In this document: positions 1-64,000 of the stretch, piece by piece
Position numbering within the stretch: position 1 is the stretch's first letter
Layout: each line of letters opens with the position of its first letter
IMG/VR virus record: IMGVR_UViG_3300036860_000542
Span: 18,418 to 82,417 of that record
Length of the DNA: 64,000 nt
Direction: 5' to 3' (one strand)
Source: a virus
Notes under the pieces: generated by a model
Databases searched by the model: none
Told to the model about the DNA's origin: nothing
Seen by the model: the letters and a program-made list of their open reading frames with translations, nothing else
Program-made: the position numbers and the translations under genes

Positions 1-7
1 GATCTAC

Positions 8-427
8 ATGGTCACCAAGAAGTGGCGGAAGGTGCGCGAGGAGGCAGTGATCGGCGCCGTGATCGCGGTCATCCAGTCCATCCTCCAGGCGTACATGCCC
101 GGCTTGGCCGCGATGCTGATGGACACGGACGCCAGCCTCGAGCTGGCTGGGGCGAAGGCGGCGGCCGGTCTGGATGCTGCGCCGCAAGCGATGAGGAAGC
201 CTGGTCTCCGCAAGAAGTTCGTCCTGCCCGGTGAGATCGAGGCTGGTCGTGCCGAGGAAGCGCGAGCGAGCTCCAACGGGCCGGTGAAGTACGTCATGCC
301 CGGCTCTCCTGGATCAGGTTACGGTGCGCCATCGGTCGGAGACGACTTCGAAGACGCCACGGCGAACATCCCGGACACGGCTGGTGATCTCGAAGGCGAC
401 GACGACCTGGGCATCTTCAACCAGTAG
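8..427 (+). CDS. Probably 5'-truncated membrane-associated protein; paralogue of the C-terminal part of the Arg-rich core protein (23049-24464)
   Basis: Frame is open from the window edge. VTKKWRKV..IGAVIAVIQSILQAYMP aligns by eye with ATKKVRFL..IGLGVNLIEALIKAYAP; both have acidic tails ending in GIF. Confidence 0.55.
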   Translation: MVTKKWRKVREEAVIGAVIAVIQSILQAYMPGLAAMLMDTDASLELAGAKAAAGLDAAPQAMRKPGLRKKFVLPGEIEAGRAEEARASSNGPVKYVMPGSPGSGYGAPSVGDDFEDATANIPDTAGDLEGDDDLGIFNQ

Positions 428-480
428 GAGGTCCTCTGCTCGAAGTCATCGAGTGCCTCTCGGACTCCGATTCGTGGAGT

Positions 481-927
481 TTGAGCTCGGAGAGCGATCC
501 GCCTGGTGAGCCTCCGGCGACTCCTCCGCCAAAGATCAGGTTGAGCGATGACGAGAAGAGGCGGAAGACGGTCCTGATCGTTGAGGACGATCAGGACGTC
601 CGCGTAGCGGTCATGGACTGCCTGGCAGAGGAACACTACAGCGCGGTTGCGGTCCGCAACGGTGTGGAGGCCATCTACTACCTCACTCGCGTTCCAAGGC
701 TGCCAGACCTCATCCTGCTCGACCTGGTGATGCCTGTGATGGATGGCTGGACGCTCAGGAAGAAGCTCGAGGCGAACCCCGAGTGGAACCGGATCCCAGT
801 CGTGATCTACAGTGCCAACACTCGGGTCCGACCCATCACGGCCGCTGTTGTGCTTGCCAAGCCGATCAGCTTGGCCACGTTGGTGGACGTCATCGAAGAG
901 CAGATCGTGAAGAAGAATAAACCATGA
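481..927 (+). CDS. Single-domain response regulator (CheY-like receiver)
   Basis: VLIVEDD acidic pocket, LILLDLVMPVMDG phospho-acceptor Asp, YSA and AKP motifs; start uncertain. Confidence 0.9.
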   Translation: MSSESDPPGEPPATPPPKIRLSDDEKRRKTVLIVEDDQDVRVAVMDCLAEEHYSAVAVRNGVEAIYYLTRVPRLPDLILLDLVMPVMDGWTLRKKLEANPEWNRIPVVIYSANTRVRPITAAVVLAKPISLATLVDVIEEQIVKKNKP

Positions 928-1235
928 AGCTAGTCGATCTCGACCCGAGATGGATCAGTAGCGGCGGTGAGGGGATCACACGGAACGGCCAGCCTGTCCT
1001 CCAACGCGACGGCGTCGGGATCGGCTGTGACTGCCCATGCGGTACCGAAGGATGTTGGCTGGCAGTCTACTTCACGAACCCGATTGATGGCGGCCCGACA
1101 CTTGAGGGTGTCACCGTCTCCTGGCAGCGGACCGGTGACACCTTCGAGACGCTCACGCTTCGCCCTTCACTACAGCGACGAGGCGGCTGCGACTGGCACG
1201 GCTTCTTGACCGACGGCGTCTTCGTGAAGGTCTAG
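924..1235 (+). CDS. DUF6527-like small Cys/His protein
   Basis: CPC..W..LTLRPSL..C.WHGFLTDG pattern. Confidence 0.6.
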   Translation: MKLVDLDPRWISSGGEGITRNGQPVLQRDGVGIGCDCPCGTEGCWLAVYFTNPIDGGPTLEGVTVSWQRTGDTFETLTLRPSLQRRGGCDWHGFLTDGVFVKV

Positions 1236-1314
1236 AACTCTCTCAACAACAGCCGATAGAGAAGGAAGTAGGTGAGATTCTCGCCTTCGAGCCGCACCCA
1301 CACTTCATGGTCGA

Positions 1315-2301
1315 TCATAACGACGCCTGCACACGCTCGATGATGGGGAGGACGTCGAGGACGCGCTTGAACCAGGTGTGGTTCTTGAGCACCTCTCCAC
1401 GGCCAGCCCTGCCCATCGCCTTGGCCTTGTCGGGGTTGTCGAGGAGCCAACGTACTCTGGTGACCAACTGATCGTTGGTCCTAAAGAACAGGCAGTGGTC
1501 GCCGTCCTTGAACTCAGTCTCCAGGAGAGGGATGTGGTAGCAGACGATGGGCGTACCGCTCGCCATGGAGATGAGCTGGCGGTCGGAGTAGTAGAGCGGG
1601 ATGTCGTTGAAGTTGGAGATGGAGACGCCCACCTTGGCGCGCTTCCACACGGAGACCTGATCCTTGACGTGGCAGGCACCCACCGTGCGGATGTCACCCG
1701 GCCAGCCCATGCCGACGACTCCGTAGTCGAACCCTGCATCGCCTAGAGCCCGTAGGGCTCCCTCGCGTTGAGGGGTGCCCGGGAAGGCTCCCCCGTAGTG
1801 GTTCCCGATCATGACGACGTCGGGGACCCGGAAGGGCGGCTTCCAGTTGCGCTCCTCCAGAACGTCTTCATGCCAGTCGAGACCCATTTGCAGGTAGTGG
1901 ACCTCGGGGGCGCCAGCCGCCTTGAAGAGCTCGGTCTGTCCGGCCGCCGCGATGAAAGAGACGTGAGTCGTCTTGCAGATCGACGAGAGGTAGTCTGAGA
2001 CGTCGGCTCTGCAGTCACCCATCCAGTGACTGAGCACCGTCTTCGGCGACCGTTGCTGGATCTCACGAAGTCCATCCGCCTCGATGATGCCGGTGTTCTG
2101 GCACTGTAGCCACAACCAATCGGGCTGGAAGTTGACGACTTCTTCCACGAGCTGCCTGGTGATCTCGTGGGCGTTGAGGCCCCTGCGTTCGCGCTCGAAG
2201 TAGTCGAAGTGGCTCGTGTAGAAGAGCGACTCGAAGGCATGCATCATCCCCCGTTGGGGGTGGTCGTAGTTGATGGTTGCCGTGAGGACCTTCTTGATCA
2301 T
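1315..2301 (-). CDS. Glycosyltransferase, CgeB/Glyco_trans_1_2-like (GT-B)
   Basis: C-terminal YSDRQL..MASG..FKDGDH..GRAGR..VLKNHTW..R signature. Confidence 0.85.
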   Translation of the reverse strand: MIKKVLTATINYDHPQRGMMHAFESLFYTSHFDYFERERRGLNAHEITRQLVEEVVNFQPDWLWLQCQNTGIIEADGLREIQQRSPKTVLSHWMGDCRADVSDYLSSICKTTHVSFIAAAGQTELFKAAGAPEVHYLQMGLDWHEDVLEERNWKPPFRVPDVVMIGNHYGGAFPGTPQREGALRALGDAGFDYGVVGMGWPGDIRTVGACHVKDQVSVWKRAKVGVSISNFNDIPLYYSDRQLISMASGTPIVCYHIPLLETEFKDGDHCLFFRTNDQLVTRVRWLLDNPDKAKAMGRAGRGEVLKNHTWFKRVLDVLPIIERVQASL

Positions 2302-2984
2302 CGAAGTACCTTTCTGGCGGCGTAGTCGCGTTGCATCATCTCCGCCCGGCCGACGATGTCGCCCCAGGGCGGTACGAAGACGTTCGGATCCTTCCGGCAG
2401 ACGCCGAATCCGGTGTAGTGCAGCATGTCGAGCTTCTGCTTCTCCTCGGGGACGAGATCCCAGAAGACCTGCATCTCGCAGGTCGCCATGTCGAGCTCGA
2501 GATCGTCGAAGAAGATGAGACCACCAGGTCGGACGAACTGGCGATAGGCGACGTACTCACCGTAGGTTTGGTTGAAGTTGTGAAGGCCGTCGATGAAGAG
2601 CAGGTCGAAGTAGTTGTGAAGGTCTCGGTGCTCGCTAGCCCACACCATCGAATCCGCGGTCTCGGCCATGGCAGGAACCAGCTTTCCCTCCAGGGCGCGG
2701 TCGAGTTGCACTTTCGCGTCCGGGTTGATGTCGATGGTGCGCACGAAACCGCCATCGTTGGCGAAGGCGAGGTGCGCGGCTGAGGCTCCTAGGTTGGTCC
2801 CAATCTCCAGGACTGCCAGCGGGTAGAACTCTTGAACTAGTTCATGAAAGAACTGGTAGTAGAGACCGTCGTCCCCAGGATTGAGCGAACCGTTAGCCAA
2901 CGTCTTCAGCCACTCAGGTCGATCGTCGGAGATCTTCGGTAGTAATTGGGCGATAGCAAGACAGTTGCCGATGGTTGGGATCAT
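2298..2984 (-). CDS. Class I SAM methyltransferase (Methyltransf_24-like)
   Basis: VLEIGTNLGAS, FDLLFIDGLH, VRPGGLIFFDD. Confidence 0.9.
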   Translation of the reverse strand: MIPTIGNCLAIAQLLPKISDDRPEWLKTLANGSLNPGDDGLYYQFFHELVQEFYPLAVLEIGTNLGASAAHLAFANDGGFVRTIDINPDAKVQLDRALEGKLVPAMAETADSMVWASEHRDLHNYFDLLFIDGLHNFNQTYGEYVAYRQFVRPGGLIFFDDLELDMATCEMQVFWDLVPEEKQKLDMLHYTGFGVCRKDPNVFVPPWGDIVGRAEMMQRDYAARKVLR

Positions 2985-3568
2985 GGCTTCTCCAGAACAA
3001 GGATGGCTGGGTAGACAATGGCACGCTTGGCACGACCGTCAAGAGCGTAGCCCTCTATGTGGGATCGCAGCTCTTGTGGTTGCAGAAAATCGTGATGCCA
3101 ATCCTCGACGACGTAGAACCCACCCGGGTTCAGCATCTCCCAACACCGGTCTAGCGCTGGGAACACCGCCTTTGGTCCATGTCCACCGTCGTCGATGATG
3201 AGATCGAAGCAGCCGAGATCTCGAACACCCGGATCAGGCATGGTCATCCCGATCAGTCTGAAGGTGGTGTGGCAGCAATAGTAGTGAGCCTTGCACACCT
3301 CAGTGACTTGACCCAGATCGTTGTCGATTCCGACGATCTCGCTTGGGTGCCACAAGTGCGCCCACAGCGCAAGACTTCCTCCTCGACACACGCCGATCTC
3401 CAGAACTCGCATGGGAGCCAAAAAGATCTGCTCCAGGAACCGGTTCCAGGACTCGCGAACGATCTCGTCCTTTTGGTGCGCAAGTTCAGGGCCGCTGCCC
3501 GGAGCCCCGTTGGCCTTGAACTGGAGAACGTGACCGCACTCCAATTCCATCCGCGCTTCGATTTTCAC
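2981..3568 (-). CDS. Class I SAM methyltransferase (sugar O-methyltransferase-like)
   Basis: VLEIGVCRGGSL, FDLIIDDGGH, LNPGGFYVVED. Confidence 0.88.
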   Translation of the reverse strand: MKIEARMELECGHVLQFKANGAPGSGPELAHQKDEIVRESWNRFLEQIFLAPMRVLEIGVCRGGSLALWAHLWHPSEIVGIDNDLGQVTEVCKAHYYCCHTTFRLIGMTMPDPGVRDLGCFDLIIDDGGHGPKAVFPALDRCWEMLNPGGFYVVEDWHHDFLQPQELRSHIEGYALDGRAKRAIVYPAILVLEKP

Positions 3569-4299
3569 CCGATTACCTCCGTGCGAGCGTAAGGGTGATC
3601 ATGGAGCGGAGCGATCTCGAACCCACGCCGTTCGGGGTTCCAGATGTCGATCGTGGTTGGGTGTACGTCCTTGTCTCCTGGCTTCCAGCCAATAAATTTT
3701 TCCTCGAGCCAGTTGGGACGGAGCTCAGCCTGGTGGCCGTGACAGGACCACTTGTACCGGGTGAGCGCGACCGACTGGGCGTAGCCGGCGTGGATCACTG
3801 GGTTGAGACCGCTCAGGAAGCCTTGGGGCCCGCTGTAGCCCACGTTGAGGACGCGGATTGGCATCCAGTGGTCCACGTTCACCCAGTTGAAACTCCTCCA
3901 CAGATGAACCATGTTGACGCCGCACGTCCCCGACCAGGACTTGATGCCATCAGCCATCACGAAAGCCTTCTCCACTTGGCCTGGCTGCCAGATCTCGTCG
4001 GCGTCCACCACCAGGACCTGGCTGGCACCCACCGTCTCGGCGACCTTGTAGATCGCGTTGCGATGGTCACCCTCCGACGTCCAATGTCCTCGATGCCACA
4101 CGATGGGGATGGAGGAGAAGCGGTGGGCTTCCGCGAACAACTCCTCCTCGCTGTCGGGACAGGTCATGTTCGTCGGGTGACCGTAGCTCGGACGCTCGGT
4201 GTACAGGACATGGAACTGGTCCACGGACTCCTGCACCGAGCGGACGGCCCACGCCAGGTACTCTTTGCCGTAGTGCAGAGCGCAATACGCGATCCTCAT
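3565..4299 (-). CDS. GT2/GT-A glycosyltransferase-like protein
   Basis: EGDHRN..VLVVDADE (DxD)..HAGY; start at MRIAYC overlaps the upstream stop. Confidence 0.75.
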   Translation of the reverse strand: MRIAYCALHYGKEYLAWAVRSVQESVDQFHVLYTERPSYGHPTNMTCPDSEEELFAEAHRFSSIPIVWHRGHWTSEGDHRNAIYKVAETVGASQVLVVDADEIWQPGQVEKAFVMADGIKSWSGTCGVNMVHLWRSFNWVNVDHWMPIRVLNVGYSGPQGFLSGLNPVIHAGYAQSVALTRYKWSCHGHQAELRPNWLEEKFIGWKPGDKDVHPTTIDIWNPERRGFEIAPLHDHPYARTEVIG

Positions 4300-5111
4300 C
4301 TGATCTCCTTCAGCGCCTGCAGCGCTCCGTTCGGGAACTGGTGTTCGATGCAGAGGCGGTTGAAGAAGCTGTGACGCATCTGATCGACGTTGCATGGAAT
4401 ATGACCCTGCACCGCCTGTTGACAGAACTCAGCGATGTCGTGGTAACCGATGCTGAGGAAGTCCACGCCAGGGATCAGCGGGAAGGGATCAGCGCAGTGC
4501 TCAGAGACGAACAGCGTCGAGAAGGCTGCTCCAACAGCGAAGCGCAACGGCTCGCCGATGAGCGCATCGGTCTGGTGGACGTTGAGAAACAGCTTGGAGC
4601 GAAGGAGGCCACCGGCCCGCTCGCTGCCCCAGGAGTTCGGCGCCAAGTCCAACCCTAACTGGTGGAGCCGCCCGTAGATGTGGTTCCGCCGACCGTTCAC
4701 GTAGGAGTAGTGCGTGATGTCGTGAGCTCGCGTCTCGCTGGCTGGGATCAAGAGACCAGGATGACTGCCCATCACCACGAACTTCATGCGGGTGTCGAGG
4801 GTTTGGTAGTAGCGGTCGGCCACCCAGATTTCATCCACGTGCGTGAATGCCTCGGTGATGACCTCGTTGAAGTTGCCGGCATACTCCCCGTCCGGTCGCT
4901 CGAGGTTCCACCACACGATCTTGGCTCGACGCGCCTTTGGGAGTTGGCGGCTCTTGAGCTCTCCGGTGATCGGAGTCGTCACGTAGATCGTGTCGGAGTT
5001 GATGTCGATCTCGTCCACGAAGCAGGTGGGGAGGCCAGCGAGCTCCACCATCTTCCAGAAGTCCTGATAGCTATCGTAGTGGTGTCGCGTCCGAGCGAAC
5101 TTGAAGTTCAT
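4296..5111 (-). CDS. Glycosyltransferase-like protein (GT-B related)
   Basis: WNLE..SKLFLNVH..EPLR..VSE pattern of Glyco_trans_1_2 relatives; operonic with other GTs. Confidence 0.6.
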   Translation of the reverse strand: MNFKFARTRHHYDSYQDFWKMVELAGLPTCFVDEIDINSDTIYVTTPITGELKSRQLPKARRAKIVWWNLERPDGEYAGNFNEVITEAFTHVDEIWVADRYYQTLDTRMKFVVMGSHPGLLIPASETRAHDITHYSYVNGRRNHIYGRLHQLGLDLAPNSWGSERAGGLLRSKLFLNVHQTDALIGEPLRFAVGAAFSTLFVSEHCADPFPLIPGVDFLSIGYHDIAEFCQQAVQGHIPCNVDQMRHSFFNRLCIEHQFPNGALQALKEIR

Positions 5112-6127
5112 GCCAACCACTCCGGGTTTTCCATGTACCAGGCCACGGTCTCGGCGAGCGACCTCTCGAGGTTGAGGGAGAAGTTGAAGCCCATGTTCTT
5201 CAGCACCGTCCCGTCCAGAGCGTAGCGCAGGTCATGACCAGGCCGGCTCGAGTGGAAGTCCACCATCTCGTACTTGAGCGGCTTGCCGACGAGCTTAGCG
5301 ATCATCTGAGCCAGGGAGAGGTTGTCGATCTCACACTCGCCCACCAGGTTGACTTTGGTGCAGCGGGGGAGCTGCTTCTCGCAGTGCTTCTCGATCAGGA
5401 ACTTGAGTGCCTGGCCCACGTTGCGGGCGTAGAGATAGAAGCGACTGCCCGCCTTCGCACAGGCGGCGTCGGCATGAACGGTGAGGACGTACTCGCGTAG
5501 CACGCAGGCGATGACCTTCGGGATGAACTTCTCGGCATGCTGTCTCTCGCCGAAGACGTTCATCGTGTGAGTGCAGAGCATGGCCAGATCGTAGGTGTTG
5601 GAGAAGGCGACGGCCATCTCCTCGGCACCGGCTTTGCTGGCGGCGTAGGGGTTGCCGCTGTTGTAGCGGTCCCACTCGCGGTAGGCGGTTCCTTCAGGCG
5701 CCGGTCCGAAGATCTCGTCCGTGCCGAAGTGGATGAAGAGCGGGTGCTTGCGTATGGAGGACATCATCATCTTGCGTGCTTTGGTCCACTCGAGGAGGTT
5801 GGTCGTCCCGACGACGTTGTCCATGACGAAGGACATCGGATCGATGATAGACCGATCCACGTGGGTCGAGGCAGCCATGTGGAGGATGACGTCCACGTGG
5901 CCGATGGCGCGATCGACCGTCGGGTTGATTGCGGCTCGCAAGTCGTGCCAGACGAACTTCACCCGGTTGGCATGCTCCTTCCAGTGCGGGATGTCGCGCA
6001 GTCGATGCAGGGTGCTGGTCGCGTCGATGCGATCGAGGCCGACGAGCTCCCAGTTGGTCTCGTCGAGGAAGAGGGAAGCCACGTGATGACCGATGAAGCC
6101 ATTCATGCCCGTGATCAGGACTCGCAT
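5108..6127 (-). CDS. NAD-dependent epimerase/dehydratase, dTDP-glucose 4,6-dehydratase (RfbB/RmlB)-like
   Basis: GMNGFIG, HMAASTHVDRSI, GTDEIFG, PYAASKA, RPGHDLRYA. Confidence 0.9.
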   Translation of the reverse strand: MRVLITGMNGFIGHHVASLFLDETNWELVGLDRIDATSTLHRLRDIPHWKEHANRVKFVWHDLRAAINPTVDRAIGHVDVILHMAASTHVDRSIIDPMSFVMDNVVGTTNLLEWTKARKMMMSSIRKHPLFIHFGTDEIFGPAPEGTAYREWDRYNSGNPYAASKAGAEEMAVAFSNTYDLAMLCTHTMNVFGERQHAEKFIPKVIACVLREYVLTVHADAACAKAGSRFYLYARNVGQALKFLIEKHCEKQLPRCTKVNLVGECEIDNLSLAQMIAKLVGKPLKYEMVDFHSSRPGHDLRYALDGTVLKNMGFNFSLNLERSLAETVAWYMENPEWLA

Positions 6128-6135
6128 GCGTTCTC

Positions 6136-6441
6136 CTAGTAGAGGCAAGGGTCCCACTTGGGACAACCCTCGCGACAGTTTCCCTCTCGCACCGTCTTGT
6201 CGGTCTTCAGGATCTCGAGGCAGCGCTCCGCGGCCTCCAGGCACGTCTCTCCATGGCCTGTGACGTCGCGTGTAACACCGGTACCTGGGTGAAAGTGATA
6301 GTCGCGCAACCACACACGCCACGAGCCGCTACCGAAGCACTCAGCGGTGACGTGATGGCCGACGATCCTCATGATTTCGTTCATCACCTCGTTGAGGCGA
6401 TCCTGCTCCTTGCGCGTCGCAAGTCCACGATGGCGGCTCAT
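6136..6441 (-). CDS. Hypothetical protein
   Basis: ORF packed co-directionally with neighbours. Confidence 0.55.
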   Translation of the reverse strand: MSRHRGLATRKEQDRLNEVMNEIMRIVGHHVTAECFGSGSWRVWLRDYHFHPGTGVTRDVTGHGETCLEAAERCLEILKTDKTVREGNCREGCPKWDPCLY

Positions 6442-6634
6442 GCGATTTTCACCAGGGCCCGACGAAGCTCCTGAAGCAGACCTGGGGTTAGTTCCACCGA
6501 TGCTTCCGGGAAACTCGCAGAATCGGGCAGCACTCTGCGGTCCCTGATGCGCACTTCGAATCGGCCGTCTTTCACTGCCACGATGCAGAACTCTGCACCG
6601 TCCACGTGGTACTGAAGAATCGTTTCACGCTTCG

Positions 6635-7339
6635 TCATGCTGGCACCTTCTCCCAGGCACCGCCCCACCTCTGCTGGAAGAGGTAGGAGTCGGTCTGCCC
6701 GTCGTTGTTCTTGATGCGGAGGCTGTCTTGCGCGTTGAGGTCGTGGACCTGCAGGTTGAAGGCTGGGAAGACCTCCCACTTCAGAACATGCAGCCAGCAT
6801 CCGAACTCGGTGTCGCCGCCGTAGGTCCTGTAGATCGGGTTCCAGAACTTGCAGCCGGTAGGATCACCCTGGCGCTTCGCCACCTGCATGCCGGCCTCCG
6901 TTCTGATCATCCCGAAGTTGGCATAGATTCGACCGTTCCATCGGTCGAAGTCGTAGCCGCCGCGGAGGTCGAACGCGAAGGCCACCTCACCGATCTTCGG
7001 GTCGCTGTCGATGAGCGCACGCGCTCTCTCGAGCATGTCCGGCGTGACGAGCTCAGCGTCGTCGTTCAGATGCACCACGTACTGGTAGCCGTTCTTGACG
7101 GCGTACTCGAAGCCAAGGTTGAAGGCGTTGACGGCACCCTGCAGGCCCGGGTTCTCCCAGATGTAGTCGCAGTCTCCCTGCTCGTCGAGCCACTCCATGG
7201 TGCCGTCGGTCGAACCGCCGTCCACCGCGATGATGTCGTAGAAGCTGGTGCCGGCGTTCTTGCGGATCGACGCCACGCACTGCTTCAAGTAGGAGAGCCG
7301 GTTGTAGGTTCCGAACACGATCGCGATGCGGGGAATCAT
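6635..7339 (-). CDS. GT2 family glycosyltransferase
   Basis: GTYNR, VDGGSTDGT, AFNLG, HLNDDA, GDTE motifs. Confidence 0.92.
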   Translation of the reverse strand: MIPRIAIVFGTYNRLSYLKQCVASIRKNAGTSFYDIIAVDGGSTDGTMEWLDEQGDCDYIWENPGLQGAVNAFNLGFEYAVKNGYQYVVHLNDDAELVTPDMLERARALIDSDPKIGEVAFAFDLRGGYDFDRWNGRIYANFGMIRTEAGMQVAKRQGDPTGCKFWNPIYRTYGGDTEFGCWLHVLKWEVFPAFNLQVHDLNAQDSLRIKNNDGQTDSYLFQQRWGGAWEKVPA

Positions 7340-7560
7340 GCTTGCCCCTTTGCAGGTTGGCCTTGATGGAGAAGCTGGTCGATCTGCCTCAGATCCGCCG
7401 CCGTGAGTTGTTGGAACTCACGGGCGGTGGCTACCAACTTCTCCACGATGAGGATGTCGGCGTCGATTCGCTTCTGAAGCTTCTTCTGCAGGTGGATCTC
7501 GTAGGCCCACAAGCCCACGAGCGCGATGTTGGTGGCGAGAAGGACCCACAGGAGCGTCAT
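7336..7560 (-). CDS. Small membrane protein (N-terminal TM plus coiled coil)
   Basis: MTLLWVLLATNIALVGLW hydrophobic start; overlapping start/stop. Confidence 0.5.
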   Translation of the reverse strand: MTLLWVLLATNIALVGLWAYEIHLQKKLQKRIDADILIVEKLVATAREFQQLTAADLRQIDQLLHQGQPAKGQA

Positions 7561-7732
7561 GGCAGCGGCCTCTCTGCGCAGTCCACGGTGTATATCTCGT
7601 CCGGGCTGCCTGCACCTGCGCATCCCGGCGGGTGTCGGACCACGAGACAACGATCGCCTTGGCGGAGGATCTCGACTTTCGCTTCTGTGCAGCTCAACGC
7701 GAAGAGGAGTCCGACCAACCACTGCCACCGTT

Positions 7733-8152
7733 TCATGACGGCGTCTCGTAGTCGGGGAAGCCGAAGAAGCTGCACGTGGCGATGTACGCCTTCTTCTGGT
7801 TCTGATGCTTCTGCAGCTCCTCGAAGTAGTGCTCGATGAAGCCGGGAACGAGCGGTGTCTCGCCGTCGTCCGTCCTTCCGAAGTAGGAATGCCCCGGTGG
7901 TAGCGGGAACTCCTCCGGGGTGAGATCGAAACCAGCCGCCAGCTTGGCTCGTGCCTCCTCGACCTCGTCCTTGATCGGGTCTTCAGAGATGAAGACACTT
8001 GGCTCCTGGATCAGCACCGTCGTCGTGTGGTGCTCGAGCTCGTGCAGGCCGATGGCGTCCTTGACGATCTCGTGCAGGGTTCTGAATTGGGCCTCGGTGA
8101 ACGCCCGCTTGCCACCCTTTCGCTTCGTCTTCGCTGGATTGCGCTTCTTCAT
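7733..8152 (-). CDS. Hypothetical protein with basic N-terminus
   Basis: Start MKKRNPAK overlaps the upstream stop; AAGGA RBS. Confidence 0.55.
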   Translation of the reverse strand: MKKRNPAKTKRKGGKRAFTEAQFRTLHEIVKDAIGLHELEHHTTTVLIQEPSVFISEDPIKDEVEEARAKLAAGFDLTPEEFPLPPGHSYFGRTDDGETPLVPGFIEHYFEELQKHQNQKKAYIATCSFFGFPDYETPS

Positions 8153-8346
8153 GCGAGTCCTTCCTTCTCGGCGAACCACTCGTGTACAACGAGCTTGCCT
8201 TCGTGGCCGACGGCGTAGACCTCGGAGTCGTCATCCACCACCGACTTGGGAACCCAGAACTCGTTTCCGTCGATGATGCAGAGGAGAGCGCGCTCGGTCT
8301 CCTTCACGCACTCGACGTCCTCGAGCGTGATCGTGGAACGCGGCAT
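8149..8346 (-). CDS. Small phage-type protein
   Basis: ETERALL..FWVPKSV..EWFAEKEGL pattern common in phage ORFs. Confidence 0.7.
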   Translation of the reverse strand: MPRSTITLEDVECVKETERALLCIIDGNEFWVPKSVVDDDSEVYAVGHEGKLVVHEWFAEKEGLA

Positions 8347-8814
8347 CTACCACCTCACCTTCAGACCGTGCTTCTCTTCCAGGTGCATGCGGACGTAACT
8401 GGGCGGGCCGGTCGTGTTGTTGTGGAGGACGTCACCGCAGTCCTCGCAGAGAACATGGTAGCGGCGGCGGCCCGTGTGGAAGCCTTCACCCTTGGCTGGC
8501 GAGATGGAGAATAGGACGCCGGACACGACGACGTCGCAAGTCACGCCGGCTTTGGGGCCGTTGTGGCCGTAGATGTCGTCCGGTCGCGGCCAGGGGAAGG
8601 GCCAGTCGATGCGTTTCGTGTCGGGCGGATCGACGTATCCAGACACGGTCGTCTCCTTCTGCATGAGACAGGTGCAGCCCATCGGCACGAAGGAGTGACC
8701 CTCGTCGAGTGGACTCCCGTGCCTCTTGCGACTTCCACCGCACCCGCAGGTGTCGGGGTCGATCACCTGCAGGCAGCCACGACAGAGGATCTCGGTGTGA
8801 CGTTCCTGGTCCAT
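8347..8814 (-). CDS. Cys-rich (Zn-finger) hypothetical protein
   Basis: Multiple CxxC/CxC motifs; GAGG RBS before MDQERH. Confidence 0.55.
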   Translation of the reverse strand: MDQERHTEILCRGCLQVIDPDTCGCGGSRKRHGSPLDEGHSFVPMGCTCLMQKETTVSGYVDPPDTKRIDWPFPWPRPDDIYGHNGPKAGVTCDVVVSGVLFSISPAKGEGFHTGRRRYHVLCEDCGDVLHNNTTGPPSYVRMHLEEKHGLKVRW

Positions 8815-8920
8815 CACTTCCTCTTCAGGAGCCGCTGTATCGCGGTCCAGCAGAAGTCGCAGAGGTCTCCGAAGGCTCCGTGGTCGGTAGGAGGTGCGTG
8901 CGCGGCGCCTGCGTGACATT

Positions 8921-9187
8921 TCAGCATTCCTTCATCTCCTTCAGCCAACGAGCGACGTCATCCTTCGTCACCTCGAACAGATCGGTGCTCCACTCGCCCG
9001 TCCAGGCGACGAGGAAGACGGCGCCAGAGTCCATGTCCTGTGCGGCACGACGCAGGACTTCGAGTTTGTCACCCTTGTTCTTGACGAAGTGGAGGAGACC
9101 GTCCTTCACACGTCCGAGGGTCACCCTTCTATCCCAGAACGGGCTGTTGTTGGCATCCGTTCGTGCGTGTCTCCACCCCATGTACAC
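8921..9187 (-). CDS. Hypothetical protein
   Basis: ORF with AAGGAAGGGG RBS directly downstream of the recombinase. Confidence 0.55.
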   Translation of the reverse strand: MYMGWRHARTDANNSPFWDRRVTLGRVKDGLLHFVKNKGDKLEVLRRAAQDMDSGAVFLVAWTGEWSTDLFEVTKDDVARWLKEMKEC

Positions 9188-9205
9188 CCCTTCCTTATAT
9201 GTACA

Positions 9206-10129
9206 TCACTTCTTCTTGGGGTTCAACAACTCAACGGCCTTCTGCTTGGCCGCCTCCCCCCGCTTGTCGTAGATCCGCGTCGTTTCGATAGAAGCGTGTC
9301 CCATCAGGTCTGCTACCACGTTCAGGTCGGCGCCCTTGTCGAGCAGGTGCGTAGCGAAGCTGCGACGCAGGTCATGGGGTGTGAATTCGGTCACACCGGA
9401 TGCACGACGCAGCTCGTAGAGGACGTGGTTGACCCCCACCAGACCGAGTCGGCGGTTCAGTGCCTTGGACTTCGCGTAGCGGACGAACAGAGGACCCGCG
9501 TCGCGTTGTGCGATCAGCTGTTCGACCTGCTTGCGCCAGCCGCTGGGCACGTAGACGGTTCTGTACTTGCCCCCCTTGCCGCGGATCTGTAGGCCGCCGG
9601 TCTTCTTCTCGTAGTCCTCGACGTCCAAAGCGGGCACTTCCGCCCGACGCAGCCCGGCCGCGTACATTAGGACGATGAGAGCGGCGTCTCGAACGCCCGC
9701 GGGGCCTGTGCAGGCTGCTAGAAGCCGGTCGATCTCGTCTTCAGACAGCGAACGTCCGGCCTCCGGCATGGTGCTGTGCGCCATCGACTTGACGTCGATC
9801 GCCTGCATGTACGTCTCGGCCTTTAGTTGCCCCATCCGCCAGGCTTCACGGAGAACCCCACGTACCGCGGATAGGCTCCGGTTGACGGAGCGGGGGCTGT
9901 AGCGCTCGATCAGGCGCGCTCGTAGGGCCTGCACGTGTTGTCGGCGAAGCTTCGTCCACGGCAACGTGAACGCATCGGCCTGGGGCTCGAGGATCCTGGC
10001 CACCGCGTGCAGGGCGGAGAGCATGGAGGCGCGTCCAGAGGGGGCCAGGGAAGCTAGGTAGACGGCGACGGGCTGCGCGGTGACAGGCATAGCCGCTTCT
10101 ACCCGTACGAGACCCTTCTCACGCCGCAT
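9206..10129 (-). CDS. Tyrosine recombinase (XerC/D- or resolvase-like)
   Basis: GLRRAE (R), GKGGK (K), PHDLRR (HxxR), LMGHAS (H), TTRIYD (Y); N-terminal core-binding domain. Confidence 0.95.
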   Translation of the reverse strand: MRREKGLVRVEAAMPVTAQPVAVYLASLAPSGRASMLSALHAVARILEPQADAFTLPWTKLRRQHVQALRARLIERYSPRSVNRSLSAVRGVLREAWRMGQLKAETYMQAIDVKSMAHSTMPEAGRSLSEDEIDRLLAACTGPAGVRDAALIVLMYAAGLRRAEVPALDVEDYEKKTGGLQIRGKGGKYRTVYVPSGWRKQVEQLIAQRDAGPLFVRYAKSKALNRRLGLVGVNHVLYELRRASGVTEFTPHDLRRSFATHLLDKGADLNVVADLMGHASIETTRIYDKRGEAAKQKAVELLNPKKK

Positions 10130-10134
10130 AGAAG

Positions 10135-10200
10135 GAGTATAGCGCGGTATAGAATAGGCATTCAAGCAAGTGCTAACTAATTGAAATCATTAAGGATTTC
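10135..10200. other. AT-rich candidate recombination (res/att) or promoter site upstream of the recombinase
   Basis: Local AT-rich island CAAGTGCTAACTAATTGAAATCATTAAG in GC-rich DNA between divergent genes. Confidence 0.35.
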
Positions 10201-10268
10201 GTCCACTTCGAGATCCCCTCTGGCGATCGCAACTTGACCCTGTACATCGACTCCTGCAACATCGTTGC

Positions 10269-11237
10269 ATGAACGATCTGCAGGGGCGGATCCTGATCAC
10301 CGGGGCCAAAGGTTTCTTGGGCTCCCATCTAGTACGAGCCTTCCTGGACACCCCGATCTACCGCGCAGCGGCCAACGAAGGGGTGATCGAAGGCCTTCTC
10401 ACCCCCCACCATGAGGATCTGGATCTTCTAACCCAAGCGGACGTGTACGACTACTTCTCAGAGCACAGACCCGACGTCGTATTTCACCTTGCCGCGAACG
10501 TCGGCGGCATCGGGGCGAACCGGAGACGCCCTGGTGCCTTCTTCTACGACAACATGATGATGGGCTTGAACGTGATCGACGCCTGCAGGGCCTTCAGGGC
10601 ACGCAAGGTGATCGTCGTGGGCACCGTGTGCAGCTACCCGAAGATTCCGCCGCGCATCCCGTTCCTGGAGGAAGACTTCTGGGAGGGCTATCCCGAGCCC
10701 ACCAACGCGCCCTACGGCATCGCGAAGAAAGCTCTCCTGGTGATGGGACAGGCGTACCGTGAGGAATACGACCTTAATGTCATCCACGTGGTGCCCACCA
10801 ACCTGTACGGCTCAGGCGACGACTTCGACGATGACACCTCCCACGTCATCCCGGCGCTGATCAAGAAGATCCTCGCGGCGCAGAAGGCAGGAGAGGACCA
10901 TATCGTCGTCTGGGGCGATGGGTCGCCGACTCGAGAGTTCTTGTACGTCGAGGACTGCGTGCGCGGTCTTCTCACCGCCGCGGAGTTCTACAGCGACTAC
11001 ATGCCTCTGAACCTCGGCAGCGGCCAGGAGATATCCATTCTCAACCTCGTAACGCTGATCGCCAACACGGTGGGTTGGCAGGGCAATGTCTGGTGGAACA
11101 AGGAGATGCCGAACGGGCAGCCACGGCGGGCCGTGGACAGCAGCGTCGCCTACTCGATGGGATGGAAGCCGCGCATGCACCTTCACGAAGGCATTCGTCT
11201 CACGATCGATTGGTACCAGAACGGGGGTGAGCTGTGA
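10269..11237 (+). CDS. fcl: GDP-L-fucose synthase
   Basis: GAKGFLG, HLAANVGGIGAN, GTVCSYP, PYGIAKK, PTNLYG, SHVIPALI, WGDGSPTREFLYV. Confidence 0.95.
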   Translation: MNDLQGRILITGAKGFLGSHLVRAFLDTPIYRAAANEGVIEGLLTPHHEDLDLLTQADVYDYFSEHRPDVVFHLAANVGGIGANRRRPGAFFYDNMMMGLNVIDACRAFRARKVIVVGTVCSYPKIPPRIPFLEEDFWEGYPEPTNAPYGIAKKALLVMGQAYREEYDLNVIHVVPTNLYGSGDDFDDDTSHVIPALIKKILAAQKAGEDHIVVWGDGSPTREFLYVEDCVRGLLTAAEFYSDYMPLNLGSGQEISILNLVTLIANTVGWQGNVWWNKEMPNGQPRRAVDSSVAYSMGWKPRMHLHEGIRLTIDWYQNGGEL

Positions 11238-12205
11238 AGCGTGCGCTGATTACCGGAGCCGCGGGCCAAGACGGCTACTGGCTCGCCAAGTTGCTCCTCG
11301 AGAAGGAGTACGATGTCCACGGCATCGTGCGGCGGTCCAGCAACCCAGTGGTCGCTCGCGTCGCCACCATGCCCATCACCCTGCACGTTGCCGACATGAC
11401 CGATCAGCACTCGCTCGACATGGTGATCTCGCAGGTCGATCCGCAGGAGGTCTACAATCTGGCAGCACAGTCGCACGTGGGTCTGTCGTTCGAGATCCCC
11501 GAGTACACAGCCGACGTCACTGGCCTGGGAGCGTTGCGCTTGCTCATGGCCTGCAGGAAGCACGCGCCGCAGGCCCGCTTCTACCAGGCCAGCACGTCCG
11601 AGCTCTTCGGATCGGCCCCCGGACCGCAGAACGAGGCCACGCCCTTCCACCCTCGCAGCCCCTATGGCGTTGCCAAAGCGTTCGCCTACTACTCCGTGCA
11701 GAACTACCGTGAGGCATACGGGATGTTCGCCGTGAACGGCATCCTCTTCAACCACGAGAGCGAGCACCGCGGGACGGAATTTGTGAGTCGCAAGATCACC
11801 ATGGCCGCCGCTCGTATCAAGGCTGGGTCCCACACCAAACTGCGTCTCGGCAACCTGGACGCGATGCGCGACTGGGGACACGCCGAGGACTACGTCCGCG
11901 CCATGTGGATGATGCTGCAGCAGGACAAGCCTCAGGACTACGTGATCGGCACGGGTGTATCCCATACGGTGCGCGACTTCCTCGATGCCGCCTTCGGGGA
12001 GCTCAGGTTGCCGTGGGAGGGCTACGTGGAGATCGTGCCTGAGCTCTACCGACCGGCGGAGGTCAACATGCTCTGCGCCGACTGGAGCAGGGCCCGCCTC
12101 GAGCTAGGCTGGGAACCGCAGATCAGCTTCAGGGAGCTCGTCAAGCGGATGATCAGCCACGACGTGCGATTGGTACTGGACTCTCGCCGCGCCGTGAGGC
12201 CCTGA
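11234..12205 (+). CDS. gmd: GDP-mannose 4,6-dehydratase
   Basis: GAAGQDG, YNLAAQSHV, YQASTSELFG, PRSPYGVAK, GILFNHES, FVSRKIT, RDWGHA. Confidence 0.97.
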   Translation: MKRALITGAAGQDGYWLAKLLLEKEYDVHGIVRRSSNPVVARVATMPITLHVADMTDQHSLDMVISQVDPQEVYNLAAQSHVGLSFEIPEYTADVTGLGALRLLMACRKHAPQARFYQASTSELFGSAPGPQNEATPFHPRSPYGVAKAFAYYSVQNYREAYGMFAVNGILFNHESEHRGTEFVSRKITMAAARIKAGSHTKLRLGNLDAMRDWGHAEDYVRAMWMMLQQDKPQDYVIGTGVSHTVRDFLDAAFGELRLPWEGYVEIVPELYRPAEVNMLCADWSRARLELGWEPQISFRELVKRMISHDVRLVLDSRRAVRP

Positions 12206-12376
12206 TCTGCGCGAACCACCGCTGCAAGGCGGGGTGCGGCAGGCGGCAGCAGAACGCGCAGAGGTGCAGGTCTCCGTCCACGCTGATCCATCTGTCGGGG
12301 AGCGGCTCGGTGCCGTACTTCTTCACCGGTTTGGGCGGCGTCTCGATGCTGCACTTGTCGCAGGTGAAGTAGTAGG

Positions 12377-12796
12377 TCACTTGATAGAACAACCGAGCCG
12401 TTCAGCCATCTTGATGGCGTCCTCGGTAGTGGCGAAGGAGCCGTACGACTTGTCGGTGTCCCAGCTCACGTAGCCGTGCAACGCAACACGGCCGTCGGCG
12501 TGGTCCACGTAGCAGTGCTCGACACGACCGGTGGCCATGGACGCCTTGTAGATCGCGTAGCCTCCATAGAACGTGAGTCCGCCAACGAGGACGACGATCA
12601 CGAGTCCAAAGAAGGACGTGAGAGTGTCCTCGCTCCACAGCGACTTCCACGCCCGTGCGAATCTCTCCGGCCAGGTGACCACCGATTCGAGGAGCTTGGC
12701 GTTCTTCTGTCTGAGGACGGCGTTCTCCACTTCGAGCTCATCGGCGTACTGTCGCCAGAGATCTGCGTTGTCGCTATCACGATAGGGCTTGCTCAT
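12377..12796 (-). CDS. Membrane protein (coiled coil plus TM)
   Basis: FFGLVIVVLVGGLTFYGGY TM segment. Confidence 0.55.
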   Translation of the reverse strand: MSKPYRDSDNADLWRQYADELEVENAVLRQKNAKLLESVVTWPERFARAWKSLWSEDTLTSFFGLVIVVLVGGLTFYGGYAIYKASMATGRVEHCYVDHADGRVALHGYVSWDTDKSYGSFATTEDAIKMAERLGCSIK

Positions 12797-13135
12797 GGTT
12801 TCCCCTTCTGAGCCACCGCAGGTGGCGGCTCTGTACATTGTCCTCGCGGAGTCGGCTTGCACTCGCACTCCGCGCCACCAAGACCTCCGTGACACTTGCA
12901 GACGAACCCGTTCTCCCAACGGTGCTTCACCTGGATGGTGCAACCCGGACCGGCGTAGACGGCAGCCAAGATGAACACGATGTCCCAGAACCGACGACTC
13001 ATATCGGACCTCCTGTGCAGAAGCAGTTACCGCGTAGCTTCCTGCACCGCTTGCAACGGTTCAGGAGGACGAACAAGAGCCCGCCTAGGTTGACGAGCAG
13101 CGTCCCGAAGATCATGGTGGCGAGGAGCGGCAGCA

Positions 13136-13447
13136 TCACACCCGTGGCGGCCAGGTCCAGTGCTTGTGCTTCGGGTCTGGTGCGCACGGAACGTCGGGCA
13201 GCACACGATCACCGTAGGCGAGAGCACCGTGCACGCCTGGATCGTAGATCGGGCGCAGGTAGACCGCGTAGCAGCGCTCGTCCAGCTTCGGGTTGTAGCT
13301 GTGGTGATGAACGACCCAGTCGGATGTGCGCTGCAACGCGGTTACCTTGTCTTGGTCGAAGACCGATCGGGTGATGATGCAGACCATCGGCTCGTCGCAG
13401 CGCTCGTGCGGCCAGAAGAAGACGACGCGACCCGGTGTGGGTTTCAT
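13136..13447 (-). CDS. Conserved phage-type hypothetical protein
   Basis: MKPTPGRVVFF..WTWPPRV termini typical of a small phage family. Confidence 0.65.
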   Translation of the reverse strand: MKPTPGRVVFFWPHERCDEPMVCIITRSVFDQDKVTALQRTSDWVVHHHSYNPKLDERCYAVYLRPIYDPGVHGALAYGDRVLPDVPCAPDPKHKHWTWPPRV

Positions 13448-13776
13448 CAGCAGGCCTTTCCGCCGTGGCGGTACGGCCGCGTCACGTTGAAGAGGTACTT
13501 CTCCTCGATCGCGGCGTCGAGGTCGATGCCGAGCGCACCAGCGAGGTCGTAAGCACGGATCACGACGTCGGCGAGCTCGGAGGGGAATCCCTCCACCTTG
13601 CCGTCCTCGCGACGACGCAACTTCATGTCGCCTTCGCGGTAGCACTCCAGCGCCTCGCTGATCTCGGAGTGCATGAGGCACAACTTCTCTGGGATCACCT
13701 TCTCCGGCTCGGGCTGGTTGTCCCACCAACCCTTCTCCCTCGACAGCGCATGATGCTTGTTCATCGGATGCTTCAT
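13447..13776 (-). CDS. MazG-like nucleotide pyrophosphohydrolase
   Basis: LMHSEISEALE..ELADVVIR..D..EK..N..RPYRHGGK. Confidence 0.85.
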   Translation of the reverse strand: MKHPMNKHHALSREKGWWDNQPEPEKVIPEKLCLMHSEISEALECYREGDMKLRRREDGKVEGFPSELADVVIRAYDLAGALGIDLDAAIEEKYLFNVTRPYRHGGKAC

Positions 13777-13908
13777 CGGCACACCCCTTTGTTCGGCCAT
13801 GAGGGGAGCATCGATTTCAGCAGCCAGTAGAGGATCTGGGAATCGGAGATGCGGACTACGGACAACGTCATCGAAGCCCCCTGATGTACATAGACTACAA
13901 GAGGAGGC

Positions 13909-14094
13909 TCAACCTGTCCACGCCGAAGGCGCGTCACCCCCCTCGCAAAGCCACTGGTCGAGCTCCTGGAAGCCCTTGGCGAGCTGCACGCAGGTCTCCG
14001 CGTTGATCCGCTGGTCCTTGTCCGCCGCGTCGCTGATCTGCCGCGCCAGGTTGCGGAGGACGTTGAGTACCGCGTTCGGGTTAGTGATATCCAT
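13909..14094 (-). CDS. Small phage-type protein
   Basis: NPNAVL..LDQWL..GG.AP..W pattern. Confidence 0.6.
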   Translation of the reverse strand: MDITNPNAVLNVLRNLARQISDAADKDQRINAETCVQLAKGFQELDQWLCEGGDAPSAWTG

Positions 14095-14105
14095 TACTTA
14101 CCTCC

Positions 14106-14444
14106 TCACCCGATCCTGGGCACGGTCATCGGTCCGTTGGGGCCGACGATCCGCGGCGCTTCGCCGACCTTGAGCCGCTCCACCCGCGCCACCTGGTCGG
14201 CTTCGAACATCACCTCGGCCATGACCGGCTCGCGGTTCGGCCCCTCGCCCTTGCTCAGCATGACGAAGATGCCATCGACGGGTCCCGCCCTGAGCAGGCC
14301 GGCCGCCGCCGAGCTCGCCATGGCGCCCTTCAGCGTGGGGATGAGCGACTGGGTCTTGAAGTGGACCTGGCACTCGACTCCGGGGATGCCGTTCGCCGCC
14401 ATGCCCTCTTCGATCAGCTTCTCGAGCAATGCCTTCATGTACAT
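14106..14444 (-). CDS. Hypothetical protein
   Basis: AAGGAGA RBS; operonic. Confidence 0.6.
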   Translation of the reverse strand: MYMKALLEKLIEEGMAANGIPGVECQVHFKTQSLIPTLKGAMASSAAAGLLRAGPVDGIFVMLSKGEGPNREPVMAEVMFEADQVARVERLKVGEAPRIVGPNGPMTVPRIG

Positions 14445-14459
14445 GAACCGTTTCTCCTT

Positions 14460-14612
14460 TCACTTCTTGTTGAGGAGCTCCTGCGCCGCCTTGACGATGA
14501 GCTCGGTGACCGAACACTCGTCCTTCTTGGCGCGCTTGCTCAGCTTCTGCCAGAGCTCCTCGGGCAGAAGGAGGTGCGTGTTGTGGACGGTCGGATCCTT
14601 CTTCTTTGCCAT
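14460..14612 (-). CDS. Ribbon-helix-helix (CopG/Arc-like) DNA-binding protein
   Basis: THLLLPEELWQKLSKRAKKDECSVTELIVKAAQELL beta-alpha-alpha pattern. Confidence 0.75.
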   Translation of the reverse strand: MAKKKDPTVHNTHLLLPEELWQKLSKRAKKDECSVTELIVKAAQELLNKK

Positions 14613-15793
14613 CAGCATTCCTCCAGGAACTTCTTCCAGTGGGCGCCGACCGCTCGATAGGAGAATCGGGTCTCCATTCGGGTCCGATCCGCGGTGTCCC
14701 GCTTCAGTCGCCTGTTGTAGGCGTAGCGCATGAGGGCCTTGGCGTCGCTGATGTTCGGCTCCGCCCAGTTCTGGCTGCCATCGATGCCCGTCGGCACCGC
14801 TCGCTTCATCGGCGTGAAGGTGAAGCCTCCGATGTTCACCTGCTTGCCCGCCTTCACCTCGGGGGTGATGGCAGGCGTGAGGAAGTAGTCGATCTCTTGC
14901 GCCTGCGAGTAGCCGCCTAGGAACTCCCACTGGCCGCCGAATCCCGTGGCGATCATCGGGTTGCCGACGATGGCGGCCTCGAAGGCTCCTAGGGCCCACG
15001 CTTCGCCTCGCGACAACGTGACGTAGCAGTGGGAGGTGTGGTGGAGCTCGCGAAGCTCGAGCTCATTGAGCCGACGGTCCTTCATCGGGAAGTCGTGCTT
15101 CACGAACTCGACCTCTGGGAGATCGTCCAGGCCGGAGCACCGCAGGAGGTGCATGACGTCATCGTCGATGACGTCCTGAGCGACGAAACGCAGCTTCACC
15201 TTGTCCTTCGACCCGCGGAACTCGGACAGGTACGCCTTGAGGAGGCCAATCGGGTTCTTCCGCTCGTTCCAGAGGTTGATGGTGTAGAAGATGTACGGTT
15301 CATCCGGCGGGACCGGCGGGTCCTCCACCCACCAGAACTTCGGCTCGAAGCCGTACGGGATGACCTTCAGCTTGTGGGTCTGGATGCCGCTGCGGGCGAG
15401 CGCGGTGCTCGTGAAGTTCGACGGGCCGATGACGTAGTCGAAGTGCGCATCCAGCACCTTGCCGTCCGACTCGGGTAGACGGTCCGTCTCCCAAGTCGTG
15501 TAGCAGATCTTCTTCACGCTAGGACCAGGGTCCAGGTCCTTGTTGATGAACTCGTGCGCGAAGCGCGGGATCGTCATCACGATGACGTGGGTCGGATCGT
15601 CGAAGGCCCGCACGCGCTCGAGGAGACACCCGTAGCGCGGATCGAGATCCTCGGTGTTGCAGTCGTGGAGTGGGGTGATCGAGAGGTTGACCCCCGCCTG
15701 GTAGAGAGCCATGGCAGTGTCATGCGCCGCCTGGGCGTAGCCGGAGTGGACCGCGAACGGACAGATGAACTCTACCTTGATGGGCTTGCCCAT
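14612..15793 (-). CDS. GT4-like glycosyltransferase
   Basis: SGYAQAA, YTTWETDRLP, GPSNF, ERKN, SRGEAWALGAFEA, IATGFGG. Confidence 0.9.
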   Translation of the reverse strand: MGKPIKVEFICPFAVHSGYAQAAHDTAMALYQAGVNLSITPLHDCNTEDLDPRYGCLLERVRAFDDPTHVIVMTIPRFAHEFINKDLDPGPSVKKICYTTWETDRLPESDGKVLDAHFDYVIGPSNFTSTALARSGIQTHKLKVIPYGFEPKFWWVEDPPVPPDEPYIFYTINLWNERKNPIGLLKAYLSEFRGSKDKVKLRFVAQDVIDDDVMHLLRCSGLDDLPEVEFVKHDFPMKDRRLNELELRELHHTSHCYVTLSRGEAWALGAFEAAIVGNPMIATGFGGQWEFLGGYSQAQEIDYFLTPAITPEVKAGKQVNIGGFTFTPMKRAVPTGIDGSQNWAEPNISDAKALMRYAYNRRLKRDTADRTRMETRFSYRAVGAHWKKFLEEC

Positions 15794-16563
15794 GAACGAA
15801 TCCTCTCTCTCAGGATGGTGAGGTCCGGTTGTGGACCGTGGGGCATGTAGCGATCCTTGTCCGTCTGCAGGCGGTCGAGCAACGACTCGTTCTTCAAGGT
15901 CGGCTCGTTGGTGAACAAGGGCTCCTGGCAACGATGTTCGACTACCCAGGTGTTCACGTCCTCCCAGAGCTTCCACTTGCGGTTCGCAAGACGGATGCCG
16001 ATCTCAATGTCCTCCTTCGCACAGCCGCCGTACGCCTCGTCGAAGCCGTTGACGTCGAGCAGCGCCTCGAGCGGGTAGCCGACAGCGCTACCTCGCAAGC
16101 TCGTTGGACCGATCTCGTAGTACGGCTCCGGGTGCCCCGGAACCGGGGGGAAGTCGAAGTTGCTCTGGTAGGCGTGCTTGAAGCGAACGATGCGGACCTC
16201 CTCCCACGCCTTGGTCACCCGCTTGAAGAAGTTCGGGTGAACCGCCGAGCAGTCGTCGAGGAAGAAGAGGTACTCGCCTCGGGCGTACGCGATGCCGGTG
16301 TTGCGAGCTCCGTTCTGATCAGGGAGTTGTTTCGTGTCCACCAACGGCCCGTGAAAGACGGATGGCTTCGGCGGCACGTGAACAACCCAGTGCGGTAGGT
16401 TGAACCGCTGCGTCCGGCGCGGATCCCACCACAAGCCAGCATCGACCAAGATCCACTCGAAGTCGGGGGTGTGGCCGCACGCTTCGCGAGCCACAAGAAT
16501 GGACCCGATCATCTCGCGGACCATGGGGTTCTTGCGCGCCGTGATCGTGACGAGGGAGATCAC
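15772..16563 (-). CDS. GT2 family glycosyltransferase
   Basis: ARNTGIAYARGEYLFFLDD, VNGFDEAYGG..EDIE. Confidence 0.9.
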   Translation of the reverse strand: MISLVTITARKNPMVREMIGSILVAREACGHTPDFEWILVDAGLWWDPRRTQRFNLPHWVVHVPPKPSVFHGPLVDTKQLPDQNGARNTGIAYARGEYLFFLDDCSAVHPNFFKRVTKAWEEVRIVRFKHAYQSNFDFPPVPGHPEPYYEIGPTSLRGSAVGYPLEALLDVNGFDEAYGGCAKEDIEIGIRLANRKWKLWEDVNTWVVEHRCQEPLFTNEPTLKNESLLDRLQTDKDRYMPHGPQPDLTILRERIRSWASPSR

Positions 16564-17102
16564 GGAAGGAACCCGTCAACGGCCGCTGCGAAGACCTCCG
16601 GGCTCGTCTCGTAGTCCATCGAGTCCAACAGGAACGGTCGGCAGATCAGATCGTACTTGTCCAGCGCGGCCCACTCCTCTGATACGAGAGGCCTGGGCCA
16701 GTCTCCGATCATCGCGATGTTGGGAACACCAGCGGTCCACAGACGAGCGAAGTCGGTGACGGCGTTGGGCTCCTCCAAGTCGTCTGTGTTGGTGGGCAGA
16801 CCGCGCTTCTTGTCGGTGGCCGCTTGCATTTGCTTCAGGCCCGTGAGGACGTTGGTAGCGGAGATGGGTTGCACCCCGAAGACGACGTTGACGTAGGAAG
16901 AGCTCAATCTTCCGCAGAAGTATTTCCAGAACTCGTAGAGGGGGTTGTGGGCATCGAGTACGGCGAACGGGATCACCAACAGGAGAGGTTCGAGTCCAGC
17001 CTTCACCATAGCTCGAATGTACTCGATAGCCAGGTTCCGCCAGCGGAGATCGCCCTCGGGTATGAACATGCGGACGTTGGCTTCCCTCACCATGATGTAC
17101 AA
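16560..17102 (-). CDS. Stand-alone domain resembling the N-terminal half of the GT4 enzyme
   Basis: AIEYIRAMVKAGL..VPNIAMIGDW..AALDKYDLICRP parallels AHDTAMALYQAGV..KKICYTTW..VLDAHFDYVIGP. Confidence 0.45.
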   Translation of the reverse strand: MYIMVREANVRMFIPEGDLRWRNLAIEYIRAMVKAGLEPLLLVIPFAVLDAHNPLYEFWKYFCGRLSSSYVNVVFGVQPISATNVLTGLKQMQAATDKKRGLPTNTDDLEEPNAVTDFARLWTAGVPNIAMIGDWPRPLVSEEWAALDKYDLICRPFLLDSMDYETSPEVFAAAVDGFLP

Positions 17103-17139
17103 GGTGATGTACAGAGAGGCAGGACGTCAAGTTGGAAGA

Positions 17140-17469
17140 TTATCGGGAACGCTTGCCGAGAAAGTAGCCAAGAGCGCCCACAGCCACCATGGCGATAACG
17201 TTCATGGGGTCTTCGAGGATTCCGTCGAGTCCCTTCAAGCCCTTCGGCAGCTTCGAGTCGGCGATCTTCTTGACGCACCGCTTGAGCTTCTTGGAGTAGA
17301 TGAAACCGACCGGACACGGATCCTTCGGCGGATCAGGCTCCACCAGGAGGATGCGCTCCGCTCCCCACTGCGGTCCCCAGGTGGGGTACTGGATCGGGAA
17401 GGGGTACGGGTAGAATCCTCCGCCCCGCCGATGATGCCAACCAAGTCCGGTGCGTCCCATGTTCATCAT
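17140..17469 (-). CDS. Putative virion membrane protein (C-terminal TM plus basic tail)
   Basis: N-terminal RTGLGW; ends VIAMVAVGALGYFLGKRSR. Confidence 0.6.
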   Translation of the reverse strand: MMNMGRTGLGWHHRRGGGFYPYPFPIQYPTWGPQWGAERILLVEPDPPKDPCPVGFIYSKKLKRCVKKIADSKLPKGLKGLDGILEDPMNVIAMVAVGALGYFLGKRSR

Positions 17470-17753
17470 CCTTTCAGGAGACCGTACCCAACACCAGCAA
17501 GACCCACCAGACGCGCTGTCTTGCGCTCCATGCCGAGGAGACAGGCCACACCCATCGCGAGGAGCCCGAACTGCACAGCGGGCACCACAGAGCCCCAGGC
17601 GCCCAATCCGTCGGCGTTGCCGACGTACTGGAGCTGGGTGACGCCGCCCGTGTGGAACTTCCCGCTCAGCGGCGCCGGTGCCTCGGGCTTGCAGCACGGC
17701 TTGCCGACGTAGCAGTTGTTGCAGCACTTCTTCTTGGCGCCCTTGTGCTTCAT
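17466..17753 (-). CDS. Putative virion membrane protein with Cys-rich N-terminus
   Basis: KKCCNNC..PCC, DGLGA, two hydrophobic helices. Confidence 0.55.
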   Translation of the reverse strand: MKHKGAKKKCCNNCYVGKPCCKPEAPAPLSGKFHTGGVTQLQYVGNADGLGAWGSVVPAVQFGLLAMGVACLLGMERKTARLVGLAGVGYGLLKG

Positions 17754-18214
17754 CTGCCACCTCCGCACTCACAGAAATACCGAGACTTTCCGCATACTTG
17801 GCAGCGACCGTTCTTGCGAGTCGCGAGCTCGAGAGTGCTTCCACACCGCTTGCAGTGTCCGATCTCGAAGCGCTCCTCGTCGTCCTCACGACGACCGCCT
17901 GGGTGCGTCTCGGTTCGGAAGAGGCTGGGATCCGACTTGAGTCGCTCGTGGTAGGCGACGGGACAACTCTCCTGGCTGAACTTGTGGGTGGCGCGCTTGC
18001 GGCGCACGTGGACGGTGGTGGCACCACCCTTCGGATCGGTGACGACCTCGAAGCCAGCCGGCCCTGCAGCCTTGGTGAGCTCCTTCAGGAGGGCGTAGGA
18101 CGTGTTATCGTCGGCGTCGAACTGCATGGTCTCGACGCCCAGAGCTGTGAGTGTGTCGTAGACGAAGGCTTCAGCAGCGCTGCCTTCGGGAACGACCGCG
18201 TAGGCTCGAGTCAC
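17750..18214 (-). CDS. Zn-ribbon protein
   Basis: HCKRCGSTL, CQVC..CEC; GTG start overlapping the upstream stop. Confidence 0.5.
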   Translation of the reverse strand: MTRAYAVVPEGSAAEAFVYDTLTALGVETMQFDADDNTSYALLKELTKAAGPAGFEVVTDPKGGATTVHVRRKRATHKFSQESCPVAYHERLKSDPSLFRTETHPGGRREDDEERFEIGHCKRCGSTLELATRKNGRCQVCGKSRYFCECGGGR

Positions 18215-18639
18215 ACGTCCCTCGCGATGTTCTTCTCGATTGCGACTCGCCACCGGCAGAGACCAAGACCGAACTCCTGGCGCCTCCCTTCCGGTAGCTC
18301 CCAAGTGCATTCGAACGGCTCGACGGAGAGCTCGCCGGTTTCCGGCTTCCAATCCATGTCCTTGCGCTCCTGGCGCACGTAGAGGGCGTGCGGGGCACCG
18401 GGCATGGAGCACTTCGGGCAGATGAGGTGGAGGACGAAACGTCCATCCGTCAAGTAGAGGTCGGACTCGATCACCCGGTCACGCCAGCGGATGAGCGGGT
18501 GACCGATAGCCGACTTCGTCATGTCGATGGACGACTGGATACCGTGCTGTGCCGACTCCCCGGACGGATCGGGGACGTCACCAGCAATGTGGTAGAGGGA
18601 TTCGCGTTGAGGGTCGAAGGCAGTGCTCATGGTGTACAT
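18211..18639 (-). CDS. DUF6527-like Cys protein
   Basis: LICPKC..ELSVEPFECT..CRWRVAIEKN. Confidence 0.5.
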   Translation of the reverse strand: MYTMSTAFDPQRESLYHIAGDVPDPSGESAQHGIQSSIDMTKSAIGHPLIRWRDRVIESDLYLTDGRFVLHLICPKCSMPGAPHALYVRQERKDMDWKPETGELSVEPFECTWELPEGRRQEFGLGLCRWRVAIEKNIARDV

Positions 18640-18650
18640 CCTACCAGGAG

Positions 18651-18947
18651 CTACTTCCTCTTGCCACCACGCCTCTTCAGGAGGTAGATCCCACCGATCA
18701 CTGCCACTCCGCCCAAGATCCATGGCAGGTAGCTGGGGGACTCCTGGATCGTGACCGGCGCCGCAGCCTGCCCCTTCCCGAAGACGGAAGCGATCGCGTC
18801 GAAGCCGGACTTGATGGTCCCGCCCCAGTCTGTCTTCGCGGTGGTCGCAGCGGCCGGCTTCGGGGTCACGCTGCCAAGAATCCCACCGGTGATGCTTCCA
18901 GTGAGGGCCGGCGTCGCACCCATCCCGGTCTTGATGTACTGGCTCAT
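18651..18947 (-). CDS. Virion membrane protein, MSQY paralogue 3
   Basis: MSQYIKTGMGA..YLPWILGGVAVIGGIYLLKRRGGKRK. Confidence 0.7.
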   Translation of the reverse strand: MSQYIKTGMGATPALTGSITGGILGSVTPKPAAATTAKTDWGGTIKSGFDAIASVFGKGQAAAPVTIQESPSYLPWILGGVAVIGGIYLLKRRGGKRK

Positions 18948-19189
18948 TTCTTTCCTCCAGCCGCCTTGCGGCGACGCTTCAAGAAGTAGGCGCCGCCGAC
19001 GAGCGCGACGGCACCAAGCAGGTACCACTTGTACGTGTCCAAGAAACCGCCCGAAGGCGCGGCGGCGGCAGCGGCAGCGCGTTCGGCAGCTCGCTTGGCG
19101 GACACGCAGCGTTCCACGCCACCGGACCTACGATGAAGTTGTCCAGGACCGCAGGTCAAACCGAGACCGATGGGAACGTACTGGCTCAT
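18944..19189 (-). CDS. Virion membrane protein, MSQY paralogue 2
   Basis: MSQYVPIGLGL..YKWYLLGAVALVGGAYFLKRRRK. Confidence 0.7.
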   Translation of the reverse strand: MSQYVPIGLGLTCGPGQLHRRSGGVERCVSAKRAAERAAAAAAAPSGGFLDTYKWYLLGAVALVGGAYFLKRRRKAAGGKK

Positions 19190-19428
19190 CGCTTTCTGCC
19201 CTTCTTGCGTCCTCGGCGCTTGAGATAGATGACTCCGCCTGCAAGCGCCATGGTACCCAGCAGGTACCACTTGTACTTGGAGACGAAGCCTTCCTGCACC
19301 GGAGTGACCGTGGTTCCTGTTGGTCCTGTGCTCACCTTGACGCCGGCTTTGGCCAGCTGGGTGCTCAAGGTGGGAATCATCCTCGAGAAGACGCCAGGAA
19401 CCGCACCAACTGCGATGTACTGGCTCAT
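19186..19428 (-). CDS. Virion membrane protein, MSQY paralogue 1
   Basis: MSQYIAVGA..YKWYLLGTMALAGGVIYLKRRGRKK. Confidence 0.7.
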   Translation of the reverse strand: MSQYIAVGAVPGVFSRMIPTLSTQLAKAGVKVSTGPTGTTVTPVQEGFVSKYKWYLLGTMALAGGVIYLKRRGRKKGRKR

Positions 19429-20471
19429 GACCGCCTCCGTAGGAAGAGGAAGTAGATGGCCGCCGCGCCACCGGCGTAGAGGGCCCACTTCGGCACCTTG
19501 CTCAGCATGCCGGCCGCTGCGGCTGCAGGGAGTTCAGGAGCGGCCGGGGCCGGCCCGGCATCCTCTTCGCCTTCCTCTGGGGGAGCATCAGGGCTCCACG
19601 GGCCGCTGGGACCACCGCCTCCACCACCCCCGCCACCGGCGTAGGCTTCCGGCGGAAGAGGCATGGATGGACCCGGTACGATCGGCGTGAGACTCGAGAC
19701 CGGTCCTGGAGGCGACTGCACGAGCGGTTGCGCCGTCGTGGCGGATGCGAACGACTTGGTGGAGAGCGTCGCGAGCGTCGGCTTGACCAACGACCCGGTC
19801 TTGGGCAAGGAAATCGTCCGCGACGGAGCGGCCAGCTTCTCGGTGATCTGCTTGAACCAACCCTTGTGAAGGCCGCGATTGCCCGGCGCCGTCTTGGTGC
19901 CGAGTACGCGCTTCACCTTCTTCTTGGCAGCAGCACGCTGCGCAGCAGTGGGTACGAGCGGCATGGCTTTCTTGACCTCCGTCTGTTTCACAACCGCGGG
20001 CGCCGGGGCCTTCACCGGAAGGAGTACCGGGGCCGTCACAGCGGCCACGGGAAAAGTGGGGACGGTGGCCTTCGTCACAGGTGTGAGCGAAGAGACCGGC
20101 CCCGCCGGCATGGGAGCGATCAAACTTGGAGCCGCAACTCGCGTCGGCGCTGGGGCTGGCGTCGTCGAGATCGGAGCGAGTGCAGAGACGAGGCTTGGCA
20201 GAGGTGTCGCCACCGATCGGATCGGAGCGGCTGATACGACGAGCGGCTTCACCGACACCGGTGGGATGACCATCGGCTTCGCGGCCGTGGCACGAGCCAC
20301 AGCAGACACTGGGGCGGCCTTGGAGACCGCAATCGGAGCCGCCTTGGGCACAGGCTTCGGGGCGGGCTTGGGCGCAGGTCTCGCCACCGCCACCACCTTC
20401 TTGACGGCGGCCACGATCGGCTTGGGGGCCGTCACCGACAGGGTGAGGCCAAGGCTGCGTCTGTACGACAT
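19425..20471 (-). CDS. Pro/Ala/Thr/Ser/Val-rich low-complexity protein with C-terminal TM
   Basis: MSYRRSLGL start; extended PAPKP/TPV repeats; ends KWALYAGGAAAIYFLFLRRRS. Confidence 0.7.
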   Translation of the reverse strand: MSYRRSLGLTLSVTAPKPIVAAVKKVVAVARPAPKPAPKPVPKAAPIAVSKAAPVSAVARATAAKPMVIPPVSVKPLVVSAAPIRSVATPLPSLVSALAPISTTPAPAPTRVAAPSLIAPMPAGPVSSLTPVTKATVPTFPVAAVTAPVLLPVKAPAPAVVKQTEVKKAMPLVPTAAQRAAAKKKVKRVLGTKTAPGNRGLHKGWFKQITEKLAAPSRTISLPKTGSLVKPTLATLSTKSFASATTAQPLVQSPPGPVSSLTPIVPGPSMPLPPEAYAGGGGGGGGGPSGPWSPDAPPEEGEEDAGPAPAAPELPAAAAAGMLSKVPKWALYAGGAAAIYFLFLRRRS

Positions 20472-20812
20472 CAGCGCTTCCCCAGGGAGTACCCGATGAA
20501 GAAGGGGATACCCAGAACGGCGAGCGCGGCGACCGGCGCGACCCACTTGTGCTGCAGGGCGTACTTGTACGCCTTCAGGGGCGCCACCGCGTACTTGAGG
20601 CCGATACCAGCAGGCTTGGCGCCGCCAGGTTTGGCTGGCGGCTGCAGCGCGTTGATGTCCATGATGAGCCCCGTCACCTTGGGGAGTGCTGGGTCATCAA
20701 GGATCGCGGACGTGGCCTGCACAACTCCGCCCACCTTGCCGGCGTACTCGGCCACCGCGCCAGCGAGTGCTTGGCGGCGAGCTCTGCTCCGGTTGCGGTT
20801 GACGTAGCTCAT
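20471..20812 (-). CDS. Putative virion membrane protein
   Basis: Basic N-terminus ..ALAGA; C-terminal TM plus KR. Confidence 0.65.
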   Translation of the reverse strand: MSYVNRNRSRARRQALAGAVAEYAGKVGGVVQATSAILDDPALPKVTGLIMDINALQPPAKPGGAKPAGIGLKYAVAPLKAYKYALQHKWVAPVAALAVLGIPFFIGYSLGKR

Positions 20813-20920
20813 CAGATCCTCAAGTAGCCCGTCGATCTTCGTCTCCGTCCCTGAACACGTCTCCGGTAGTTCGTGCAGGGTAGGCCTCGCGAGGCCGACG
20901 GGCTAGTTCAAGAGCCGATG

Positions 20921-21532
20921 CTACTTCTTCCTCCTTCCGGCCAGACGCATCACCAGGTTGCCGACGCCCAGCTTGGTCCAGGCCAGGTAGGCGATCCCAA
21001 CGATCACGCCCCACTTCATGAGCTGGCCACTGGTGTCACACTGCCAGGCGCCGTACTTGGCGATGCACTCGTACTTCTCCTTCTCCTTCGCGTAGTCGGC
21101 GTAGGAGTTGATCGCCGCCATGAGCACTAGAGCCACGGCGCCAACCACGATCAACAGGGGCAGGATGCCCTGCGCCTGCGGGCCGGAGGGCGGTGGCGCC
21201 GCGCCGACGATGATCAGTCGAGCGAGGGTCGGAGCGTCCGATGGGAGACGGACGTTCGACCCGTATACCTCGAGCAGGAGCGCTTGCATCTTCGCCGCCA
21301 GCGTCGCCTCGATCTGAGCCCGTTCGGCCGCCTCTGTTGGGGAGAGCCCGGCGCGGCTGTTCATGTCGCGGTACTTGAGCCAGTCCTTCAAGGACCGCTT
21401 CATCTTGTTGAGCTCGACTCGAGGGTTCTTCATGGGGGTAGCTCCCATCCCACCGTAGTGGATGAGCTCCGCCAACGGCGCATCGGAATGCGGGATCTGG
21501 CGGACAGGAACGGTGTCGTAGTGCTTCGCCAC
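20921..21532 (-). CDS. Putative virion membrane protein (two TM segments)
   Basis: GTG start with GGAG RBS; HYGGMGA; two hydrophobic helices; basic tail RRKK. Confidence 0.65.
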   Translation of the reverse strand: MAKHYDTVPVRQIPHSDAPLAELIHYGGMGATPMKNPRVELNKMKRSLKDWLKYRDMNSRAGLSPTEAAERAQIEATLAAKMQALLLEVYGSNVRLPSDAPTLARLIIVGAAPPPSGPQAQGILPLLIVVGAVALVLMAAINSYADYAKEKEKYECIAKYGAWQCDTSGQLMKWGVIVGIAYLAWTKLGVGNLVMRLAGRRKK

Positions 21533-21540
21533 TTCGTCTC

Positions 21541-22155
21541 CTACATGTTGACGATGCGGTAGCCAGGCAGCGCGACCACGAGCTGGCCCTGCGTCGGCGG
21601 CGTCGAGCCGCTGAACGTGATGGCCTCGTAGGTCGGGGTGACGGCGATCGTCGTGTTCGGGGTGAACAGCGACGGCACCGGCAGCGGGATGACGTTCTCC
21701 GGCTGCGAGAGCAGTCCACCAGGAACCGGGGACGACTGGAAGTTGCGCTGCGACCCGGTGTCGATGAACTGGTAGCTGATGTCGATGAAGTCGGCCGCGA
21801 TGGTCTGCGTGGGGAGCTGCGCCGAGCACACCGGCCGCCACCGACCGAAGTTGGTGGCGCTGGAGGGCAGCGTCGGCTTCCACAGGATCATCGGGTAGTG
21901 GGTCATGATGAACGGGCCGTCCTGGGAGACCAGCATCTGGGCTGGGTTCCCCTGGCGACCGTTCACCGTGATGTCGAACAGCACGGTGCCGACGAGGGTA
22001 TAGAAGAGACGACGACCAGGGATGGCGTCGATCTCCTCCTGGACGGTGCGCGGCTTCTTGGCCGCCTCCTTCAGGATGTCCATCTCCTGTCGGAGACGCA
22101 TGATCTCCTGCTTGAAGGGGGCGAGGGCCTGTCTGAGGGCTGCGTTGTCGGACAT
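21541..22155 (-). CDS. Putative single-jelly-roll capsid protein 2
   Basis: N-terminal coiled coil then all-beta pattern (VSQDGPFIMTH, LFTPNTTIAVT, LVVALPGYRI); adjacent to candidate capsid protein 1. Fold inferred. Confidence 0.5.
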   Translation of the reverse strand: MSDNAALRQALAPFKQEIMRLRQEMDILKEAAKKPRTVQEEIDAIPGRRLFYTLVGTVLFDITVNGRQGNPAQMLVSQDGPFIMTHYPMILWKPTLPSSATNFGRWRPVCSAQLPTQTIAADFIDISYQFIDTGSQRNFQSSPVPGGLLSQPENVIPLPVPSLFTPNTTIAVTPTYEAITFSGSTPPTQGQLVVALPGYRIVNM

Positions 22156-22238
22156 CGGAAGCACTCCCTATACCCGGAGGTTGGGCTGGTCTGGTCGAAC
22201 ACCGGGTTGCGACTCGCCAGACCTTCGAGGGTAGAAGT

Positions 22239-22285
22239 GAGGGGGGAAGTCGGGCGGGGTGTGGGTGTACCCGACTTCCCCCCTC
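22239..22285. terminator. Perfect 16-bp inverted repeat between the two capsid genes
   Basis: GAGGGGGGAAGTCGGG (22239-22254) / CCCGACTTCCCCCCTC (22270-22285). Confidence 0.65.
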
Positions 22286-22296
22286 GTGTCGAACGA

Positions 22297-22875
22297 CTAC
22301 TGGACGTCGCGGGTCTGGAGGCCGTCGATGACGAACATGATCACCTTCTCGTCATCGGTGGCGCCCGTGTTCAGGTTCACCAGGGCGTCGGTGGAGCCCA
22401 CGGTGAAGAACTGGCACTGGACCGCGAAGTTCTGGCGGACCGGCACCATGATGGGCCGCGCCAGCTTCAGGATCGCCTCGTGGGTCGGATCGCCGAGGTT
22501 GAAGATGGACGTGGTGTCGTCCACCGAACCCCAGACGCCGCCGCCCGACGGGTAGTACCAGCACGGCGCCTGGAAGGCCGGCTTGTCACCCAGCGACAGG
22601 GTGAAGTAGAGCTGCGAAGCCACCCGCAGGTAGTTCGCACGACGGTTGGTGCCGTTGAAGTACAGCCAGCACCGCAGGGCCAGGATGACGTAGGTCTGAT
22701 CGGACGCGAGCTGGCCGGCGACCTGGAGGTTCGTGAGGTCCAGGCGGCCGATGTTCGCGTTGCCGAACAGCACCGTGGTCTGCTGGACCACCGGCGAGGG
22801 GGTGCCGGTGGTGCGGATGATGGTGTCCCAGAACGGCTGGTGACGACGTTCCTTGACTCCGTGAAGACGAGGCAT
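22297..22875 (-). CDS. Putative single-jelly-roll major capsid protein 1
   Basis: 192 aa, beta-rich (QPFWDT, TNLQVAGQL, PIMVPVRQNFAV, IMFVIDGLQTR); AAGGAGA RBS; strongly biased GC3 codons; flanked by hairpins. Fold inferred. Confidence 0.6.
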   Translation of the reverse strand: MPRLHGVKERRHQPFWDTIIRTTGTPSPVVQQTTVLFGNANIGRLDLTNLQVAGQLASDQTYVILALRCWLYFNGTNRRANYLRVASQLYFTLSLGDKPAFQAPCWYYPSGGGVWGSVDDTTSIFNLGDPTHEAILKLARPIMVPVRQNFAVQCQFFTVGSTDALVNLNTGATDDEKVIMFVIDGLQTRDVQ

Positions 22876-23009
22876 CTGGCTTTCTCCTTGCTCTCGACGT
22901 CCTCTGTTTTGTCTCGACCGAGCATCATTGCCGGTCTAGTGGGGTGACTTCCCCATCTGCAGACGTCGATCCAGCGGGTAGTGCAGCGGGCAGCGCGGAG
23001 TGAAGTGGA

Positions 23010-23039
23010 AGGTGGGGGCCCCCGAAGGAGCCCCCACCT
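23010..23039 (-). terminator. Stem-loop (UUCG-type loop on the minus strand) after the core-protein gene
   Basis: AGGTGGGGGC..GCCCCCACCT. Confidence 0.55.
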
Positions 23040-23048
23040 AGTCGCGTT

Positions 23049-24464
23049 CTAGTAGCCCCAGCCCCAGCCGCCGAAGATGCCGGCGTACAGGGAGTCGAGC
23101 TTGTCGGCGGCCGGCGTCCACTGGGGGACCGTTCGGACCATCGACCTGGAGGGCACAGGGGCCAGCATGCGGGCCGTGGGGACCGGGGCGACCATGGCAG
23201 GAGCACCGGCGGCGCCGAGCTCCTCGTAGGCACCGGTCTCCATGTACTCGCCGAGCTCCTCTTCGGCGCCCGTCTCGACGTACTCGCCCGTCTCGACGTA
23301 CTCGCCCATGTCCTGCTGGAAGGCGCCGAGGGCCTCGTCGTACACGCCCTCCGCCGCGCCCAGGGCAGCCTGGACCGACAGCGGGGCGTACGCCTTGATG
23401 AGGGCCTCGATCAGGTTCACGCCCAGGCCGATCATGATCGGCGAGTGGTACCGGGACAGGAACCGGACCTTCTTGGTGGCGATGCTGCCCAGGACCACCA
23501 TGCCGGCATGGAGGACAGGACCAGCGTGGTTGCCCAGCTTGTCCGCCACCATGCCGCCCAGGCGGCTCACGATCAGCCGGCCACCGACCATGGCGCCGAC
23601 TACCGGAAGGGCAGCCTTGGCCACGGTCATGAGCCCGCCGAGCGGGTTCTTGCGGAGGCGGAAGCCCCGCAGGATGCCACCACGACGCCGGCCATGACGG
23701 CGCCGACGCGGGTTGTGACGCCGACGCCGACGGCGACGGGGATTCGCCAGCACGGGGGCGAAGGCATTGCGGCGACGACGCCGAGCGTGACGACGCCGAC
23801 GAGGATTCCGACGAGCCTTGCGACGCCGACGCTTCCGGCGCGGGTTCATCAACGGCTCACCCGCTGTGAAGTGCCGACCACCGGCGTACTTCTTCCGCCG
23901 GGTCCGCCACGCCTTCTTGGCCGCACGACGCCGACGCGCCTTCCCGTAGCTCTTCCGGCGCACCTTGCCACGGCGGGCCTTCCGACGCTTGCGGAAGCCC
24001 TTGGGTCCGTACTTCTTCCGCCGGGTCCGCCACGCCTTGAGGGCGGCGCGACGGCGCTTGCTCGACTTCCTCTTCTTCGCCATCGGGGTTCTCCTTCTCT
24101 TGGGCCGTCGCGCCTTCCGGCGCGGGTTGGTGTACAACAGGGCCGCGTTGCGGCGGCGACGCCTCCGGCGCGGGTTGGCCAGCGCCGTCATGTGGGGGTT
24201 CTTGCGGCGGCGCCGAGCCTTGCCGAACTTCTTGTTGTGGGCCCGCCAGTAGCGCTTGAGGCCGATCGGCATCTTGCGCGAGATCTTCACAGGACCCTTC
24301 GGACGGCGCGCCTTGGAGCGCTTCCGCTTCGGGTTCAGGCGGGACGCCCGAACAGCAGCGAGGCCGCCGCGGGCAGTGGAAGCAGTTCGACGGGCCTTGA
24401 TGAGGCCGAGCTTTCGCCGGAGGGCTGCGGTTCTTCCAGGAGGATTGACGAACCAGGTTGGCAT
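23049..24464 (-). CDS. Arg/Lys-rich protamine-like core protein with NP repeats, membrane segment and acidic GEY repeats
   Basis: N-terminal ~275 aa dominated by R/K runs separated by about ten xNP motifs; then hydrophobic helices; then GEYVET/GAxEEL repeats. Confidence 0.75.
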   Translation of the reverse strand: MPTWFVNPPGRTAALRRKLGLIKARRTASTARGGLAAVRASRLNPKRKRSKARRPKGPVKISRKMPIGLKRYWRAHNKKFGKARRRRKNPHMTALANPRRRRRRRNAALLYTNPRRKARRPKRRRTPMAKKRKSSKRRRAALKAWRTRRKKYGPKGFRKRRKARRGKVRRKSYGKARRRRAAKKAWRTRRKKYAGGRHFTAGEPLMNPRRKRRRRKARRNPRRRRHARRRRRNAFAPVLANPRRRRRRRHNPRRRRHGRRRGGILRGFRLRKNPLGGLMTVAKAALPVVGAMVGGRLIVSRLGGMVADKLGNHAGPVLHAGMVVLGSIATKKVRFLSRYHSPIMIGLGVNLIEALIKAYAPLSVQAALGAAEGVYDEALGAFQQDMGEYVETGEYVETGAEEELGEYMETGAYEELGAAGAPAMVAPVPTARMLAPVPSRSMVRTVPQWTPAADKLDSLYAGIFGGWGWGY

Positions 24465-24560
24465 GCTCTCTCCGTTCAGTTTCCCAACGACAAATCGTTG
24501 GGGGCGCTTCCGCGGTTACTGTTGTCCGCGCACCGGAGAGAGCGAGGACTTGCGAGTCTA

Positions 24561-24590
24561 AAGATACGGGTACTTCCAGGACCCTGTCAA
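24561..24590 (-). promoter_or_regulatory. Sigma70-like promoter for the core/capsid operon
   Basis: TTGACA-N18-TATCTT on the minus strand. Confidence 0.6.
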
Positions 24591-24592
24591 GT

Positions 24593-25021
24593 TCATCTAC
24601 GCCTGGGGGAGGATAGAGCGGAATCCAGCTTAGATTCCAAGCGGTTAAGAGATTCGAGAATCGACCGAAGTCGTACCTCCTGCTCCGCTTTGGATACCTC
24701 GAGCGTCTTCACACGCTCGTCGAGGGTCTTCTGCATGGCGGTGTACTCCGCCCTCGCGCTCACGAAGCTCTCCGCGTCGGGGTACTTCCCGAGACGGAAC
24801 ACCGTCACCGCGATCGGCACACCCATGGTGATGACGAAGGCGCACACCCACGATGCCACCTTCGCGATCGACGGACGAAGCATGTTCTCGATCCACGAGA
24901 ACTTCGTATTGCCCTGGTTGAGGCTGTTCTTCACCTCTTCCTTGAAGTGCGCGAAGGTGTGCTCAATGACGAGCATGCGATCGCGCAGCTCCTTGAACTC
25001 TTCGGCTTCCTGTGGAGTCAT
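24593..25021 (-). CDS. Membrane protein with coiled coils
   Basis: Central TM VASWVCAFVITMGVPIAVTVF flanked by heptad-like segments. Confidence 0.6.
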   Translation of the reverse strand: MTPQEAEEFKELRDRMLVIEHTFAHFKEEVKNSLNQGNTKFSWIENMLRPSIAKVASWVCAFVITMGVPIAVTVFRLGKYPDAESFVSARAEYTAMQKTLDERVKTLEVSKAEQEVRLRSILESLNRLESKLDSALSSPRRR

Positions 25022-25728
25022 CCGGTTATGCCTTCCGGTCTCACGTCCAGCATCCCGCCCCACAACGCGGCCTCGAGCCTCGCTCGAGGTCCCTTCACGT
25101 CGATGATGAGCAGGGCGCGACCGGAAGGAACAGCGTAGAGCTCAGGATACGGTCGCGCCTCTGCATCAGACTTCCTGCCGGCGGCGTTCTTGTACTGGAA
25201 GCCGAGACACAGGCCGAGCAGGTAGAGGCTCTCCACCTTCTTCAGCCAACTAGGAACCTCTTCCAGCGGACCCTCATCGATCATGGAGTCCGTTGGCACG
25301 TACACACCCACTCCGGCCTCGTGCTCGTGGATGTAGTCGTTGAACTTCGACTCCCACTTGTCGGAGCGATAGAGGATGTGGTAGGCATCGCCGATGTACA
25401 TGAGCTCCGAAGGCATCTGAAAGCCTTCCAGAATGCCGAACTCCTGGGGATCGAACTTGGTGAAGCGCTTGTAACCCTTCACCGCGTCCATGAAGTCGGG
25501 GGGAGGTTCAGGTGGGTTCTTTTGTGGACGCTCGCCCAACTTGCGAAACATGTCCTCTTTCGAGAAACCCAGGTATCCGTGCATGTGATGCTTGCCCATG
25601 CCAGCGTCGGCATCAAACCAGGCGTTGCTCTGTCGATCAAAGTAGACCGTCGCGATGGTGTTGCCATCGTCGTCAACCACCAGTTGATTGCCGGTGTCCG
25701 CGTAGTCCTTGGCACGTTTCAACTTCAC
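25018..25728 (-). CDS. Hypothetical virion-module protein
   Basis: Overlapping operonic ORF; internal QKNP; YRSDKW..YIHEH..GITG end. Confidence 0.65.
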   Translation of the reverse strand: MKLKRAKDYADTGNQLVVDDDGNTIATVYFDRQSNAWFDADAGMGKHHMHGYLGFSKEDMFRKLGERPQKNPPEPPPDFMDAVKGYKRFTKFDPQEFGILEGFQMPSELMYIGDAYHILYRSDKWESKFNDYIHEHEAGVGVYVPTDSMIDEGPLEEVPSWLKKVESLYLLGLCLGFQYKNAAGRKSDAEARPYPELYAVPSGRALLIIDVKGPRARLEAALWGGMLDVRPEGITG

Positions 25729-26147
25729 CGAATCGCCTCCAACGTCTCGACGAAGTGGCGGTTGGAGAGCGCGCTATCTCCACGCAGAGATCGGATTCTG
25801 GAGACGACGGTTCGAGCACTCATACCCATGATCCGCATCGCCATGGCAGCCACCCAGGCGGAACGGTTGCGGCCCGCAAAACAGGTGACGAGAACCTTCT
25901 TGCCCCTCTCCAACGCATCCGCCACCACGACCGCAGTGCGAAGCGCCCACGCACGCTCCGTCAAGGTGGGCTTGGCGTCGTCAAGGCCTACGTAGACGAG
26001 GTTCTGTCCGGTCTCTGGGAATCGAGGTTGGTACTCAAGGGCAGTGAAGACGATCATATCGAAGCCCTTCGGAAGAACCATGGGAGCCGAACCGATGAAT
26101 AGGTTCGGATACACCTCAGTTCTGTCTGCGAGCTCCTTCATGTTCAT
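25725..26147 (-). CDS. Dual-specificity/tyrosine protein phosphatase (CX5R)
   Basis: LFIGS, LDD general acid, VLVTCFAGRNRS, R..ALSNRHF. Confidence 0.9.
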   Translation of the reverse strand: MNMKELADRTEVYPNLFIGSAPMVLPKGFDMIVFTALEYQPRFPETGQNLVYVGLDDAKPTLTERAWALRTAVVVADALERGKKVLVTCFAGRNRSAWVAAMAMRIMGMSARTVVSRIRSLRGDSALSNRHFVETLEAIR

Positions 26148-26428
26148 CTCATGATGCGCCAGAGGCCGTAACCGAGCAACCCCAGGCCAATGTACAACGA
26201 CCAAGAGGAGCCGCCGAGATCGAAGTCTCCCAATCCTCGAGCGATCTGGCCACGAGCAGCTGCGCCCTCACCGATTTTCCTCACGCCAGCAGGCAGTGCC
26301 CAACCAGCTTGGTCTGAAGCCACACGGGTGCCGAGATGAGATGGTGCCTTCGGGAACGCGGCGGTCTGATGGCCGTCCTCGTAGTAGTCGTACCGGCGCA
26401 AGGCCGGCTTCCAGACCGAGTAGATCAC
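26144..26428 (-). CDS. Putative virion membrane protein
   Basis: ARGLGD then C-terminal TM. Confidence 0.65.
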   Translation of the reverse strand: MIYSVWKPALRRYDYYEDGHQTAAFPKAPSHLGTRVASDQAGWALPAGVRKIGEGAAARGQIARGLGDFDLGGSSWSLYIGLGLLGYGLWRIMR

Positions 26429-26613
26429 TTCTTTCCGCCCAGCCAGATCAGAGCCATCACCAGGACGAAGGTTCCGCCGAGGCCGAGAAGAACACTCTTC
26501 CCGTCCACCGCACCAAGACCATGCTTCCTGGAGGGAGGAGCCGGGTAGCCGCGCCAGTCCCAGGCGTAGGGCGCCATGCCGTGGGAGTAGAATCCATCCT
26601 TGGGAGCTGCCAT
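26425..26613 (-). CDS. Putative virion membrane protein
   Basis: KHGLGA then TM plus KK. Confidence 0.65.
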   Translation of the reverse strand: MAAPKDGFYSHGMAPYAWDWRGYPAPPSRKHGLGAVDGKSVLLGLGGTFVLVMALIWLGGKK

Positions 26614-26617
26614 CGGA

Positions 26618-27592
26618 CTACCTCCGCTTCTTCTTGGGCTTGAAGATGAAGAAGGCCGCGACGCCGATGCCGGCGGCGGCGACCATGCCGTACCCGGACG
26701 TGAGGAAGTTCATGATGCCGCTTCCCAGGAGCGACGTGCCGGCGCTACCCGCGTCGGGCGACATCGATGACACGAGGCTCTGCACGGAGGCCACCGCCTG
26801 GCCCGCGGTGCCAAGGTACTTCCTGATTATGATGGCCGTCTTGTCGGCCGAGGCCGCCACGACGAACGGACGCTGGTACTTCTCCCAGGCGATGTAGACA
26901 CCCTGGAGATGGTTCGCCTCATCCGTGGTGAGCTTACGATTGTAGCGATCCAAGAATAGCTCCTTGGCCCTCCGCGCTGCGGCAGCCGCCGTCTTCGGGC
27001 CGATCTTCCCATCGATCGCCACGCCGAGGACCGTCTGGAGCTGCTTGAACTTGGTGGTCACGGCTGGGCTCTTGCCGAAGCAATACTCCGCGCTGCCACC
27101 GCCCACACAATCGATCGACGTGCTGGGGATCGTATAGATGATGGCGGCGTCGAGCGGAGACACTGAAGCACCAAGGCTGATCGGCTCGCCGATCGCTGTG
27201 CGCTGCGTCTGCTTCCAGTTGATCTGCTTCATCGGCTTCAGGTTCCACCGCTTGTTGCGGCGGCAGAGCTTGTAGATATGCATCCACGGAACCGCCGGCC
27301 AGTTGCGGCCCGCAACCTGAGCGATGGCAGACTGAGTCGCCGCGTTCATGAGGCCGTTTCTCGGGACGTTGAAGCCGAGCTCGTTGAGGCACTTCTGGAT
27401 GCCTTGCACGACCACCATGACCGGCTGCGAGGACGGATCGCTCTCCCCAGGCGTGAGGAAGAGAGTCGGGACCGCCATGCTGGCCAGATACGGTCGCACG
27501 CCCATGTCGGCGATGATCTGCCGAACGTCGAGCGGGCCGATCGGGAACTCAGGCGCTTCGGCTTCGCCGTTCTTCTTCTCTTCCTTTGCCAT
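26618..27592 (-). CDS. Membrane-anchored protein with two peptidoglycan-binding (PG_binding_1-like) motifs
   Basis: IQKCLNELGF..NGLMNAATQSAI and LQTVLGVAIDGKIGPKTAAA; C-terminal TM plus KPKKKRR. Confidence 0.7.
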   Translation of the reverse strand: MAKEEKKNGEAEAPEFPIGPLDVRQIIADMGVRPYLASMAVPTLFLTPGESDPSSQPVMVVVQGIQKCLNELGFNVPRNGLMNAATQSAIAQVAGRNWPAVPWMHIYKLCRRNKRWNLKPMKQINWKQTQRTAIGEPISLGASVSPLDAAIIYTIPSTSIDCVGGGSAEYCFGKSPAVTTKFKQLQTVLGVAIDGKIGPKTAAAAARRAKELFLDRYNRKLTTDEANHLQGVYIAWEKYQRPFVVAASADKTAIIIRKYLGTAGQAVASVQSLVSSMSPDAGSAGTSLLGSGIMNFLTSGYGMVAAAGIGVAAFFIFKPKKKRR

Positions 27593-27594
27593 GA

Positions 27595-28227
27595 TCAATC
27601 TCTCCTTCGAGTCACCAGGTGCGTGACGTAGAACGCGCCAAGACCGATGCCGGCCCACTTCATCCAAGTGGGCACGCTGGGTAGGAGCCACCAGGCGGCC
27701 TTGAATGGCGCCTTGACGATCGCCTGCGCCACGTCGTGCGCGGCTTCAGCAACCGCTTCTCCGAACATCGTGTACGCTCGCGGTGCCAAGAAGATCCCGC
27801 CGGACCGGAGCACAAGCTGTTCGGTGGACTTCCAGAAGCTCACCGCCAAGCTCTCCGGCAGAATCGAGTTGCCGTAGGCGTTCGCGAGCGCGGTGTTGAT
27901 CCAACCAGTCTCCGACTGCCAGGCGGGGTACTCGCGCTTCCACGCGATACGGCCGGCGGAAGTGAGCAGCGGTGCTGCCACTCCGAATAGGAGGGCATTG
28001 AAGGCCTCATCGTTGTTCACGCGCTTGTTGACTTGCGTGAACGGCTCCTCCCAGAAGTTCTTCAGCTTCAACCATTGCGTGCCCGAGAGGTTGGGGTATC
28101 GAATGTCCGTCCGACCGGGAAGGAAGACGGAAGTCTCTCCCCAGACACGCCTCGCCTCGTTCTTCTGAGCAGCGAGCATGCCCACGAAGTCGCGGTAGTT
28201 GACGGTCTGGACGGTGAAGTTCGCCAT
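27595..28227 (-). CDS. Putative virion membrane protein
   Basis: C-terminal WMKWAGIGLGAFYV..RRRD. Confidence 0.65.
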   Translation of the reverse strand: MANFTVQTVNYRDFVGMLAAQKNEARRVWGETSVFLPGRTDIRYPNLSGTQWLKLKNFWEEPFTQVNKRVNNDEAFNALLFGVAAPLLTSAGRIAWKREYPAWQSETGWINTALANAYGNSILPESLAVSFWKSTEQLVLRSGGIFLAPRAYTMFGEAVAEAAHDVAQAIVKAPFKAAWWLLPSVPTWMKWAGIGLGAFYVTHLVTRRRD

Positions 28228-28235
28228 GGCTTACC

Positions 28236-29363
28236 TCACTTCAACAGGATGACAGCAAGGAGGATGGCGCCCCCGCCGATGGCCACCGGGATGATGGGAA
28301 AGCCACCGCCGGTAGAGCCAGCATCGCCAGGCGTCGGAGCGCAAAGACCTTGCGCCACGTCGGCGCCGGTCGAACCAGCCTGCGCGCCCTGTGGTCCACC
28401 AGCCGCCGCGCCGCCCGCCATCGCGCCGAGCTTGAGAAGGCCGCTGTTGGCGATCTTGCACGCCACCTTCCCGACCTTGTCGAGCGCGTTCTTCGCCTTG
28501 TCGGCGACCTTGCTGGCCGTCCCGGGGAAGGTGAGCGCAAGAGACGCCCCACCAGTAGCAGGAGCGAGGATGACGCCTGCTCCCTTCTTGGCGTAGCTCT
28601 TCACGGAGCTCCACAGGCCACCGAGACCATCAGCCCCAGCGCAGCACGCACCGAGACCCATGAGGCCGCTGGTGGGCGCCTTGCCCGTCTTGCCCATCTC
28701 CATGAGCTGGTCGAGCGTGTGGTTGGCAACGACGACGGTGATGGCCTTCAGGAGCGCCGTCTTCGCGTCGTACTTCTTCGCCTTCATCAGCAACTCGGCC
28801 TTGGACTCCACCGCGGCCGGGAAGCTCGAGTCGATGTTCCCAAGCACCGCCTGGAGGAAGATCTTCCTCTCGATCGGTGTCCTGAACTGGCGGGCATCGG
28901 CCATCAGCATGCCGGCGATCTGCTTGGCGAGCTGCGCCACGCCATCACGACCGCCGCCCGGAGCGTCGGCAAGCGCGCCGAGCGAGCTCCGACCAGCGAG
29001 CGTCGGGTTCGACAAGGTGCCGTACTTGCCCGCGCTCTTGTTCTCGTCGAAGATTCCGACGCCGACGCGCTCGGTGTGCTCACGCGCCGTGACGATCTCC
29101 GGGATGAGACCGAAGATCGTCCCGCGCTTCGTGTAGTGGGTGGTTCGCACGCCCTGGCCGAGCGGTTCGTCACGGACCGACTGCGGAAGGATGTACGGAG
29201 GCCAACCGCCTGGGTTCCGCGGGTTGCGCAGGCCCTGAACGTCGATCGTCTTCCTCTTGCGGTACTTCGAGACGATAGCGCCTCGACGGAACGGCTCGTC
29301 GATGACGTTCTGCGGGATCGCGTACCCGGCGATGTAAGGAGATCCGCGTCTCAGAAGAGCCAT
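28236..29363 (-). CDS. Putative virion membrane protein
   Basis: AAGGAGA RBS; SSLGA, MGLGA, DGLGG motifs; amphipathic segment; C-terminal TM. Confidence 0.7.
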   Translation of the reverse strand: MALLRRGSPYIAGYAIPQNVIDEPFRRGAIVSKYRKRKTIDVQGLRNPRNPGGWPPYILPQSVRDEPLGQGVRTTHYTKRGTIFGLIPEIVTAREHTERVGVGIFDENKSAGKYGTLSNPTLAGRSSLGALADAPGGGRDGVAQLAKQIAGMLMADARQFRTPIERKIFLQAVLGNIDSSFPAAVESKAELLMKAKKYDAKTALLKAITVVVANHTLDQLMEMGKTGKAPTSGLMGLGACCAGADGLGGLWSSVKSYAKKGAGVILAPATGGASLALTFPGTASKVADKAKNALDKVGKVACKIANSGLLKLGAMAGGAAAGGPQGAQAGSTGADVAQGLCAPTPGDAGSTGGGFPIIPVAIGGGAILLAVILLK

Positions 29364-29364
29364 G

Positions 29365-29886
29365 TCACTTTCTCCTTTTGGACTTGCGAGCTGCAACCTC
29401 AAGATAGCGGATCATCCGACGCAACGTGTTCACGTTGTCGTCGATCAGACCAAGAGCCATGTTGCAGATGTGGCAGAGTAACCCGCGTACCGCGCCTGTT
29501 TTATGATCGTGATCGATCGGCCACTTGTGATGATCTCTCCACGGACCACGAGTCTCTTTCGAGCCGCAAATGGCGCAGGCGTGACCCTGTCTCTGTAGCA
29601 TGCGATTGTATTCAGCATCCGTAAGACCGAACTTTCTTAGCCTTCGGGCAGCCGAACGTAGGACTTTTGTCTCCGGCGACTTTTCGTATGCGCGCCTTTC
29701 AGCTAGGTACTTTTTCCAAGCTGCAGGATCTTCTTTCTTCAGCTTCTGCTTCCAGCGCTTGATGCGTTCTCGCGCCTTCCTTTTACACTCTTCATACCAA
29801 GCAGGGTCCTCTTCGGCTTTCTTTCGATGCCAAAGGGTGGACGCGCTCTTTCCGCCCCGATCCTTCATGTACATAGTATAGCTCAT
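29365..29886 (-). CDS. Free-standing HNH / endonuclease VII-type homing endonuclease
   Basis: FGLT..Q..CAIC..IDHDHKTGAVRGLLCHICN.ALG; more AT-rich than neighbours. Confidence 0.9.
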   Translation of the reverse strand: MSYTMYMKDRGGKSASTLWHRKKAEEDPAWYEECKRKARERIKRWKQKLKKEDPAAWKKYLAERRAYEKSPETKVLRSAARRLRKFGLTDAEYNRMLQRQGHACAICGSKETRGPWRDHHKWPIDHDHKTGAVRGLLCHICNMALGLIDDNVNTLRRMIRYLEVAARKSKRRK

Positions 29887-30440
29887 GCCACCGGCCACAC
29901 CTTGGCCGCGACGACGCGCCTGAGCATCTTCCTCGTGTCGGGACCCGCTACGGGGTCGCAGACAATCCACGTTCCACTCTTCGGCTCTCGAGCCTCACAG
30001 AAGACGTGGCTGTACTGGCGTTCCTTCTTGTAGAACATGTGCCGGAATGCGCAAGTCACCACCCTCACTTCGCATCCAACGGCAAGGCACAACGCCCCGA
30101 TGAGCGCTGCCATGTCGTCGCAGTCGAGGTTCGGAATCTGGCCGGTCTTCATCTGGTTGCACACCACGTAAGGCGCCTTGACAAGCTCGATGGTACGCGG
30201 ATCGCGCATGTAGCGCGTGTGCGCGGAGACGAAGTTGTTGACGGCCAAGATCTCGGAGAGATAGTCCTTCGTGCGCAGACCCTGGCAGATGTCCTCAGCG
30301 AGCTGGCGCACGCACGAGTGGTTCTGCGACTCGAGCATTCCGCGGGCGATGAAGGCGACGCTATGCGGCGCCCCACGGTAGTCGAGCTTCAGAACCCTGT
30401 CATCACCAAGTCCCCACGGCACGTAGGGGACACTTTCCAC
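29883..30440 (-). CDS. Transglutaminase-like cysteine enzyme (candidate maturation protease)
   Basis: RYMRDP..E, DCDD (Cys), YSHVF (His), W..CDP (Asp) triad. Confidence 0.85.
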   Translation of the reverse strand: MESVPYVPWGLGDDRVLKLDYRGAPHSVAFIARGMLESQNHSCVRQLAEDICQGLRTKDYLSEILAVNNFVSAHTRYMRDPRTIELVKAPYVVCNQMKTGQIPNLDCDDMAALIGALCLAVGCEVRVVTCAFRHMFYKKERQYSHVFCEAREPKSGTWIVCDPVAGPDTRKMLRRVVAAKVWPVA

Positions 30441-30467
30441 CGGAGAAGTCGTGGACTTACACCTGAG

Positions 30468-30497
30468 AATATACAGGACCAGGGCCTAGGGGTGCAA
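30468..30497 (-). promoter_or_regulatory. Sigma70-like promoter
   Basis: TTGCAC-N18-TATATT upstream of the transglutaminase-like gene. Confidence 0.5.
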
Positions 30498-30501
30498 CTT
30501 G

Positions 30502-32142
30502 CTACTCGACGGGCGGGGATTCCGTGGGGACTTCAGGGGCTTCCGCAGGCGGCGCTTCGTCTTCGGTCATGCCGAGCATGGCCGCAACGCACTTCCTCAG
30601 CCAGTTCCGACCGCGCTGCGAGTACAGGATCGACCCGTCCGGCGGGTTGGCGGCCTGAATGAAGGCGTCCGGTCCCATTTGCCGGAGAGCGGAGATGATC
30701 TCCGTGGGCACCATCGAGCGTGCCGAGACGGCGAAGGCCATCGGATCTGTCCCATTGGTGATGGCCTGCTCGACGAACTGCATCGCCGCCGCGACCTCCA
30801 TCGGGTTCAACTCGATGACGTGACCCTGAGAAGGCGCTTGCGGCTTCGGCTTGCGAGTCGAAACCACTGCGGTCTCGCCCTGTGCTGCGGCACGCGCTGC
30901 TTGCGCCGCTCTCTTCCGCTTCAGCACCTCCGGGTTCACCTGAGGAGGAGCAGCGGGCGGGGCGTTCTCGACTCGAGACGCCACAGCCTGTGCCATCGGG
31001 CTCTGCATCACGGTCTGCAGCACACGCTCCCAAGTGGAAGCCGGCTCCTGTTCGCCAGGACCGAGGATCTCGAGAGCATTCTTGAGCTGCGCCACCTGCT
31101 CGACGGCGTCGAGAGGACCCTTCTCCTTGATGTCGCGCAGCTTCGCGCACTCGGTCTTCGACTCGGCGAGCTGCCTCTCGAGGTCGGCGACCCGACCCTT
31201 GAAGCCGTCGAGCCGGGCCTCGTAGCTCTGCTCGACGGACTTCAACGCCTGGCCATGCGTCTCGCGCAGCATGCTGATCTCACGATCGTGCGAGCGATCG
31301 CGTCTCTCGAGCTCCGCTTGAAGGCGAGTGCGCTCCGCTTCGACGTCATGGCGATTGTTCTCTCGGAGGGTACGCAGCTCCGAGTCGAACTGAGCCCGCA
31401 GTGCATCGATGCGCCCGGACTCGCCCGCCACCAGGTGCTCGAACGTCTTCTCGATCACCGACGGTGTGGACGGTGTCTTGTTGGCGTTCGTGATGAGGTT
31501 GAGGATCTGGGCATCCTTCTCCGCCATCTGCCGACGCATCTCCATCATCTCTTGCTGCAGCATCTTGACGGCCGGCGGATCGAAGGCGAGCTTCATGAGC
31601 TCCGCATCGCCTCCGCCCTTCTTGCGGTTCTCGTCCTCGAGCTCCCAGGCTCTCTTCTGGCTGAGCTCTGCGGCGCGGGCCATGTGGTCGAGGGCCTTGC
31701 CCTGCAGGGCGACATCGTCACCGTCCTTGAGCATGGTCTTGGGGGCACCGGGCGTCTCGGCAAGCAGCGCACCACTCAGCCGCGGATCACCTTCGATCTC
31801 GAACGACTTCGCACCCGCGTAGGTCCAACCGCCCTTCGGGTTCGGTCGGAACGTCTTCACCTGGTACTTGCCGCCACCGAAGCGCTGCTTGATGTCTTTC
31901 TCGTCGAAGGGCTCGTCGTACTCCTCCAGGAAGCCGGCGATGTGGTGGCCTTGCCACTCACGAGGGTATTTCCTCTCGAGCTTGATCTTGAGCGCACCCG
32001 AGGTGCCGAGCTCCTGGAGCCACTCGAAGATGGACTTGTCCTCCGCCTGCGCGATCGTCTGCGCGGACATGGACACGTCCTCCTTCTGCTTGCCCTTGAG
32101 CGGCGTCACAGGTGCGACGTCATCGTAGGTCTGTTCACTCAT
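30502..32142 (-). CDS. Large coiled-coil protein
   Basis: AAGGAG RBS before MSEQTY; long E/R/Q heptad region. Confidence 0.75.
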   Translation of the reverse strand: MSEQTYDDVAPVTPLKGKQKEDVSMSAQTIAQAEDKSIFEWLQELGTSGALKIKLERKYPREWQGHHIAGFLEEYDEPFDEKDIKQRFGGGKYQVKTFRPNPKGGWTYAGAKSFEIEGDPRLSGALLAETPGAPKTMLKDGDDVALQGKALDHMARAAELSQKRAWELEDENRKKGGGDAELMKLAFDPPAVKMLQQEMMEMRRQMAEKDAQILNLITNANKTPSTPSVIEKTFEHLVAGESGRIDALRAQFDSELRTLRENNRHDVEAERTRLQAELERRDRSHDREISMLRETHGQALKSVEQSYEARLDGFKGRVADLERQLAESKTECAKLRDIKEKGPLDAVEQVAQLKNALEILGPGEQEPASTWERVLQTVMQSPMAQAVASRVENAPPAAPPQVNPEVLKRKRAAQAARAAAQGETAVVSTRKPKPQAPSQGHVIELNPMEVAAAMQFVEQAITNGTDPMAFAVSARSMVPTEIISALRQMGPDAFIQAANPPDGSILYSQRGRNWLRKCVAAMLGMTEDEAPPAEAPEVPTESPPVE

Positions 32143-32650
32143 CGGAATCTCCTTCGGGTTCGTCGTTGGATTCCTCGACGGCCTCATCCGCATCACCCTC
32201 GGGGTCTCCAGCTTCCTCGCTCTCATCCGAGGTCGTATGCTCCTCGACGGCCTCCGCCGTGAGCTCGAACGCGGTGAGGTACGCGGCGGCCTGGCCCTGC
32301 AGACGCTTGGCCGTGGTGTCATCGAGAGGGACGCCGGCCTTCATCTTGGCGACCTCGTCCGCGATGACCTTCCCCAGCTCGAGGGTAGCCAGGATCTGAT
32401 CAGCGAGCTCGGGTTGGATCAGACTGTCGGACCCATCGATGAGAGCGTCCATCGCCTGCTCGAGACGCACGATGCGAGCTCCGAAGTGATCCGCCATCGT
32501 CTGCATGAGCGGGTAGGCGTTGTCACGGAACTCGTTCTTCGCCTCGATGAACTTGGCCTTGGAGACGCGCTGCTCCGCTTTCGCCAAGTCCTCCATCAGG
32601 AAGGCATGCTCCTCTTGTCCTTCGGTGGTGTCTTCCGGCTTGTCCATCAC
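32135..32650 (-). CDS. Acidic helical protein
   Basis: AAGGAG RBS; D/E-rich tail; operonic. Confidence 0.7.
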   Translation of the reverse strand: MMDKPEDTTEGQEEHAFLMEDLAKAEQRVSKAKFIEAKNEFRDNAYPLMQTMADHFGARIVRLEQAMDALIDGSDSLIQPELADQILATLELGKVIADEVAKMKAGVPLDDTTAKRLQGQAAAYLTAFELTAEAVEEHTTSDESEEAGDPEGDADEAVEESNDEPEGDSDE

Positions 32651-33087
32651 TTCTTCTCCTTCTTGCGAGGCGCCAGGTAACGCTGGCGAGCGTGTTCACG
32701 ATTCGCGATGTCCATAGGGTCCATGGGGACCCACTCGGAGCATTCGAAGACGCAGTCATCGGTGAGGTCGAGCTCCACACCAGGGATGACCTTGCAGATG
32801 CGGTTGATCTGCCTTGGCGCCCGATCGAGGCCTCTCGACTCCACCTCCGCGAAGGAGTGGATCTCGATGTAGTGACGACAGGGACCACGTAGGCAAACGA
32901 AGTTGTCCGGGCTGGCCTTCGGAAGCGGTTCGGGTCTCCCAAGGTACCCGACCATGTTCGGGCCGCCGTCCTTCGCCGGAGGCGGCGCCGGGTCCGGTTC
33001 CACGTCCTTCCAGGGGTCGAGCTCCTTTCGCTTCTCGTCGTCGAGCTTGTCGCCGTCTTTACCCACCTGCCGGTTGCCGATCTTCAT
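32647..33087 (-). CDS. Cys-rich hypothetical protein, first gene of the late operon
   Basis: CLRGPCRHY..C..C..C; GGAG RBS. Confidence 0.7.
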   Translation of the reverse strand: MKIGNRQVGKDGDKLDDEKRKELDPWKDVEPDPAPPPAKDGGPNMVGYLGRPEPLPKASPDNFVCLRGPCRHYIEIHSFAEVESRGLDRAPRQINRICKVIPGVELDLTDDCVFECSEWVPMDPMDIANREHARQRYLAPRKKEKK

Positions 33088-34131
33088 GGCCGTTTCTCCG
33101 AGGTAACTGCGAGGTTCAGTGAGGTTTTCCCGGGATTGTTTTGGGTCCTCGTGTTACCCAAGCCTAAGAACGAGCCAACCCCCAAGCAAGTTGAAAGATT
33201 CAGGGCGGCCGATCGGGGTCCGGGGATCGCCCATTCGGCCGGATTCCCCGGTTTGCGATCCCTCGGGAACCTCCGTTCCAGCGAGGTTTCCGGCCCGAGG
33301 CCTCCGGCCATGGCCAGGTAGGCGGCCGATCGGCCGCGCCCGATGGCCAGGCCAGGGCAGGCTAGGGGGGCGTAGGTCCGTATCCCACACTGGAAAAGCG
33401 TTCAGTGGATTGCGGCGCGCAAGCGGGTCGCGTGCGGCACCCTGGGATGCCCGCCAAACGCGCCAGGATGCCCGTGGCGCCACGATCGCGGCGCCAGGGT
33501 ACCCTCGGGCACCCCCCGAATTTGCGCGGCGCGGCGTGAAATTGCGACACGCAAATGGGCCGATTTTGCGACAGTGACGCAAGAAAACCCCGGGACAACT
33601 GCGCAGTACGACATGTGATCCCCCGGGAAAATCGCGGATTTGCGCGATCCGGGTGCCGCGGCACGCCGCGTGCTTCCGGGGAAATCAGGCGCGGCAAGGC
33701 GCCAACCCCCGGGTTTGGGAGGCCCGGGTCGCAGGTAGGTCCGGGGATGACAGGAACCTTCGTGGCGGTTTCCCCAGATCTCGCACGGTCCACTGCGGAC
33801 CCACGCCAGGAGTTGTGCCCTGGTCGGTCTCTGAAAACTGAATAGACCTAGGAGTCGTCGGCTGTCCTATCACCGAGGCTTCCCCGCAGGACCAGGGGCG
33901 CACGAACCGCTAGCGCAGTCTGGGCAGAGGTAGTCCACTCTCTCACTTGTCACAGGGGAATGAGGTAGGTGTGGTAACGGTCACCAGCCGCGACGGACTA
34001 CCTAGGGGAAAAGCCCCAAACGATTGAGTAACTGCTCAAGCCTTGAACGTACGGGATACCTGCTGTCTGCACGACAGGACAGCCACAACCTTCAGATCCC
34101 TGCCTTCAAGGCCTCATGGAGGGACTCAACC
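33088..34131. other. ~1 kb non-coding divergence region
   Basis: Separates leftward virion genes from rightward early genes; no ORF with RBS or typical codon bias; many palindromes and short A/T tracts. Confidence 0.6.
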
Positions 34132-34335
34132 ATGATCTACGCCTTGTACACGAAACAGAATCAGAAGGTTCCGTCGCGACTCTTCGAGTGCTGGGATGAT
34201 GCCGATGCCTGGCAGAACTCGAGGGAAGCAGACGTCACGGAGCGTTACGAACTACGTCCTCTCCTGGAGAAGGACATGGACATGCTCCTCGACGCTTGGA
34301 CCAAAGGCCAGGCAACACTCCTCGGAAAGGTTTGA
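34132..34335 (+). CDS. Small early hypothetical protein
   Basis: GGAGGG RBS within a duplicated 19-bp leader. Confidence 0.6.
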   Translation: MIYALYTKQNQKVPSRLFECWDDADAWQNSREADVTERYELRPLLEKDMDMLLDAWTKGQATLLGKV

Positions 34336-34388
34336 ACCCTGCTAGGACCCATGACCTCGGTCGTGGGTCTCGATGGAGGGACTCAACC

Positions 34389-34562
34389 ATGGAGACCATG
34401 GGCCAAGCAATCGACGAGGCTATCCGCAAGCACGAGACGATCTACCCTCAGAGCGAGGTCTATCGCGCTGAGGTGAGCGAATCGGATCTCCGAACGGCCT
34501 GGGTGGTCCTCATCCACGCCAGTCACTTCAGCGTCCCGTGTCGCTACTACGTGAGGAGGTAG
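34389..34562 (+). CDS. Small early hypothetical protein
   Basis: Same 19-bp leader ATGGAGGGACTCAACCATG. Confidence 0.55.
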   Translation: METMGQAIDEAIRKHETIYPQSEVYRAEVSESDLRTAWVVLIHASHFSVPCRYYVRR

Positions 34563-34724
34563 GTCTCATGGCCAGGCAGTGGCCAACGAACTACATCCCG
34601 AAGAAGGACATCCCCAAGTGCGACATGGGCGTCGCCTGGTGGTGTTGCAACAGTGGCCGCTACCTTACCTGGCGCAAGTTGGTCGGTCTGGTCAAGTGGG
34701 CCCAGAAGAAGGAGAAGTAAGACC

Positions 34725-35045
34725 ATGTCCTACAACGGCTACAAGAACTACGAGACCTGGGCGATCTGCCTCTGGATCGACAACGAGGAAGACACCTACC
34801 TCTCATGGAAGGATCGAGCCAAGGAGCTCCTCCTAGAGGCCAGAGAGAGTCTTCTCGACGACGCCAACAACGACGAAATCGCCAAAGCCAGCGAAGACGC
34901 CAGGATCCGCCTCGCCGACGAGCTCAAGGATCACTTCGAAGAGGTGATGCCCGACCTTGGAGCGTCGGTCTGGGCCGACCTCCTGAATGCAGCTCTCAGC
35001 GAGGTTGACTGGCACGAGGTCGCCTCCTCTCGCTACGACGAGTAA
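34725..35045 (+). CDS. Conserved phage early protein (YNGxxNYETW family)
   Basis: MSYNGYKNYETW..LWIDNEE..LSEVDWHEVA. Confidence 0.75.
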   Translation: MSYNGYKNYETWAICLWIDNEEDTYLSWKDRAKELLLEARESLLDDANNDEIAKASEDARIRLADELKDHFEEVMPDLGASVWADLLNAALSEVDWHEVASSRYDE

Positions 35046-35720
35046 AGGCTCCTGCTAGGGTCTACAACTGAGGTTGTAGGCTTCGATGAAGAAGCTTTTC
35101 TCTTGCACTACATCCACTCTCCGATGTACATAATACCCAGGGGGTTGAACGTGGTCCACTGGCACAGCTACTACGACCGGCTCTACCTTTCCCCATCTTC
35201 CCCTCCTCGAGCCGCCTGTCGGCTGTCCACCTCACGAGGGGATCGTATCGACGCCAACATCAGGGAGGTCAACTGTGAGCGGTGCAAGCTCAAGCACACC
35301 CACGAAATGCAGCGAAGCTACACCAAGCTCCGACACGAGATCCTCGCTTCCAAGCGAAAGATCTACTCGTGAAGGTCTCGGTGGAGAAAGGGATCACAGG
35401 CTGGTGGATATTGACGGTCCAGGATGGACCGATGACAGTGATGGAGTTTCATCCAGTCTGGAGATCCCTACTCGAGCGGGTAGCCTTTCTGTTCGGCGTC
35501 GATTGGCCGCCGGAAGCGGACCCGATGGACCTGTGGGATCAGCTCCACCTCCCACGGAGCGGTATATACCGCTAGGTGCTACCCAGGATCCGTGGCCCTG
35601 GGTTGATAGTGAGGTAGTTCGCTACCTCTGCTCGATCGATTCAGGATGGGCACGTCTCAAGGCCCTCCTGTTCCTCGGTTTCTCGTCCCTCTGATACAAT
35701 CCAAACGAAGGAGAACGTAC

Positions 35721-36371
35721 ATGAAGACCCGCATCGCTCTTGCCTTGCTCGCGTCCGCTTGCGCCCAGCCTCCGACCGACGTCCAGGGCTTGGCCCACTC
35801 CGTCCCTCAGGGACCCAACACGATCATGGTCGCCGACGACGGCGCGGCGCAGCCCGTGGACATCCAAGCCCTCGCGGCACCTGCGCCGACGGCGCCGACG
35901 GCCGTCGATCCGCCCCCGCCTCCCCCGGCCTGTGTCCAGGGTGACTGGACCTACACCTTCACGTTCGGGCCGGGCACGTGCGACTCCGATCCCTTCGTCT
36001 CGGCCATCGAAGCCCTGGACGATCCACCCGCGTTCTACCCGTCTCAGTGCTTCGTCCTTCCGGTCAACGCTCCGAACCTGTTCTCGAGCGCTGGAGCCTT
36101 CGTCATCGATGACAACGGCTTCTACGGCCAGCCTGTCACCGTGAACGGTTGTGATTTCGCTATCGACTACCTCCTCGGGCCCATGCGCGATGCTTGCGGC
36201 GAGGATCGTACCGTGGTCTGGGATTTCTCCTTCACGGCTACTCCGGGGGGCGCAATCGGCTCGGGAACCATCTACCTGGACGTTGCCAAGGAGGACACGA
36301 CCGTGGGTGGCGTCATGGTGCCCTATGCCTCTTGCGAGCAGCAAGTCACGATCAACGCCACCAAGCTCTAG
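35721..36371 (+). CDS. Lipoprotein
   Basis: MKTRIALALLASAC signal/lipobox; Pro-rich linker; Cys-containing beta domain. Confidence 0.75.
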   Translation: MKTRIALALLASACAQPPTDVQGLAHSVPQGPNTIMVADDGAAQPVDIQALAAPAPTAPTAVDPPPPPPACVQGDWTYTFTFGPGTCDSDPFVSAIEALDDPPAFYPSQCFVLPVNAPNLFSSAGAFVIDDNGFYGQPVTVNGCDFAIDYLLGPMRDACGEDRTVVWDFSFTATPGGAIGSGTIYLDVAKEDTTVGGVMVPYASCEQQVTINATKL

Positions 36372-36690
36372 GGGGACCCATGAACATCGAGATCGAAGAC
36401 GAAGACGAGGTCGTCGTCGAAGTGGATCTCTCCGACCTCGTGAGTCACTGCGACGCTTGCCTCAAGCCTCTCACCGAACTCGAAGAACCTCTCGGCTACT
36501 GCGAAGACTGCGCCTGGGAGATCGCTTCCTGGACGCCGACAAGCTAGAGAAACCAGCCAAGGAGGTCGCCCATGCGTCGGATCAGCTAAAGCCGACTGCC
36601 GCAAAGATCCAGCGCGTGCCCAGTAACCTGGCAGGAGGGTTGGCGACTCTCCCACGCGCCCAGCGGAAACCAAACCAAGGAGGATTCCCA

Positions 36691-36966
36691 ATGCGTCTGA
36701 TGCGTCTCGTCTGCGACGGAAACAAGGATCTGGCTGTGTCCCCCGCGCACGTCATCTCGATCACGAAGGGAGGGGACCGGGACAAGGTCATCGTCCGCCT
36801 CACGGACAACATCTGCCAATTCGTCATCGGCTCCTACGAGGGTGTCATCCTGGAATGGGAACGCGCCCTCAGTGGCCAGCCTCCGGCCTACCTCGGACAC
36901 GAGGAGGACGACCCGGACGACGGCCCACCCGACTCGTTCGATCCGCCCGACTCCGACGGGTACTAG
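36691..36966 (+). CDS. Small protein, weakly FlbD-like
   Basis: AVSPAHVISI..VIVRLTD pattern; AAGGAGG RBS. Confidence 0.45.
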   Translation: MRLMRLVCDGNKDLAVSPAHVISITKGGDRDKVIVRLTDNICQFVIGSYEGVILEWERALSGQPPAYLGHEEDDPDDGPPDSFDPPDSDGY

Positions 36967-37293
36967 CCATGATGAAATCCGTCCCCGAACTGGCCGCTGC
37001 CCTGCATATGGTCCTCGCCAGGCTGGACAGCCAACCCAAGACCTCGGCCGAATGGGAAGCGATCTTCGACGCGCTCCGTGAGGCCAGCCGCTACGCCCTC
37101 AAGAAACTCCAGGAGGAAAGATAGCCATGGAAAACTTCAGCGTCCACGTGGACGACATGTTCGACTGGGAAGACGACGAGCCGACCGAGGTGTGGTCGCG
37201 CACCCTGCCTGGGTTCGTGCCGGCGCCCCCTTCGGAGAAGCCCACCGTCCGCGCCATGAAGCCCATCCGACTCCAGGCCAAGGAGGGTGCGTC

Positions 37294-37662
37294 GTGAACG
37301 TGAACATCCGACTCATCGACATCTGCTTCTGCGACTACCTCCTCGATCACCACAACCGCGACGGGGAGATCCTCGTCGGAGTGCCGCTACGTGGGCAGTC
37401 CGCGGAGGAAATGGCCTCGGACATCGTGGACGAGGTCAACCGCGCCGACGACGGGGTGCCCGAGACGCTCACCGACGATCTCGTGTACGAACACGCGCTC
37501 GCCTGCCTGGCGCTGCCCCGGATGTCCTTCCTCTCGCCCATCCCGGAGTTCGCTCCCAACCCGTGCGAGTGCGGCCAGCGCAACGGCGACTGCGACTGCG
37601 AGCAGCCCTCCGCGTGGTTCCTCGTCAAGTGGGACATCGAACAGCAGGAGGTCGCGTCATGA
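37294..37662 (+). CDS. Hypothetical protein
   Basis: AAGGAGG RBS before GTG; CEC..CDC. Confidence 0.55.
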   Translation: MNVNIRLIDICFCDYLLDHHNRDGEILVGVPLRGQSAEEMASDIVDEVNRADDGVPETLTDDLVYEHALACLALPRMSFLSPIPEFAPNPCECGQRNGDCDCEQPSAWFLVKWDIEQQEVAS

Positions 37663-37859
37663 CGAAGAAGGACTATCAGCTCATCGCGGAGGCTCTCACG
37701 AACTCACGGTGCCCCAAGGTCGGTCCCAAAGACCGAGGGGCGGCTGAGATCAACACCGTCGTGGACGACGTCGTGAGGCAACTGGCCGAGGCGCTGTCCA
37801 AGGACAACCCGCGGTTCGATCGTCAACGGTTCCTCGCTGCCTGCAACTACATGCAGTAG
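37659..37859 (+). CDS. Conserved small phage protein
   Basis: MTKKDYQLIAEAL..NPRFDRQRFLAAC family pattern. Confidence 0.75.
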   Translation: MTKKDYQLIAEALTNSRCPKVGPKDRGAAEINTVVDDVVRQLAEALSKDNPRFDRQRFLAACNYMQ

Positions 37860-37874
37860 CGACTCGCAACTCTC

Positions 37875-37903
37875 TTGACAACGTCTCAACCGATGTACAT
37901 CAT
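37875..37903 (+). promoter_or_regulatory. Sigma70-like promoter with overlapping ATGTACAT palindrome
   Basis: TTGACA-N17-CATCAT; ATGTACAT at 37893-37900. Confidence 0.65.
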
Positions 37904-37925
37904 CAGAAACCAGGAGGGAACACCC

Positions 37926-39092
37926 ATGGCACTCTTCCATCACGATCACCGCAACTACGACGAGGCCGCTTCCGAGGCCGCCAAGCGGGCGCGCAAGCAC
38001 CTCGAAGAGCAGATCGAGGCCGGCAAGGCCAAGGCCCTGGCCGTCATCGACAAGGTCATCGACGAGACCCCGAAGGACAAGATCGTCCGCGTCGATCGGC
38101 TGGAGTTCGACGCCAAGCCGAACGGCCAGCAAGTCGCCGTCTACGAGGGTCGCAAGCCGCGAACCATCGAGGGCGCCGACCTCGTCATCAATCCCGCGGA
38201 GAACGGCTGGGAACGTCTGCACCGCAACGCCCTCGGCCAGATGGCCGAGCGGGCGGGCATCCCGATGTCGTACATCTCCACCCTGGAGAATCAGGGTCTG
38301 TGGGGAAAGAAGCTGATCGCGGAGAACCTCCGCCAGCTCTTCGACCACAAGGCGGATGAGAAGTACCTCCTCCGCTCCGTCCACAACGAGGTGCGCGGCT
38401 TCCTGAGCAACAAGTACCGGCGCCTCAACACCCAGCAGCTCATCGAGACCGCGACCAAGGCGTTCAGGGAGCTTGGTCTGGTCCCGGTGGACGGCATCGG
38501 CACCGACACCCGCATCCGCATTCGCGCCCTCCTCCCCGTCATCTTCGAGCCGGTCCCGGGCGAGATCATCTGCTACGGCCTCGATTGGGGCCAGAGCGAC
38601 TTCGGCAACGGCGCGCACGTCGCGTCGGCCTTCATGGATCGCCTCTGGTGCACCAACACGGGTGTGATGCACTCGCAACTCCGTGAGGTCCACCTCGGCA
38701 CCCGCCTCTCCGAGGACATCGCGTGGTCCGATCGGACCTACAAGCTGGACAGCGATCGGTCCGCCTCGATGCTCGAGGACATGATCAAGGGCGCCCTCTC
38801 CCCGGCCAAGGTCGAAGAGATGAACGCACTCATCGTCCAGGCCGACGCCGAGAAGGTGGAGTCCAGGGACGTGGACGCCTACCTCAAGAAGAACCTCACC
38901 AAGGGCCTCGCCGAGAAGGTCTCCGAGGCCTTCCGATCGAACGACGTCGAGATGTTGCCCCCGGGCAACACCAAGTGGCGGCTGTCGAACGCTCTGTCCT
39001 GGATCGCCCAGAAGGTCGAGGACAAGGAGCAGACGCTGGATCTCCAGCGTCTCGCCGGCCAGGTCGTCGAGGGTCTCCAGAAGGCGGCGTAG
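37926..39092 (+). CDS. DUF932-like phage/plasmid protein
   Basis: ALGQMAERAGIP, VRGFLSNKYRRLN, SDFGNG..RLWCTNT..HLG, WRLSNALS. Confidence 0.7.
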   Translation: MALFHHDHRNYDEAASEAAKRARKHLEEQIEAGKAKALAVIDKVIDETPKDKIVRVDRLEFDAKPNGQQVAVYEGRKPRTIEGADLVINPAENGWERLHRNALGQMAERAGIPMSYISTLENQGLWGKKLIAENLRQLFDHKADEKYLLRSVHNEVRGFLSNKYRRLNTQQLIETATKAFRELGLVPVDGIGTDTRIRIRALLPVIFEPVPGEIICYGLDWGQSDFGNGAHVASAFMDRLWCTNTGVMHSQLREVHLGTRLSEDIAWSDRTYKLDSDRSASMLEDMIKGALSPAKVEEMNALIVQADAEKVESRDVDAYLKKNLTKGLAEKVSEAFRSNDVEMLPPGNTKWRLSNALSWIAQKVEDKEQTLDLQRLAGQVVEGLQKAA

Positions 39093-39100
39093 AACGGTCT

Positions 39101-39175
39101 GTAGTCCCCCCAGGGGTTGCGAGCCGCAATGCGGAAGGCGACCAAGCCAAGGTTCGCAACCTCGCTGGGGACTAT
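39101..39175 (+). ncRNA. Candidate structured RNA element
   Basis: TAGTCCCC/GGGGACTA outer stem plus 13-bp GGGGTTGCGAGCC/GGTTCGCAACCTC stem with G-U pairs and a branched loop. Confidence 0.4.
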
Positions 39176-39191
39176 CGAAAAGGGGTGAACG

Positions 39192-40529
39192 ATGAAACGC
39201 ATCGAGTTGACGATCAAGGTGGACTACCTTCCGACCTGGGGCTTGTGGGAGGGGGTCCGAGAGCTGGTTCAGAACGCTCGAGACGCGGAGATCGAGCATC
39301 AGGCCAGTCTCGTCGCTTTCCACAACGGGACCACGAACACGCTCACGATCAAGAACGATGGGGTGGACCTTCCCCACGAGGCCCTGCTCCTCGGCCACAC
39401 GACCAAGAACGAGCGGACCGACACGATCGGGAAGTTTGGCGAGGGTCTCAAGCTGGGAGTCCTAGCCCTCGTCCGCGCCGGTCACAAGGTCGTCATCCAC
39501 ACAGGCAGGGAGATCTGGAAGCCTGCGCTCGTCCCCTCCACGCAATTCGAGGGCTCGACGGTCCTGGCCTTCACGATCGAGCGTCGGCCGCGCCGCACCT
39601 CGCCACAGGTGCGCGTGGACGTCTGCGACATCGACGAGGAGGCCTGGAAGGACATGAAGCGGTCGTTCCTCTTCCTGTCCGAACGGAAGGACGACGACAC
39701 CGTGGTCACGGCCAACGGAACGCTCCTCCTCGCGCCGCGCATGAAGGGGCGTGTCCACGTCAAGGGGATCTTCGTCCAGGCGAAGTCTCGCCTCGAGTAC
39801 GGCTACGACATGACCGGCGACGTGGAGCTGGACCGAGACCGGCGCATCGTGGCGAGTTGGGATCTCGAGAACCGTCTCGGAGCGATCTGGAACGAGGCTG
39901 TGCAGCTTCGGCCGGACCTGCTCGATCCCTTCTACAAGCTGTTGGAGGAGGGCAAGGAGGACGTCTACCGCTTCCACTATTCGGCCAACGTCTCGGATCA
40001 GGTGGCCATCCAGGTCACCGACAAATTCCAGGGACGATTCGGCACGGACGCCGTCCCGGTCTCCAACCTGGGGGACAGCAAGACGATCGAGCACTTCGGC
40101 AAGCGTGGGATCGTGGTCTCCAAGCCGCTCGCCAACATCCTCCACGTGACGCTCGGGGACATCGAGGAGGTCAAGAAGAAGCTGGCCGAGGAGGTTGTGG
40201 AGCACTTCTCGTGGGGAGACCTATCCGATGTCGAGCGGACCCATCTCGAGCGGGCTGTCGAGCTCTTGGATGGACGTTGCTCTCTCAACGACGTGGACGT
40301 CGTCCGCTTCCGCAGTGCGAACCTCCTCGGCCAATACAAGGTCGGGCGGCTCCTCCTCGCGAAGCGCATCCTCGACACGTTCAAGACCACCCTCGCGACC
40401 CTGGTCCACGAGGTTGCTCACAACAACGGCGGCGACGGCGAGAAGGGCCACGTTGCGGCGCTGGAAGCGATCTGGTCCGACATCGTCATCCGAGTCCTGG
40501 AAGGAGGCAGTCATGGCAGCACACACTAA
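39192..40529 (+). CDS. GHKL (HATPase_c) ATPase fused to a C-terminal HExxH metalloprotease-like domain
   Basis: RELVQNARD, NDG, IGKFGEGLKLG; C-terminal LVHEVAH..H. Confidence 0.8.
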   Translation: MKRIELTIKVDYLPTWGLWEGVRELVQNARDAEIEHQASLVAFHNGTTNTLTIKNDGVDLPHEALLLGHTTKNERTDTIGKFGEGLKLGVLALVRAGHKVVIHTGREIWKPALVPSTQFEGSTVLAFTIERRPRRTSPQVRVDVCDIDEEAWKDMKRSFLFLSERKDDDTVVTANGTLLLAPRMKGRVHVKGIFVQAKSRLEYGYDMTGDVELDRDRRIVASWDLENRLGAIWNEAVQLRPDLLDPFYKLLEEGKEDVYRFHYSANVSDQVAIQVTDKFQGRFGTDAVPVSNLGDSKTIEHFGKRGIVVSKPLANILHVTLGDIEEVKKKLAEEVVEHFSWGDLSDVERTHLERAVELLDGRCSLNDVDVVRFRSANLLGQYKVGRLLLAKRILDTFKTTLATLVHEVAHNNGGDGEKGHVAALEAIWSDIVIRVLEGGSHGSTH

Positions 40530-41478
40530 GGCGGAACGCATCACCCGAACGAGGATGGATACCATCCTCATCACCGCTCGCATGATCGAATCCTGGAAGG
40601 CTCCTCCTTGCCAGCGACGTCTCCGCATCAACGAGAAGGTTCGGAAGCTGTCCGAGCAGATCAAGGCGAGCGGTGGCGTGATCCCGGGCATCATCCACCT
40701 CGCCGTGGTGAACAACGTCACCTACTTGCTCGACGGACAACACCGGATGTACGCCTTCTCCATGTCCGGCTCGGAGGAGGGGTACGCCGACGTCTGCTGG
40801 CACTACTTCGACGACACGGCGGAGATGGGCATCGAGTTCGACGCGCTCAACTCGCGACTCGTGGCCATGAAACCGGACGATCACCTCCGGGCGCAGGAGG
40901 AATCGAGTCCCTACCTGCAGTTGATCCGCAAGAGGTGTCCGTTCATCGGCTACGACAACATCCGTCGGTCGGCCACCTCCTCGCCCGTCGTGTCCATGTC
41001 GGCCGCGCTCCGGTGTTGGTTCGGATCGCGACCCGAGGTGCCGACCACGGCGGGCGGGTCCTGCTCGCAGAACCTCGCCGGAGATCTCACCGAAGAGGAG
41101 ACGGAGAACTTCGTCTCGTTCATGACGTGCTGCTTCGCGGCCTGGGGCCGGGACGCGGAGTACCACAAGCTGTGGGGCGGTTTGACAGTGCTCCTTAGCG
41201 CCTGGCTGTACCGGAGGACCGTCATCTCGCAATACTCGCCGAACTCCACGCGACTCGGTCGCGACGTCTTCACCAAGTGCCTCATGTCCCTGTCCGCCAA
41301 CAAGCACTACGTGGACTGGATCGTGGGTCGTCTGGCCAACAGCGAGCGGGATCGTTCGCCGGCCTACACCAAGCTCAAGGCTGTCTTCACCAAGCGTGTG
41401 ATGGACGAGACCGGGAAGAAGCCCCGCCTTCCCGCGCCGGCCTGGCAGCTCGGTCACACCAAGGGAGGGGAACCATGA
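40513..41478 (+). CDS. ParB-like / DGQHR-domain protein
   Basis: QRRL..YLLDGQHR..F..LN. Confidence 0.75.
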   Translation: MAAHTKAERITRTRMDTILITARMIESWKAPPCQRRLRINEKVRKLSEQIKASGGVIPGIIHLAVVNNVTYLLDGQHRMYAFSMSGSEEGYADVCWHYFDDTAEMGIEFDALNSRLVAMKPDDHLRAQEESSPYLQLIRKRCPFIGYDNIRRSATSSPVVSMSAALRCWFGSRPEVPTTAGGSCSQNLAGDLTEEETENFVSFMTCCFAAWGRDAEYHKLWGGLTVLLSAWLYRRTVISQYSPNSTRLGRDVFTKCLMSLSANKHYVDWIVGRLANSERDRSPAYTKLKAVFTKRVMDETGKKPRLPAPAWQLGHTKGGEP

Positions 41479-41789
41479 CGAACGGCGTTCAGACCCCTGA
41501 GTTGGACAAGCTCAGGAAGATCTCGCACTACTCACAGAAGATCGGCGAGTTCCTGGAGTGGTTGAAGCGAGCGGGGTTCGTCATCGCCGTACGCCACTAC
41601 CACACCAACGACTGTCGGCCTTCTCGTCCGACCGCGTTCGGCGAGTGCGGCATGCGCGATGGTGACCTGTTCGAGGCCGCCTACAGCACGCGAACTCTCC
41701 TCGGCCGCTTCTTCAAGCTCGATCTGGACAAGATCGAGTCGGAGAAGCGTGCGTTGCTCGAGGTCATCAAGAAGGGACACGCGCCGTGA
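41475..41789 (+). CDS. Conserved phage hypothetical protein
   Basis: PELDKL..SQKIGEFLEWL..LLGRFFKLD..ESEKRALL. Confidence 0.65.
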   Translation: MTNGVQTPELDKLRKISHYSQKIGEFLEWLKRAGFVIAVRHYHTNDCRPSRPTAFGECGMRDGDLFEAAYSTRTLLGRFFKLDLDKIESEKRALLEVIKKGHAP

Positions 41790-42015
41790 TGCGCCGCATC
41801 GCCGTCTGGCTGCTCGATCGGGCGGAGAAGCTCTACCTGCACGTCCACGGGTGGAAACACACCGGCCCGAACGAGTGGGACTCGCCCAAAGACCACGAGA
41901 AGCGACACGTGGCCATCACCCAGACCCACGCCATCAACTCATGCCGCTACTGGCACGCCCAACGAAGGCGAACCCTCCGGCTCATGAAGGGCGGTTTTCT
42001 GAAGGAGCGTAAGCC

Positions 42016-42507
42016 ATGAGCGACAACGACTACTGCGAATCTTGTGGGGCCAACCTGCTCCTCACCGGGATGCAGCACAACCCAAACTGTTCGGACACCT
42101 TCGCGCTCGATGAGCCCTACCCACCCCGTATGTCATCCGCTTACGAGTGGAAGCTGAACGAGTGGAAGCGCAGCGGCGCTAAGGAGGAAGAGATCTTCGA
42201 GGCCGGCCCTCTCCGCTTCAACATCAGCCGCGCCAAGCGCATCATCGTCAAGGCGCCTAGGCCCGTGATCCGCCTTCCGCTGGAACCGTTTGCGACGCTT
42301 CTCGAGATCCTAGTGGATCTCGGTCCGTCCATCCCGGGACGGGACTACAACGTCACCTTCCCCATCATCGTCGCGACGCTCAAACAAGGTGGGAAGATCC
42401 CCATCGACGGGTGGCATCGCATCGATAAGGCCCTGAAGCTTGGACTGGCGTCCATTCCGACGGTGATCCTCACCGTCGAAGAGACCAAGGTCGTGAGGAG
42501 GAAGTGA
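42016..42507 (+). CDS. ParB/sulfiredoxin-like N-domain protein
   Basis: PIIV..IDGWHRI.KA..LG. Confidence 0.65.
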   Translation: MSDNDYCESCGANLLLTGMQHNPNCSDTFALDEPYPPRMSSAYEWKLNEWKRSGAKEEEIFEAGPLRFNISRAKRIIVKAPRPVIRLPLEPFATLLEILVDLGPSIPGRDYNVTFPIIVATLKQGGKIPIDGWHRIDKALKLGLASIPTVILTVEETKVVRRK

Positions 42508-43293
42508 TGCCGTACCGCACCATGAAGCCGATCGATCCGCCGCCGCCCGTGTTGAAGAAGCTGAGCGAGTTCCCGGATACCGTGGCTGGTCTTCGGGCCC
42601 TCATATACGCCGTAAGGGATGCCCCACCTGGAAGCTCTCACTACGGCCTCTATTGGCAGATCAAGGGCTCCTTTCCCGACGAGCGGTGGTTCCCCAAACT
42701 CGTCGCCGCGCTGGGAGATCTCGAGCGTCGCATCATCGCGATCGAACACCAGCTCATCCGATTCGAACTCGGAGGGAGGTAGATCATGGACACCAGACCT
42801 GGGTTCTCCATCGTCGTGGACATTGGCCATGACAGCGACAGAGCCGGCGGGGACATCCTGGAGGTCTCCCTCTACTGCGCCCGTTGCAATCGTCTCATCC
42901 TGTCCTGGCGACCTCCTACGCCGCTGGACACGATCGAACGCGAGGCCGATCGGCACCCGGCCGAATGCAATCTGGGAAGGAAGGGAAAACGATGACCGAC
43001 TTCAGATTCGGAGCGCTACTCCAGCGGGTCGCGGAGGCCATCGAGAGGGTGCAACACTGGGAAGTGATCCGGGACCCCCCGGAGGGATACGACGTGTACC
43101 GAGGGAGCTACCGGGACATCAACGTCTACGTGGGCGGGCACCAGACCCAGGACGCCATCCTGGAGGGGACGGCTGTCTTCCTGGGAGCGAACCTCCCCAT
43201 CCTTCGCCTTACCCCGGAGATGGCCCACCGAGCCCTCGAGCTGGCGCGGAGCGCGAGGAGGGCGCAGGCTTCCTGATTCTTGCGACTCGGAAC

Positions 43294-43323
43294 TTGACAT
43301 CAACCACGCACGATGTACATGCT
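43294..43323 (+). promoter_or_regulatory. Sigma70-like promoter with overlapping ATGTACAT palindrome
   Basis: TTGACA-N18-CATGCT; ATGTACAT at 43313-43320. Confidence 0.65.
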
Positions 43324-43347
43324 GTTCTAACCCAAGGAGCAACCACC

Positions 43348-44280
43348 ATGAGCGAGCTCGTCATGAAGCGTTTCGAAGACCTGGTCGAGAACAAGTCGGC
43401 CGGTTTCACCAATCCCCGCGAGAAGTTCGACGCCAACAAGCTCAAGGAGCTGGCGGCCGACATCAAGGAGCGTGGACTCGTCTACCCGCTGCAGGTCTGG
43501 GAGGCGGAGTACGAGGGCAAGAAGATGTTCGTCGTGGTCGGCGGCGAGCGTCGGCGCCTGGCGATCGGCATGCTGATCGAGTCCGGCGACTGGCCGAAGG
43601 GTCGCGGCATCGAGTGCCGGCTCGTCAAGGCCACCAACCTCAAGGAGGCGCACTACGAGGCCGTCTCCGACAACCTCCACCGTGAGGACCTGTCCTCGTA
43701 CGAGCTCGCCAAGGAAGTTGCGAGTCTCAAGATCCTCGGCGACTCGCAGAAGACGATCGCCCAGCACCTCAACAAGTCCGAGACCTGGATCAGCCGCAAG
43801 CTGAAAGCATACGAGTCGGCCTCACCGGCTCTGCGCTCCGCCTGGAAGACCGGCAAGGTCCCGGATGACACCGTCGAGGACATCGCTTCGCTGCCCGAAG
43901 AGGAGCAGGATGACGCCGTCGAGGCGCAGATCAAGCTGCGCGAGAAGGGAACCTCCCAGGCCAAGAAGGCGGCCAAGAAGGCGGCGAAGAAGAAGGCCAA
44001 GAAGCTGCAGCGCGCCTCCACCAGGGAGCTCTCAGCTGTCCTCGCGATCACCGAGAAGGCGCCGAAGGACAACTCCTACCTCCGCGGCATGAGCGACGCG
44101 CTCCGTCTCTCCCTCGGTATGCTCGAGGAAGACGACCTCAAGGGCGACTTCAAGCAGCTCAAGAAGGAGCTCGAGAAGGCCGCCGCCGTCGAGGAGGCAG
44201 AAGCGGAGGCCAAGGCGGAAGCCAAGGCGACGGCGAAGGCCGCGAAGAAGAACGGCAAGGCAGTCGAAGCAGCCGCCTGA
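43348..44280 (+). CDS. ParB/Spo0J-family partition protein
   Basis: NPREKF..LKELAADIKERGLVYPL, GGERRRLA, DNLHREDL, HTH (QKTIAQHLNKSETWIS); K/A-rich tail. Confidence 0.88.
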   Translation: MSELVMKRFEDLVENKSAGFTNPREKFDANKLKELAADIKERGLVYPLQVWEAEYEGKKMFVVVGGERRRLAIGMLIESGDWPKGRGIECRLVKATNLKEAHYEAVSDNLHREDLSSYELAKEVASLKILGDSQKTIAQHLNKSETWISRKLKAYESASPALRSAWKTGKVPDDTVEDIASLPEEEQDDAVEAQIKLREKGTSQAKKAAKKAAKKKAKKLQRASTRELSAVLAITEKAPKDNSYLRGMSDALRLSLGMLEEDDLKGDFKQLKKELEKAAAVEEAEAEAKAEAKATAKAAKKNGKAVEAAA

Positions 44281-44303
44281 GAGGCGGCTAGGAGGGGGAA
44301 CCC

Positions 44304-44771
44304 ATGCATCCGTTGCTCGTCGAGGCGCGAAGCGCTTCGCTTTCGCGTCGCATCCGCAATGCCATCATAAGGACCTCTCGCAAGCACGACTTGGCCGTCG
44401 TCCGAGGGCCGTGCGGCTACTTCGACACGTGCGGCGCCTCCTGGACAGGTTGGTACCAGACGGCCGGAGACATCGTCTCCGGCGTCACCGCCAACCAAGT
44501 CGTGAAGCTGAACCGGTCTCGAGGCCGGGTGATCTGTCCCATCTGCGCGGTCCTCGCCGACAAGGGCCTCGAGACCCATATCGGCGGGGACATCGAGGAC
44601 ATGTTCGCCTCGTTGATGGACCTCCACACGCACGAGGTGGTGGGGTTCTTACAGGGGTGGGACGGCGACACCCGAGCGGCCGATGCGGAGGACCTGGTCA
44701 TGTTCAACATGGGCCGCAAGCTGGCTCGTGACCTCGTCGAGGACTTCGACGTGTCGGACGTGTCGTCGTGA
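44304..44771 (+). CDS. Hypothetical protein (CxxC motifs)
   Basis: GGAGG RBS. Confidence 0.55.
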   Translation: MHPLLVEARSASLSRRIRNAIIRTSRKHDLAVVRGPCGYFDTCGASWTGWYQTAGDIVSGVTANQVVKLNRSRGRVICPICAVLADKGLETHIGGDIEDMFASLMDLHTHEVVGFLQGWDGDTRAADAEDLVMFNMGRKLARDLVEDFDVSDVSS

Positions 44772-45216
44772 AGATCGAGCTGAAGGAAAGCGGCTGCGCC
44801 AACCCCTACCACCCCCCGGAGTGCGAGCGGTTGTACCCAGAGTGCATCCGCGACCTTGAAGGACACGTAGTGCTCACCGAGGAGGAGTGGCTGGACGTGT
44901 GCCAGAGGAACATCAGGACCGTCTTCCGTGAGGTGGAGGTCGTGAAGAAGTGCTAATCTGGAGGTGAACGAATGATCGTCTTCGTCGGAACTCAAGTTTT
45001 GGTCTACGCAGGTAGCGATCCGAGGGAGTTCTCCGAGAAGCTGGTCTACCATCGTGTCCTCACGAACGATGAACGACGCAAGCTCGTCACGTGGGCGAAG
45101 GATCGCTTCGGACCCACCGGCCGCATCCTCTTCAAGTCTCTCTCCCCAGACGAACTTGCCCGCGAGATGGCCGAAGCCGAGGCGTTCATGGACTGGGTGG
45201 AAAGGAACAAGGAGCC

Positions 45217-45702
45217 ATGAGCAAGATCCCTGTCAATCCGGGTCCCGCGCACTGGGGTGGTCGTCACGCGGGCGCCTTCCAGCCGCGTGGCCCCATCAAG
45301 GCGTTGGGCAACATTCGCTCGAATCCCGTGGCGTGGGAGAGTGAAGACACCCTATCCGCACGCCTGTTCGTCGGCTTATCTGTCGGCTCGCAACCCAGGT
45401 ACACCCTCGACGATCTCATCGGGATCGTTCGTACGATTCGCGAGGAGCAGGCGCCTGAAGACCCGTCCGTCACCTTCCTCGCGCAGAGAGGCGTCTACAA
45501 GTACAAGGCGACCGGCAAGACCGTCGAGGAGGATGGTGGCCAGGTCATCATCATCGACACGCAAGGGATGGCGCCGAAGGCATTCGAGACGCAGATGGTC
45601 GAGCTCGGTGAGAGCATCGCCCGCTCCCTCGAGCAGGAGATGGTGGTCATCGAGATCCAGCGTCGCGGTCTCGTGGAGAAGACCATTGGCGTGATGCCGT
45701 GA
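45217..45702 (+). CDS. Hypothetical protein with N-terminal NP motifs
   Basis: AAGGAG RBS; PVNP and RSNP. Confidence 0.65.
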   Translation: MSKIPVNPGPAHWGGRHAGAFQPRGPIKALGNIRSNPVAWESEDTLSARLFVGLSVGSQPRYTLDDLIGIVRTIREEQAPEDPSVTFLAQRGVYKYKATGKTVEEDGGQVIIIDTQGMAPKAFETQMVELGESIARSLEQEMVVIEIQRRGLVEKTIGVMP

Positions 45703-46097
45703 AGCCGATGCGGCCGATGAGACCGAAGCAGTTGCGAGCCGCCATTCACGACTGCGACTTGGCTGCTTGGGATCACGACAGACGGAAGCGGCAGTACGCC
45801 CACACCATGCACTACACGGACGTCATCTGCGTCACCCCGGACTTCTGGAAGCTTCCCGAGGGACATCTCCTCGGCATCCTCGCACACGAGGTTGGGCATC
45901 TACTCTCCAGTGCCGAGGAGCACACCGAAGAGGAAGCCGATGAGACCTTCACGACCCACTTCGGAATCTTCATCACCTACCGCGACTCCCCTCATGGGAA
46001 GCGCCTGCAGTACCTCTCACCCGCATGGGCCCGCCAGTTTCGCAAAACATTCCATGTAGATCACGTCAAGAAGTACATCGAGCTCAAGGTCAAGTAG
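45699..46097 (+). CDS. Small HExxH zincin-like protein
   Basis: GILAHEVGH..EEEAD. Confidence 0.7.
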   Translation: MKPMRPMRPKQLRAAIHDCDLAAWDHDRRKRQYAHTMHYTDVICVTPDFWKLPEGHLLGILAHEVGHLLSSAEEHTEEEADETFTTHFGIFITYRDSPHGKRLQYLSPAWARQFRKTFHVDHVKKYIELKVK

Positions 46098-46106
46098 TAT
46101 AGAAGG

Positions 46107-46328
46107 ATGATGAAAGGAATCACCGGGCTCACCGAGTCCAAGCGCGCCGTCCTGGCGGTGCTTCTCATCCTCTGCGCGGCCGTCGCGTTGTTCATCGGGA
46201 AGATCCACTGGGTGGAGTTCAGGGAGTTCACCACGTGGATCTTCATACCGTACGCCGCCGCGGAGACCGTCTCGCACGCCGTGCGAACCATCAAGAGCAA
46301 GGGGGAAGGAAATGGATCGAAGAAGTAG
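46107..46328 (+). CDS. Holin-like two-TM protein
   Basis: Short; two hydrophobic helices; charged C-terminus. Confidence 0.5.
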   Translation: MMKGITGLTESKRAVLAVLLILCAAVALFIGKIHWVEFREFTTWIFIPYAAAETVSHAVRTIKSKGEGNGSKK

Positions 46329-46803
46329 AGTCACCGACGTCGTCTTCGTCTGCTTGCTGCTCGCAAGCGTCTGCGCCATCCTCTCCGCGCTGTCCGGTTG
46401 CGGGCCCTCCATGAAGCAGAAGGCGCTACGCAACGGCATGGTGGTCCTGAACGCCTCGCTGGCCGGCGCCGAGGAGTACGACCGCGCCCACCAGATCGAG
46501 CTCATTGGGGAGAGCGAGAGTGGTGAGGAAGCTCGCGAGAAGCTGGCAGCCTACCGCGGTCGGAGAGAGCTGGTCATCACGGTGTTCGTGGCTGCGTATC
46601 GAGCGCTCGCTATGGCGGCGATGGACCCTACCGATCTGAACGTGACAAACGCGCTGAAGATCGTGGAGGGTGCTCTAGAGACCGTGAAGGAGTTCAAGAA
46701 CCACAAGTCCGAGGCGCCGGAGAAGCTAGATCTCCACAACGACAGCGATGACGACGCGGACGAATACTACGAGTACGTGTACGGACGAGGAGCCGCCCGA
46801 TGA
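46312..46803 (+). CDS. Helical lipoprotein
   Basis: Hydrophobic signal ending LSGC lipobox. Confidence 0.6.
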   Translation: MDRRSRVTDVVFVCLLLASVCAILSALSGCGPSMKQKALRNGMVVLNASLAGAEEYDRAHQIELIGESESGEEAREKLAAYRGRRELVITVFVAAYRALAMAAMDPTDLNVTNALKIVEGALETVKEFKNHKSEAPEKLDLHNDSDDDADEYYEYVYGRGAAR

Positions 46804-47078
46804 ACAAACCCCTGCACTACGCGAAGCTCGTGCTTGACGCCTGGCCGCACCTGCGTGCGGTCATCGCCGACATGCGCGGGAAGGATCTTCCACACGACGC
46901 GGCCATCGCCGCTGGCGTCGCTGCCCTCGCGGCGATCATGGATCAACTAGATGATGTTGCGACCGGCAAGAAGTTGGCCGAAGAGGCTGAAGGCAAGATT
47001 CATGACGTCGCCCAAATTTTTCAGAGGACAGACAGCGAGATCGATCGTCTGATCGTCAAGAAGTTCCCGGAGAAGTAA
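46800..47078 (+). CDS. Hypothetical helical protein
   Basis: Operonic overlap. Confidence 0.55.
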   Translation: MNKPLHYAKLVLDAWPHLRAVIADMRGKDLPHDAAIAAGVAALAAIMDQLDDVATGKKLAEEAEGKIHDVAQIFQRTDSEIDRLIVKKFPEK

Positions 47079-47082
47079 GAAA

Positions 47083-47550
47083 ATGCAATCGCGGGCGCGC
47101 TGGCCAAAGACCTGTACGAAGTGCGGTAGTCATGGACCATTCTATAAAGACCGGACGAAGCGAGACGGATTTCATTCGGAGTGTAAGGCTTGTACTCATG
47201 AACTGATATACGCTCGTCCTATCAGCCCAGCTCAAAGGCATAGGAAGAACGAGACCACCAGAGCGTGGCGACGCAAGCACCCAAAGCTGCTAAGAGACTA
47301 CCAACTACGAGTGTTGTACGGCCTAACCTATGCACAGTTCGAACAGCTCTTGAAAAAGCAAAGAGGTCGTTGTGCGATCTGTAGAAGGGCTCTCAATTTC
47401 AAGACCGGGGCTGTGGATCACGATCACAAGACGGGTAAGATTCGTGGGATCTTGTGCATCAAGTGCAATACGGGCCTGGGGATGTTTCAGGATAGTCGTC
47501 GCTTGTGTCTCGCGGCTGTTCGCTATTTGGGGCATAAGCGTGGAAAGTGA
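47083..47550 (+). CDS. HNH / endonuclease VII-type homing endonuclease
   Basis: CTKC..CKAC, YGLT..CAIC..VDHDHKTGKIRGILCIKCN.GLG; AT-richer than neighbours. Confidence 0.9.
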   Translation: MQSRARWPKTCTKCGSHGPFYKDRTKRDGFHSECKACTHELIYARPISPAQRHRKNETTRAWRRKHPKLLRDYQLRVLYGLTYAQFEQLLKKQRGRCAICRRALNFKTGAVDHDHKTGKIRGILCIKCNTGLGMFQDSRRLCLAAVRYLGHKRGK

Positions 47551-47755
47551 CTCGTCACCGGACGAGTTGAAGGCTCGTCGTGGCAAGGTGCATGAAGACG
47601 GTCACCGTCTCGAGCTCGTCTACTTGGTCCCCAAGGGGGAGACCGGTGAACCCCGGCGCTACTGGCGTTGCCTTGACTGCCCTCTAGCCAAGATGGACGT
47701 GGATGACATCGCCGCCTAGTTGCGGACCGCAAGCCGAACCTGCTATCCTCTGTAC

Positions 47756-48163
47756 ATGCCTCGCAGAGCCGAAGATTTCGACGAAGAGGAAGACTTCGAA
47801 GACGACGAATACGACCTGTCCGACGTCGTGGACGAAGCACTCGAACACCCTCGAGTCCGGCGTGTCTTCGATATGTTGACAGAAACTCTCGACCGCGCCG
47901 GCCAGTTGATCGACAAGGTGTCGAGAGGTTCTATCCCCAAGCACGCTCCCCCCGCCCAACCCCAAGCCCAGAAAAAACTCTTGAACCCCTACCTCGTTCT
48001 GGGCTTCAACCCCCATCAACCGTTGACCGAAGACATGATCAAGACCCGTAGGCGTCGCTTGGCCGAGATCTACCATCCCGACAAGCCGGGCGGAGACGTT
48101 GAGGCCATGAAGATGGTGACGGCCGCCGCCGACATGCTGCTGAAGAAGTTGAAGACGGAATGA
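47756..48163 (+). CDS. J-domain (DnaJ-like) protein
   Basis: NPYLVLG..IKTRRRRLAEIYHPDKPGGD..M..V.AA. Confidence 0.88.
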   Translation: MPRRAEDFDEEEDFEDDEYDLSDVVDEALEHPRVRRVFDMLTETLDRAGQLIDKVSRGSIPKHAPPAQPQAQKKLLNPYLVLGFNPHQPLTEDMIKTRRRRLAEIYHPDKPGGDVEAMKMVTAAADMLLKKLKTE

Positions 48164-48172
48164 GTATCCGGG

Positions 48173-48367
48173 CTAGCCGTAGGGACTCTGGTTCCAGGGC
48201 GCGAGGGAAATACCAAGGCGTTTTGCCTTCGCGTAGATGGCGCCCTCGCTTCGACCGAGCTTGAGTCCGATGATCCGTGTCGGGGTGTTCTTCTTGGCGA
48301 GCACACGTAGCATTTTCTCGGACGACTTGGACCACCTCTTCCCCGTATTCCGCATGTACTTAGACAT
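48173..48367 (-). CDS. Small conserved HTH-like protein
   Basis: RNTGKRW..NTPTRIIGLKLGRS..GISL.P.NQSPY. Confidence 0.7.
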   Translation of the reverse strand: MSKYMRNTGKRWSKSSEKMLRVLAKKNTPTRIIGLKLGRSEGAIYAKAKRLGISLAPWNQSPYG

Positions 48368-48433
48368 GATCCACCTCCGTTGCCGGAGTCTAACACGAGA
48401 AGTTGCGCTGGGTTGAGGAAGCCGTTCTTGAAG

Positions 48434-48463
48434 TTGACCCACTGCCATCCAACCCTCTATACT
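48434..48463 (+). promoter_or_regulatory. Sigma70-like promoter for the entry/spike operon
   Basis: TTGACC-N18-TATACT. Confidence 0.6.
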
Positions 48464-48495
48464 TACTGTGTTCTCCGGTAGAAAGCCCCTCAGGG

Positions 48496-48996
48496 GTGCG
48501 AAACAAGCTCTGGTGGTTCGCAGGTGGCGGTGTCTTGGTCATGCTGTACCTCTGGTACCGGCGTGGCTACAAGGTCGTGCGCTATGTGCCTGGCTCCGCC
48601 TCCCAGATCACCCTCTTCCAGCAGGCAGCCGCCAAGGTGGGTCTACCGACGTCCTGGGCGAGCTCCAACGGCCTCATCCAGCTCCTCAAGCACGAGAGCG
48701 ACGGTTGGGTGGGCCGCCCGAACTACACCTACGGGCCACGGGCCTCGAACAAGAGCCTCTGGGGTACCGTCGTTGCTGAGCTACGCGCCGGCATCCAGTC
48801 CGCGAAGGCATCGGCCTCCGGCCTGGGCCAGTTGCTCTTGACCAACGTCGAGACGTACTACCCATCGGGCCGGCAAGGCGTCGGTGTCCCGATCGAAGAA
48901 GCGGCTGGCATGCTGCGCTACATCAAGAGTCGCTACGGAGACCCCGACCGTGCCTGGGCCTTGCGAGGCGCAAGCGGCGAGTACCACGGGTACTAA
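48496..48996 (+). CDS. Membrane-anchored lytic transglycosylase (SLT-like)
   Basis: N-terminal TM; HES catalytic Glu; ASGLGQ; RYIKSRYG. Confidence 0.8.
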   Translation: MRNKLWWFAGGGVLVMLYLWYRRGYKVVRYVPGSASQITLFQQAAAKVGLPTSWASSNGLIQLLKHESDGWVGRPNYTYGPRASNKSLWGTVVAELRAGIQSAKASASGLGQLLLTNVETYYPSGRQGVGVPIEEAAGMLRYIKSRYGDPDRAWALRGASGEYHGY

Positions 48997-49005
48997 GGAG
49001 ACCAG

Positions 49006-49407
49006 ATGGCTACCTCAACTCAGATCTACACGTACACCACCCAACCGGGGGTCACGCAGCTCTTCCGTCGTGCGCTGCCGGATGAGTGGCTCGAGATCAT
49101 CCTGCGTTTGGAAACCGCTGGGCCCGTGGCCATCGGTCACCTAGAGGAGCTAGCACCAGTCCAGTCGGGCCGTGGACGGCTCCTACCGTCCAACGAGGAC
49201 ATAATCGTCAAACTCTCTCCGAGCTCGACCTTGTACATCCTGTCGGCTGGCATCGATCGGGTGAGCATCGAGATCAACGCCATTCCCGGTCTCGAGGATC
49301 TCCTGAAGGCAATCGGTGCCTCCTCCGGTCACGCCAACCAGGGGAGCAGCGAGAAGGTCAACATCGGCGGCTTCGGATTCGAGATGCCGAAGAAGAGGAC
49401 GAGGTAA
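49006..49407 (+). CDS. Small beta-rich putative virion (vertex) protein
   Basis: AAGGAG RBS; alternating beta pattern. Confidence 0.55.
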   Translation: MATSTQIYTYTTQPGVTQLFRRALPDEWLEIILRLETAGPVAIGHLEELAPVQSGRGRLLPSNEDIIVKLSPSSTLYILSAGIDRVSIEINAIPGLEDLLKAIGASSGHANQGSSEKVNIGGFGFEMPKKRTR

Positions 49408-49410
49408 GTC

Positions 49411-50292
49411 ATGTCCACGGATCTCAGCCAGCTCGTAGCTACCGGGGCGCAGTACGTCCGCCTGGAATCTACTCTTGGCGGATTCTTCGGTGGTCAACCG
49501 CTTGGTTGGGCTGATCTGCCGCAGATCGGCGTCTTCTACTTCCGGGCGTACATGAACGCAAGCATTGCGGCATTGACGATCGATCCCGACTCCGATTGGC
49601 CGTGGGTCGGTGTCCGTGGGCCGGCTGGGAACAACCTGCAGCTCACCGGGCCCGCACCGAACACCGGTCTGGCGATCGTCGGCAGCCCAATGTTGTCCCA
49701 GATCGTCTCCGCCGATATCCCTGCGGCGCAGCGGGTGAGTCCATACGCCGCCGCTGGTCCCTACGGCGCCAACATCGCGGCATTGACCACCGCTCCCAGA
49801 GAGATCTTCGGAACTGGCAGCAATTTCCCGATCGACATCAACGACACCGATTTCTACACCTACTGGGACAACTCTCTCGCCAACGATGGTTTCCCTGGCG
49901 GACTCATCCTTCGTTGCACGGTCTGGTTCGCACCTCTTCCGCCGCTGGCCGTCTTCCCGCTCCGTCGCTACAACTGGCAGTCGGACAATACCTTCGCCAT
50001 CACCGGAGGCGGCGCCACCGACATCTGCGGGAAGATCCCCATGTTCGGACGGCACGGCTGCACGGCGTGTTCCTCGGAAGGTACGGCTGGCGACATCATC
50101 ACCGTGAAGGGTGTGAAGTGGAACACCGGCGGTGGTATCCAGAAGCCCACACTCTTCACGGTCACCGTTCCGGCTTCTGGATCGTGGTCGTTCGAGATCA
50201 CCGACAACCTCTACGACGCCATCGAGATCAATGTGACAGCGGCCGGCGGCGCCACCACGATGCGCATCTACGCCGAGGCGTGGGACAGGTGA
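49411..50292 (+). CDS. Beta-rich putative virion protein
   Basis: G/T/A-rich, all-beta character; operonic. Confidence 0.55.
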   Translation: MSTDLSQLVATGAQYVRLESTLGGFFGGQPLGWADLPQIGVFYFRAYMNASIAALTIDPDSDWPWVGVRGPAGNNLQLTGPAPNTGLAIVGSPMLSQIVSADIPAAQRVSPYAAAGPYGANIAALTTAPREIFGTGSNFPIDINDTDFYTYWDNSLANDGFPGGLILRCTVWFAPLPPLAVFPLRRYNWQSDNTFAITGGGATDICGKIPMFGRHGCTACSSEGTAGDIITVKGVKWNTGGGIQKPTLFTVTVPASGSWSFEITDNLYDAIEINVTAAGGATTMRIYAEAWDR

Positions 50293-50296
50293 TCGG

Positions 50297-50917
50297 ATGC
50301 CATCCTTCCCCATCTTCAGCCGCCCGATCCTGAACGCCGCCAGCAAGCTCATGGTCTCGAGCGGCTGGGGCGCGGACCGCTCGTACCGTGGCGGCGTTCA
50401 CAACGGCCTCGACGCACCAGCCAAGGTCGGAACGCCGGTCCGTGCCGCTGCTGGCGGCACGGTGGTTGATGTAGCCGACTGGGGCTCCAACGGCGGCAAG
50501 GCGGTCGTCATCGAGCATCTGCCCGGTCTGAAGACCAGGTACCTGCACCTGGACCGACAGCTCGTAAAGAGAGGACAAAGCGTCGGTCGCGACCAACTCA
50601 TCGGCTACTCGGGCGCTACTGGCATCGCGGCGTCCGCCGCGCATCTCCACTTCGACATCCGCGGCACGCAGCCGTGGGTGGACGAGTACACCCGTCGCTT
50701 CGGAAGACCCAACCCATGGCCGGGCGAGATCACGTCTGGCGGCTATGGTATTCCTGGTGAACCCTTCTTCCCAGTGGACATTTGGATGCCTGGTGTCTTG
50801 GCGAACGCCAAGAGCCGGGGCGTGCCGATCGGCACAGCGCTAGGTGTAGGCGGCATCGTGGTCGGTCTGAGTCTGGTGGTGTTCGGGGTCTACTGGCTTC
50901 TTGCGAGGCGCAAGTAG
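50297..50917 (+). CDS. M23 peptidase with C-terminal membrane anchor
   Basis: HNGLD, YLHL, GATG..AHLHF; ends in TM plus RRK. Confidence 0.92.
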   Translation: MPSFPIFSRPILNAASKLMVSSGWGADRSYRGGVHNGLDAPAKVGTPVRAAAGGTVVDVADWGSNGGKAVVIEHLPGLKTRYLHLDRQLVKRGQSVGRDQLIGYSGATGIAASAAHLHFDIRGTQPWVDEYTRRFGRPNPWPGEITSGGYGIPGEPFFPVDIWMPGVLANAKSRGVPIGTALGVGGIVVGLSLVVFGVYWLLARRK

Positions 50918-50918
50918 A

Positions 50919-52019
50919 ATGGCGACTGAAGTCAACGGTGAGCTCCTAATCAACCTGAAGGAAGCTTTGGGCAGCGCCGCCGCTATTCCAGTCACCGGCA
51001 CGCTCACAGAGATCCCGCTCACGACTGGGATCACGACTACCACGGTTCGGATTCCGACCCAGACCGTCAACACCATCTTGAAGGCCGCCGATCCCAACCG
51101 GGTCGGTTGCACGATCTTCAACAACTCGACCGCCAACATGTACGTGAAGTTCGGGGCAACCGCTTCGATCGGGGCTGGCACGGAGTCGTTCACGAGGCAG
51201 ATCCTCCCCAACGGCTACTATGAGGTCCCCTTCTTCTACACAGGCAGGATCGACGCGATCTGGGATGCCGCCGACGCCACCGGCGAGGCGTTGATCACCG
51301 AGAGGTTCACCGGCTTCTCACCGCTCTCCGTACCCAGTTCCGAGTTCTGGTTCAAGGCGGACCAGGCCGTCACCAACCCGGGCGGCGCCACTCCCTTCTG
51401 GGGAGACAGCTCTGGCAAGAACCGGAACCTGGCGCAAGCCACCGCCGCAGATCAGCCCACGCAAGTGGCGTTCGTCTTCAACAACGTCTACCCTGCGATT
51501 CGGTTCGGCACCGCGCCAACAGACAACTGGCTGGGGTTTGTAACCTCGTTCACCACTCCGAACATCGTGGCGATCTACGCAGTCATCAAGATGGTGACCA
51601 CAAACGATTACCAGATCTTCTTCCACGTCAATGGAAGCGGCCCTGCATCCTACCTGGGAGGAGACGGAGCGGACTTCGCCAGGAACCGGCCCGCACTGTA
51701 CACCATCAATGGAGACGTGGCCGTGTGGGGCTCAGACCTGGTCAATGGGACTTTCTACGTCGTGAAGTGGTCCTATGATTTGTCCGGTGGTGTGACTGAG
51801 AGTTACGCCACACAGGTGAACGACGGGACACCTGTCACCGGCACGTCACCGAACATCGGTCCTGGCAGTTACATAAGCTTGGGACTCAACCCAGCTGTGG
51901 CTGGGAACCAAGATCTTCTATCGGACGTTGGAGAGCTCGTAATGTACAGCGCGATGCCTTCTGCAGCCGACGAGCAGTTGCTGTTCGACTACTTCAACGC
52001 GAAGTACGGGATCTTCTAA
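50919..52019 (+). CDS. Spike/vertex protein paralogue A (shared N-domain plus LamG/ConA-like head)
   Basis: Shared ~135-aa N-terminus; FWFKAD..WGDSSG..ELVMYS..Y.NAKYGI. Confidence 0.7.
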   Translation: MATEVNGELLINLKEALGSAAAIPVTGTLTEIPLTTGITTTTVRIPTQTVNTILKAADPNRVGCTIFNNSTANMYVKFGATASIGAGTESFTRQILPNGYYEVPFFYTGRIDAIWDAADATGEALITERFTGFSPLSVPSSEFWFKADQAVTNPGGATPFWGDSSGKNRNLAQATAADQPTQVAFVFNNVYPAIRFGTAPTDNWLGFVTSFTTPNIVAIYAVIKMVTTNDYQIFFHVNGSGPASYLGGDGADFARNRPALYTINGDVAVWGSDLVNGTFYVVKWSYDLSGGVTESYATQVNDGTPVTGTSPNIGPGSYISLGLNPAVAGNQDLLSDVGELVMYSAMPSAADEQLLFDYFNAKYGIF

Positions 52020-53089
52020 TGGGCACTGAAGTCAACAACGAGCTCCTGATCAACCTGGTCGAAGCCTTCGGCGGCGCGGTCGCTGTGCCTGTCTCTGGGA
52101 CGATCACGATCGTTCCACTCACGACGGGCATCACCACCATCTCGTCCAGACAGCCGGTCTCGACAACCAACGTGACCTTGAAGGTCGCCAACCCGAACCG
52201 GACCGGGTGTGCCATCTACAACAACTCCGTGACCAACCTCTTCGTGAAGTTCGGGGCGACGGCTTCGATCGGTGCAGGCACTGAGTCGTTCACCCGTAGG
52301 ATCGGGCCGAACGAATACTACGAGGTCCCGTTCTTCTACACGGGAAGAATCGACGCGATCTGGGACGGCGCAGACGCCACTGGCGAAGCCGTCATGCTCG
52401 AACGCTTCACCGGAACCCTCACCCCAGACCTGATCGCAGGTCTCGTGGACTGGCATCGGGCAGACGCGGCCAACGTCACCCTGGTGGGCTCGAACGTCGA
52501 TACTTGGCTGGACAGCTCTGGGAACGGTCACACGCTGCAGCAGACAACGGACGCCAACCGACTCGCTTACGTGGCGAGCGGAATCAACGGCATGCCGATG
52601 TTGCAGGGTGACTCCACTGGATGGATGCCGTACTCGGCTGTGTGGTTGAGTCCAACCAACGGGACGACCTTCGGCGTCTTCCGTTACGCTACTGATGCGG
52701 ACTACCAGATCTTCCTGTACGCCTTGAGCCATCCATCGTTGTATCTGGGTGGAAGCGGTGCTGTAGACAAGCCGCTCATCTTCATCGACGCGAACCGAGC
52801 AATCTGGTCTTCAGCCTTAACCAACGGGACGGATTACCTGATCAAGTACGGGTGGGAATTCGGTGCAGCCACGAACATCTACACGCAGGTCGGCGCCGGC
52901 ACTGAGGTGTCGCAGACGATCGGCACGTTTGCGGCTATGAACATGCAGTCCCTGTCACTTGATCCTGGCATAGTCGGGGATCAACAGATGCTCAGCGCCT
53001 GCGCTGAATACTTCACCTACAACCGTCGCCTGAGTCCTTCGGAGGACGCCGCGATCAGGACGTACATCAACGGGCGGTACGCGATCTAA
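52019..53089 (+). CDS. Spike/vertex protein paralogue B (shared N-domain plus LamG/ConA-like head)
   Basis: Shared N-terminus; WHRAD..WLDSSG..EYFTYNRRLS..YINGRYAI. Confidence 0.7.
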   Translation: MGTEVNNELLINLVEAFGGAVAVPVSGTITIVPLTTGITTISSRQPVSTTNVTLKVANPNRTGCAIYNNSVTNLFVKFGATASIGAGTESFTRRIGPNEYYEVPFFYTGRIDAIWDGADATGEAVMLERFTGTLTPDLIAGLVDWHRADAANVTLVGSNVDTWLDSSGNGHTLQQTTDANRLAYVASGINGMPMLQGDSTGWMPYSAVWLSPTNGTTFGVFRYATDADYQIFLYALSHPSLYLGGSGAVDKPLIFIDANRAIWSSALTNGTDYLIKYGWEFGAATNIYTQVGAGTEVSQTIGTFAAMNMQSLSLDPGIVGDQQMLSACAEYFTYNRRLSPSEDAAIRTYINGRYAI

Positions 53090-53100
53090 AGGAGAGTAGG

Positions 53101-53493
53101 ATGGCAACCGAAGTAAACAACGAAACACTGGTGAACCTGAAGACGGCGCTGGGCAGCGATACCGCTCTGCCGATCTCAGGGACGGTGACGTCCATCCCGC
53201 AGACCTCCGCAACCGGTACGGTCACCCGGAAGGCGACCAGCGCCGCCAACCAGACCCTCCTAGCGGCAAACGCGAGTCGCAAGGGGGCCACCATCGAGAA
53301 CAACTCCCAGCTCACCAATCTGTTCGTGAAGTTGGGGGCCACCGCCTCGATCACTGCTGGATCGGAGTCGTACACGGTCCGCATCCCGCCGAACGGCTAC
53401 TACGAGGTGCCGTTCAACTACACGGACATCATCGACGGCATCTCGGATGGCGCCGATGCCGCTGGCGAAGCCCTCGTGACGGAGTTGACGTAA
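53101..53493 (+). CDS. Spike/vertex protein paralogue C (N-domain only)
   Basis: MATEVNNE..R.GATI.NNS..NLFVKLGATAS..PNGYYEVPF. Confidence 0.7.
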   Translation: MATEVNNETLVNLKTALGSDTALPISGTVTSIPQTSATGTVTRKATSAANQTLLAANASRKGATIENNSQLTNLFVKLGATASITAGSESYTVRIPPNGYYEVPFNYTDIIDGISDGADAAGEALVTELT

Positions 53494-53494
53494 G

Positions 53495-54355
53495 ATGCCG
53501 CTCTTCTACTCGCCGGGTGTGTTCCGAGGTCCTGGTGGAATCGTCCAACTCGAGGTGTCTACCGACTTCGTCTACATCGGTCCCTACGAGACGCCGACGC
53601 TCACTACCGCGCAACTTGGAGTGTTTCATGCCAGCGACGCCTCGTTCGTTGTTCGTAACACGGGCGGCAACGTCGAGGGTGCGCTACGCGCCACTACGGT
53701 AGTCACCTTCGGCTCGGAGACCGCCCACGATTTGTACATCCGAGCGGGTGGAGCCAACCGCTGGCATGTCCTATCGGCTAGCGGCCACTTGGAGCCGGAC
53801 GCCGACCTTACCTACGACGTCGGCAACACGACCCACGAAGTCCGCAATCTCTACATTGGTGGTACCGGCGGCGCTGGCATCCTCTTCACCAACGCTGGGA
53901 CAAGCCTAACGGAGAACAGCGGCTTCCTGGTCTCCAGTGGCGGTGTCATCGCCAACAATGGTGCCTTGGGCTTCCGAGACGGTGGAGGTGGATTCACGTT
54001 CACGGTGTCGGCAGGTGTCGTGGACGTCAACGCCAATTCCTCCGGCAACCGGATGAAGATAACCGGCCAGATCGCAGCTGGAACTGCGGGCACCACGGCC
54101 GACGTCCTCCTGGCTTCAGGCGCTACCCGAACCGCCGGCTGGATCGTGAGAGTGGACAACAACACGACGCGCAAGTGGGGCATGAAGTTCGATGGTCGTG
54201 TGTTCGAATCGGTACCCAACTCGGCACCTACCGATGGCGACCTGCAAGCCTCCGAGGTCACCTGGTACACAGACGAGGCTGTAAACACTCTCTTGGCTCG
54301 AGTCAAGTACGCGGACGGTACGACGCTCAAGCTGGGCACTGTCGCCCTGGTATAA
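53495..54355 (+). CDS. Fibre/spike-like protein
   Basis: HLEPDADLTYDVG..VRNLY motif seen in phage fibres; G/T-rich. Confidence 0.6.
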   Translation: MPLFYSPGVFRGPGGIVQLEVSTDFVYIGPYETPTLTTAQLGVFHASDASFVVRNTGGNVEGALRATTVVTFGSETAHDLYIRAGGANRWHVLSASGHLEPDADLTYDVGNTTHEVRNLYIGGTGGAGILFTNAGTSLTENSGFLVSSGGVIANNGALGFRDGGGGFTFTVSAGVVDVNANSSGNRMKITGQIAAGTAGTTADVLLASGATRTAGWIVRVDNNTTRKWGMKFDGRVFESVPNSAPTDGDLQASEVTWYTDEAVNTLLARVKYADGTTLKLGTVALV

Positions 54356-54375
54356 AGGAGAAGGAGAAGGCTATC

Positions 54376-54579
54376 ATGTTCAAGAAGACGAAGAAGGCAG
54401 CTGTCACCCCCGCTGAATCGGCAGATTCTCCTGTTCTTCCTCCGATTCCCCCCACCCCGAAGATGGGGGTCATTCCAGGGAAGAACGGAACCCACCGGTA
54501 CCAGTGTCTTGGGTGTGGTGCTTGGGTTCAGGTCCTTGATGAGTTCTGTTCGCGCTGCACGGCGAAGAAGGATGCCTAA
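54376..54579 (+). CDS. Small Zn-ribbon protein
   Basis: CLGC..CSRC; AAGGAG RBS. Confidence 0.55.
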   Translation: MFKKTKKAAVTPAESADSPVLPPIPPTPKMGVIPGKNGTHRYQCLGCGAWVQVLDEFCSRCTAKKDA

Positions 54580-55243
54580 CTTCTACCGCTTCCTTCCTTG
54601 TCTGCGGATCGGCACGGACGGAGACTCCCTCGCTGGCCAGAGTCCCCCGGCTAACTGGCAGCAGTACCTCTACCAGACGCTATCGCAGAACACGAAGATG
54701 CAGATCCAGTTCGTCGGCTCCGACAACGGACCGCCTCCGATCTGGCTCAACACGCACCCAGGCAAACGAATCGACGAGATCGATACCCTTCTCACCACCA
54801 CGGACATTCCTCTCAACGAACCCGATCTGCTCATCTTGATGGCGGGGACGAACGACGCTCTTCAGGGCGCATCTTCCTCCACGATGCTAACGAGGACGGT
54901 GACTCTCCTCACCAATCTGTTCGCTTTCCGACCCGCGCTTCGAGTCGTGTACGCCAAGCCCCCTCCGCTTTCCCTAGCTGGCGCCGGAGTCACGCAGGCC
55001 AAGATCGATGCGATCGCAGCGTACGCGGCTGGGTTGACAGCGGCTTGGGCTTCCAGCAACTTCGGCAGACAGTTGCTCTCCATCGTGGACTGCTGGACAG
55101 GCTTCAACTCCGCCACGATGCTGGGAGACGGCATCCACCAGAACGAGCTTGGAGCCCGCTTCATCGCCAACGCGATGTTGGGACCAGGGGTTGGCCCTAT
55201 TGTGGACGCCTACGGCAGACAAGCGGATTCGATCAGCGTGTAG
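54572..55243 (+). CDS. SGNH/GDSL hydrolase (esterase)
   Basis: GDSL, GTND, DGIH blocks. Confidence 0.9.
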   Translation: MPNFYRFLPCLRIGTDGDSLAGQSPPANWQQYLYQTLSQNTKMQIQFVGSDNGPPPIWLNTHPGKRIDEIDTLLTTTDIPLNEPDLLILMAGTNDALQGASSSTMLTRTVTLLTNLFAFRPALRVVYAKPPPLSLAGAGVTQAKIDAIAAYAAGLTAAWASSNFGRQLLSIVDCWTGFNSATMLGDGIHQNELGARFIANAMLGPGVGPIVDAYGRQADSISV

Positions 55244-55252
55244 GAGGCTACG

Positions 55253-57262
55253 ATGACGGCGGTGTACCGGACAGACTACGCGCAGATCTGGGCGAATGGG
55301 TGGAACTGGATCGATATCCACACCATTATCGTCCCGCCACCGGCGCCCGGTTCCTATGACGCAGCACCATTCATCAACTCCGCCTTGATCGCGCTGAATC
55401 AGAACGGCGGTGGCGAGGTTCAGCTTCTGGAAGAGGACTACGAAATCTTCACCCCGATCAACATGCAGAGCAACACCACGTTGATCGGGAAGGCAGGCCG
55501 ACCCCCTCGCATCGTTGTGAAGGGAACCTGGGACGGGGTGGACACGCCCACGAACGCCCTGATCAAAGGCCAGGGAACTTTGTCCGAGTCTCCGATCGCG
55601 GTCACTCAGGACAAGAACATCGGCGTGTTCACCTTGCGCGTCGCAAGTACGGCCACGCTTCGAGCAGGGGACTACGTTCTCGCCAAGTCCCCAGCCGTGG
55701 CCGGGTCTCCAATCATCCGCTACGAGATCTTGAAGATCGCTACCATCGTCAATGGGACTGATTTCACCACCATTTTCCCAACGTTCCTGTCCTACTCCGC
55801 GGCAGCATCCCCTACGGTGCAGAAGATCACACCCCTCACTCGGGTTGGGGTGTACGCCATCGACATCGACGCCAGCCAGGTCCCGAACCTAGCCGTTGGA
55901 ATCCTGATGCGCAACGTGATCGACCTGGAGATCGAGGCCATCAGTGGCTACTACATGAGCCGAGCGATGATCGACATCGATCAGGGGAGCTCCAACATCG
56001 ACGTCTACAATGTGACCGGGAAGGGTTCAAACAACGGTCTCGTCTTCATCGACAGCGCGCACGACGGCTCGATGCACGACATCGAGAACCTGCACCTCGC
56101 GGACGGCAGGCTTCATCCGCTTGGCATTCAACGCGGTCTCATCCACTTCAGGAACCAGCCGACAGGATGGGACGTCTACGACGTGGACCTCATGCATGCC
56201 GGCATCGCTCTGAACGTTTGGGGCGGGTACGACTGCGACTTCAGCGACATCCAGATCCGCGACATGGACAGCTCGGGCACCAACGGGGCCTGGGACCGCA
56301 TGCTCAATGCTTCACCTGCCGAAGGCACCGGATTCGGTGGCGGTACCGGCGTTAGCATCCTTTGCACGACGTCCCCGCTCACCGAGCACACCTATGATCT
56401 CTCGTTCGGTGGCGTCAAGATCGTCAACTGTCGGACGAACACGAACGGGTTCCATTGGTACTGTGCCGACGTCCACAACATCAAGGTGGTAGACCTTGCC
56501 GTCCTGAACTACACCGGGGTGAACCCAGGCAGCTACGGTGCGGTGGCCTTCGCCGACGTCTTCGGCGGTCTCGTGGAGAACCTCCAGGTACAGGGTATCG
56601 CTCGTGGTGTGGTGTTCCTGAACAACGGCTTCATCAGCGGAAGCCTCAACACCTACGTCTACGACCCGACCTTCTCCGACGGCCTCCTCTACGTCGCGAT
56701 CCAGTGGGACAACTCGGTCGCCAGTGGCGTGAAGATCCACGAGCTGCGCGGAAGCAACCTCACCGCCGGTAGTGAGCAGCGCATGCGCTTCGGCGCCGCG
56801 TTCCCAGGCGAGCCGAACGTTACCCTCGACGACTTCAACTGGGAGCCGGGCTGGTCCGGCGTGGCACTGATCGCTAGGAACCCGGACAACGGTACGACGT
56901 TCGCCATCGGAGACATCGTCGAGATCTACGGCGACACGAGCGGCAACCGTCTCATCCGCCAGGCGTCTAACGCTGGAAACGAATTCGGAGTCGTCGTCCA
57001 GAACTGCGCGGCGGGAAACGATCCAGACACCCACGGGTACACCACCATCCTCTACGTCCGCACCATGGACAGGTGCAACATGGTGAGGGTCACCGACAAT
57101 GGAAACGCCGTCAACATGGGAGACCGCCTCAAGTGGGACTCTGGCAACCCGCGAGCTCTGATCGTGGACAACACCGGCCAGACAAACTTCTCTATCATCG
57201 CCCGCGCCGACTCCTACCGGGCCACTCCGAGTAGCGCGCTGATGACCGTAGTCGGCGTCTGA
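55253..57262 (+). CDS. Right-handed beta-helix (pectate-lyase-like) spike/depolymerase
   Basis: DAAPFINSAL..GGGEVQL..Y..INM.SNTTLIG N-terminal motif; repeated beta-helix rungs. Confidence 0.75.
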   Translation: MTAVYRTDYAQIWANGWNWIDIHTIIVPPPAPGSYDAAPFINSALIALNQNGGGEVQLLEEDYEIFTPINMQSNTTLIGKAGRPPRIVVKGTWDGVDTPTNALIKGQGTLSESPIAVTQDKNIGVFTLRVASTATLRAGDYVLAKSPAVAGSPIIRYEILKIATIVNGTDFTTIFPTFLSYSAAASPTVQKITPLTRVGVYAIDIDASQVPNLAVGILMRNVIDLEIEAISGYYMSRAMIDIDQGSSNIDVYNVTGKGSNNGLVFIDSAHDGSMHDIENLHLADGRLHPLGIQRGLIHFRNQPTGWDVYDVDLMHAGIALNVWGGYDCDFSDIQIRDMDSSGTNGAWDRMLNASPAEGTGFGGGTGVSILCTTSPLTEHTYDLSFGGVKIVNCRTNTNGFHWYCADVHNIKVVDLAVLNYTGVNPGSYGAVAFADVFGGLVENLQVQGIARGVVFLNNGFISGSLNTYVYDPTFSDGLLYVAIQWDNSVASGVKIHELRGSNLTAGSEQRMRFGAAFPGEPNVTLDDFNWEPGWSGVALIARNPDNGTTFAIGDIVEIYGDTSGNRLIRQASNAGNEFGVVVQNCAAGNDPDTHGYTTILYVRTMDRCNMVRVTDNGNAVNMGDRLKWDSGNPRALIVDNTGQTNFSIIARADSYRATPSSALMTVVGV

Positions 57263-57307
57263 AAAGGAACTTGCATGCGTCGTAGACGTCGCCGTAGACT
57301 TGTGTAC

Positions 57308-57643
57308 ATGCGCTATATCAAGGTTCCCGAGCCGCTTCAGCTCAAGTCGCCCCAGGGTGAGACGATCGAAGCACCCTTCCCAAAGTTCCTGAGAGAGATG
57401 TTGCTCGACCCCCAGTTCGCCAAGAACTACAAGACGCTCAAGATCGCCGCTGCCATCGACAAGGCTCTCGACAAGGCCAACGGGGTGGTGGCACTCGAGA
57501 ACGAGCACTGGCAGCTCTTGAAGAAGGTGATCGAGGAGCCGACCGGCGGGTACATGGGCGGCGTCGGCCCGCAGATCTTGCCATTCCTGTCGGTGGTCAT
57601 CGAAGCAACGGACGAGGAACTAGAGGTCGAGTCGCCCGCCTAG
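57308..57643 (+). CDS. Hypothetical protein (possible fibre chaperone)
   Basis: Follows the spike gene; VALENEHWQLLKKVIE pattern. Confidence 0.5.
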   Translation: MRYIKVPEPLQLKSPQGETIEAPFPKFLREMLLDPQFAKNYKTLKIAAAIDKALDKANGVVALENEHWQLLKKVIEEPTGGYMGGVGPQILPFLSVVIEATDEELEVESPA

Positions 57644-58030
57644 GGATGCTTCTTCCGCATCACAGCCAACCAGATCGCACCCACCTGTGCACTGTTCCCA
57701 ATATCCGGGTACGACTCATTAGCACCTGCTAGGAACATCAGTTCCCAGTCGGTGTCGAGGTAAGGTTGGAGGGCTTCCTCTTCGCGGAACTTGAGGACCT
57801 TGTACGTGTAGGTCTGAACTGGAGGCGCCATCTAGCTAGCTGCTTCCTTGCGAGGTGCAATGCCGAGGATGTAGTGGGCGGGGTCCTCGCAGGCGATGAA
57901 GTTCGGGCACTGTGGGGTCTCGTGGATCATGACGACGTTCTCCTGGTCGTTCTCTTTCATGATCCCAACCGCTCCTTCCCTCCCGCACCAGGGGCAGGAG
58001 AACTCCTCGAGCTCGTGAATGATGATGTCG

Positions 58031-58612
58031 TTAGCCATCCAGCCAGACTCCATGCGGGCGGTAGATCGCCGCGATTGCGGTTACGGGAAAGGTGCTGATG
58101 ACGACGCCCTCGACCCAAGAACCGTCTGGCCAACGGCCATGACCGTTGCCGTGGACGCAGGTGACGAAGGAGCGATCTTGAGCCCAGGCAAGCGCCATCG
58201 TGATGTGGTTGCCGAATTTGAGTGGTCGTGAGGCGCTCTTCACGATCACGACGTCACCACCGACAGAGCCGCCGACCTTGACCTGGAAGGCCGGATCGCG
58301 CTGCGCGGCACGCATGAGGCGGTAGGTGGACGCGAACGGGTCGCCGGGGACGTCCGGTCCGGAAAATTTCTTGGCGCGAGCTGGTGTCATGCCAGCCTGC
58401 AACCAGCACCAGGCGGCGAAGGCACCACACCAGGCGAACGTGGTGTTGCCCTTGTACTCCTTCAGCGCCCAGCCGAGACCTTCGTTGATGTACTGGCAGA
58501 TGACATGCTTGCTTTGGGCAGCGGTTGGACTCGTGTCGGTATTCGCTGGATCGTAAGTCTGGCGAAACCATTCCGTCACCGCTGCATCGAGTGCGATCTC
58601 GCCGGGCGTCAC
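58031..58612 (-). CDS. CHAP/NlpC-P60-like cell-wall hydrolase (endolysin candidate)
   Basis: AWCGAFAAW (Cys), GDVVI, NHITM (His), HGN, IYRP. Confidence 0.7.
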   Translation of the reverse strand: MTPGEIALDAAVTEWFRQTYDPANTDTSPTAAQSKHVICQYINEGLGWALKEYKGNTTFAWCGAFAAWCWLQAGMTPARAKKFSGPDVPGDPFASTYRLMRAAQRDPAFQVKVGGSVGGDVVIVKSASRPLKFGNHITMALAWAQDRSFVTCVHGNGHGRWPDGSWVEGVVISTFPVTAIAAIYRPHGVWLDG

Positions 58613-58785
58613 GCGGCCACCTGCGGAGGCGCCGCCACCGCGACACCACAATAGCGGCACGATCCATCTCGCCTCAGCGCGGCACCCTTCCCGCAGTTCT
58701 TGCAGGTGCGTGAGGACGCCGACGCCTTGCAGGCCGCCTTCTGGTTGAGCTTGCGCTCACGATTCCATGACATGGACACACCCCC

Positions 58786-59154
58786 TTACACGTTGACGTA
58801 GTACGAGATGAAGAGATCAATGACGATGGGTCGGATCGATTCGTTCACCACCCAGGTCGGCTTTCGCACGGGCAAGATCACGCTGTGGAAGAGCTGATCC
58901 GAGACACCTGCCTGGTAACGCTGCCACTCGGCGCGCAGGATGTCGATGGGCGCTGAGAACAAGTCCCGTTCGCCCATGTGAAGCCGCACCTCACCCGGCG
59001 CGCCGCTCGGTTTCCAGTCGGGTGGCGGCACCACGATCAGGTTGGTGATCTTGACCGGGTTCTCCCCGCCAAACGGCGCCTTCTGAAGAAGGTTGTAGTG
59101 CTGGCCTGGCTCGACCAGGATTCGAACCACGTCATGCCGTCGCTCGCGCATCAT
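58786..59154 (-). CDS. Hypothetical beta-rich protein
   Basis: GGAGG RBS. Confidence 0.5.
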   Translation of the reverse strand: MMRERRHDVVRILVEPGQHYNLLQKAPFGGENPVKITNLIVVPPPDWKPSGAPGEVRLHMGERDLFSAPIDILRAEWQRYQAGVSDQLFHSVILPVRKPTWVVNESIRPIVIDLFISYYVNV

Positions 59155-59254
59155 TCCCACCTCCCCTTGGTGATAAGCCACACGATGAACACGGTGAGGC
59201 CGATCATCCCACCACACAGTGCTCCAAGGCCGAACACCAACAGTTGCTCCGTGT

Positions 59255-59548
59255 TCATCGTGCCGACCGCTTTCCGTTCTTCGCTTCAGCCGCCTTGATC
59301 CAAGCGTCCGCCTTCTCGAGCAGTGCCAGGAGGTCGCTGGTGTAGCGCTTGTCGAACCAGTGCGAGCGGCGCGCCTCCCCGTCCTTCTCGTACTCCTTCA
59401 CGAACGAGTACGAGTAGCTTGGGGCGCCGTTGAACATCCGCGAGGTGATGGTACAGACGATCTGTCCCTCACGAAGCGTGGCGACCACTTCGTGCTGGCT
59501 GCGCTGTGCGGCGAGTTCCTTGGACCAAACACTCTTCTCTTGGCTCAT
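59255..59548 (-). CDS. Hypothetical protein (possible ssDNA-binding-like)
   Basis: YSYSFVKEYEKDG..SHWF..DL..L.KA.AWI. Confidence 0.45.
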   Translation of the reverse strand: MSQEKSVWSKELAAQRSQHEVVATLREGQIVCTITSRMFNGAPSYSYSFVKEYEKDGEARRSHWFDKRYTSDLLALLEKADAWIKAAEAKNGKRSAR

Positions 59549-59790
59549 CAGATGCTCCGAATTCCTCGACTCGTTGTACGGAAGTAGGTCCACCCGCCAT
59601 CGCCACGGCGTTTGACGCCGAAGTCTTCGCCCGGGGGCGGTCCGTAGCGGGCGACGAAGGATCGCATCGCGTTCTTGGCGCTGCCACGCGCCGCGATCGT
59701 GCGCATGGTGCCGTCGATGACACGTTGAACCAGCCAGAGCTCTTCAGCAGGAGGCATCAGATGAAAACGTACTTGAGCTGTACATGGAGG

Positions 59791-60063
59791 TCAAGTTGAT
59801 GCTCGGAGACGTTTCATCGGCTGCCAGTCCTCGAGCACGATATTCTCGTGGAAGTCGCACCCGGGTTCAAAGCACTGCACGGAAGGGGTGACGGTGCCAT
59901 CGTCCGCGATCTCGTGCGCCTCAACTTGCTGCACGGTTGCGGTCCGCAAGACCGCACGGTGGCCGCGGGCGCAGATCAGGATCACCCCACCGTGCCACTC
60001 GAACCACGCGGCGGAGTGCCCTCGGTCGGCACCGGCGCTGGTGGTCCGTTTGACACGGATCAA
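59791..60063 (-). CDS. DUF6527-like Cys/His protein
   Basis: LIC..GH..HEI..DGTVTPSVQC..CDFHE.I.L..W. Confidence 0.55.
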   Translation of the reverse strand: MIRVKRTTSAGADRGHSAAWFEWHGGVILICARGHRAVLRTATVQQVEAHEIADDGTVTPSVQCFEPGCDFHENIVLEDWQPMKRLRAST

Positions 60064-60263
60064 GGAGTGGACCCTGGCGCGAGAAGACCGCGCTGCTTCA
60101 GAAGCTGCTCTTGAAGGCGTCGGCGCTGTTCCTGCGCCTCGTGCCACTTCTTCCAGAGCTCGCGCTCCTCCAGGTAGGCGTCGGCGAGCGCTTCGGACAG
60201 CAAGGACTCCACGGACATGAACTACATGCTACCACAACGAGCCTTGACGGGAAGTGGGTACTA

Positions 60264-60496
60264 GGAGAGCCTTGATAGCGGAGGTCCCTTGGGGCCTGGA
60301 TCGCCGTTCACCCCCCTGGCGGCTGATCCGGCTCCTTGGGGCCTCCTTCACGTGCGGGTGGCCAGCCCGCGGGGTCTCCGAAGAGCGCTTGGCCGTTTTC
60401 CTCTGAGGGCTAGAAGCTGTAGGCGCCTGGTAACCAGGCCACCAAACTCAAAGTTGCGCATCTGCGCGACGGGCCCCGGGTGTTCACTACCCGGGT
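60264..60496 (+). ncRNA. Candidate structured ncRNA
   Basis: Long multi-segment hairpin 60280-60346 plus several adjacent hairpins in a gene-free interval; strand uncertain. Confidence 0.35.
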
Positions 60497-60769
60497 GACA
60501 AAATCCAATGTACATACGAGGAACTTGGAGAGCAAGAGAGAAAACAACTTGACGTGCGCTTCGTCACTTCGTACCTTGCAACGTAACGGGGCACGAGTTC
60601 CCCCTCAGCGCCCCGCTCCGATCCCCCAATCGGTCCTCCGCTACCGCCACCTCCTAGGAACCCCGACCTAGGAGGTGGCCACGACTTTTTCCCCGAGGGA
60701 TTTTTCGCCATCGACGACATAGAAACCGCTGAGCGGGTGCCTAGAACCTTCCCCCGGAGGAGGTTCCCA

Positions 60770-60934
60770 ATGATCATCATGTGGTTGGCAGTGCTCTGCG
60801 CCGTCGTCGGCACCCTCATGTTCGCCCTCGCGACGAACCCAACGCTGAAGAAGATCGGAGAGATCATGCTCTTCTGGGGCATCGGCGTGACCCTCCTGGT
60901 AGCTGGAGGGAAGACGGTCGTCCATCTGCCTTGA
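60770..60934 (+). CDS. Small two-TM membrane protein
   Basis: GGAGGAGG RBS; two hydrophobic helices. Confidence 0.65.
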   Translation: MIIMWLAVLCAVVGTLMFALATNPTLKKIGEIMLFWGIGVTLLVAGGKTVVHLP

Positions 60935-60941
60935 GGCGAGC

Positions 60942-61004
60942 TGCGGTCCTGTACAGGATTGCGGTCCTGTACAGGATTGCGGTCCTTGGTCCTGTGCAGG
61001 ACCA
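60942..61004. repeat. 18-bp tandem repeat (about 2.5 copies) containing the palindrome TCCTGTACAGGA, plus a variant
   Basis: TGCGGTCCTGTACAGGAT x2, a partial copy, then TGGTCCTGTGCAGGACCA. Confidence 0.85.
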
Positions 61005-61138
61005 GCCCTAGGATGCCCCTGAGGCTGCGTGGGCTGCCCGGAGACGGGCGATAGTAGGGTCGGGCGGGCGAGGGAAGGCTTCGGCCTACAGGGGCTCCTA
61101 TGCGAGCTCGCTGGTGAGATTGTATGGCCGACTACAAA

Positions 61139-61257
61139 GGGGGGGACAGGAGGGACAAAAAGGGTTTCTCATACTCTCTCTCTATAATATGTGAATAAAA
61201 GTTAACACTCTACATGGGGGAGTATGAGAAGGCCTGTTTTGTCCCTCCGAGCCCCCC
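61139..61257. other. Candidate replication origin
   Basis: Long imperfect inverted repeat (GGAGGGACAAAA..TTCTCATACTC / GAGTATGAGAA..TTTTGTCCCTCC) around an AT-rich core, directly downstream of the helicase gene. Confidence 0.55.
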
Positions 61258-61276
61258 GAAGCGTAGGCGGCCCTAC

Positions 61277-62926
61277 TCAATCGTCTTCTAACATGTCGAA
61301 AGAATAGAAGGGGGGGTCTTTCACTCTGCCACTCGGATTCCCCTGGACCTGTAGGAGAATGCCCTTGCTCTCTAGCTTGATTCTAGCCTCGTTCTTGAGC
61401 CACTTCCCGAAGGTGTTGGCCGTCTTGAAGACCTTGGTGAAGGGCGTCTCCATGTTCAAGGCCCCGGTCCCGGACAACTCCTTCAGCTCCTCCCACAACG
61501 TGGTGACGCTTAGCTGTCGTCCACGGTTGGTCCTCTTCTCCATCCACTTGTAGACCATGTCCACGCCGGGGTCCTCCTCAGCGCTGAACTGGACCTGTTC
61601 GGCGATCGCCATCTTCAGCTCCTCCTCGGCGCCGTCGAGTCCCATCGCCCGGAGGTACGTCTGGAAGATGCGCTCGAAGCCGGGGAGGCGCGAGGCGGGG
61701 TTGGTGACGCGGATGTTGGGGAGCGCGGCCACCATGTTGCTCAGGATGTACACCCACTCTCCGAGCAGCTTCTTCCGATCTCGTTGGACCTCACGGACCA
61801 TCTCGCTTGGATCACGGATCGCTGCTTGGGTCTGCGGCGCCAGCTTGATGAAGCGTGTGCGCTGCGTGAGATCGAAGCGACGGAAGCTCTTCGGATCGGC
61901 GGAGCTCACCGCGATGAAGCAGTTCGGCTTGACGATATGGAGCGCGTCGTTCTCGTTGTGCTTGCGCTTCGCAAACCCGGCGCCGGTCGCGTACGCCGCC
62001 AACTTGTCGGGCAGCCAGTCGATGAACCGATCGGCGTTGTCGATATGGAAGATCGGGACGGAGTGGAGAGCCTGCGACGGGAAGCTGTCCTCTCCTTTGT
62101 CGGAGAGGATCTTCGCCTGCGGGTAGCCGGTGAACAGCGTGCAGATGCGACTCAGCGCCAACGTCTTGCCCGAGTTCGGCGGCCCGTCCACAAGGAGGAG
62201 CGGCCGACCGTCTGTCATGAGCTCAGCGAAGGCGATGCCGCAGATCCAAGCTGCGAAGACGTGCTTCATGACGGTGGCTGAAACCTTCCCGTCCGTGGCG
62301 TAGGAGAGATCGTCGATCAGCATCGGGTGCAGCATGTTGTGAGGCCCAATGTCGATGTCCGAGAGGGAAACAGGCACCTCTCGAGTGTCCTGCGTGCGGT
62401 TCACGTGGAAGTAGACGTCGTCTTGGCCGTTCATGACGAGCTGTGGGGGACCGTCGCCGGTGATGCGCCACACCATGCCGTCGTTGGCGTTGATGTACAG
62501 ACGGTTGTTGGCGACGTCGTAGTGGGAGAACTTGTGGAGGCGGACGGGACGGAGGTTGTAGTGGCGCACGCGGTCGGCGATGAACTGCGTCACGAAGTGT
62601 GTGAGCTTGTCGCCCTTGATGAGACCGTACCGGGTGCTGAGCCAAGCGGTGAAGTACGGATCCTTGAGGTCGATCATCAGCGCGTCGCGGCCGACGCCAT
62701 CGAGGATGTACGGTTCTCCCTCGACGCTGAAAGGTCTCGATCCGAACTCACGTTGTTCGTGGTCCCAGATCGCCCGTCCGATGACTTCGTAGTCCGTCGG
62801 GGGCGGGGCTCCTTGGTCTCGAGCCTCCTGCTGAGCCGCCTTCACGCCCCGTTTGGCGCGGTCCGCGACGCGACGTCCACTGTTGGCTGCTTCTGTTAGA
62901 CGACGGAGACGTTCTTCCGGCGTCAC
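61277..62926 (-). CDS. P-loop NTPase, primase-associated replicative helicase-like
   Basis: Walker A GPPNSGKT, Walker B IFHIDN, ATG..RK, DLTQR, RLPGF; C-terminal winged-helix-like region. Confidence 0.75.
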   Translation of the reverse strand: MTPEERLRRLTEAANSGRRVADRAKRGVKAAQQEARDQGAPPPTDYEVIGRAIWDHEQREFGSRPFSVEGEPYILDGVGRDALMIDLKDPYFTAWLSTRYGLIKGDKLTHFVTQFIADRVRHYNLRPVRLHKFSHYDVANNRLYINANDGMVWRITGDGPPQLVMNGQDDVYFHVNRTQDTREVPVSLSDIDIGPHNMLHPMLIDDLSYATDGKVSATVMKHVFAAWICGIAFAELMTDGRPLLLVDGPPNSGKTLALSRICTLFTGYPQAKILSDKGEDSFPSQALHSVPIFHIDNADRFIDWLPDKLAAYATGAGFAKRKHNENDALHIVKPNCFIAVSSADPKSFRRFDLTQRTRFIKLAPQTQAAIRDPSEMVREVQRDRKKLLGEWVYILSNMVAALPNIRVTNPASRLPGFERIFQTYLRAMGLDGAEEELKMAIAEQVQFSAEEDPGVDMVYKWMEKRTNRGRQLSVTTLWEELKELSGTGALNMETPFTKVFKTANTFGKWLKNEARIKLESKGILLQVQGNPSGRVKDPPFYSFDMLEDD

Positions 62927-63191
62927 GACTGGTTCCCCAAACGATCATTCACGAGGTCCCCTCTGAAGATCTTCCCGGGCTGTGATCAGCCGGTTCCGCT
63001 TCCGGCTCAAAGGCGCCTACCCCCAGATCCGACAGGCGCAAGGATCGGTTCTACGCCCAACCCCCCGATCCTGTCAAGGCGAAGTGAAAAGTGACCGTAG
63101 TGGCGCCCATGTACAAAGGGCCGACGATTTTTCCTTGACGCCTTGATGTACATGAAGCAAGGTGGAACCTTCAACACAGAGGGGACCAAAA

Positions 63192-64000
63192 ATGGGGATC
63201 GAGCCGAGCACTCGGGGGAGTGCCGGGAAAACGGTGGTCGCGGTAGCCGCGTGCAATTGGGTGCGGAAGGCCGACCGCCAGGGGAAGTGGGACGACTGGT
63301 ACGCCTGTCCGCTGGACCTGGCTGTACAGCTCAAGGATGTACCTGGGGTACGGATGCTCAGGGGCGGCACGCCCATCGTCCATAGGTCCCATCTGCCGTT
63401 GATCGCGGCTCTCGCCCCAGACCTCAAGGTGGATGAGTACGACCCCGGTTCCCGTCGGGGAACCGTGACCTGGCCCTGGCCGATCTTCCGAGACCACTCG
63501 GCCATCAGCCTGCCGGCCCGGACAGTGGAGCGTTGCTCCGCCGTCGGCCTCGAACCCCGAGCGTACCAGTACCTGGGCGCCGGCTTTCTCCGAAGCAGAT
63601 CCGGCGCTCTAATCGCGGACCAGATGCGCCTGGGCAAGACCCTCCAGGTCGCCATGAGCTACGACCCGTCCGAAGGCCCGCTCGTAGTCGTCGGGCCGCT
63701 CAACGTCCGGCCGGTCTGGACGCGGCTGTTCCGTCTGCTCTGGCCCGAGATCGATCCCGTCATCCTGGACGGTCGGGTCTACGACAAGGAGCGCATCGAG
63801 AGCGCTCAGCTCGTCTACGTCCACTACGATGTCCTCTCCGCCTGGCAGTCGTTCGGCTGGAAGAAGATCGGACTCCTCGTCCTGGACGAGGCCCACGTTC
63901 TCGCTACGACGTCCCGGTCACTGCGCACTCAGGCCACCTCGCTCCTATCCCTCCTGGCGAGGCGCTGTGTGGCAGTGACCGGGACGCCCCTTTGGAACAA
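63192..64000 (+). CDS. SNF2-family helicase (3'-truncated by the window)
   Basis: RAYQ, LIADQMRLGKT, VVVGP, LVLDEAH, VTGTP; frame open to the window end, so absent from the ORF track. Confidence 0.9.
   Translation, partial: MGIEPSTRGSAGKTVVAVAACNWVRKADRQGKWDDWYACPLDLAVQLKDVPGVRMLRGGTPIVHRSHLPLIAALAPDLKVDEYDPGSRRGTVTWPWPIFRDHSAISLPARTVERCSAVGLEPRAYQYLGAGFLRSRSGALIADQMRLGKTLQVAMSYDPSEGPLVVVGPLNVRPVWTRLFRLLWPEIDPVILDGRVYDKERIESAQLVYVHYDVLSAWQSFGWKKIGLLVLDEAHVLATTSRSLRTQATSLLSLLARRCVAVTGTPLWN

Follow-up and report, generated by a model that had tools for sequence, protein, structure and literature searches.

A predicted single-jelly-roll capsid operon in an 82-kb soil virus lineage suggests SPV1-like assembly without a packaging motor

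We consider it fairly probable that the block at 17140-33087 of the window (the whole 64-kb stretch of DNA analysed) is the morphogenesis operon of a complete, circular or circularly permuted 82.3-kb dsDNA virus of a soil bacterium, belonging to a widespread, apparently undescribed lineage of ~70-110 kb with SPV1-like, motor-less assembly. In its particles, a membrane and arginine-condensed DNA probably lie beneath a jelly-roll shell, the condensation probably proceeding without a motor.

The window comes from a virus record of 82,417 bp that carries a direct terminal repeat of 128 bp and is classed as DTR in IMG/VR. The CheckV completeness figure of this DTR record is 50; it was nevertheless taken as complete on account of the terminal repeat and of relatives of equal size, whose genomes also carry terminal repeats and span a narrow range (75-88 kb). 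An earlier note, made from the window alone, had proposed a genome above 64 kb, larger than those of known kin, from a non-extremophile bacterium; the record extends to 82.4 kb with its terminal repeat and comes from soil metagenome runs, not from an extreme environment. The hint at a Myxococcota host found no support, as the seven related contigs in genome bins carry five different group labels (three Gemmatimonadota; one each Galbitalea, Peribacteria, Kiloniellales and "Deltaproteobacteria"), and the long binned contigs (68-89 kb, about the virus-genome size) were probably mis-binned. No published description of the lineage was found in the literature searched. The tblastn searches against 50,697 GenBank phage records gave no matches with cand1, the 546-aa protein or the transglutaminase-like protein, and only a chance match (E 0.4) with cand2. 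These proteins and the other features of the block are as follows.

32135..33087, minus strand: the operon's first two genes, 32647-33087 (146-aa product, Cys-rich) and 32135-32650 (171-aa product, acidic); no family match in Pfam or PHROG; homologues in genome-bin loci L002 and L006 and in 1/4 complete relatives.
30502..32142, minus strand: conserved 546-aa coiled-coil protein, possibly a scaffold or size-determining protein.
29883..30440, minus strand: transglutaminase-core-like cysteine enzyme (Pfam Transglut_core, E 3.5e-6, 27.7 bits, cut-off 23), which may be a maturation protease or cross-linker.
29365..29883, minus strand: endonuclease VII of the Holliday-junction resolvase type (Pfam Endonuclease_7, E 7e-23; phrog_2914, E 7e-32).
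26144..29366, minus strand: five consecutive membrane-anchored proteins (28236-29366, 27595-28227, 26618-27589, 26425-26613, 26144-26428), with a C-terminal hydrophobic stretch and basic tail.
25725-26144, minus strand: dual-specificity phosphatase (Pfam DSPc, E 3.6e-9), in 3/4 complete relatives.
25018-25728, minus strand: 236-aa protein with no assigned fold, in 4/4 complete relatives.
24593..25021, minus strand: 142-aa protein with a central transmembrane segment (59-77) and a C-terminal coiled coil; no relatives in the 4 complete genomes.
23049..24464, minus strand: 471-aa Arg-rich protein fused to a hydrophobic domain and a tail of acidic repeats, proposed to condense the DNA of the core while anchored in the inner membrane.
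22297..22875, minus strand: cand1, a 192-aa predicted jelly-roll protein, the proposed main (hexamer-forming) capsid protein.
21541..22155, minus strand: cand2, 204 aa from the ATG, with a long N-terminal helix and a predicted jelly roll, proposed as the second capsid protein, placed at vertices or linking shell and membrane.
17140..21472, minus strand: a downstream series of small proteins with membrane anchors (20921-21472, 20471-20812, 19425-20471, 18944-19189, 18651-18947, 17466-17768, 17140-17433), assigned from translations and the anchor pattern.
18211-18723, minus strand: Cys-rich 170-aa protein within the downstream run, in 4/4 complete relatives.

The two adjacent ~200-aa beta-rich genes singled out in the earlier note, cand1 and cand2, are real minus-strand genes with hundreds of homologues (654 of 690 candidates for cand1 and 508 of 723 for cand2 at E<=1e-3). 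Their third-position GC (0.92 and 0.91, respectively) is among the highest in the window, a Shine-Dalgarno-like site precedes each, and GC-rich hairpins lie after two stops, that of the upstream gene and that of 22297-22875. AlphaFold2 folded cand1 into a beta-sandwich (pLDDT 69.5, pTM 0.68) and cand2 into a beta-sandwich with an N-terminal 30-residue helix (pLDDT 87.9, pTM 0.74), and both are predicted to be eight-stranded jelly rolls, as the note had supposed. The best matches of both proteins were capsid proteins of tailless membrane-containing viruses. Foldseek against PDB returned no match at E<=1e-3 for either model. In a BFVD search with cand2 the top matches were unspecific and SPV1 VP4 stood at rank 46. 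The sequence profiles of cand1 and cand2 found no capsid protein, and no similarity to SPV1, among PDB sequences. Compared with four complete relatives, cand1 is the most conserved gene. In some members of its family one loop (profile positions ~70-90) is enlarged by insertions of 100-250 aa and the core is kept, as with capsid "tower" insertions. No cand1-cand2 fusion was seen, the cand2 domain being present in 0/149 cand1 relatives examined.

A C-terminal anchor with a basic tail, defined by a strict pattern, was found in 7 of the 24 curated ORFs of the block; among 98 crude ORF calls from the rest of the genome there was one, the M23 peptidase at 50297-50917. Four narrow misses (18944-19189, 20921-21472, 27595-28227 and 28236-29366) were added by reading translations, which brings the block to about eleven tail-anchored membrane proteins, close to the "about ten" counted before. 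From their clustering with the predicted capsid genes we infer an inner lipid membrane. One of them (26618-27589) has peptidoglycan-binding repeats, with PG_binding_3 and PG_binding_1 just below their cut-offs. The Arg-rich protein contains 43% R+K in residues 1-290 (net charge +124) and a single hydrophobic segment at 275-293. It had no PHROG match; homologues occur in 4/4 complete relatives, and its gene lies directly upstream of cand1 here and in 5/7 genome-bin loci.

When 51 proteins of this genome were compared with the four complete relatives, 11 were common to all four, and 9 of these 11 lie within the block. Among them are the anchored proteins at 26144-26428 and 20471-20812, the transglutaminase-like protein (46-60% identity) and the 546-aa coiled-coil protein (25-37% identity over ~545 residues), which lacks a P-loop, has no PDB sequence match and gave only sub-threshold Pfam and PHROG matches. 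Endonuclease VII was found in 0/4 and is therefore regarded as accessory. Two genes outside the block were also annotated.

49006..49407, plus strand: 133-aa beta-rich protein of the conserved core (4/4 complete relatives, 28-46% identity), a vertex or penton candidate; searches of Pfam, PHROG and PDB sequences gave nothing, nor does its profile resemble those of cand1 and cand2.
50297..50917, plus strand: M23 peptidase (phrog_7767, E 3.7e-22) with a C-terminal anchor and basic tail, a candidate virion-borne lytic enzyme. M23 domains are also present in tape-measure PHROGs.

Tailed-phage hallmarks and packaging ATPases were sought with Pfam (38 distinct window proteins), with PHROG (39 distinct proteins) and in all six frames of the entire 82-kb record. 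With a limit of E<=10, the six frames lacked any match to Terminase_6N, TerL_ATPase, Phage_capsid, Phage_portal, FtsK_SpoIIIE or Pox_A32, and at E<=1 none of eight near-complete relatives (94-100% complete, seven with DTR) matched Terminase_6N, FtsK or Phage_capsid. Of the scanned proteins, none fell into a family of terminases, portals, HK97 capsids, tail tubes, tail sheaths or baseplates. The absence of terminase, portal, HK97 and tail genes noted for the window extends to the whole record for the hallmarks searched, qualified by fibre- or spike-like plus-strand genes at 48.4-57.3 kb. The lack of a packaging ATPase likewise holds genome-wide, and the FtsK/HerA (A32/P9-like) enzyme that the note proposed to look for in the rest of the contig did not appear in any frame. 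This absence refers to the FtsK_SpoIIIE, Pox_A32 and terminase Pfam models plus a Walker-A pattern, which a divergent or host-supplied motor could escape. The Walker-A scan of the genome yielded only three candidates: a Sak4-like protein (phrog_124, 9e-16), a 477-aa protein whose translation reads as a putative RecD-like helicase, and a 549-aa protein placed by the Atlas near DUF5906/VapE helicases, as a lead only. None of the three has a homologue in the four complete relatives; a SNF2 helicase, outside this comparison, is also encoded.

In our reading, the lineage is closer in design to SPV1 (Portogloboviridae; capsid proteins VP4 and VP10, PDB 6oj0) than to the Halopanivirales. The outer shell of SPV1 consists of two single-jelly-roll proteins forming hexamers and pentamers, its inner lipid layer holds many membrane and subcapsomer proteins, and its dsDNA, which is circular, is compacted to a core by a nucleocapsid protein (ICTV profile). 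SPV1 has no packaging ATPase, according to PMC8812541. It also encodes a glycosyltransferase and a methyltransferase. The predicted folds of cand1 and cand2 agree with single-jelly-roll capsid proteins related to SPV1 VP4/VP10, and no packaging ATPase was found here within the Pfam models and Walker-A scan used. The nucleocapsid protein of SPV1 is VP1; the candidate core protein of the soil virus is protamine-like, has 471 aa and includes a fused membrane domain. This conserved protein, with its Arg- and Lys-rich 290 residues and putative DNA binding, adjoins the predicted capsid genes. SPV1, however, has a hyperthermophilic archaeal host, a 20.2-kb genome and no polymerase, whereas the soil virus has 82 kb, bacterial-type genes, PolA, RNR and the putative RecD-like helicase. 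As a taxon, Portogloboviridae (~20 kb, Sulfolobales, sequence kinship to SPV1) does not accommodate an 82.4-kb soil genome with no sequence match.

The earlier note had instead proposed a relative of the Halopanivirales. Two adjacent genes for predicted single-jelly-roll major capsid proteins and a large genome agree with what it described, but the FtsK-HerA packaging ATPase, which Halopanivirales possess according to PMC8812541, was not detected in the FtsK_SpoIIIE, Pox_A32 and Walker-A searches; with FtsK in 0/8 relatives and the P-loop proteins unconserved, a defining feature of the order was not found. An oversized true member (P23-77/SH1-like), with two single-jelly-roll capsid proteins in vertical orientation and a special vertex through which an ATPase diverged beyond recognition drives packaging, is therefore unlikely: each P-loop ORF found either has a firm or provisional assignment to replication or recombination or lacks conservation among the relatives, and SPV1 outscored every Halopanivirales chain for cand1 and cand2 alike. 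To our knowledge, an Arg-rich core protein is not a feature of that order either. The known members (Sphaerolipoviridae, Simuloviridae and Matsushitaviridae: SH1, HHIV-2, HCIV-1, P23-77, IN93) come from extreme habitats, and the soil virus has no detected sequence similarity to them; their genomes are 16-19 kb and ~30 kb. As for the Bamfordvirae families Tectiviridae, Corticoviridae and Autolykiviridae, their ATPase was not found, and the two proteins folded include no double-jelly-roll candidate. The bacterial virus SSIP-1 has a genome about half the size of the soil virus's. It shares with the soil virus a bacterial host, presumed for the latter, and two capsid protein types, here predicted from genes; PMC6356626 describes for it a PRD1-adenovirus-type architecture and a genome that resembles almost nothing in databases. 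The literature search brought up no solved capsid structure for SSIP-1.

Several plus-strand proteins at 48.4-57.3 kb resemble fibres, spikes or lytic enzymes, including a beta-helix protein, two matches to a "virion structural protein" PHROG and the M23 peptidase, and one weak match to a tape-measure PHROG was obtained (E 0.035). These would suit a tailed phage in which HK97 capsid, portal and terminase have diverged beyond the reach of the models used, with cand1 and cand2 as jelly-roll cement, decoration or fibre-tip proteins. We regard this as very unlikely, since the four hallmark Pfam families are unmatched in the genome (two of them also in the eight relatives), no head family joins the missing terminase, portal, tube, sheath and baseplate families among the 39 PHROG-scanned proteins, and the fibre-like genes are unconserved (0/4). 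The core common to all four relatives contains no P-loop protein, and its only unassigned proteins above 250 aa are the coiled-coil and Arg-rich proteins; the only other high-GC3 400-aa protein is DUF932-like. Known tailed-phage cement proteins with a jelly roll (KHP40 7dou_4, Pam1 7eel_H) are 124-140 aa accessories on an HK97 shell, whereas no such capsid, portal or terminase was matched within the models used here.

That the element is a large plasmid or other non-viral mobile element, with jelly rolls as carbohydrate-binding or surface proteins (common in cells, according to PMC8812541) and the anchored proteins as an envelope or secretion module, is hardly credible despite its ParB, integrase, DUF932-like and glycan-synthesis genes, given that the general Pfam/PHROG scans found no conjugation or plasmid-replication family, that the element encodes endonuclease VII, an M23 peptidase with an anchor, fibre-like proteins and one protamine-like protein, that relatives keep to 75-88 kb with terminal repeats, and that, as is typical of viruses, replication genes are exchanged but the block belongs to the best-conserved portions.

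Under the favoured SPV1-like assembly, the Arg-rich protein would neutralise and condense the replicated genome, and its hydrophobic domain would tether the nucleoprotein to a virus-specified patch of host membrane filled with the tail-anchored proteins, whose genes and their clustering are observed. Next, the two jelly-roll proteins would assemble round the membrane into a closed icosahedral shell, with cand1 supplying the bulk capsomers and cand2 and/or the 133-aa protein the vertices or shell-to-membrane links, while the coiled-coil protein and the transglutaminase-like enzyme may serve scaffolding and maturation. The genome would be enclosed by condensation and co-assembly and not pumped in, as suggested by the lack of any matched packaging ATPase or terminase model and of a P-loop protein in the conserved core. 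The variable plus-strand fibre and beta-helix proteins and the anchored lytic enzymes may mediate host recognition and entry; bacterial-type peptidoglycan enzymes are encoded. The proposed design parallels SPV1, but with a bacterial host and a fourfold genome size.

Known prokaryotic viruses with a jelly-roll shell over an inner membrane are small (~10-45 kb), and we know of the motor-less SPV1 design from one archaeal family of hot springs only. More tentatively, at slightly less than an even chance, the lineage may be the bacterial counterpart of the archaeal portogloboviruses: globally distributed tailless viruses of soil and freshwater, 70-170 kb, without a packaging motor, in which a membrane-anchored protamine-like protein condenses the DNA and the membrane and single-jelly-roll shell assemble around it. 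If true, a common 80-kb soil lineage with its own polymerase and glycan pathway, a shell of SPV1 type and a protamine-like core would raise the upper genome size of the jelly-roll/membrane architecture in prokaryotes, and motor-free DNA encapsidation would become testable in a bacterial system. It would also bear on the origin of helvetiaviruses from a portoglobovirus-like ancestor, as proposed in PMC8812541. Detection tools based on tailed-phage hallmarks mis-score such genomes, as the CheckV value for this DTR genome illustrates. The SPV1-type "ancestral" capsid design would then be no archaeal relic but a major overlooked line of bacterial viruses, grown to large-phage sizes, and a new high-rank taxon would be merited.

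The complete virus record comprises 82,417 bp, with the window covering bases 18418–82417. Its first 128 bp are repeated at its end and IMG/VR classes it among records with direct terminal repeats, indicating that the whole genome, about 82.3 kb of unique sequence, is probably in hand. An SNF2-family helicase gene crosses the record ends, running from window 63162–64000 through the 128-bp repeat to positions 96–1034 of the contig designated L001, which is compatible with a circular or circularly permuted genome. No tRNA gene was found in the window. Window 33100–35600, between the divergent minus- and plus-strand gene blocks, held only short, weakly coding ORFs by crude gene calls.

Gene layout of the complete record. 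Positions are window coordinates; genes in the 18.4 kb outside the window are listed without positions.
1–16.5 kb: glycan genes and an integrase
17.1–33.1 kb, minus strand: proposed morphogenesis block
37.9–44.3 kb, plus strand: DUF932-like, HATPase-like and ParB genes
48.4–57.3 kb, plus strand: lytic and fibre-like genes
Outside the window: 978-aa DNA polymerase A, labelled by reading of its translation
Outside the window: class II ribonucleotide reductase, labelled likewise
Outside the window: RecD-like helicase, a 477-aa Walker-A protein, labelled likewise
Outside the window: Cas4-like exonuclease, weak PHROG match (E 6.3e-7)
Outside the window: Sak4-like ATPase, 283 aa, strong PHROG match (9.2e-16)
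Outside the window: SSB-like protein, weak PHROG match (E 2e-4)

Both candidate capsid genes described by the earlier note were present in the block: cand1 (192 aa, 22297–22875, minus strand), proposed as the main capsid protein, and cand2 (204 aa, 21541–22155, minus strand), proposed as the second. Their third-position GC (0.92 and 0.91, respectively) was the highest of the block, and each was preceded by a Shine-Dalgarno-like site. Long GC-rich hairpins without T tracts were located at 22876–23048, just 3′ of the stop of an Arg-rich protein gene, and at 22156–22296, just 3′ of the cand1 stop; the former bears a UUCG-type loop. A scan for consensus terminators and promoters around the capsid genes returned no site. 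A possible role for the two hairpins is in mRNA stabilisation or processing, through which the amounts of core and shell proteins would be balanced.

Pfam and PHROG scans assigned neither protein to a family, the sole match being Prefoldin_2 on the N-terminal helix of cand2 (E 0.07). Metagenomic homologues at E ≤ 1e-3 were obtained for cand1 (654 of 690 candidates) and cand2 (508 of 723); among the matches listed, identity was 70–98% for cand1 (120 matches, contigs up to 112 kb) and 49–81% for cand2 (119 matches, the window's own protein excluded). An exhaustive profile search of cand1 clusters at 50% identity gave 464 at E ≤ 1e-3 and 127 at E ≤ 1e-10. Some of the distant cand1 relatives (P0282, P0346, P0320, P0317, P0292 and P0289) measure 350–480 aa with the jelly-roll core kept. 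Their extra length consists of 100–250 residues inserted at one loop (profile positions ~70–90), which may form surface towers, and no cand2 domain was found in these insertion-bearing proteins. Another cand1 relative, P0046, scored just under the Pfam cut-off for DUF7592; this lead was dropped, the present genome having no match and no paper mentioning DUF7592 being found.

AlphaFold2 modelled cand1 as a beta-sandwich (41 aligned sequences, pLDDT 69.5) and cand2 as a long N-terminal helix followed by a beta-sandwich (43 sequences, pLDDT 87.9). Foldseek against the PDB gave no match at E ≤ 1e-3 for either model. Viral jelly-roll coats predominated in both lists, all above that threshold, with P23-77 VP17 ranked top for cand2, and SH1 and SPV1 at probability 0.90–0.96 for cand1. 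Matches of cand2 in BFVD were jelly rolls, unspecifically. The two family profiles gave chance matches only against PDB sequences, and hhalign detected no similarity between cand1 and cand2, or between either of them and a 133-aa protein encoded on the plus strand. Prediction of a cand1–cand2 complex scored 0.00, without a verdict either way.

The earlier note had reported that no packaging ATPase was visible in the window and had proposed searching the rest of the contig for an FtsK/A32 ATPase, terminase and portal. No such gene was found anywhere in the genome. When the complete record was searched in six frames, Terminase_6N, TerL_ATPase, Phage_capsid, Phage_portal, FtsK_SpoIIIE and Pox_A32 all lacked a match at E ≤ 10, while the controls matched in 3–14 reference genomes. 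With the Walker-A motif as pattern, the six frames yielded only three credible P-loop ORFs, namely the Sak4-like protein, the 477-aa protein read as RecD-like and a 549-aa protein near DUF5906/VapE helicases according to Atlas (a lead only); the SNF2 helicase is also encoded. A packaging role for the 283-aa P-loop protein was rejected, as it is Sak4-like, unconserved and part of an apparent exonuclease–Sak4–SSB recombination module, in which the exonuclease and SSB PHROG matches are weak (E 6e-7 and 2e-4).

Related loci were recovered from genome bins (seven, four on contigs of 69–89 kb) and from IMG/VR (eleven, eight on contigs of 75.6–86.4 kb). Eight IMG/VR records (seven with terminal repeats; 94–100% complete) all have cand2 adjoining cand1, and none of the eight matched Terminase_6N, FtsK or Phage_capsid. 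Conservation was assessed by tblastn of 51 proteins of the present genome against four complete relatives (G001, G004, G006 and G007), and eleven were kept in all four.

Proteins conserved in all four complete relatives.
cand1 and cand2, the candidate capsid proteins
23049–24464, minus strand: Arg-rich protein
29883–30440, minus strand: transglutaminase-like enzyme
30502–32142, minus strand: 546-aa coiled-coil protein
25018–25728, minus strand: 236-aa protein
18211–18723, minus strand: 170-aa Cys-rich protein
Two small anchored proteins
229-aa membrane protein, its gene crossing the start of the window
49006–49407, plus strand: 133-aa protein

The conserved set contained no NTPase, and this is our strongest argument against a cryptic packaging motor. 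Searches of the PDB by phmmer with the 549-, 133-, 546- and 236-aa proteins gave no significant match.

The gene directly upstream of cand1 encodes the Arg-rich protein, of 471 aa, whose residues 1–290 contain 30.7% Arg and 12.4% Lys (net charge +124) and are followed by a hydrophobic region and then an acidic repeat tail. It occupied the same position in five of the seven genome-bin loci, counts that rest on neighbouring genes, as the crude GC3-based caller left out cand1 and cand2. In the other two loci, L005 and L008, no Arg-rich match was called upstream of cand1, which may be a gene-calling error. Its composition and position suggest that this protein would condense DNA.

A strict pattern of a C-terminal hydrophobic stretch with a basic tail was found in 7 of 24 ORFs of the block (17140–33087, minus strand) versus 1 of 98 elsewhere, and about eleven tail-anchored proteins were counted in the block by eye. 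Small anchored proteins lie in a row at 18651–20812 (minus strand), with a shared start (MSQY or MSY), similar anchors and unrelated middles. An endonuclease VII gene (29365–29883, minus strand) lies within the operon and overlaps the end of the transglutaminase-like ORF. No homologue was detected by tblastn in the four complete relatives. In the present virus alone, the enzyme may thus remove branches from DNA that is about to be enclosed.

Directly downstream of the virion operon lies a dense glycan-synthesis set (1315–16563) encoding GDP-mannose 4,6-dehydratase, two further epimerases/dehydratases, several GT2/GT4-type glycosyltransferases and two class-24 methyltransferases, with a tyrosine integrase (9206–10165) amid them. 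The glycosyltransferase at 14612–15976 had homologues in two of the four relatives, and the set may serve capsid glycosylation. DUF932-like (GC3 0.90), HATPase_c-like (phrog_6077, E 4e-60) and ParB-like genes are grouped at 37875–44280 (plus strand), resembling plasmid leading or partition regions; of the three, the DUF932-like gene alone recurs, in one relative. A plus-strand module at 48403–57262 varies between relatives. Besides the conserved 133-aa protein, it encodes an anchored M23 peptidase, two phrog_10356 proteins, a Gly-rich 286-aa protein, a GDSL lipase, a 669-aa protein read as a beta-helix (no family match above threshold) and a 197-aa protein with weak PHROG matches only, whose transglycosylase role is a guess. 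These genes likely encode spikes and entry enzymes.

Twelve sequencing runs contained part of the window, eleven labelled soil metagenome and none of them RNA; three contained at least half of its words, and two of these three runs may be the source. Genome-bin labels of related contigs disagreed, being scattered over five groups, and gave no support to the Myxococcota host hinted at earlier; nor did any relative turn up within a contig of clearly chromosomal origin.

The earlier reading of an unusually large, tailless, membrane-containing virus with twin jelly-roll capsid genes was right in kind, but its closest model, Halopanivirales, gave way to SPV1. Halopanivirales also have paired jelly-roll genes, but differ in their own FtsK-HerA ATPase (excerpt of PMC8812541) and genomes of 16–30 kb. 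In the SPV1 shell, two single-jelly-roll proteins, VP4 as hexamers and VP10 as pentamers, overlie a lipid layer with a subcapsomer protein array, and the circular dsDNA of this virus is condensed by VP1 into a core (ICTV profile, Portogloboviridae); the same excerpt of PMC8812541 describes SPV1 as lacking a packaging ATPase. All four traits have a candidate counterpart in the present virus, whereas host domain and habitat differ, the present genome is fourfold larger with its own replication genes, and no sequence similarity was detected. An excerpt of PMC6356626 describes SSIP-1, a tailless phage of bacteria that has a membrane and two types of capsid protein. None of 50,697 GenBank phage records was similar to cand1, cand2 or the 546-aa or transglutaminase-like protein.

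A motor-less, SPV1-like mechanism is considered moderately probable, the remaining weight being shared by three alternatives. The first is a version with a cryptic ATPase, against which the NTPase-free conserved set argues. The second is a divergent tailed phage. Four PHROG matches carried 'head' or 'tail' category labels: phrog_1224 on a peptidoglycan-binding stretch, phrog_10356 ('virion structural protein') on two fibre-like proteins, an M23 peptidase domain, which also occurs inside some tape-measure proteins, and a weak tape-measure match (E 0.035). Among 39 proteins compared with PHROGs and 38 with Pfam, none matched a family of terminases, portals, heads, tubes, sheaths or baseplates, and a 405-aa high-GC3 protein considered as a hidden HK97 capsid was rejected as DUF932-like. 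The third is a non-viral element.

By tblastn, none of the four complete relatives matched the polymerase, the reductase, the protein read as a RecD-like helicase, the Sak4-like ATPase, the exonuclease, the 549-aa P-loop protein or any fibre-like gene; from the plus-strand module only the 133-aa protein was conserved, plus the M23 peptidase in one relative. The lineage therefore retains the genes for its particle but changes those for replication and host recognition, the replication/recombination module having been exchanged wholesale.
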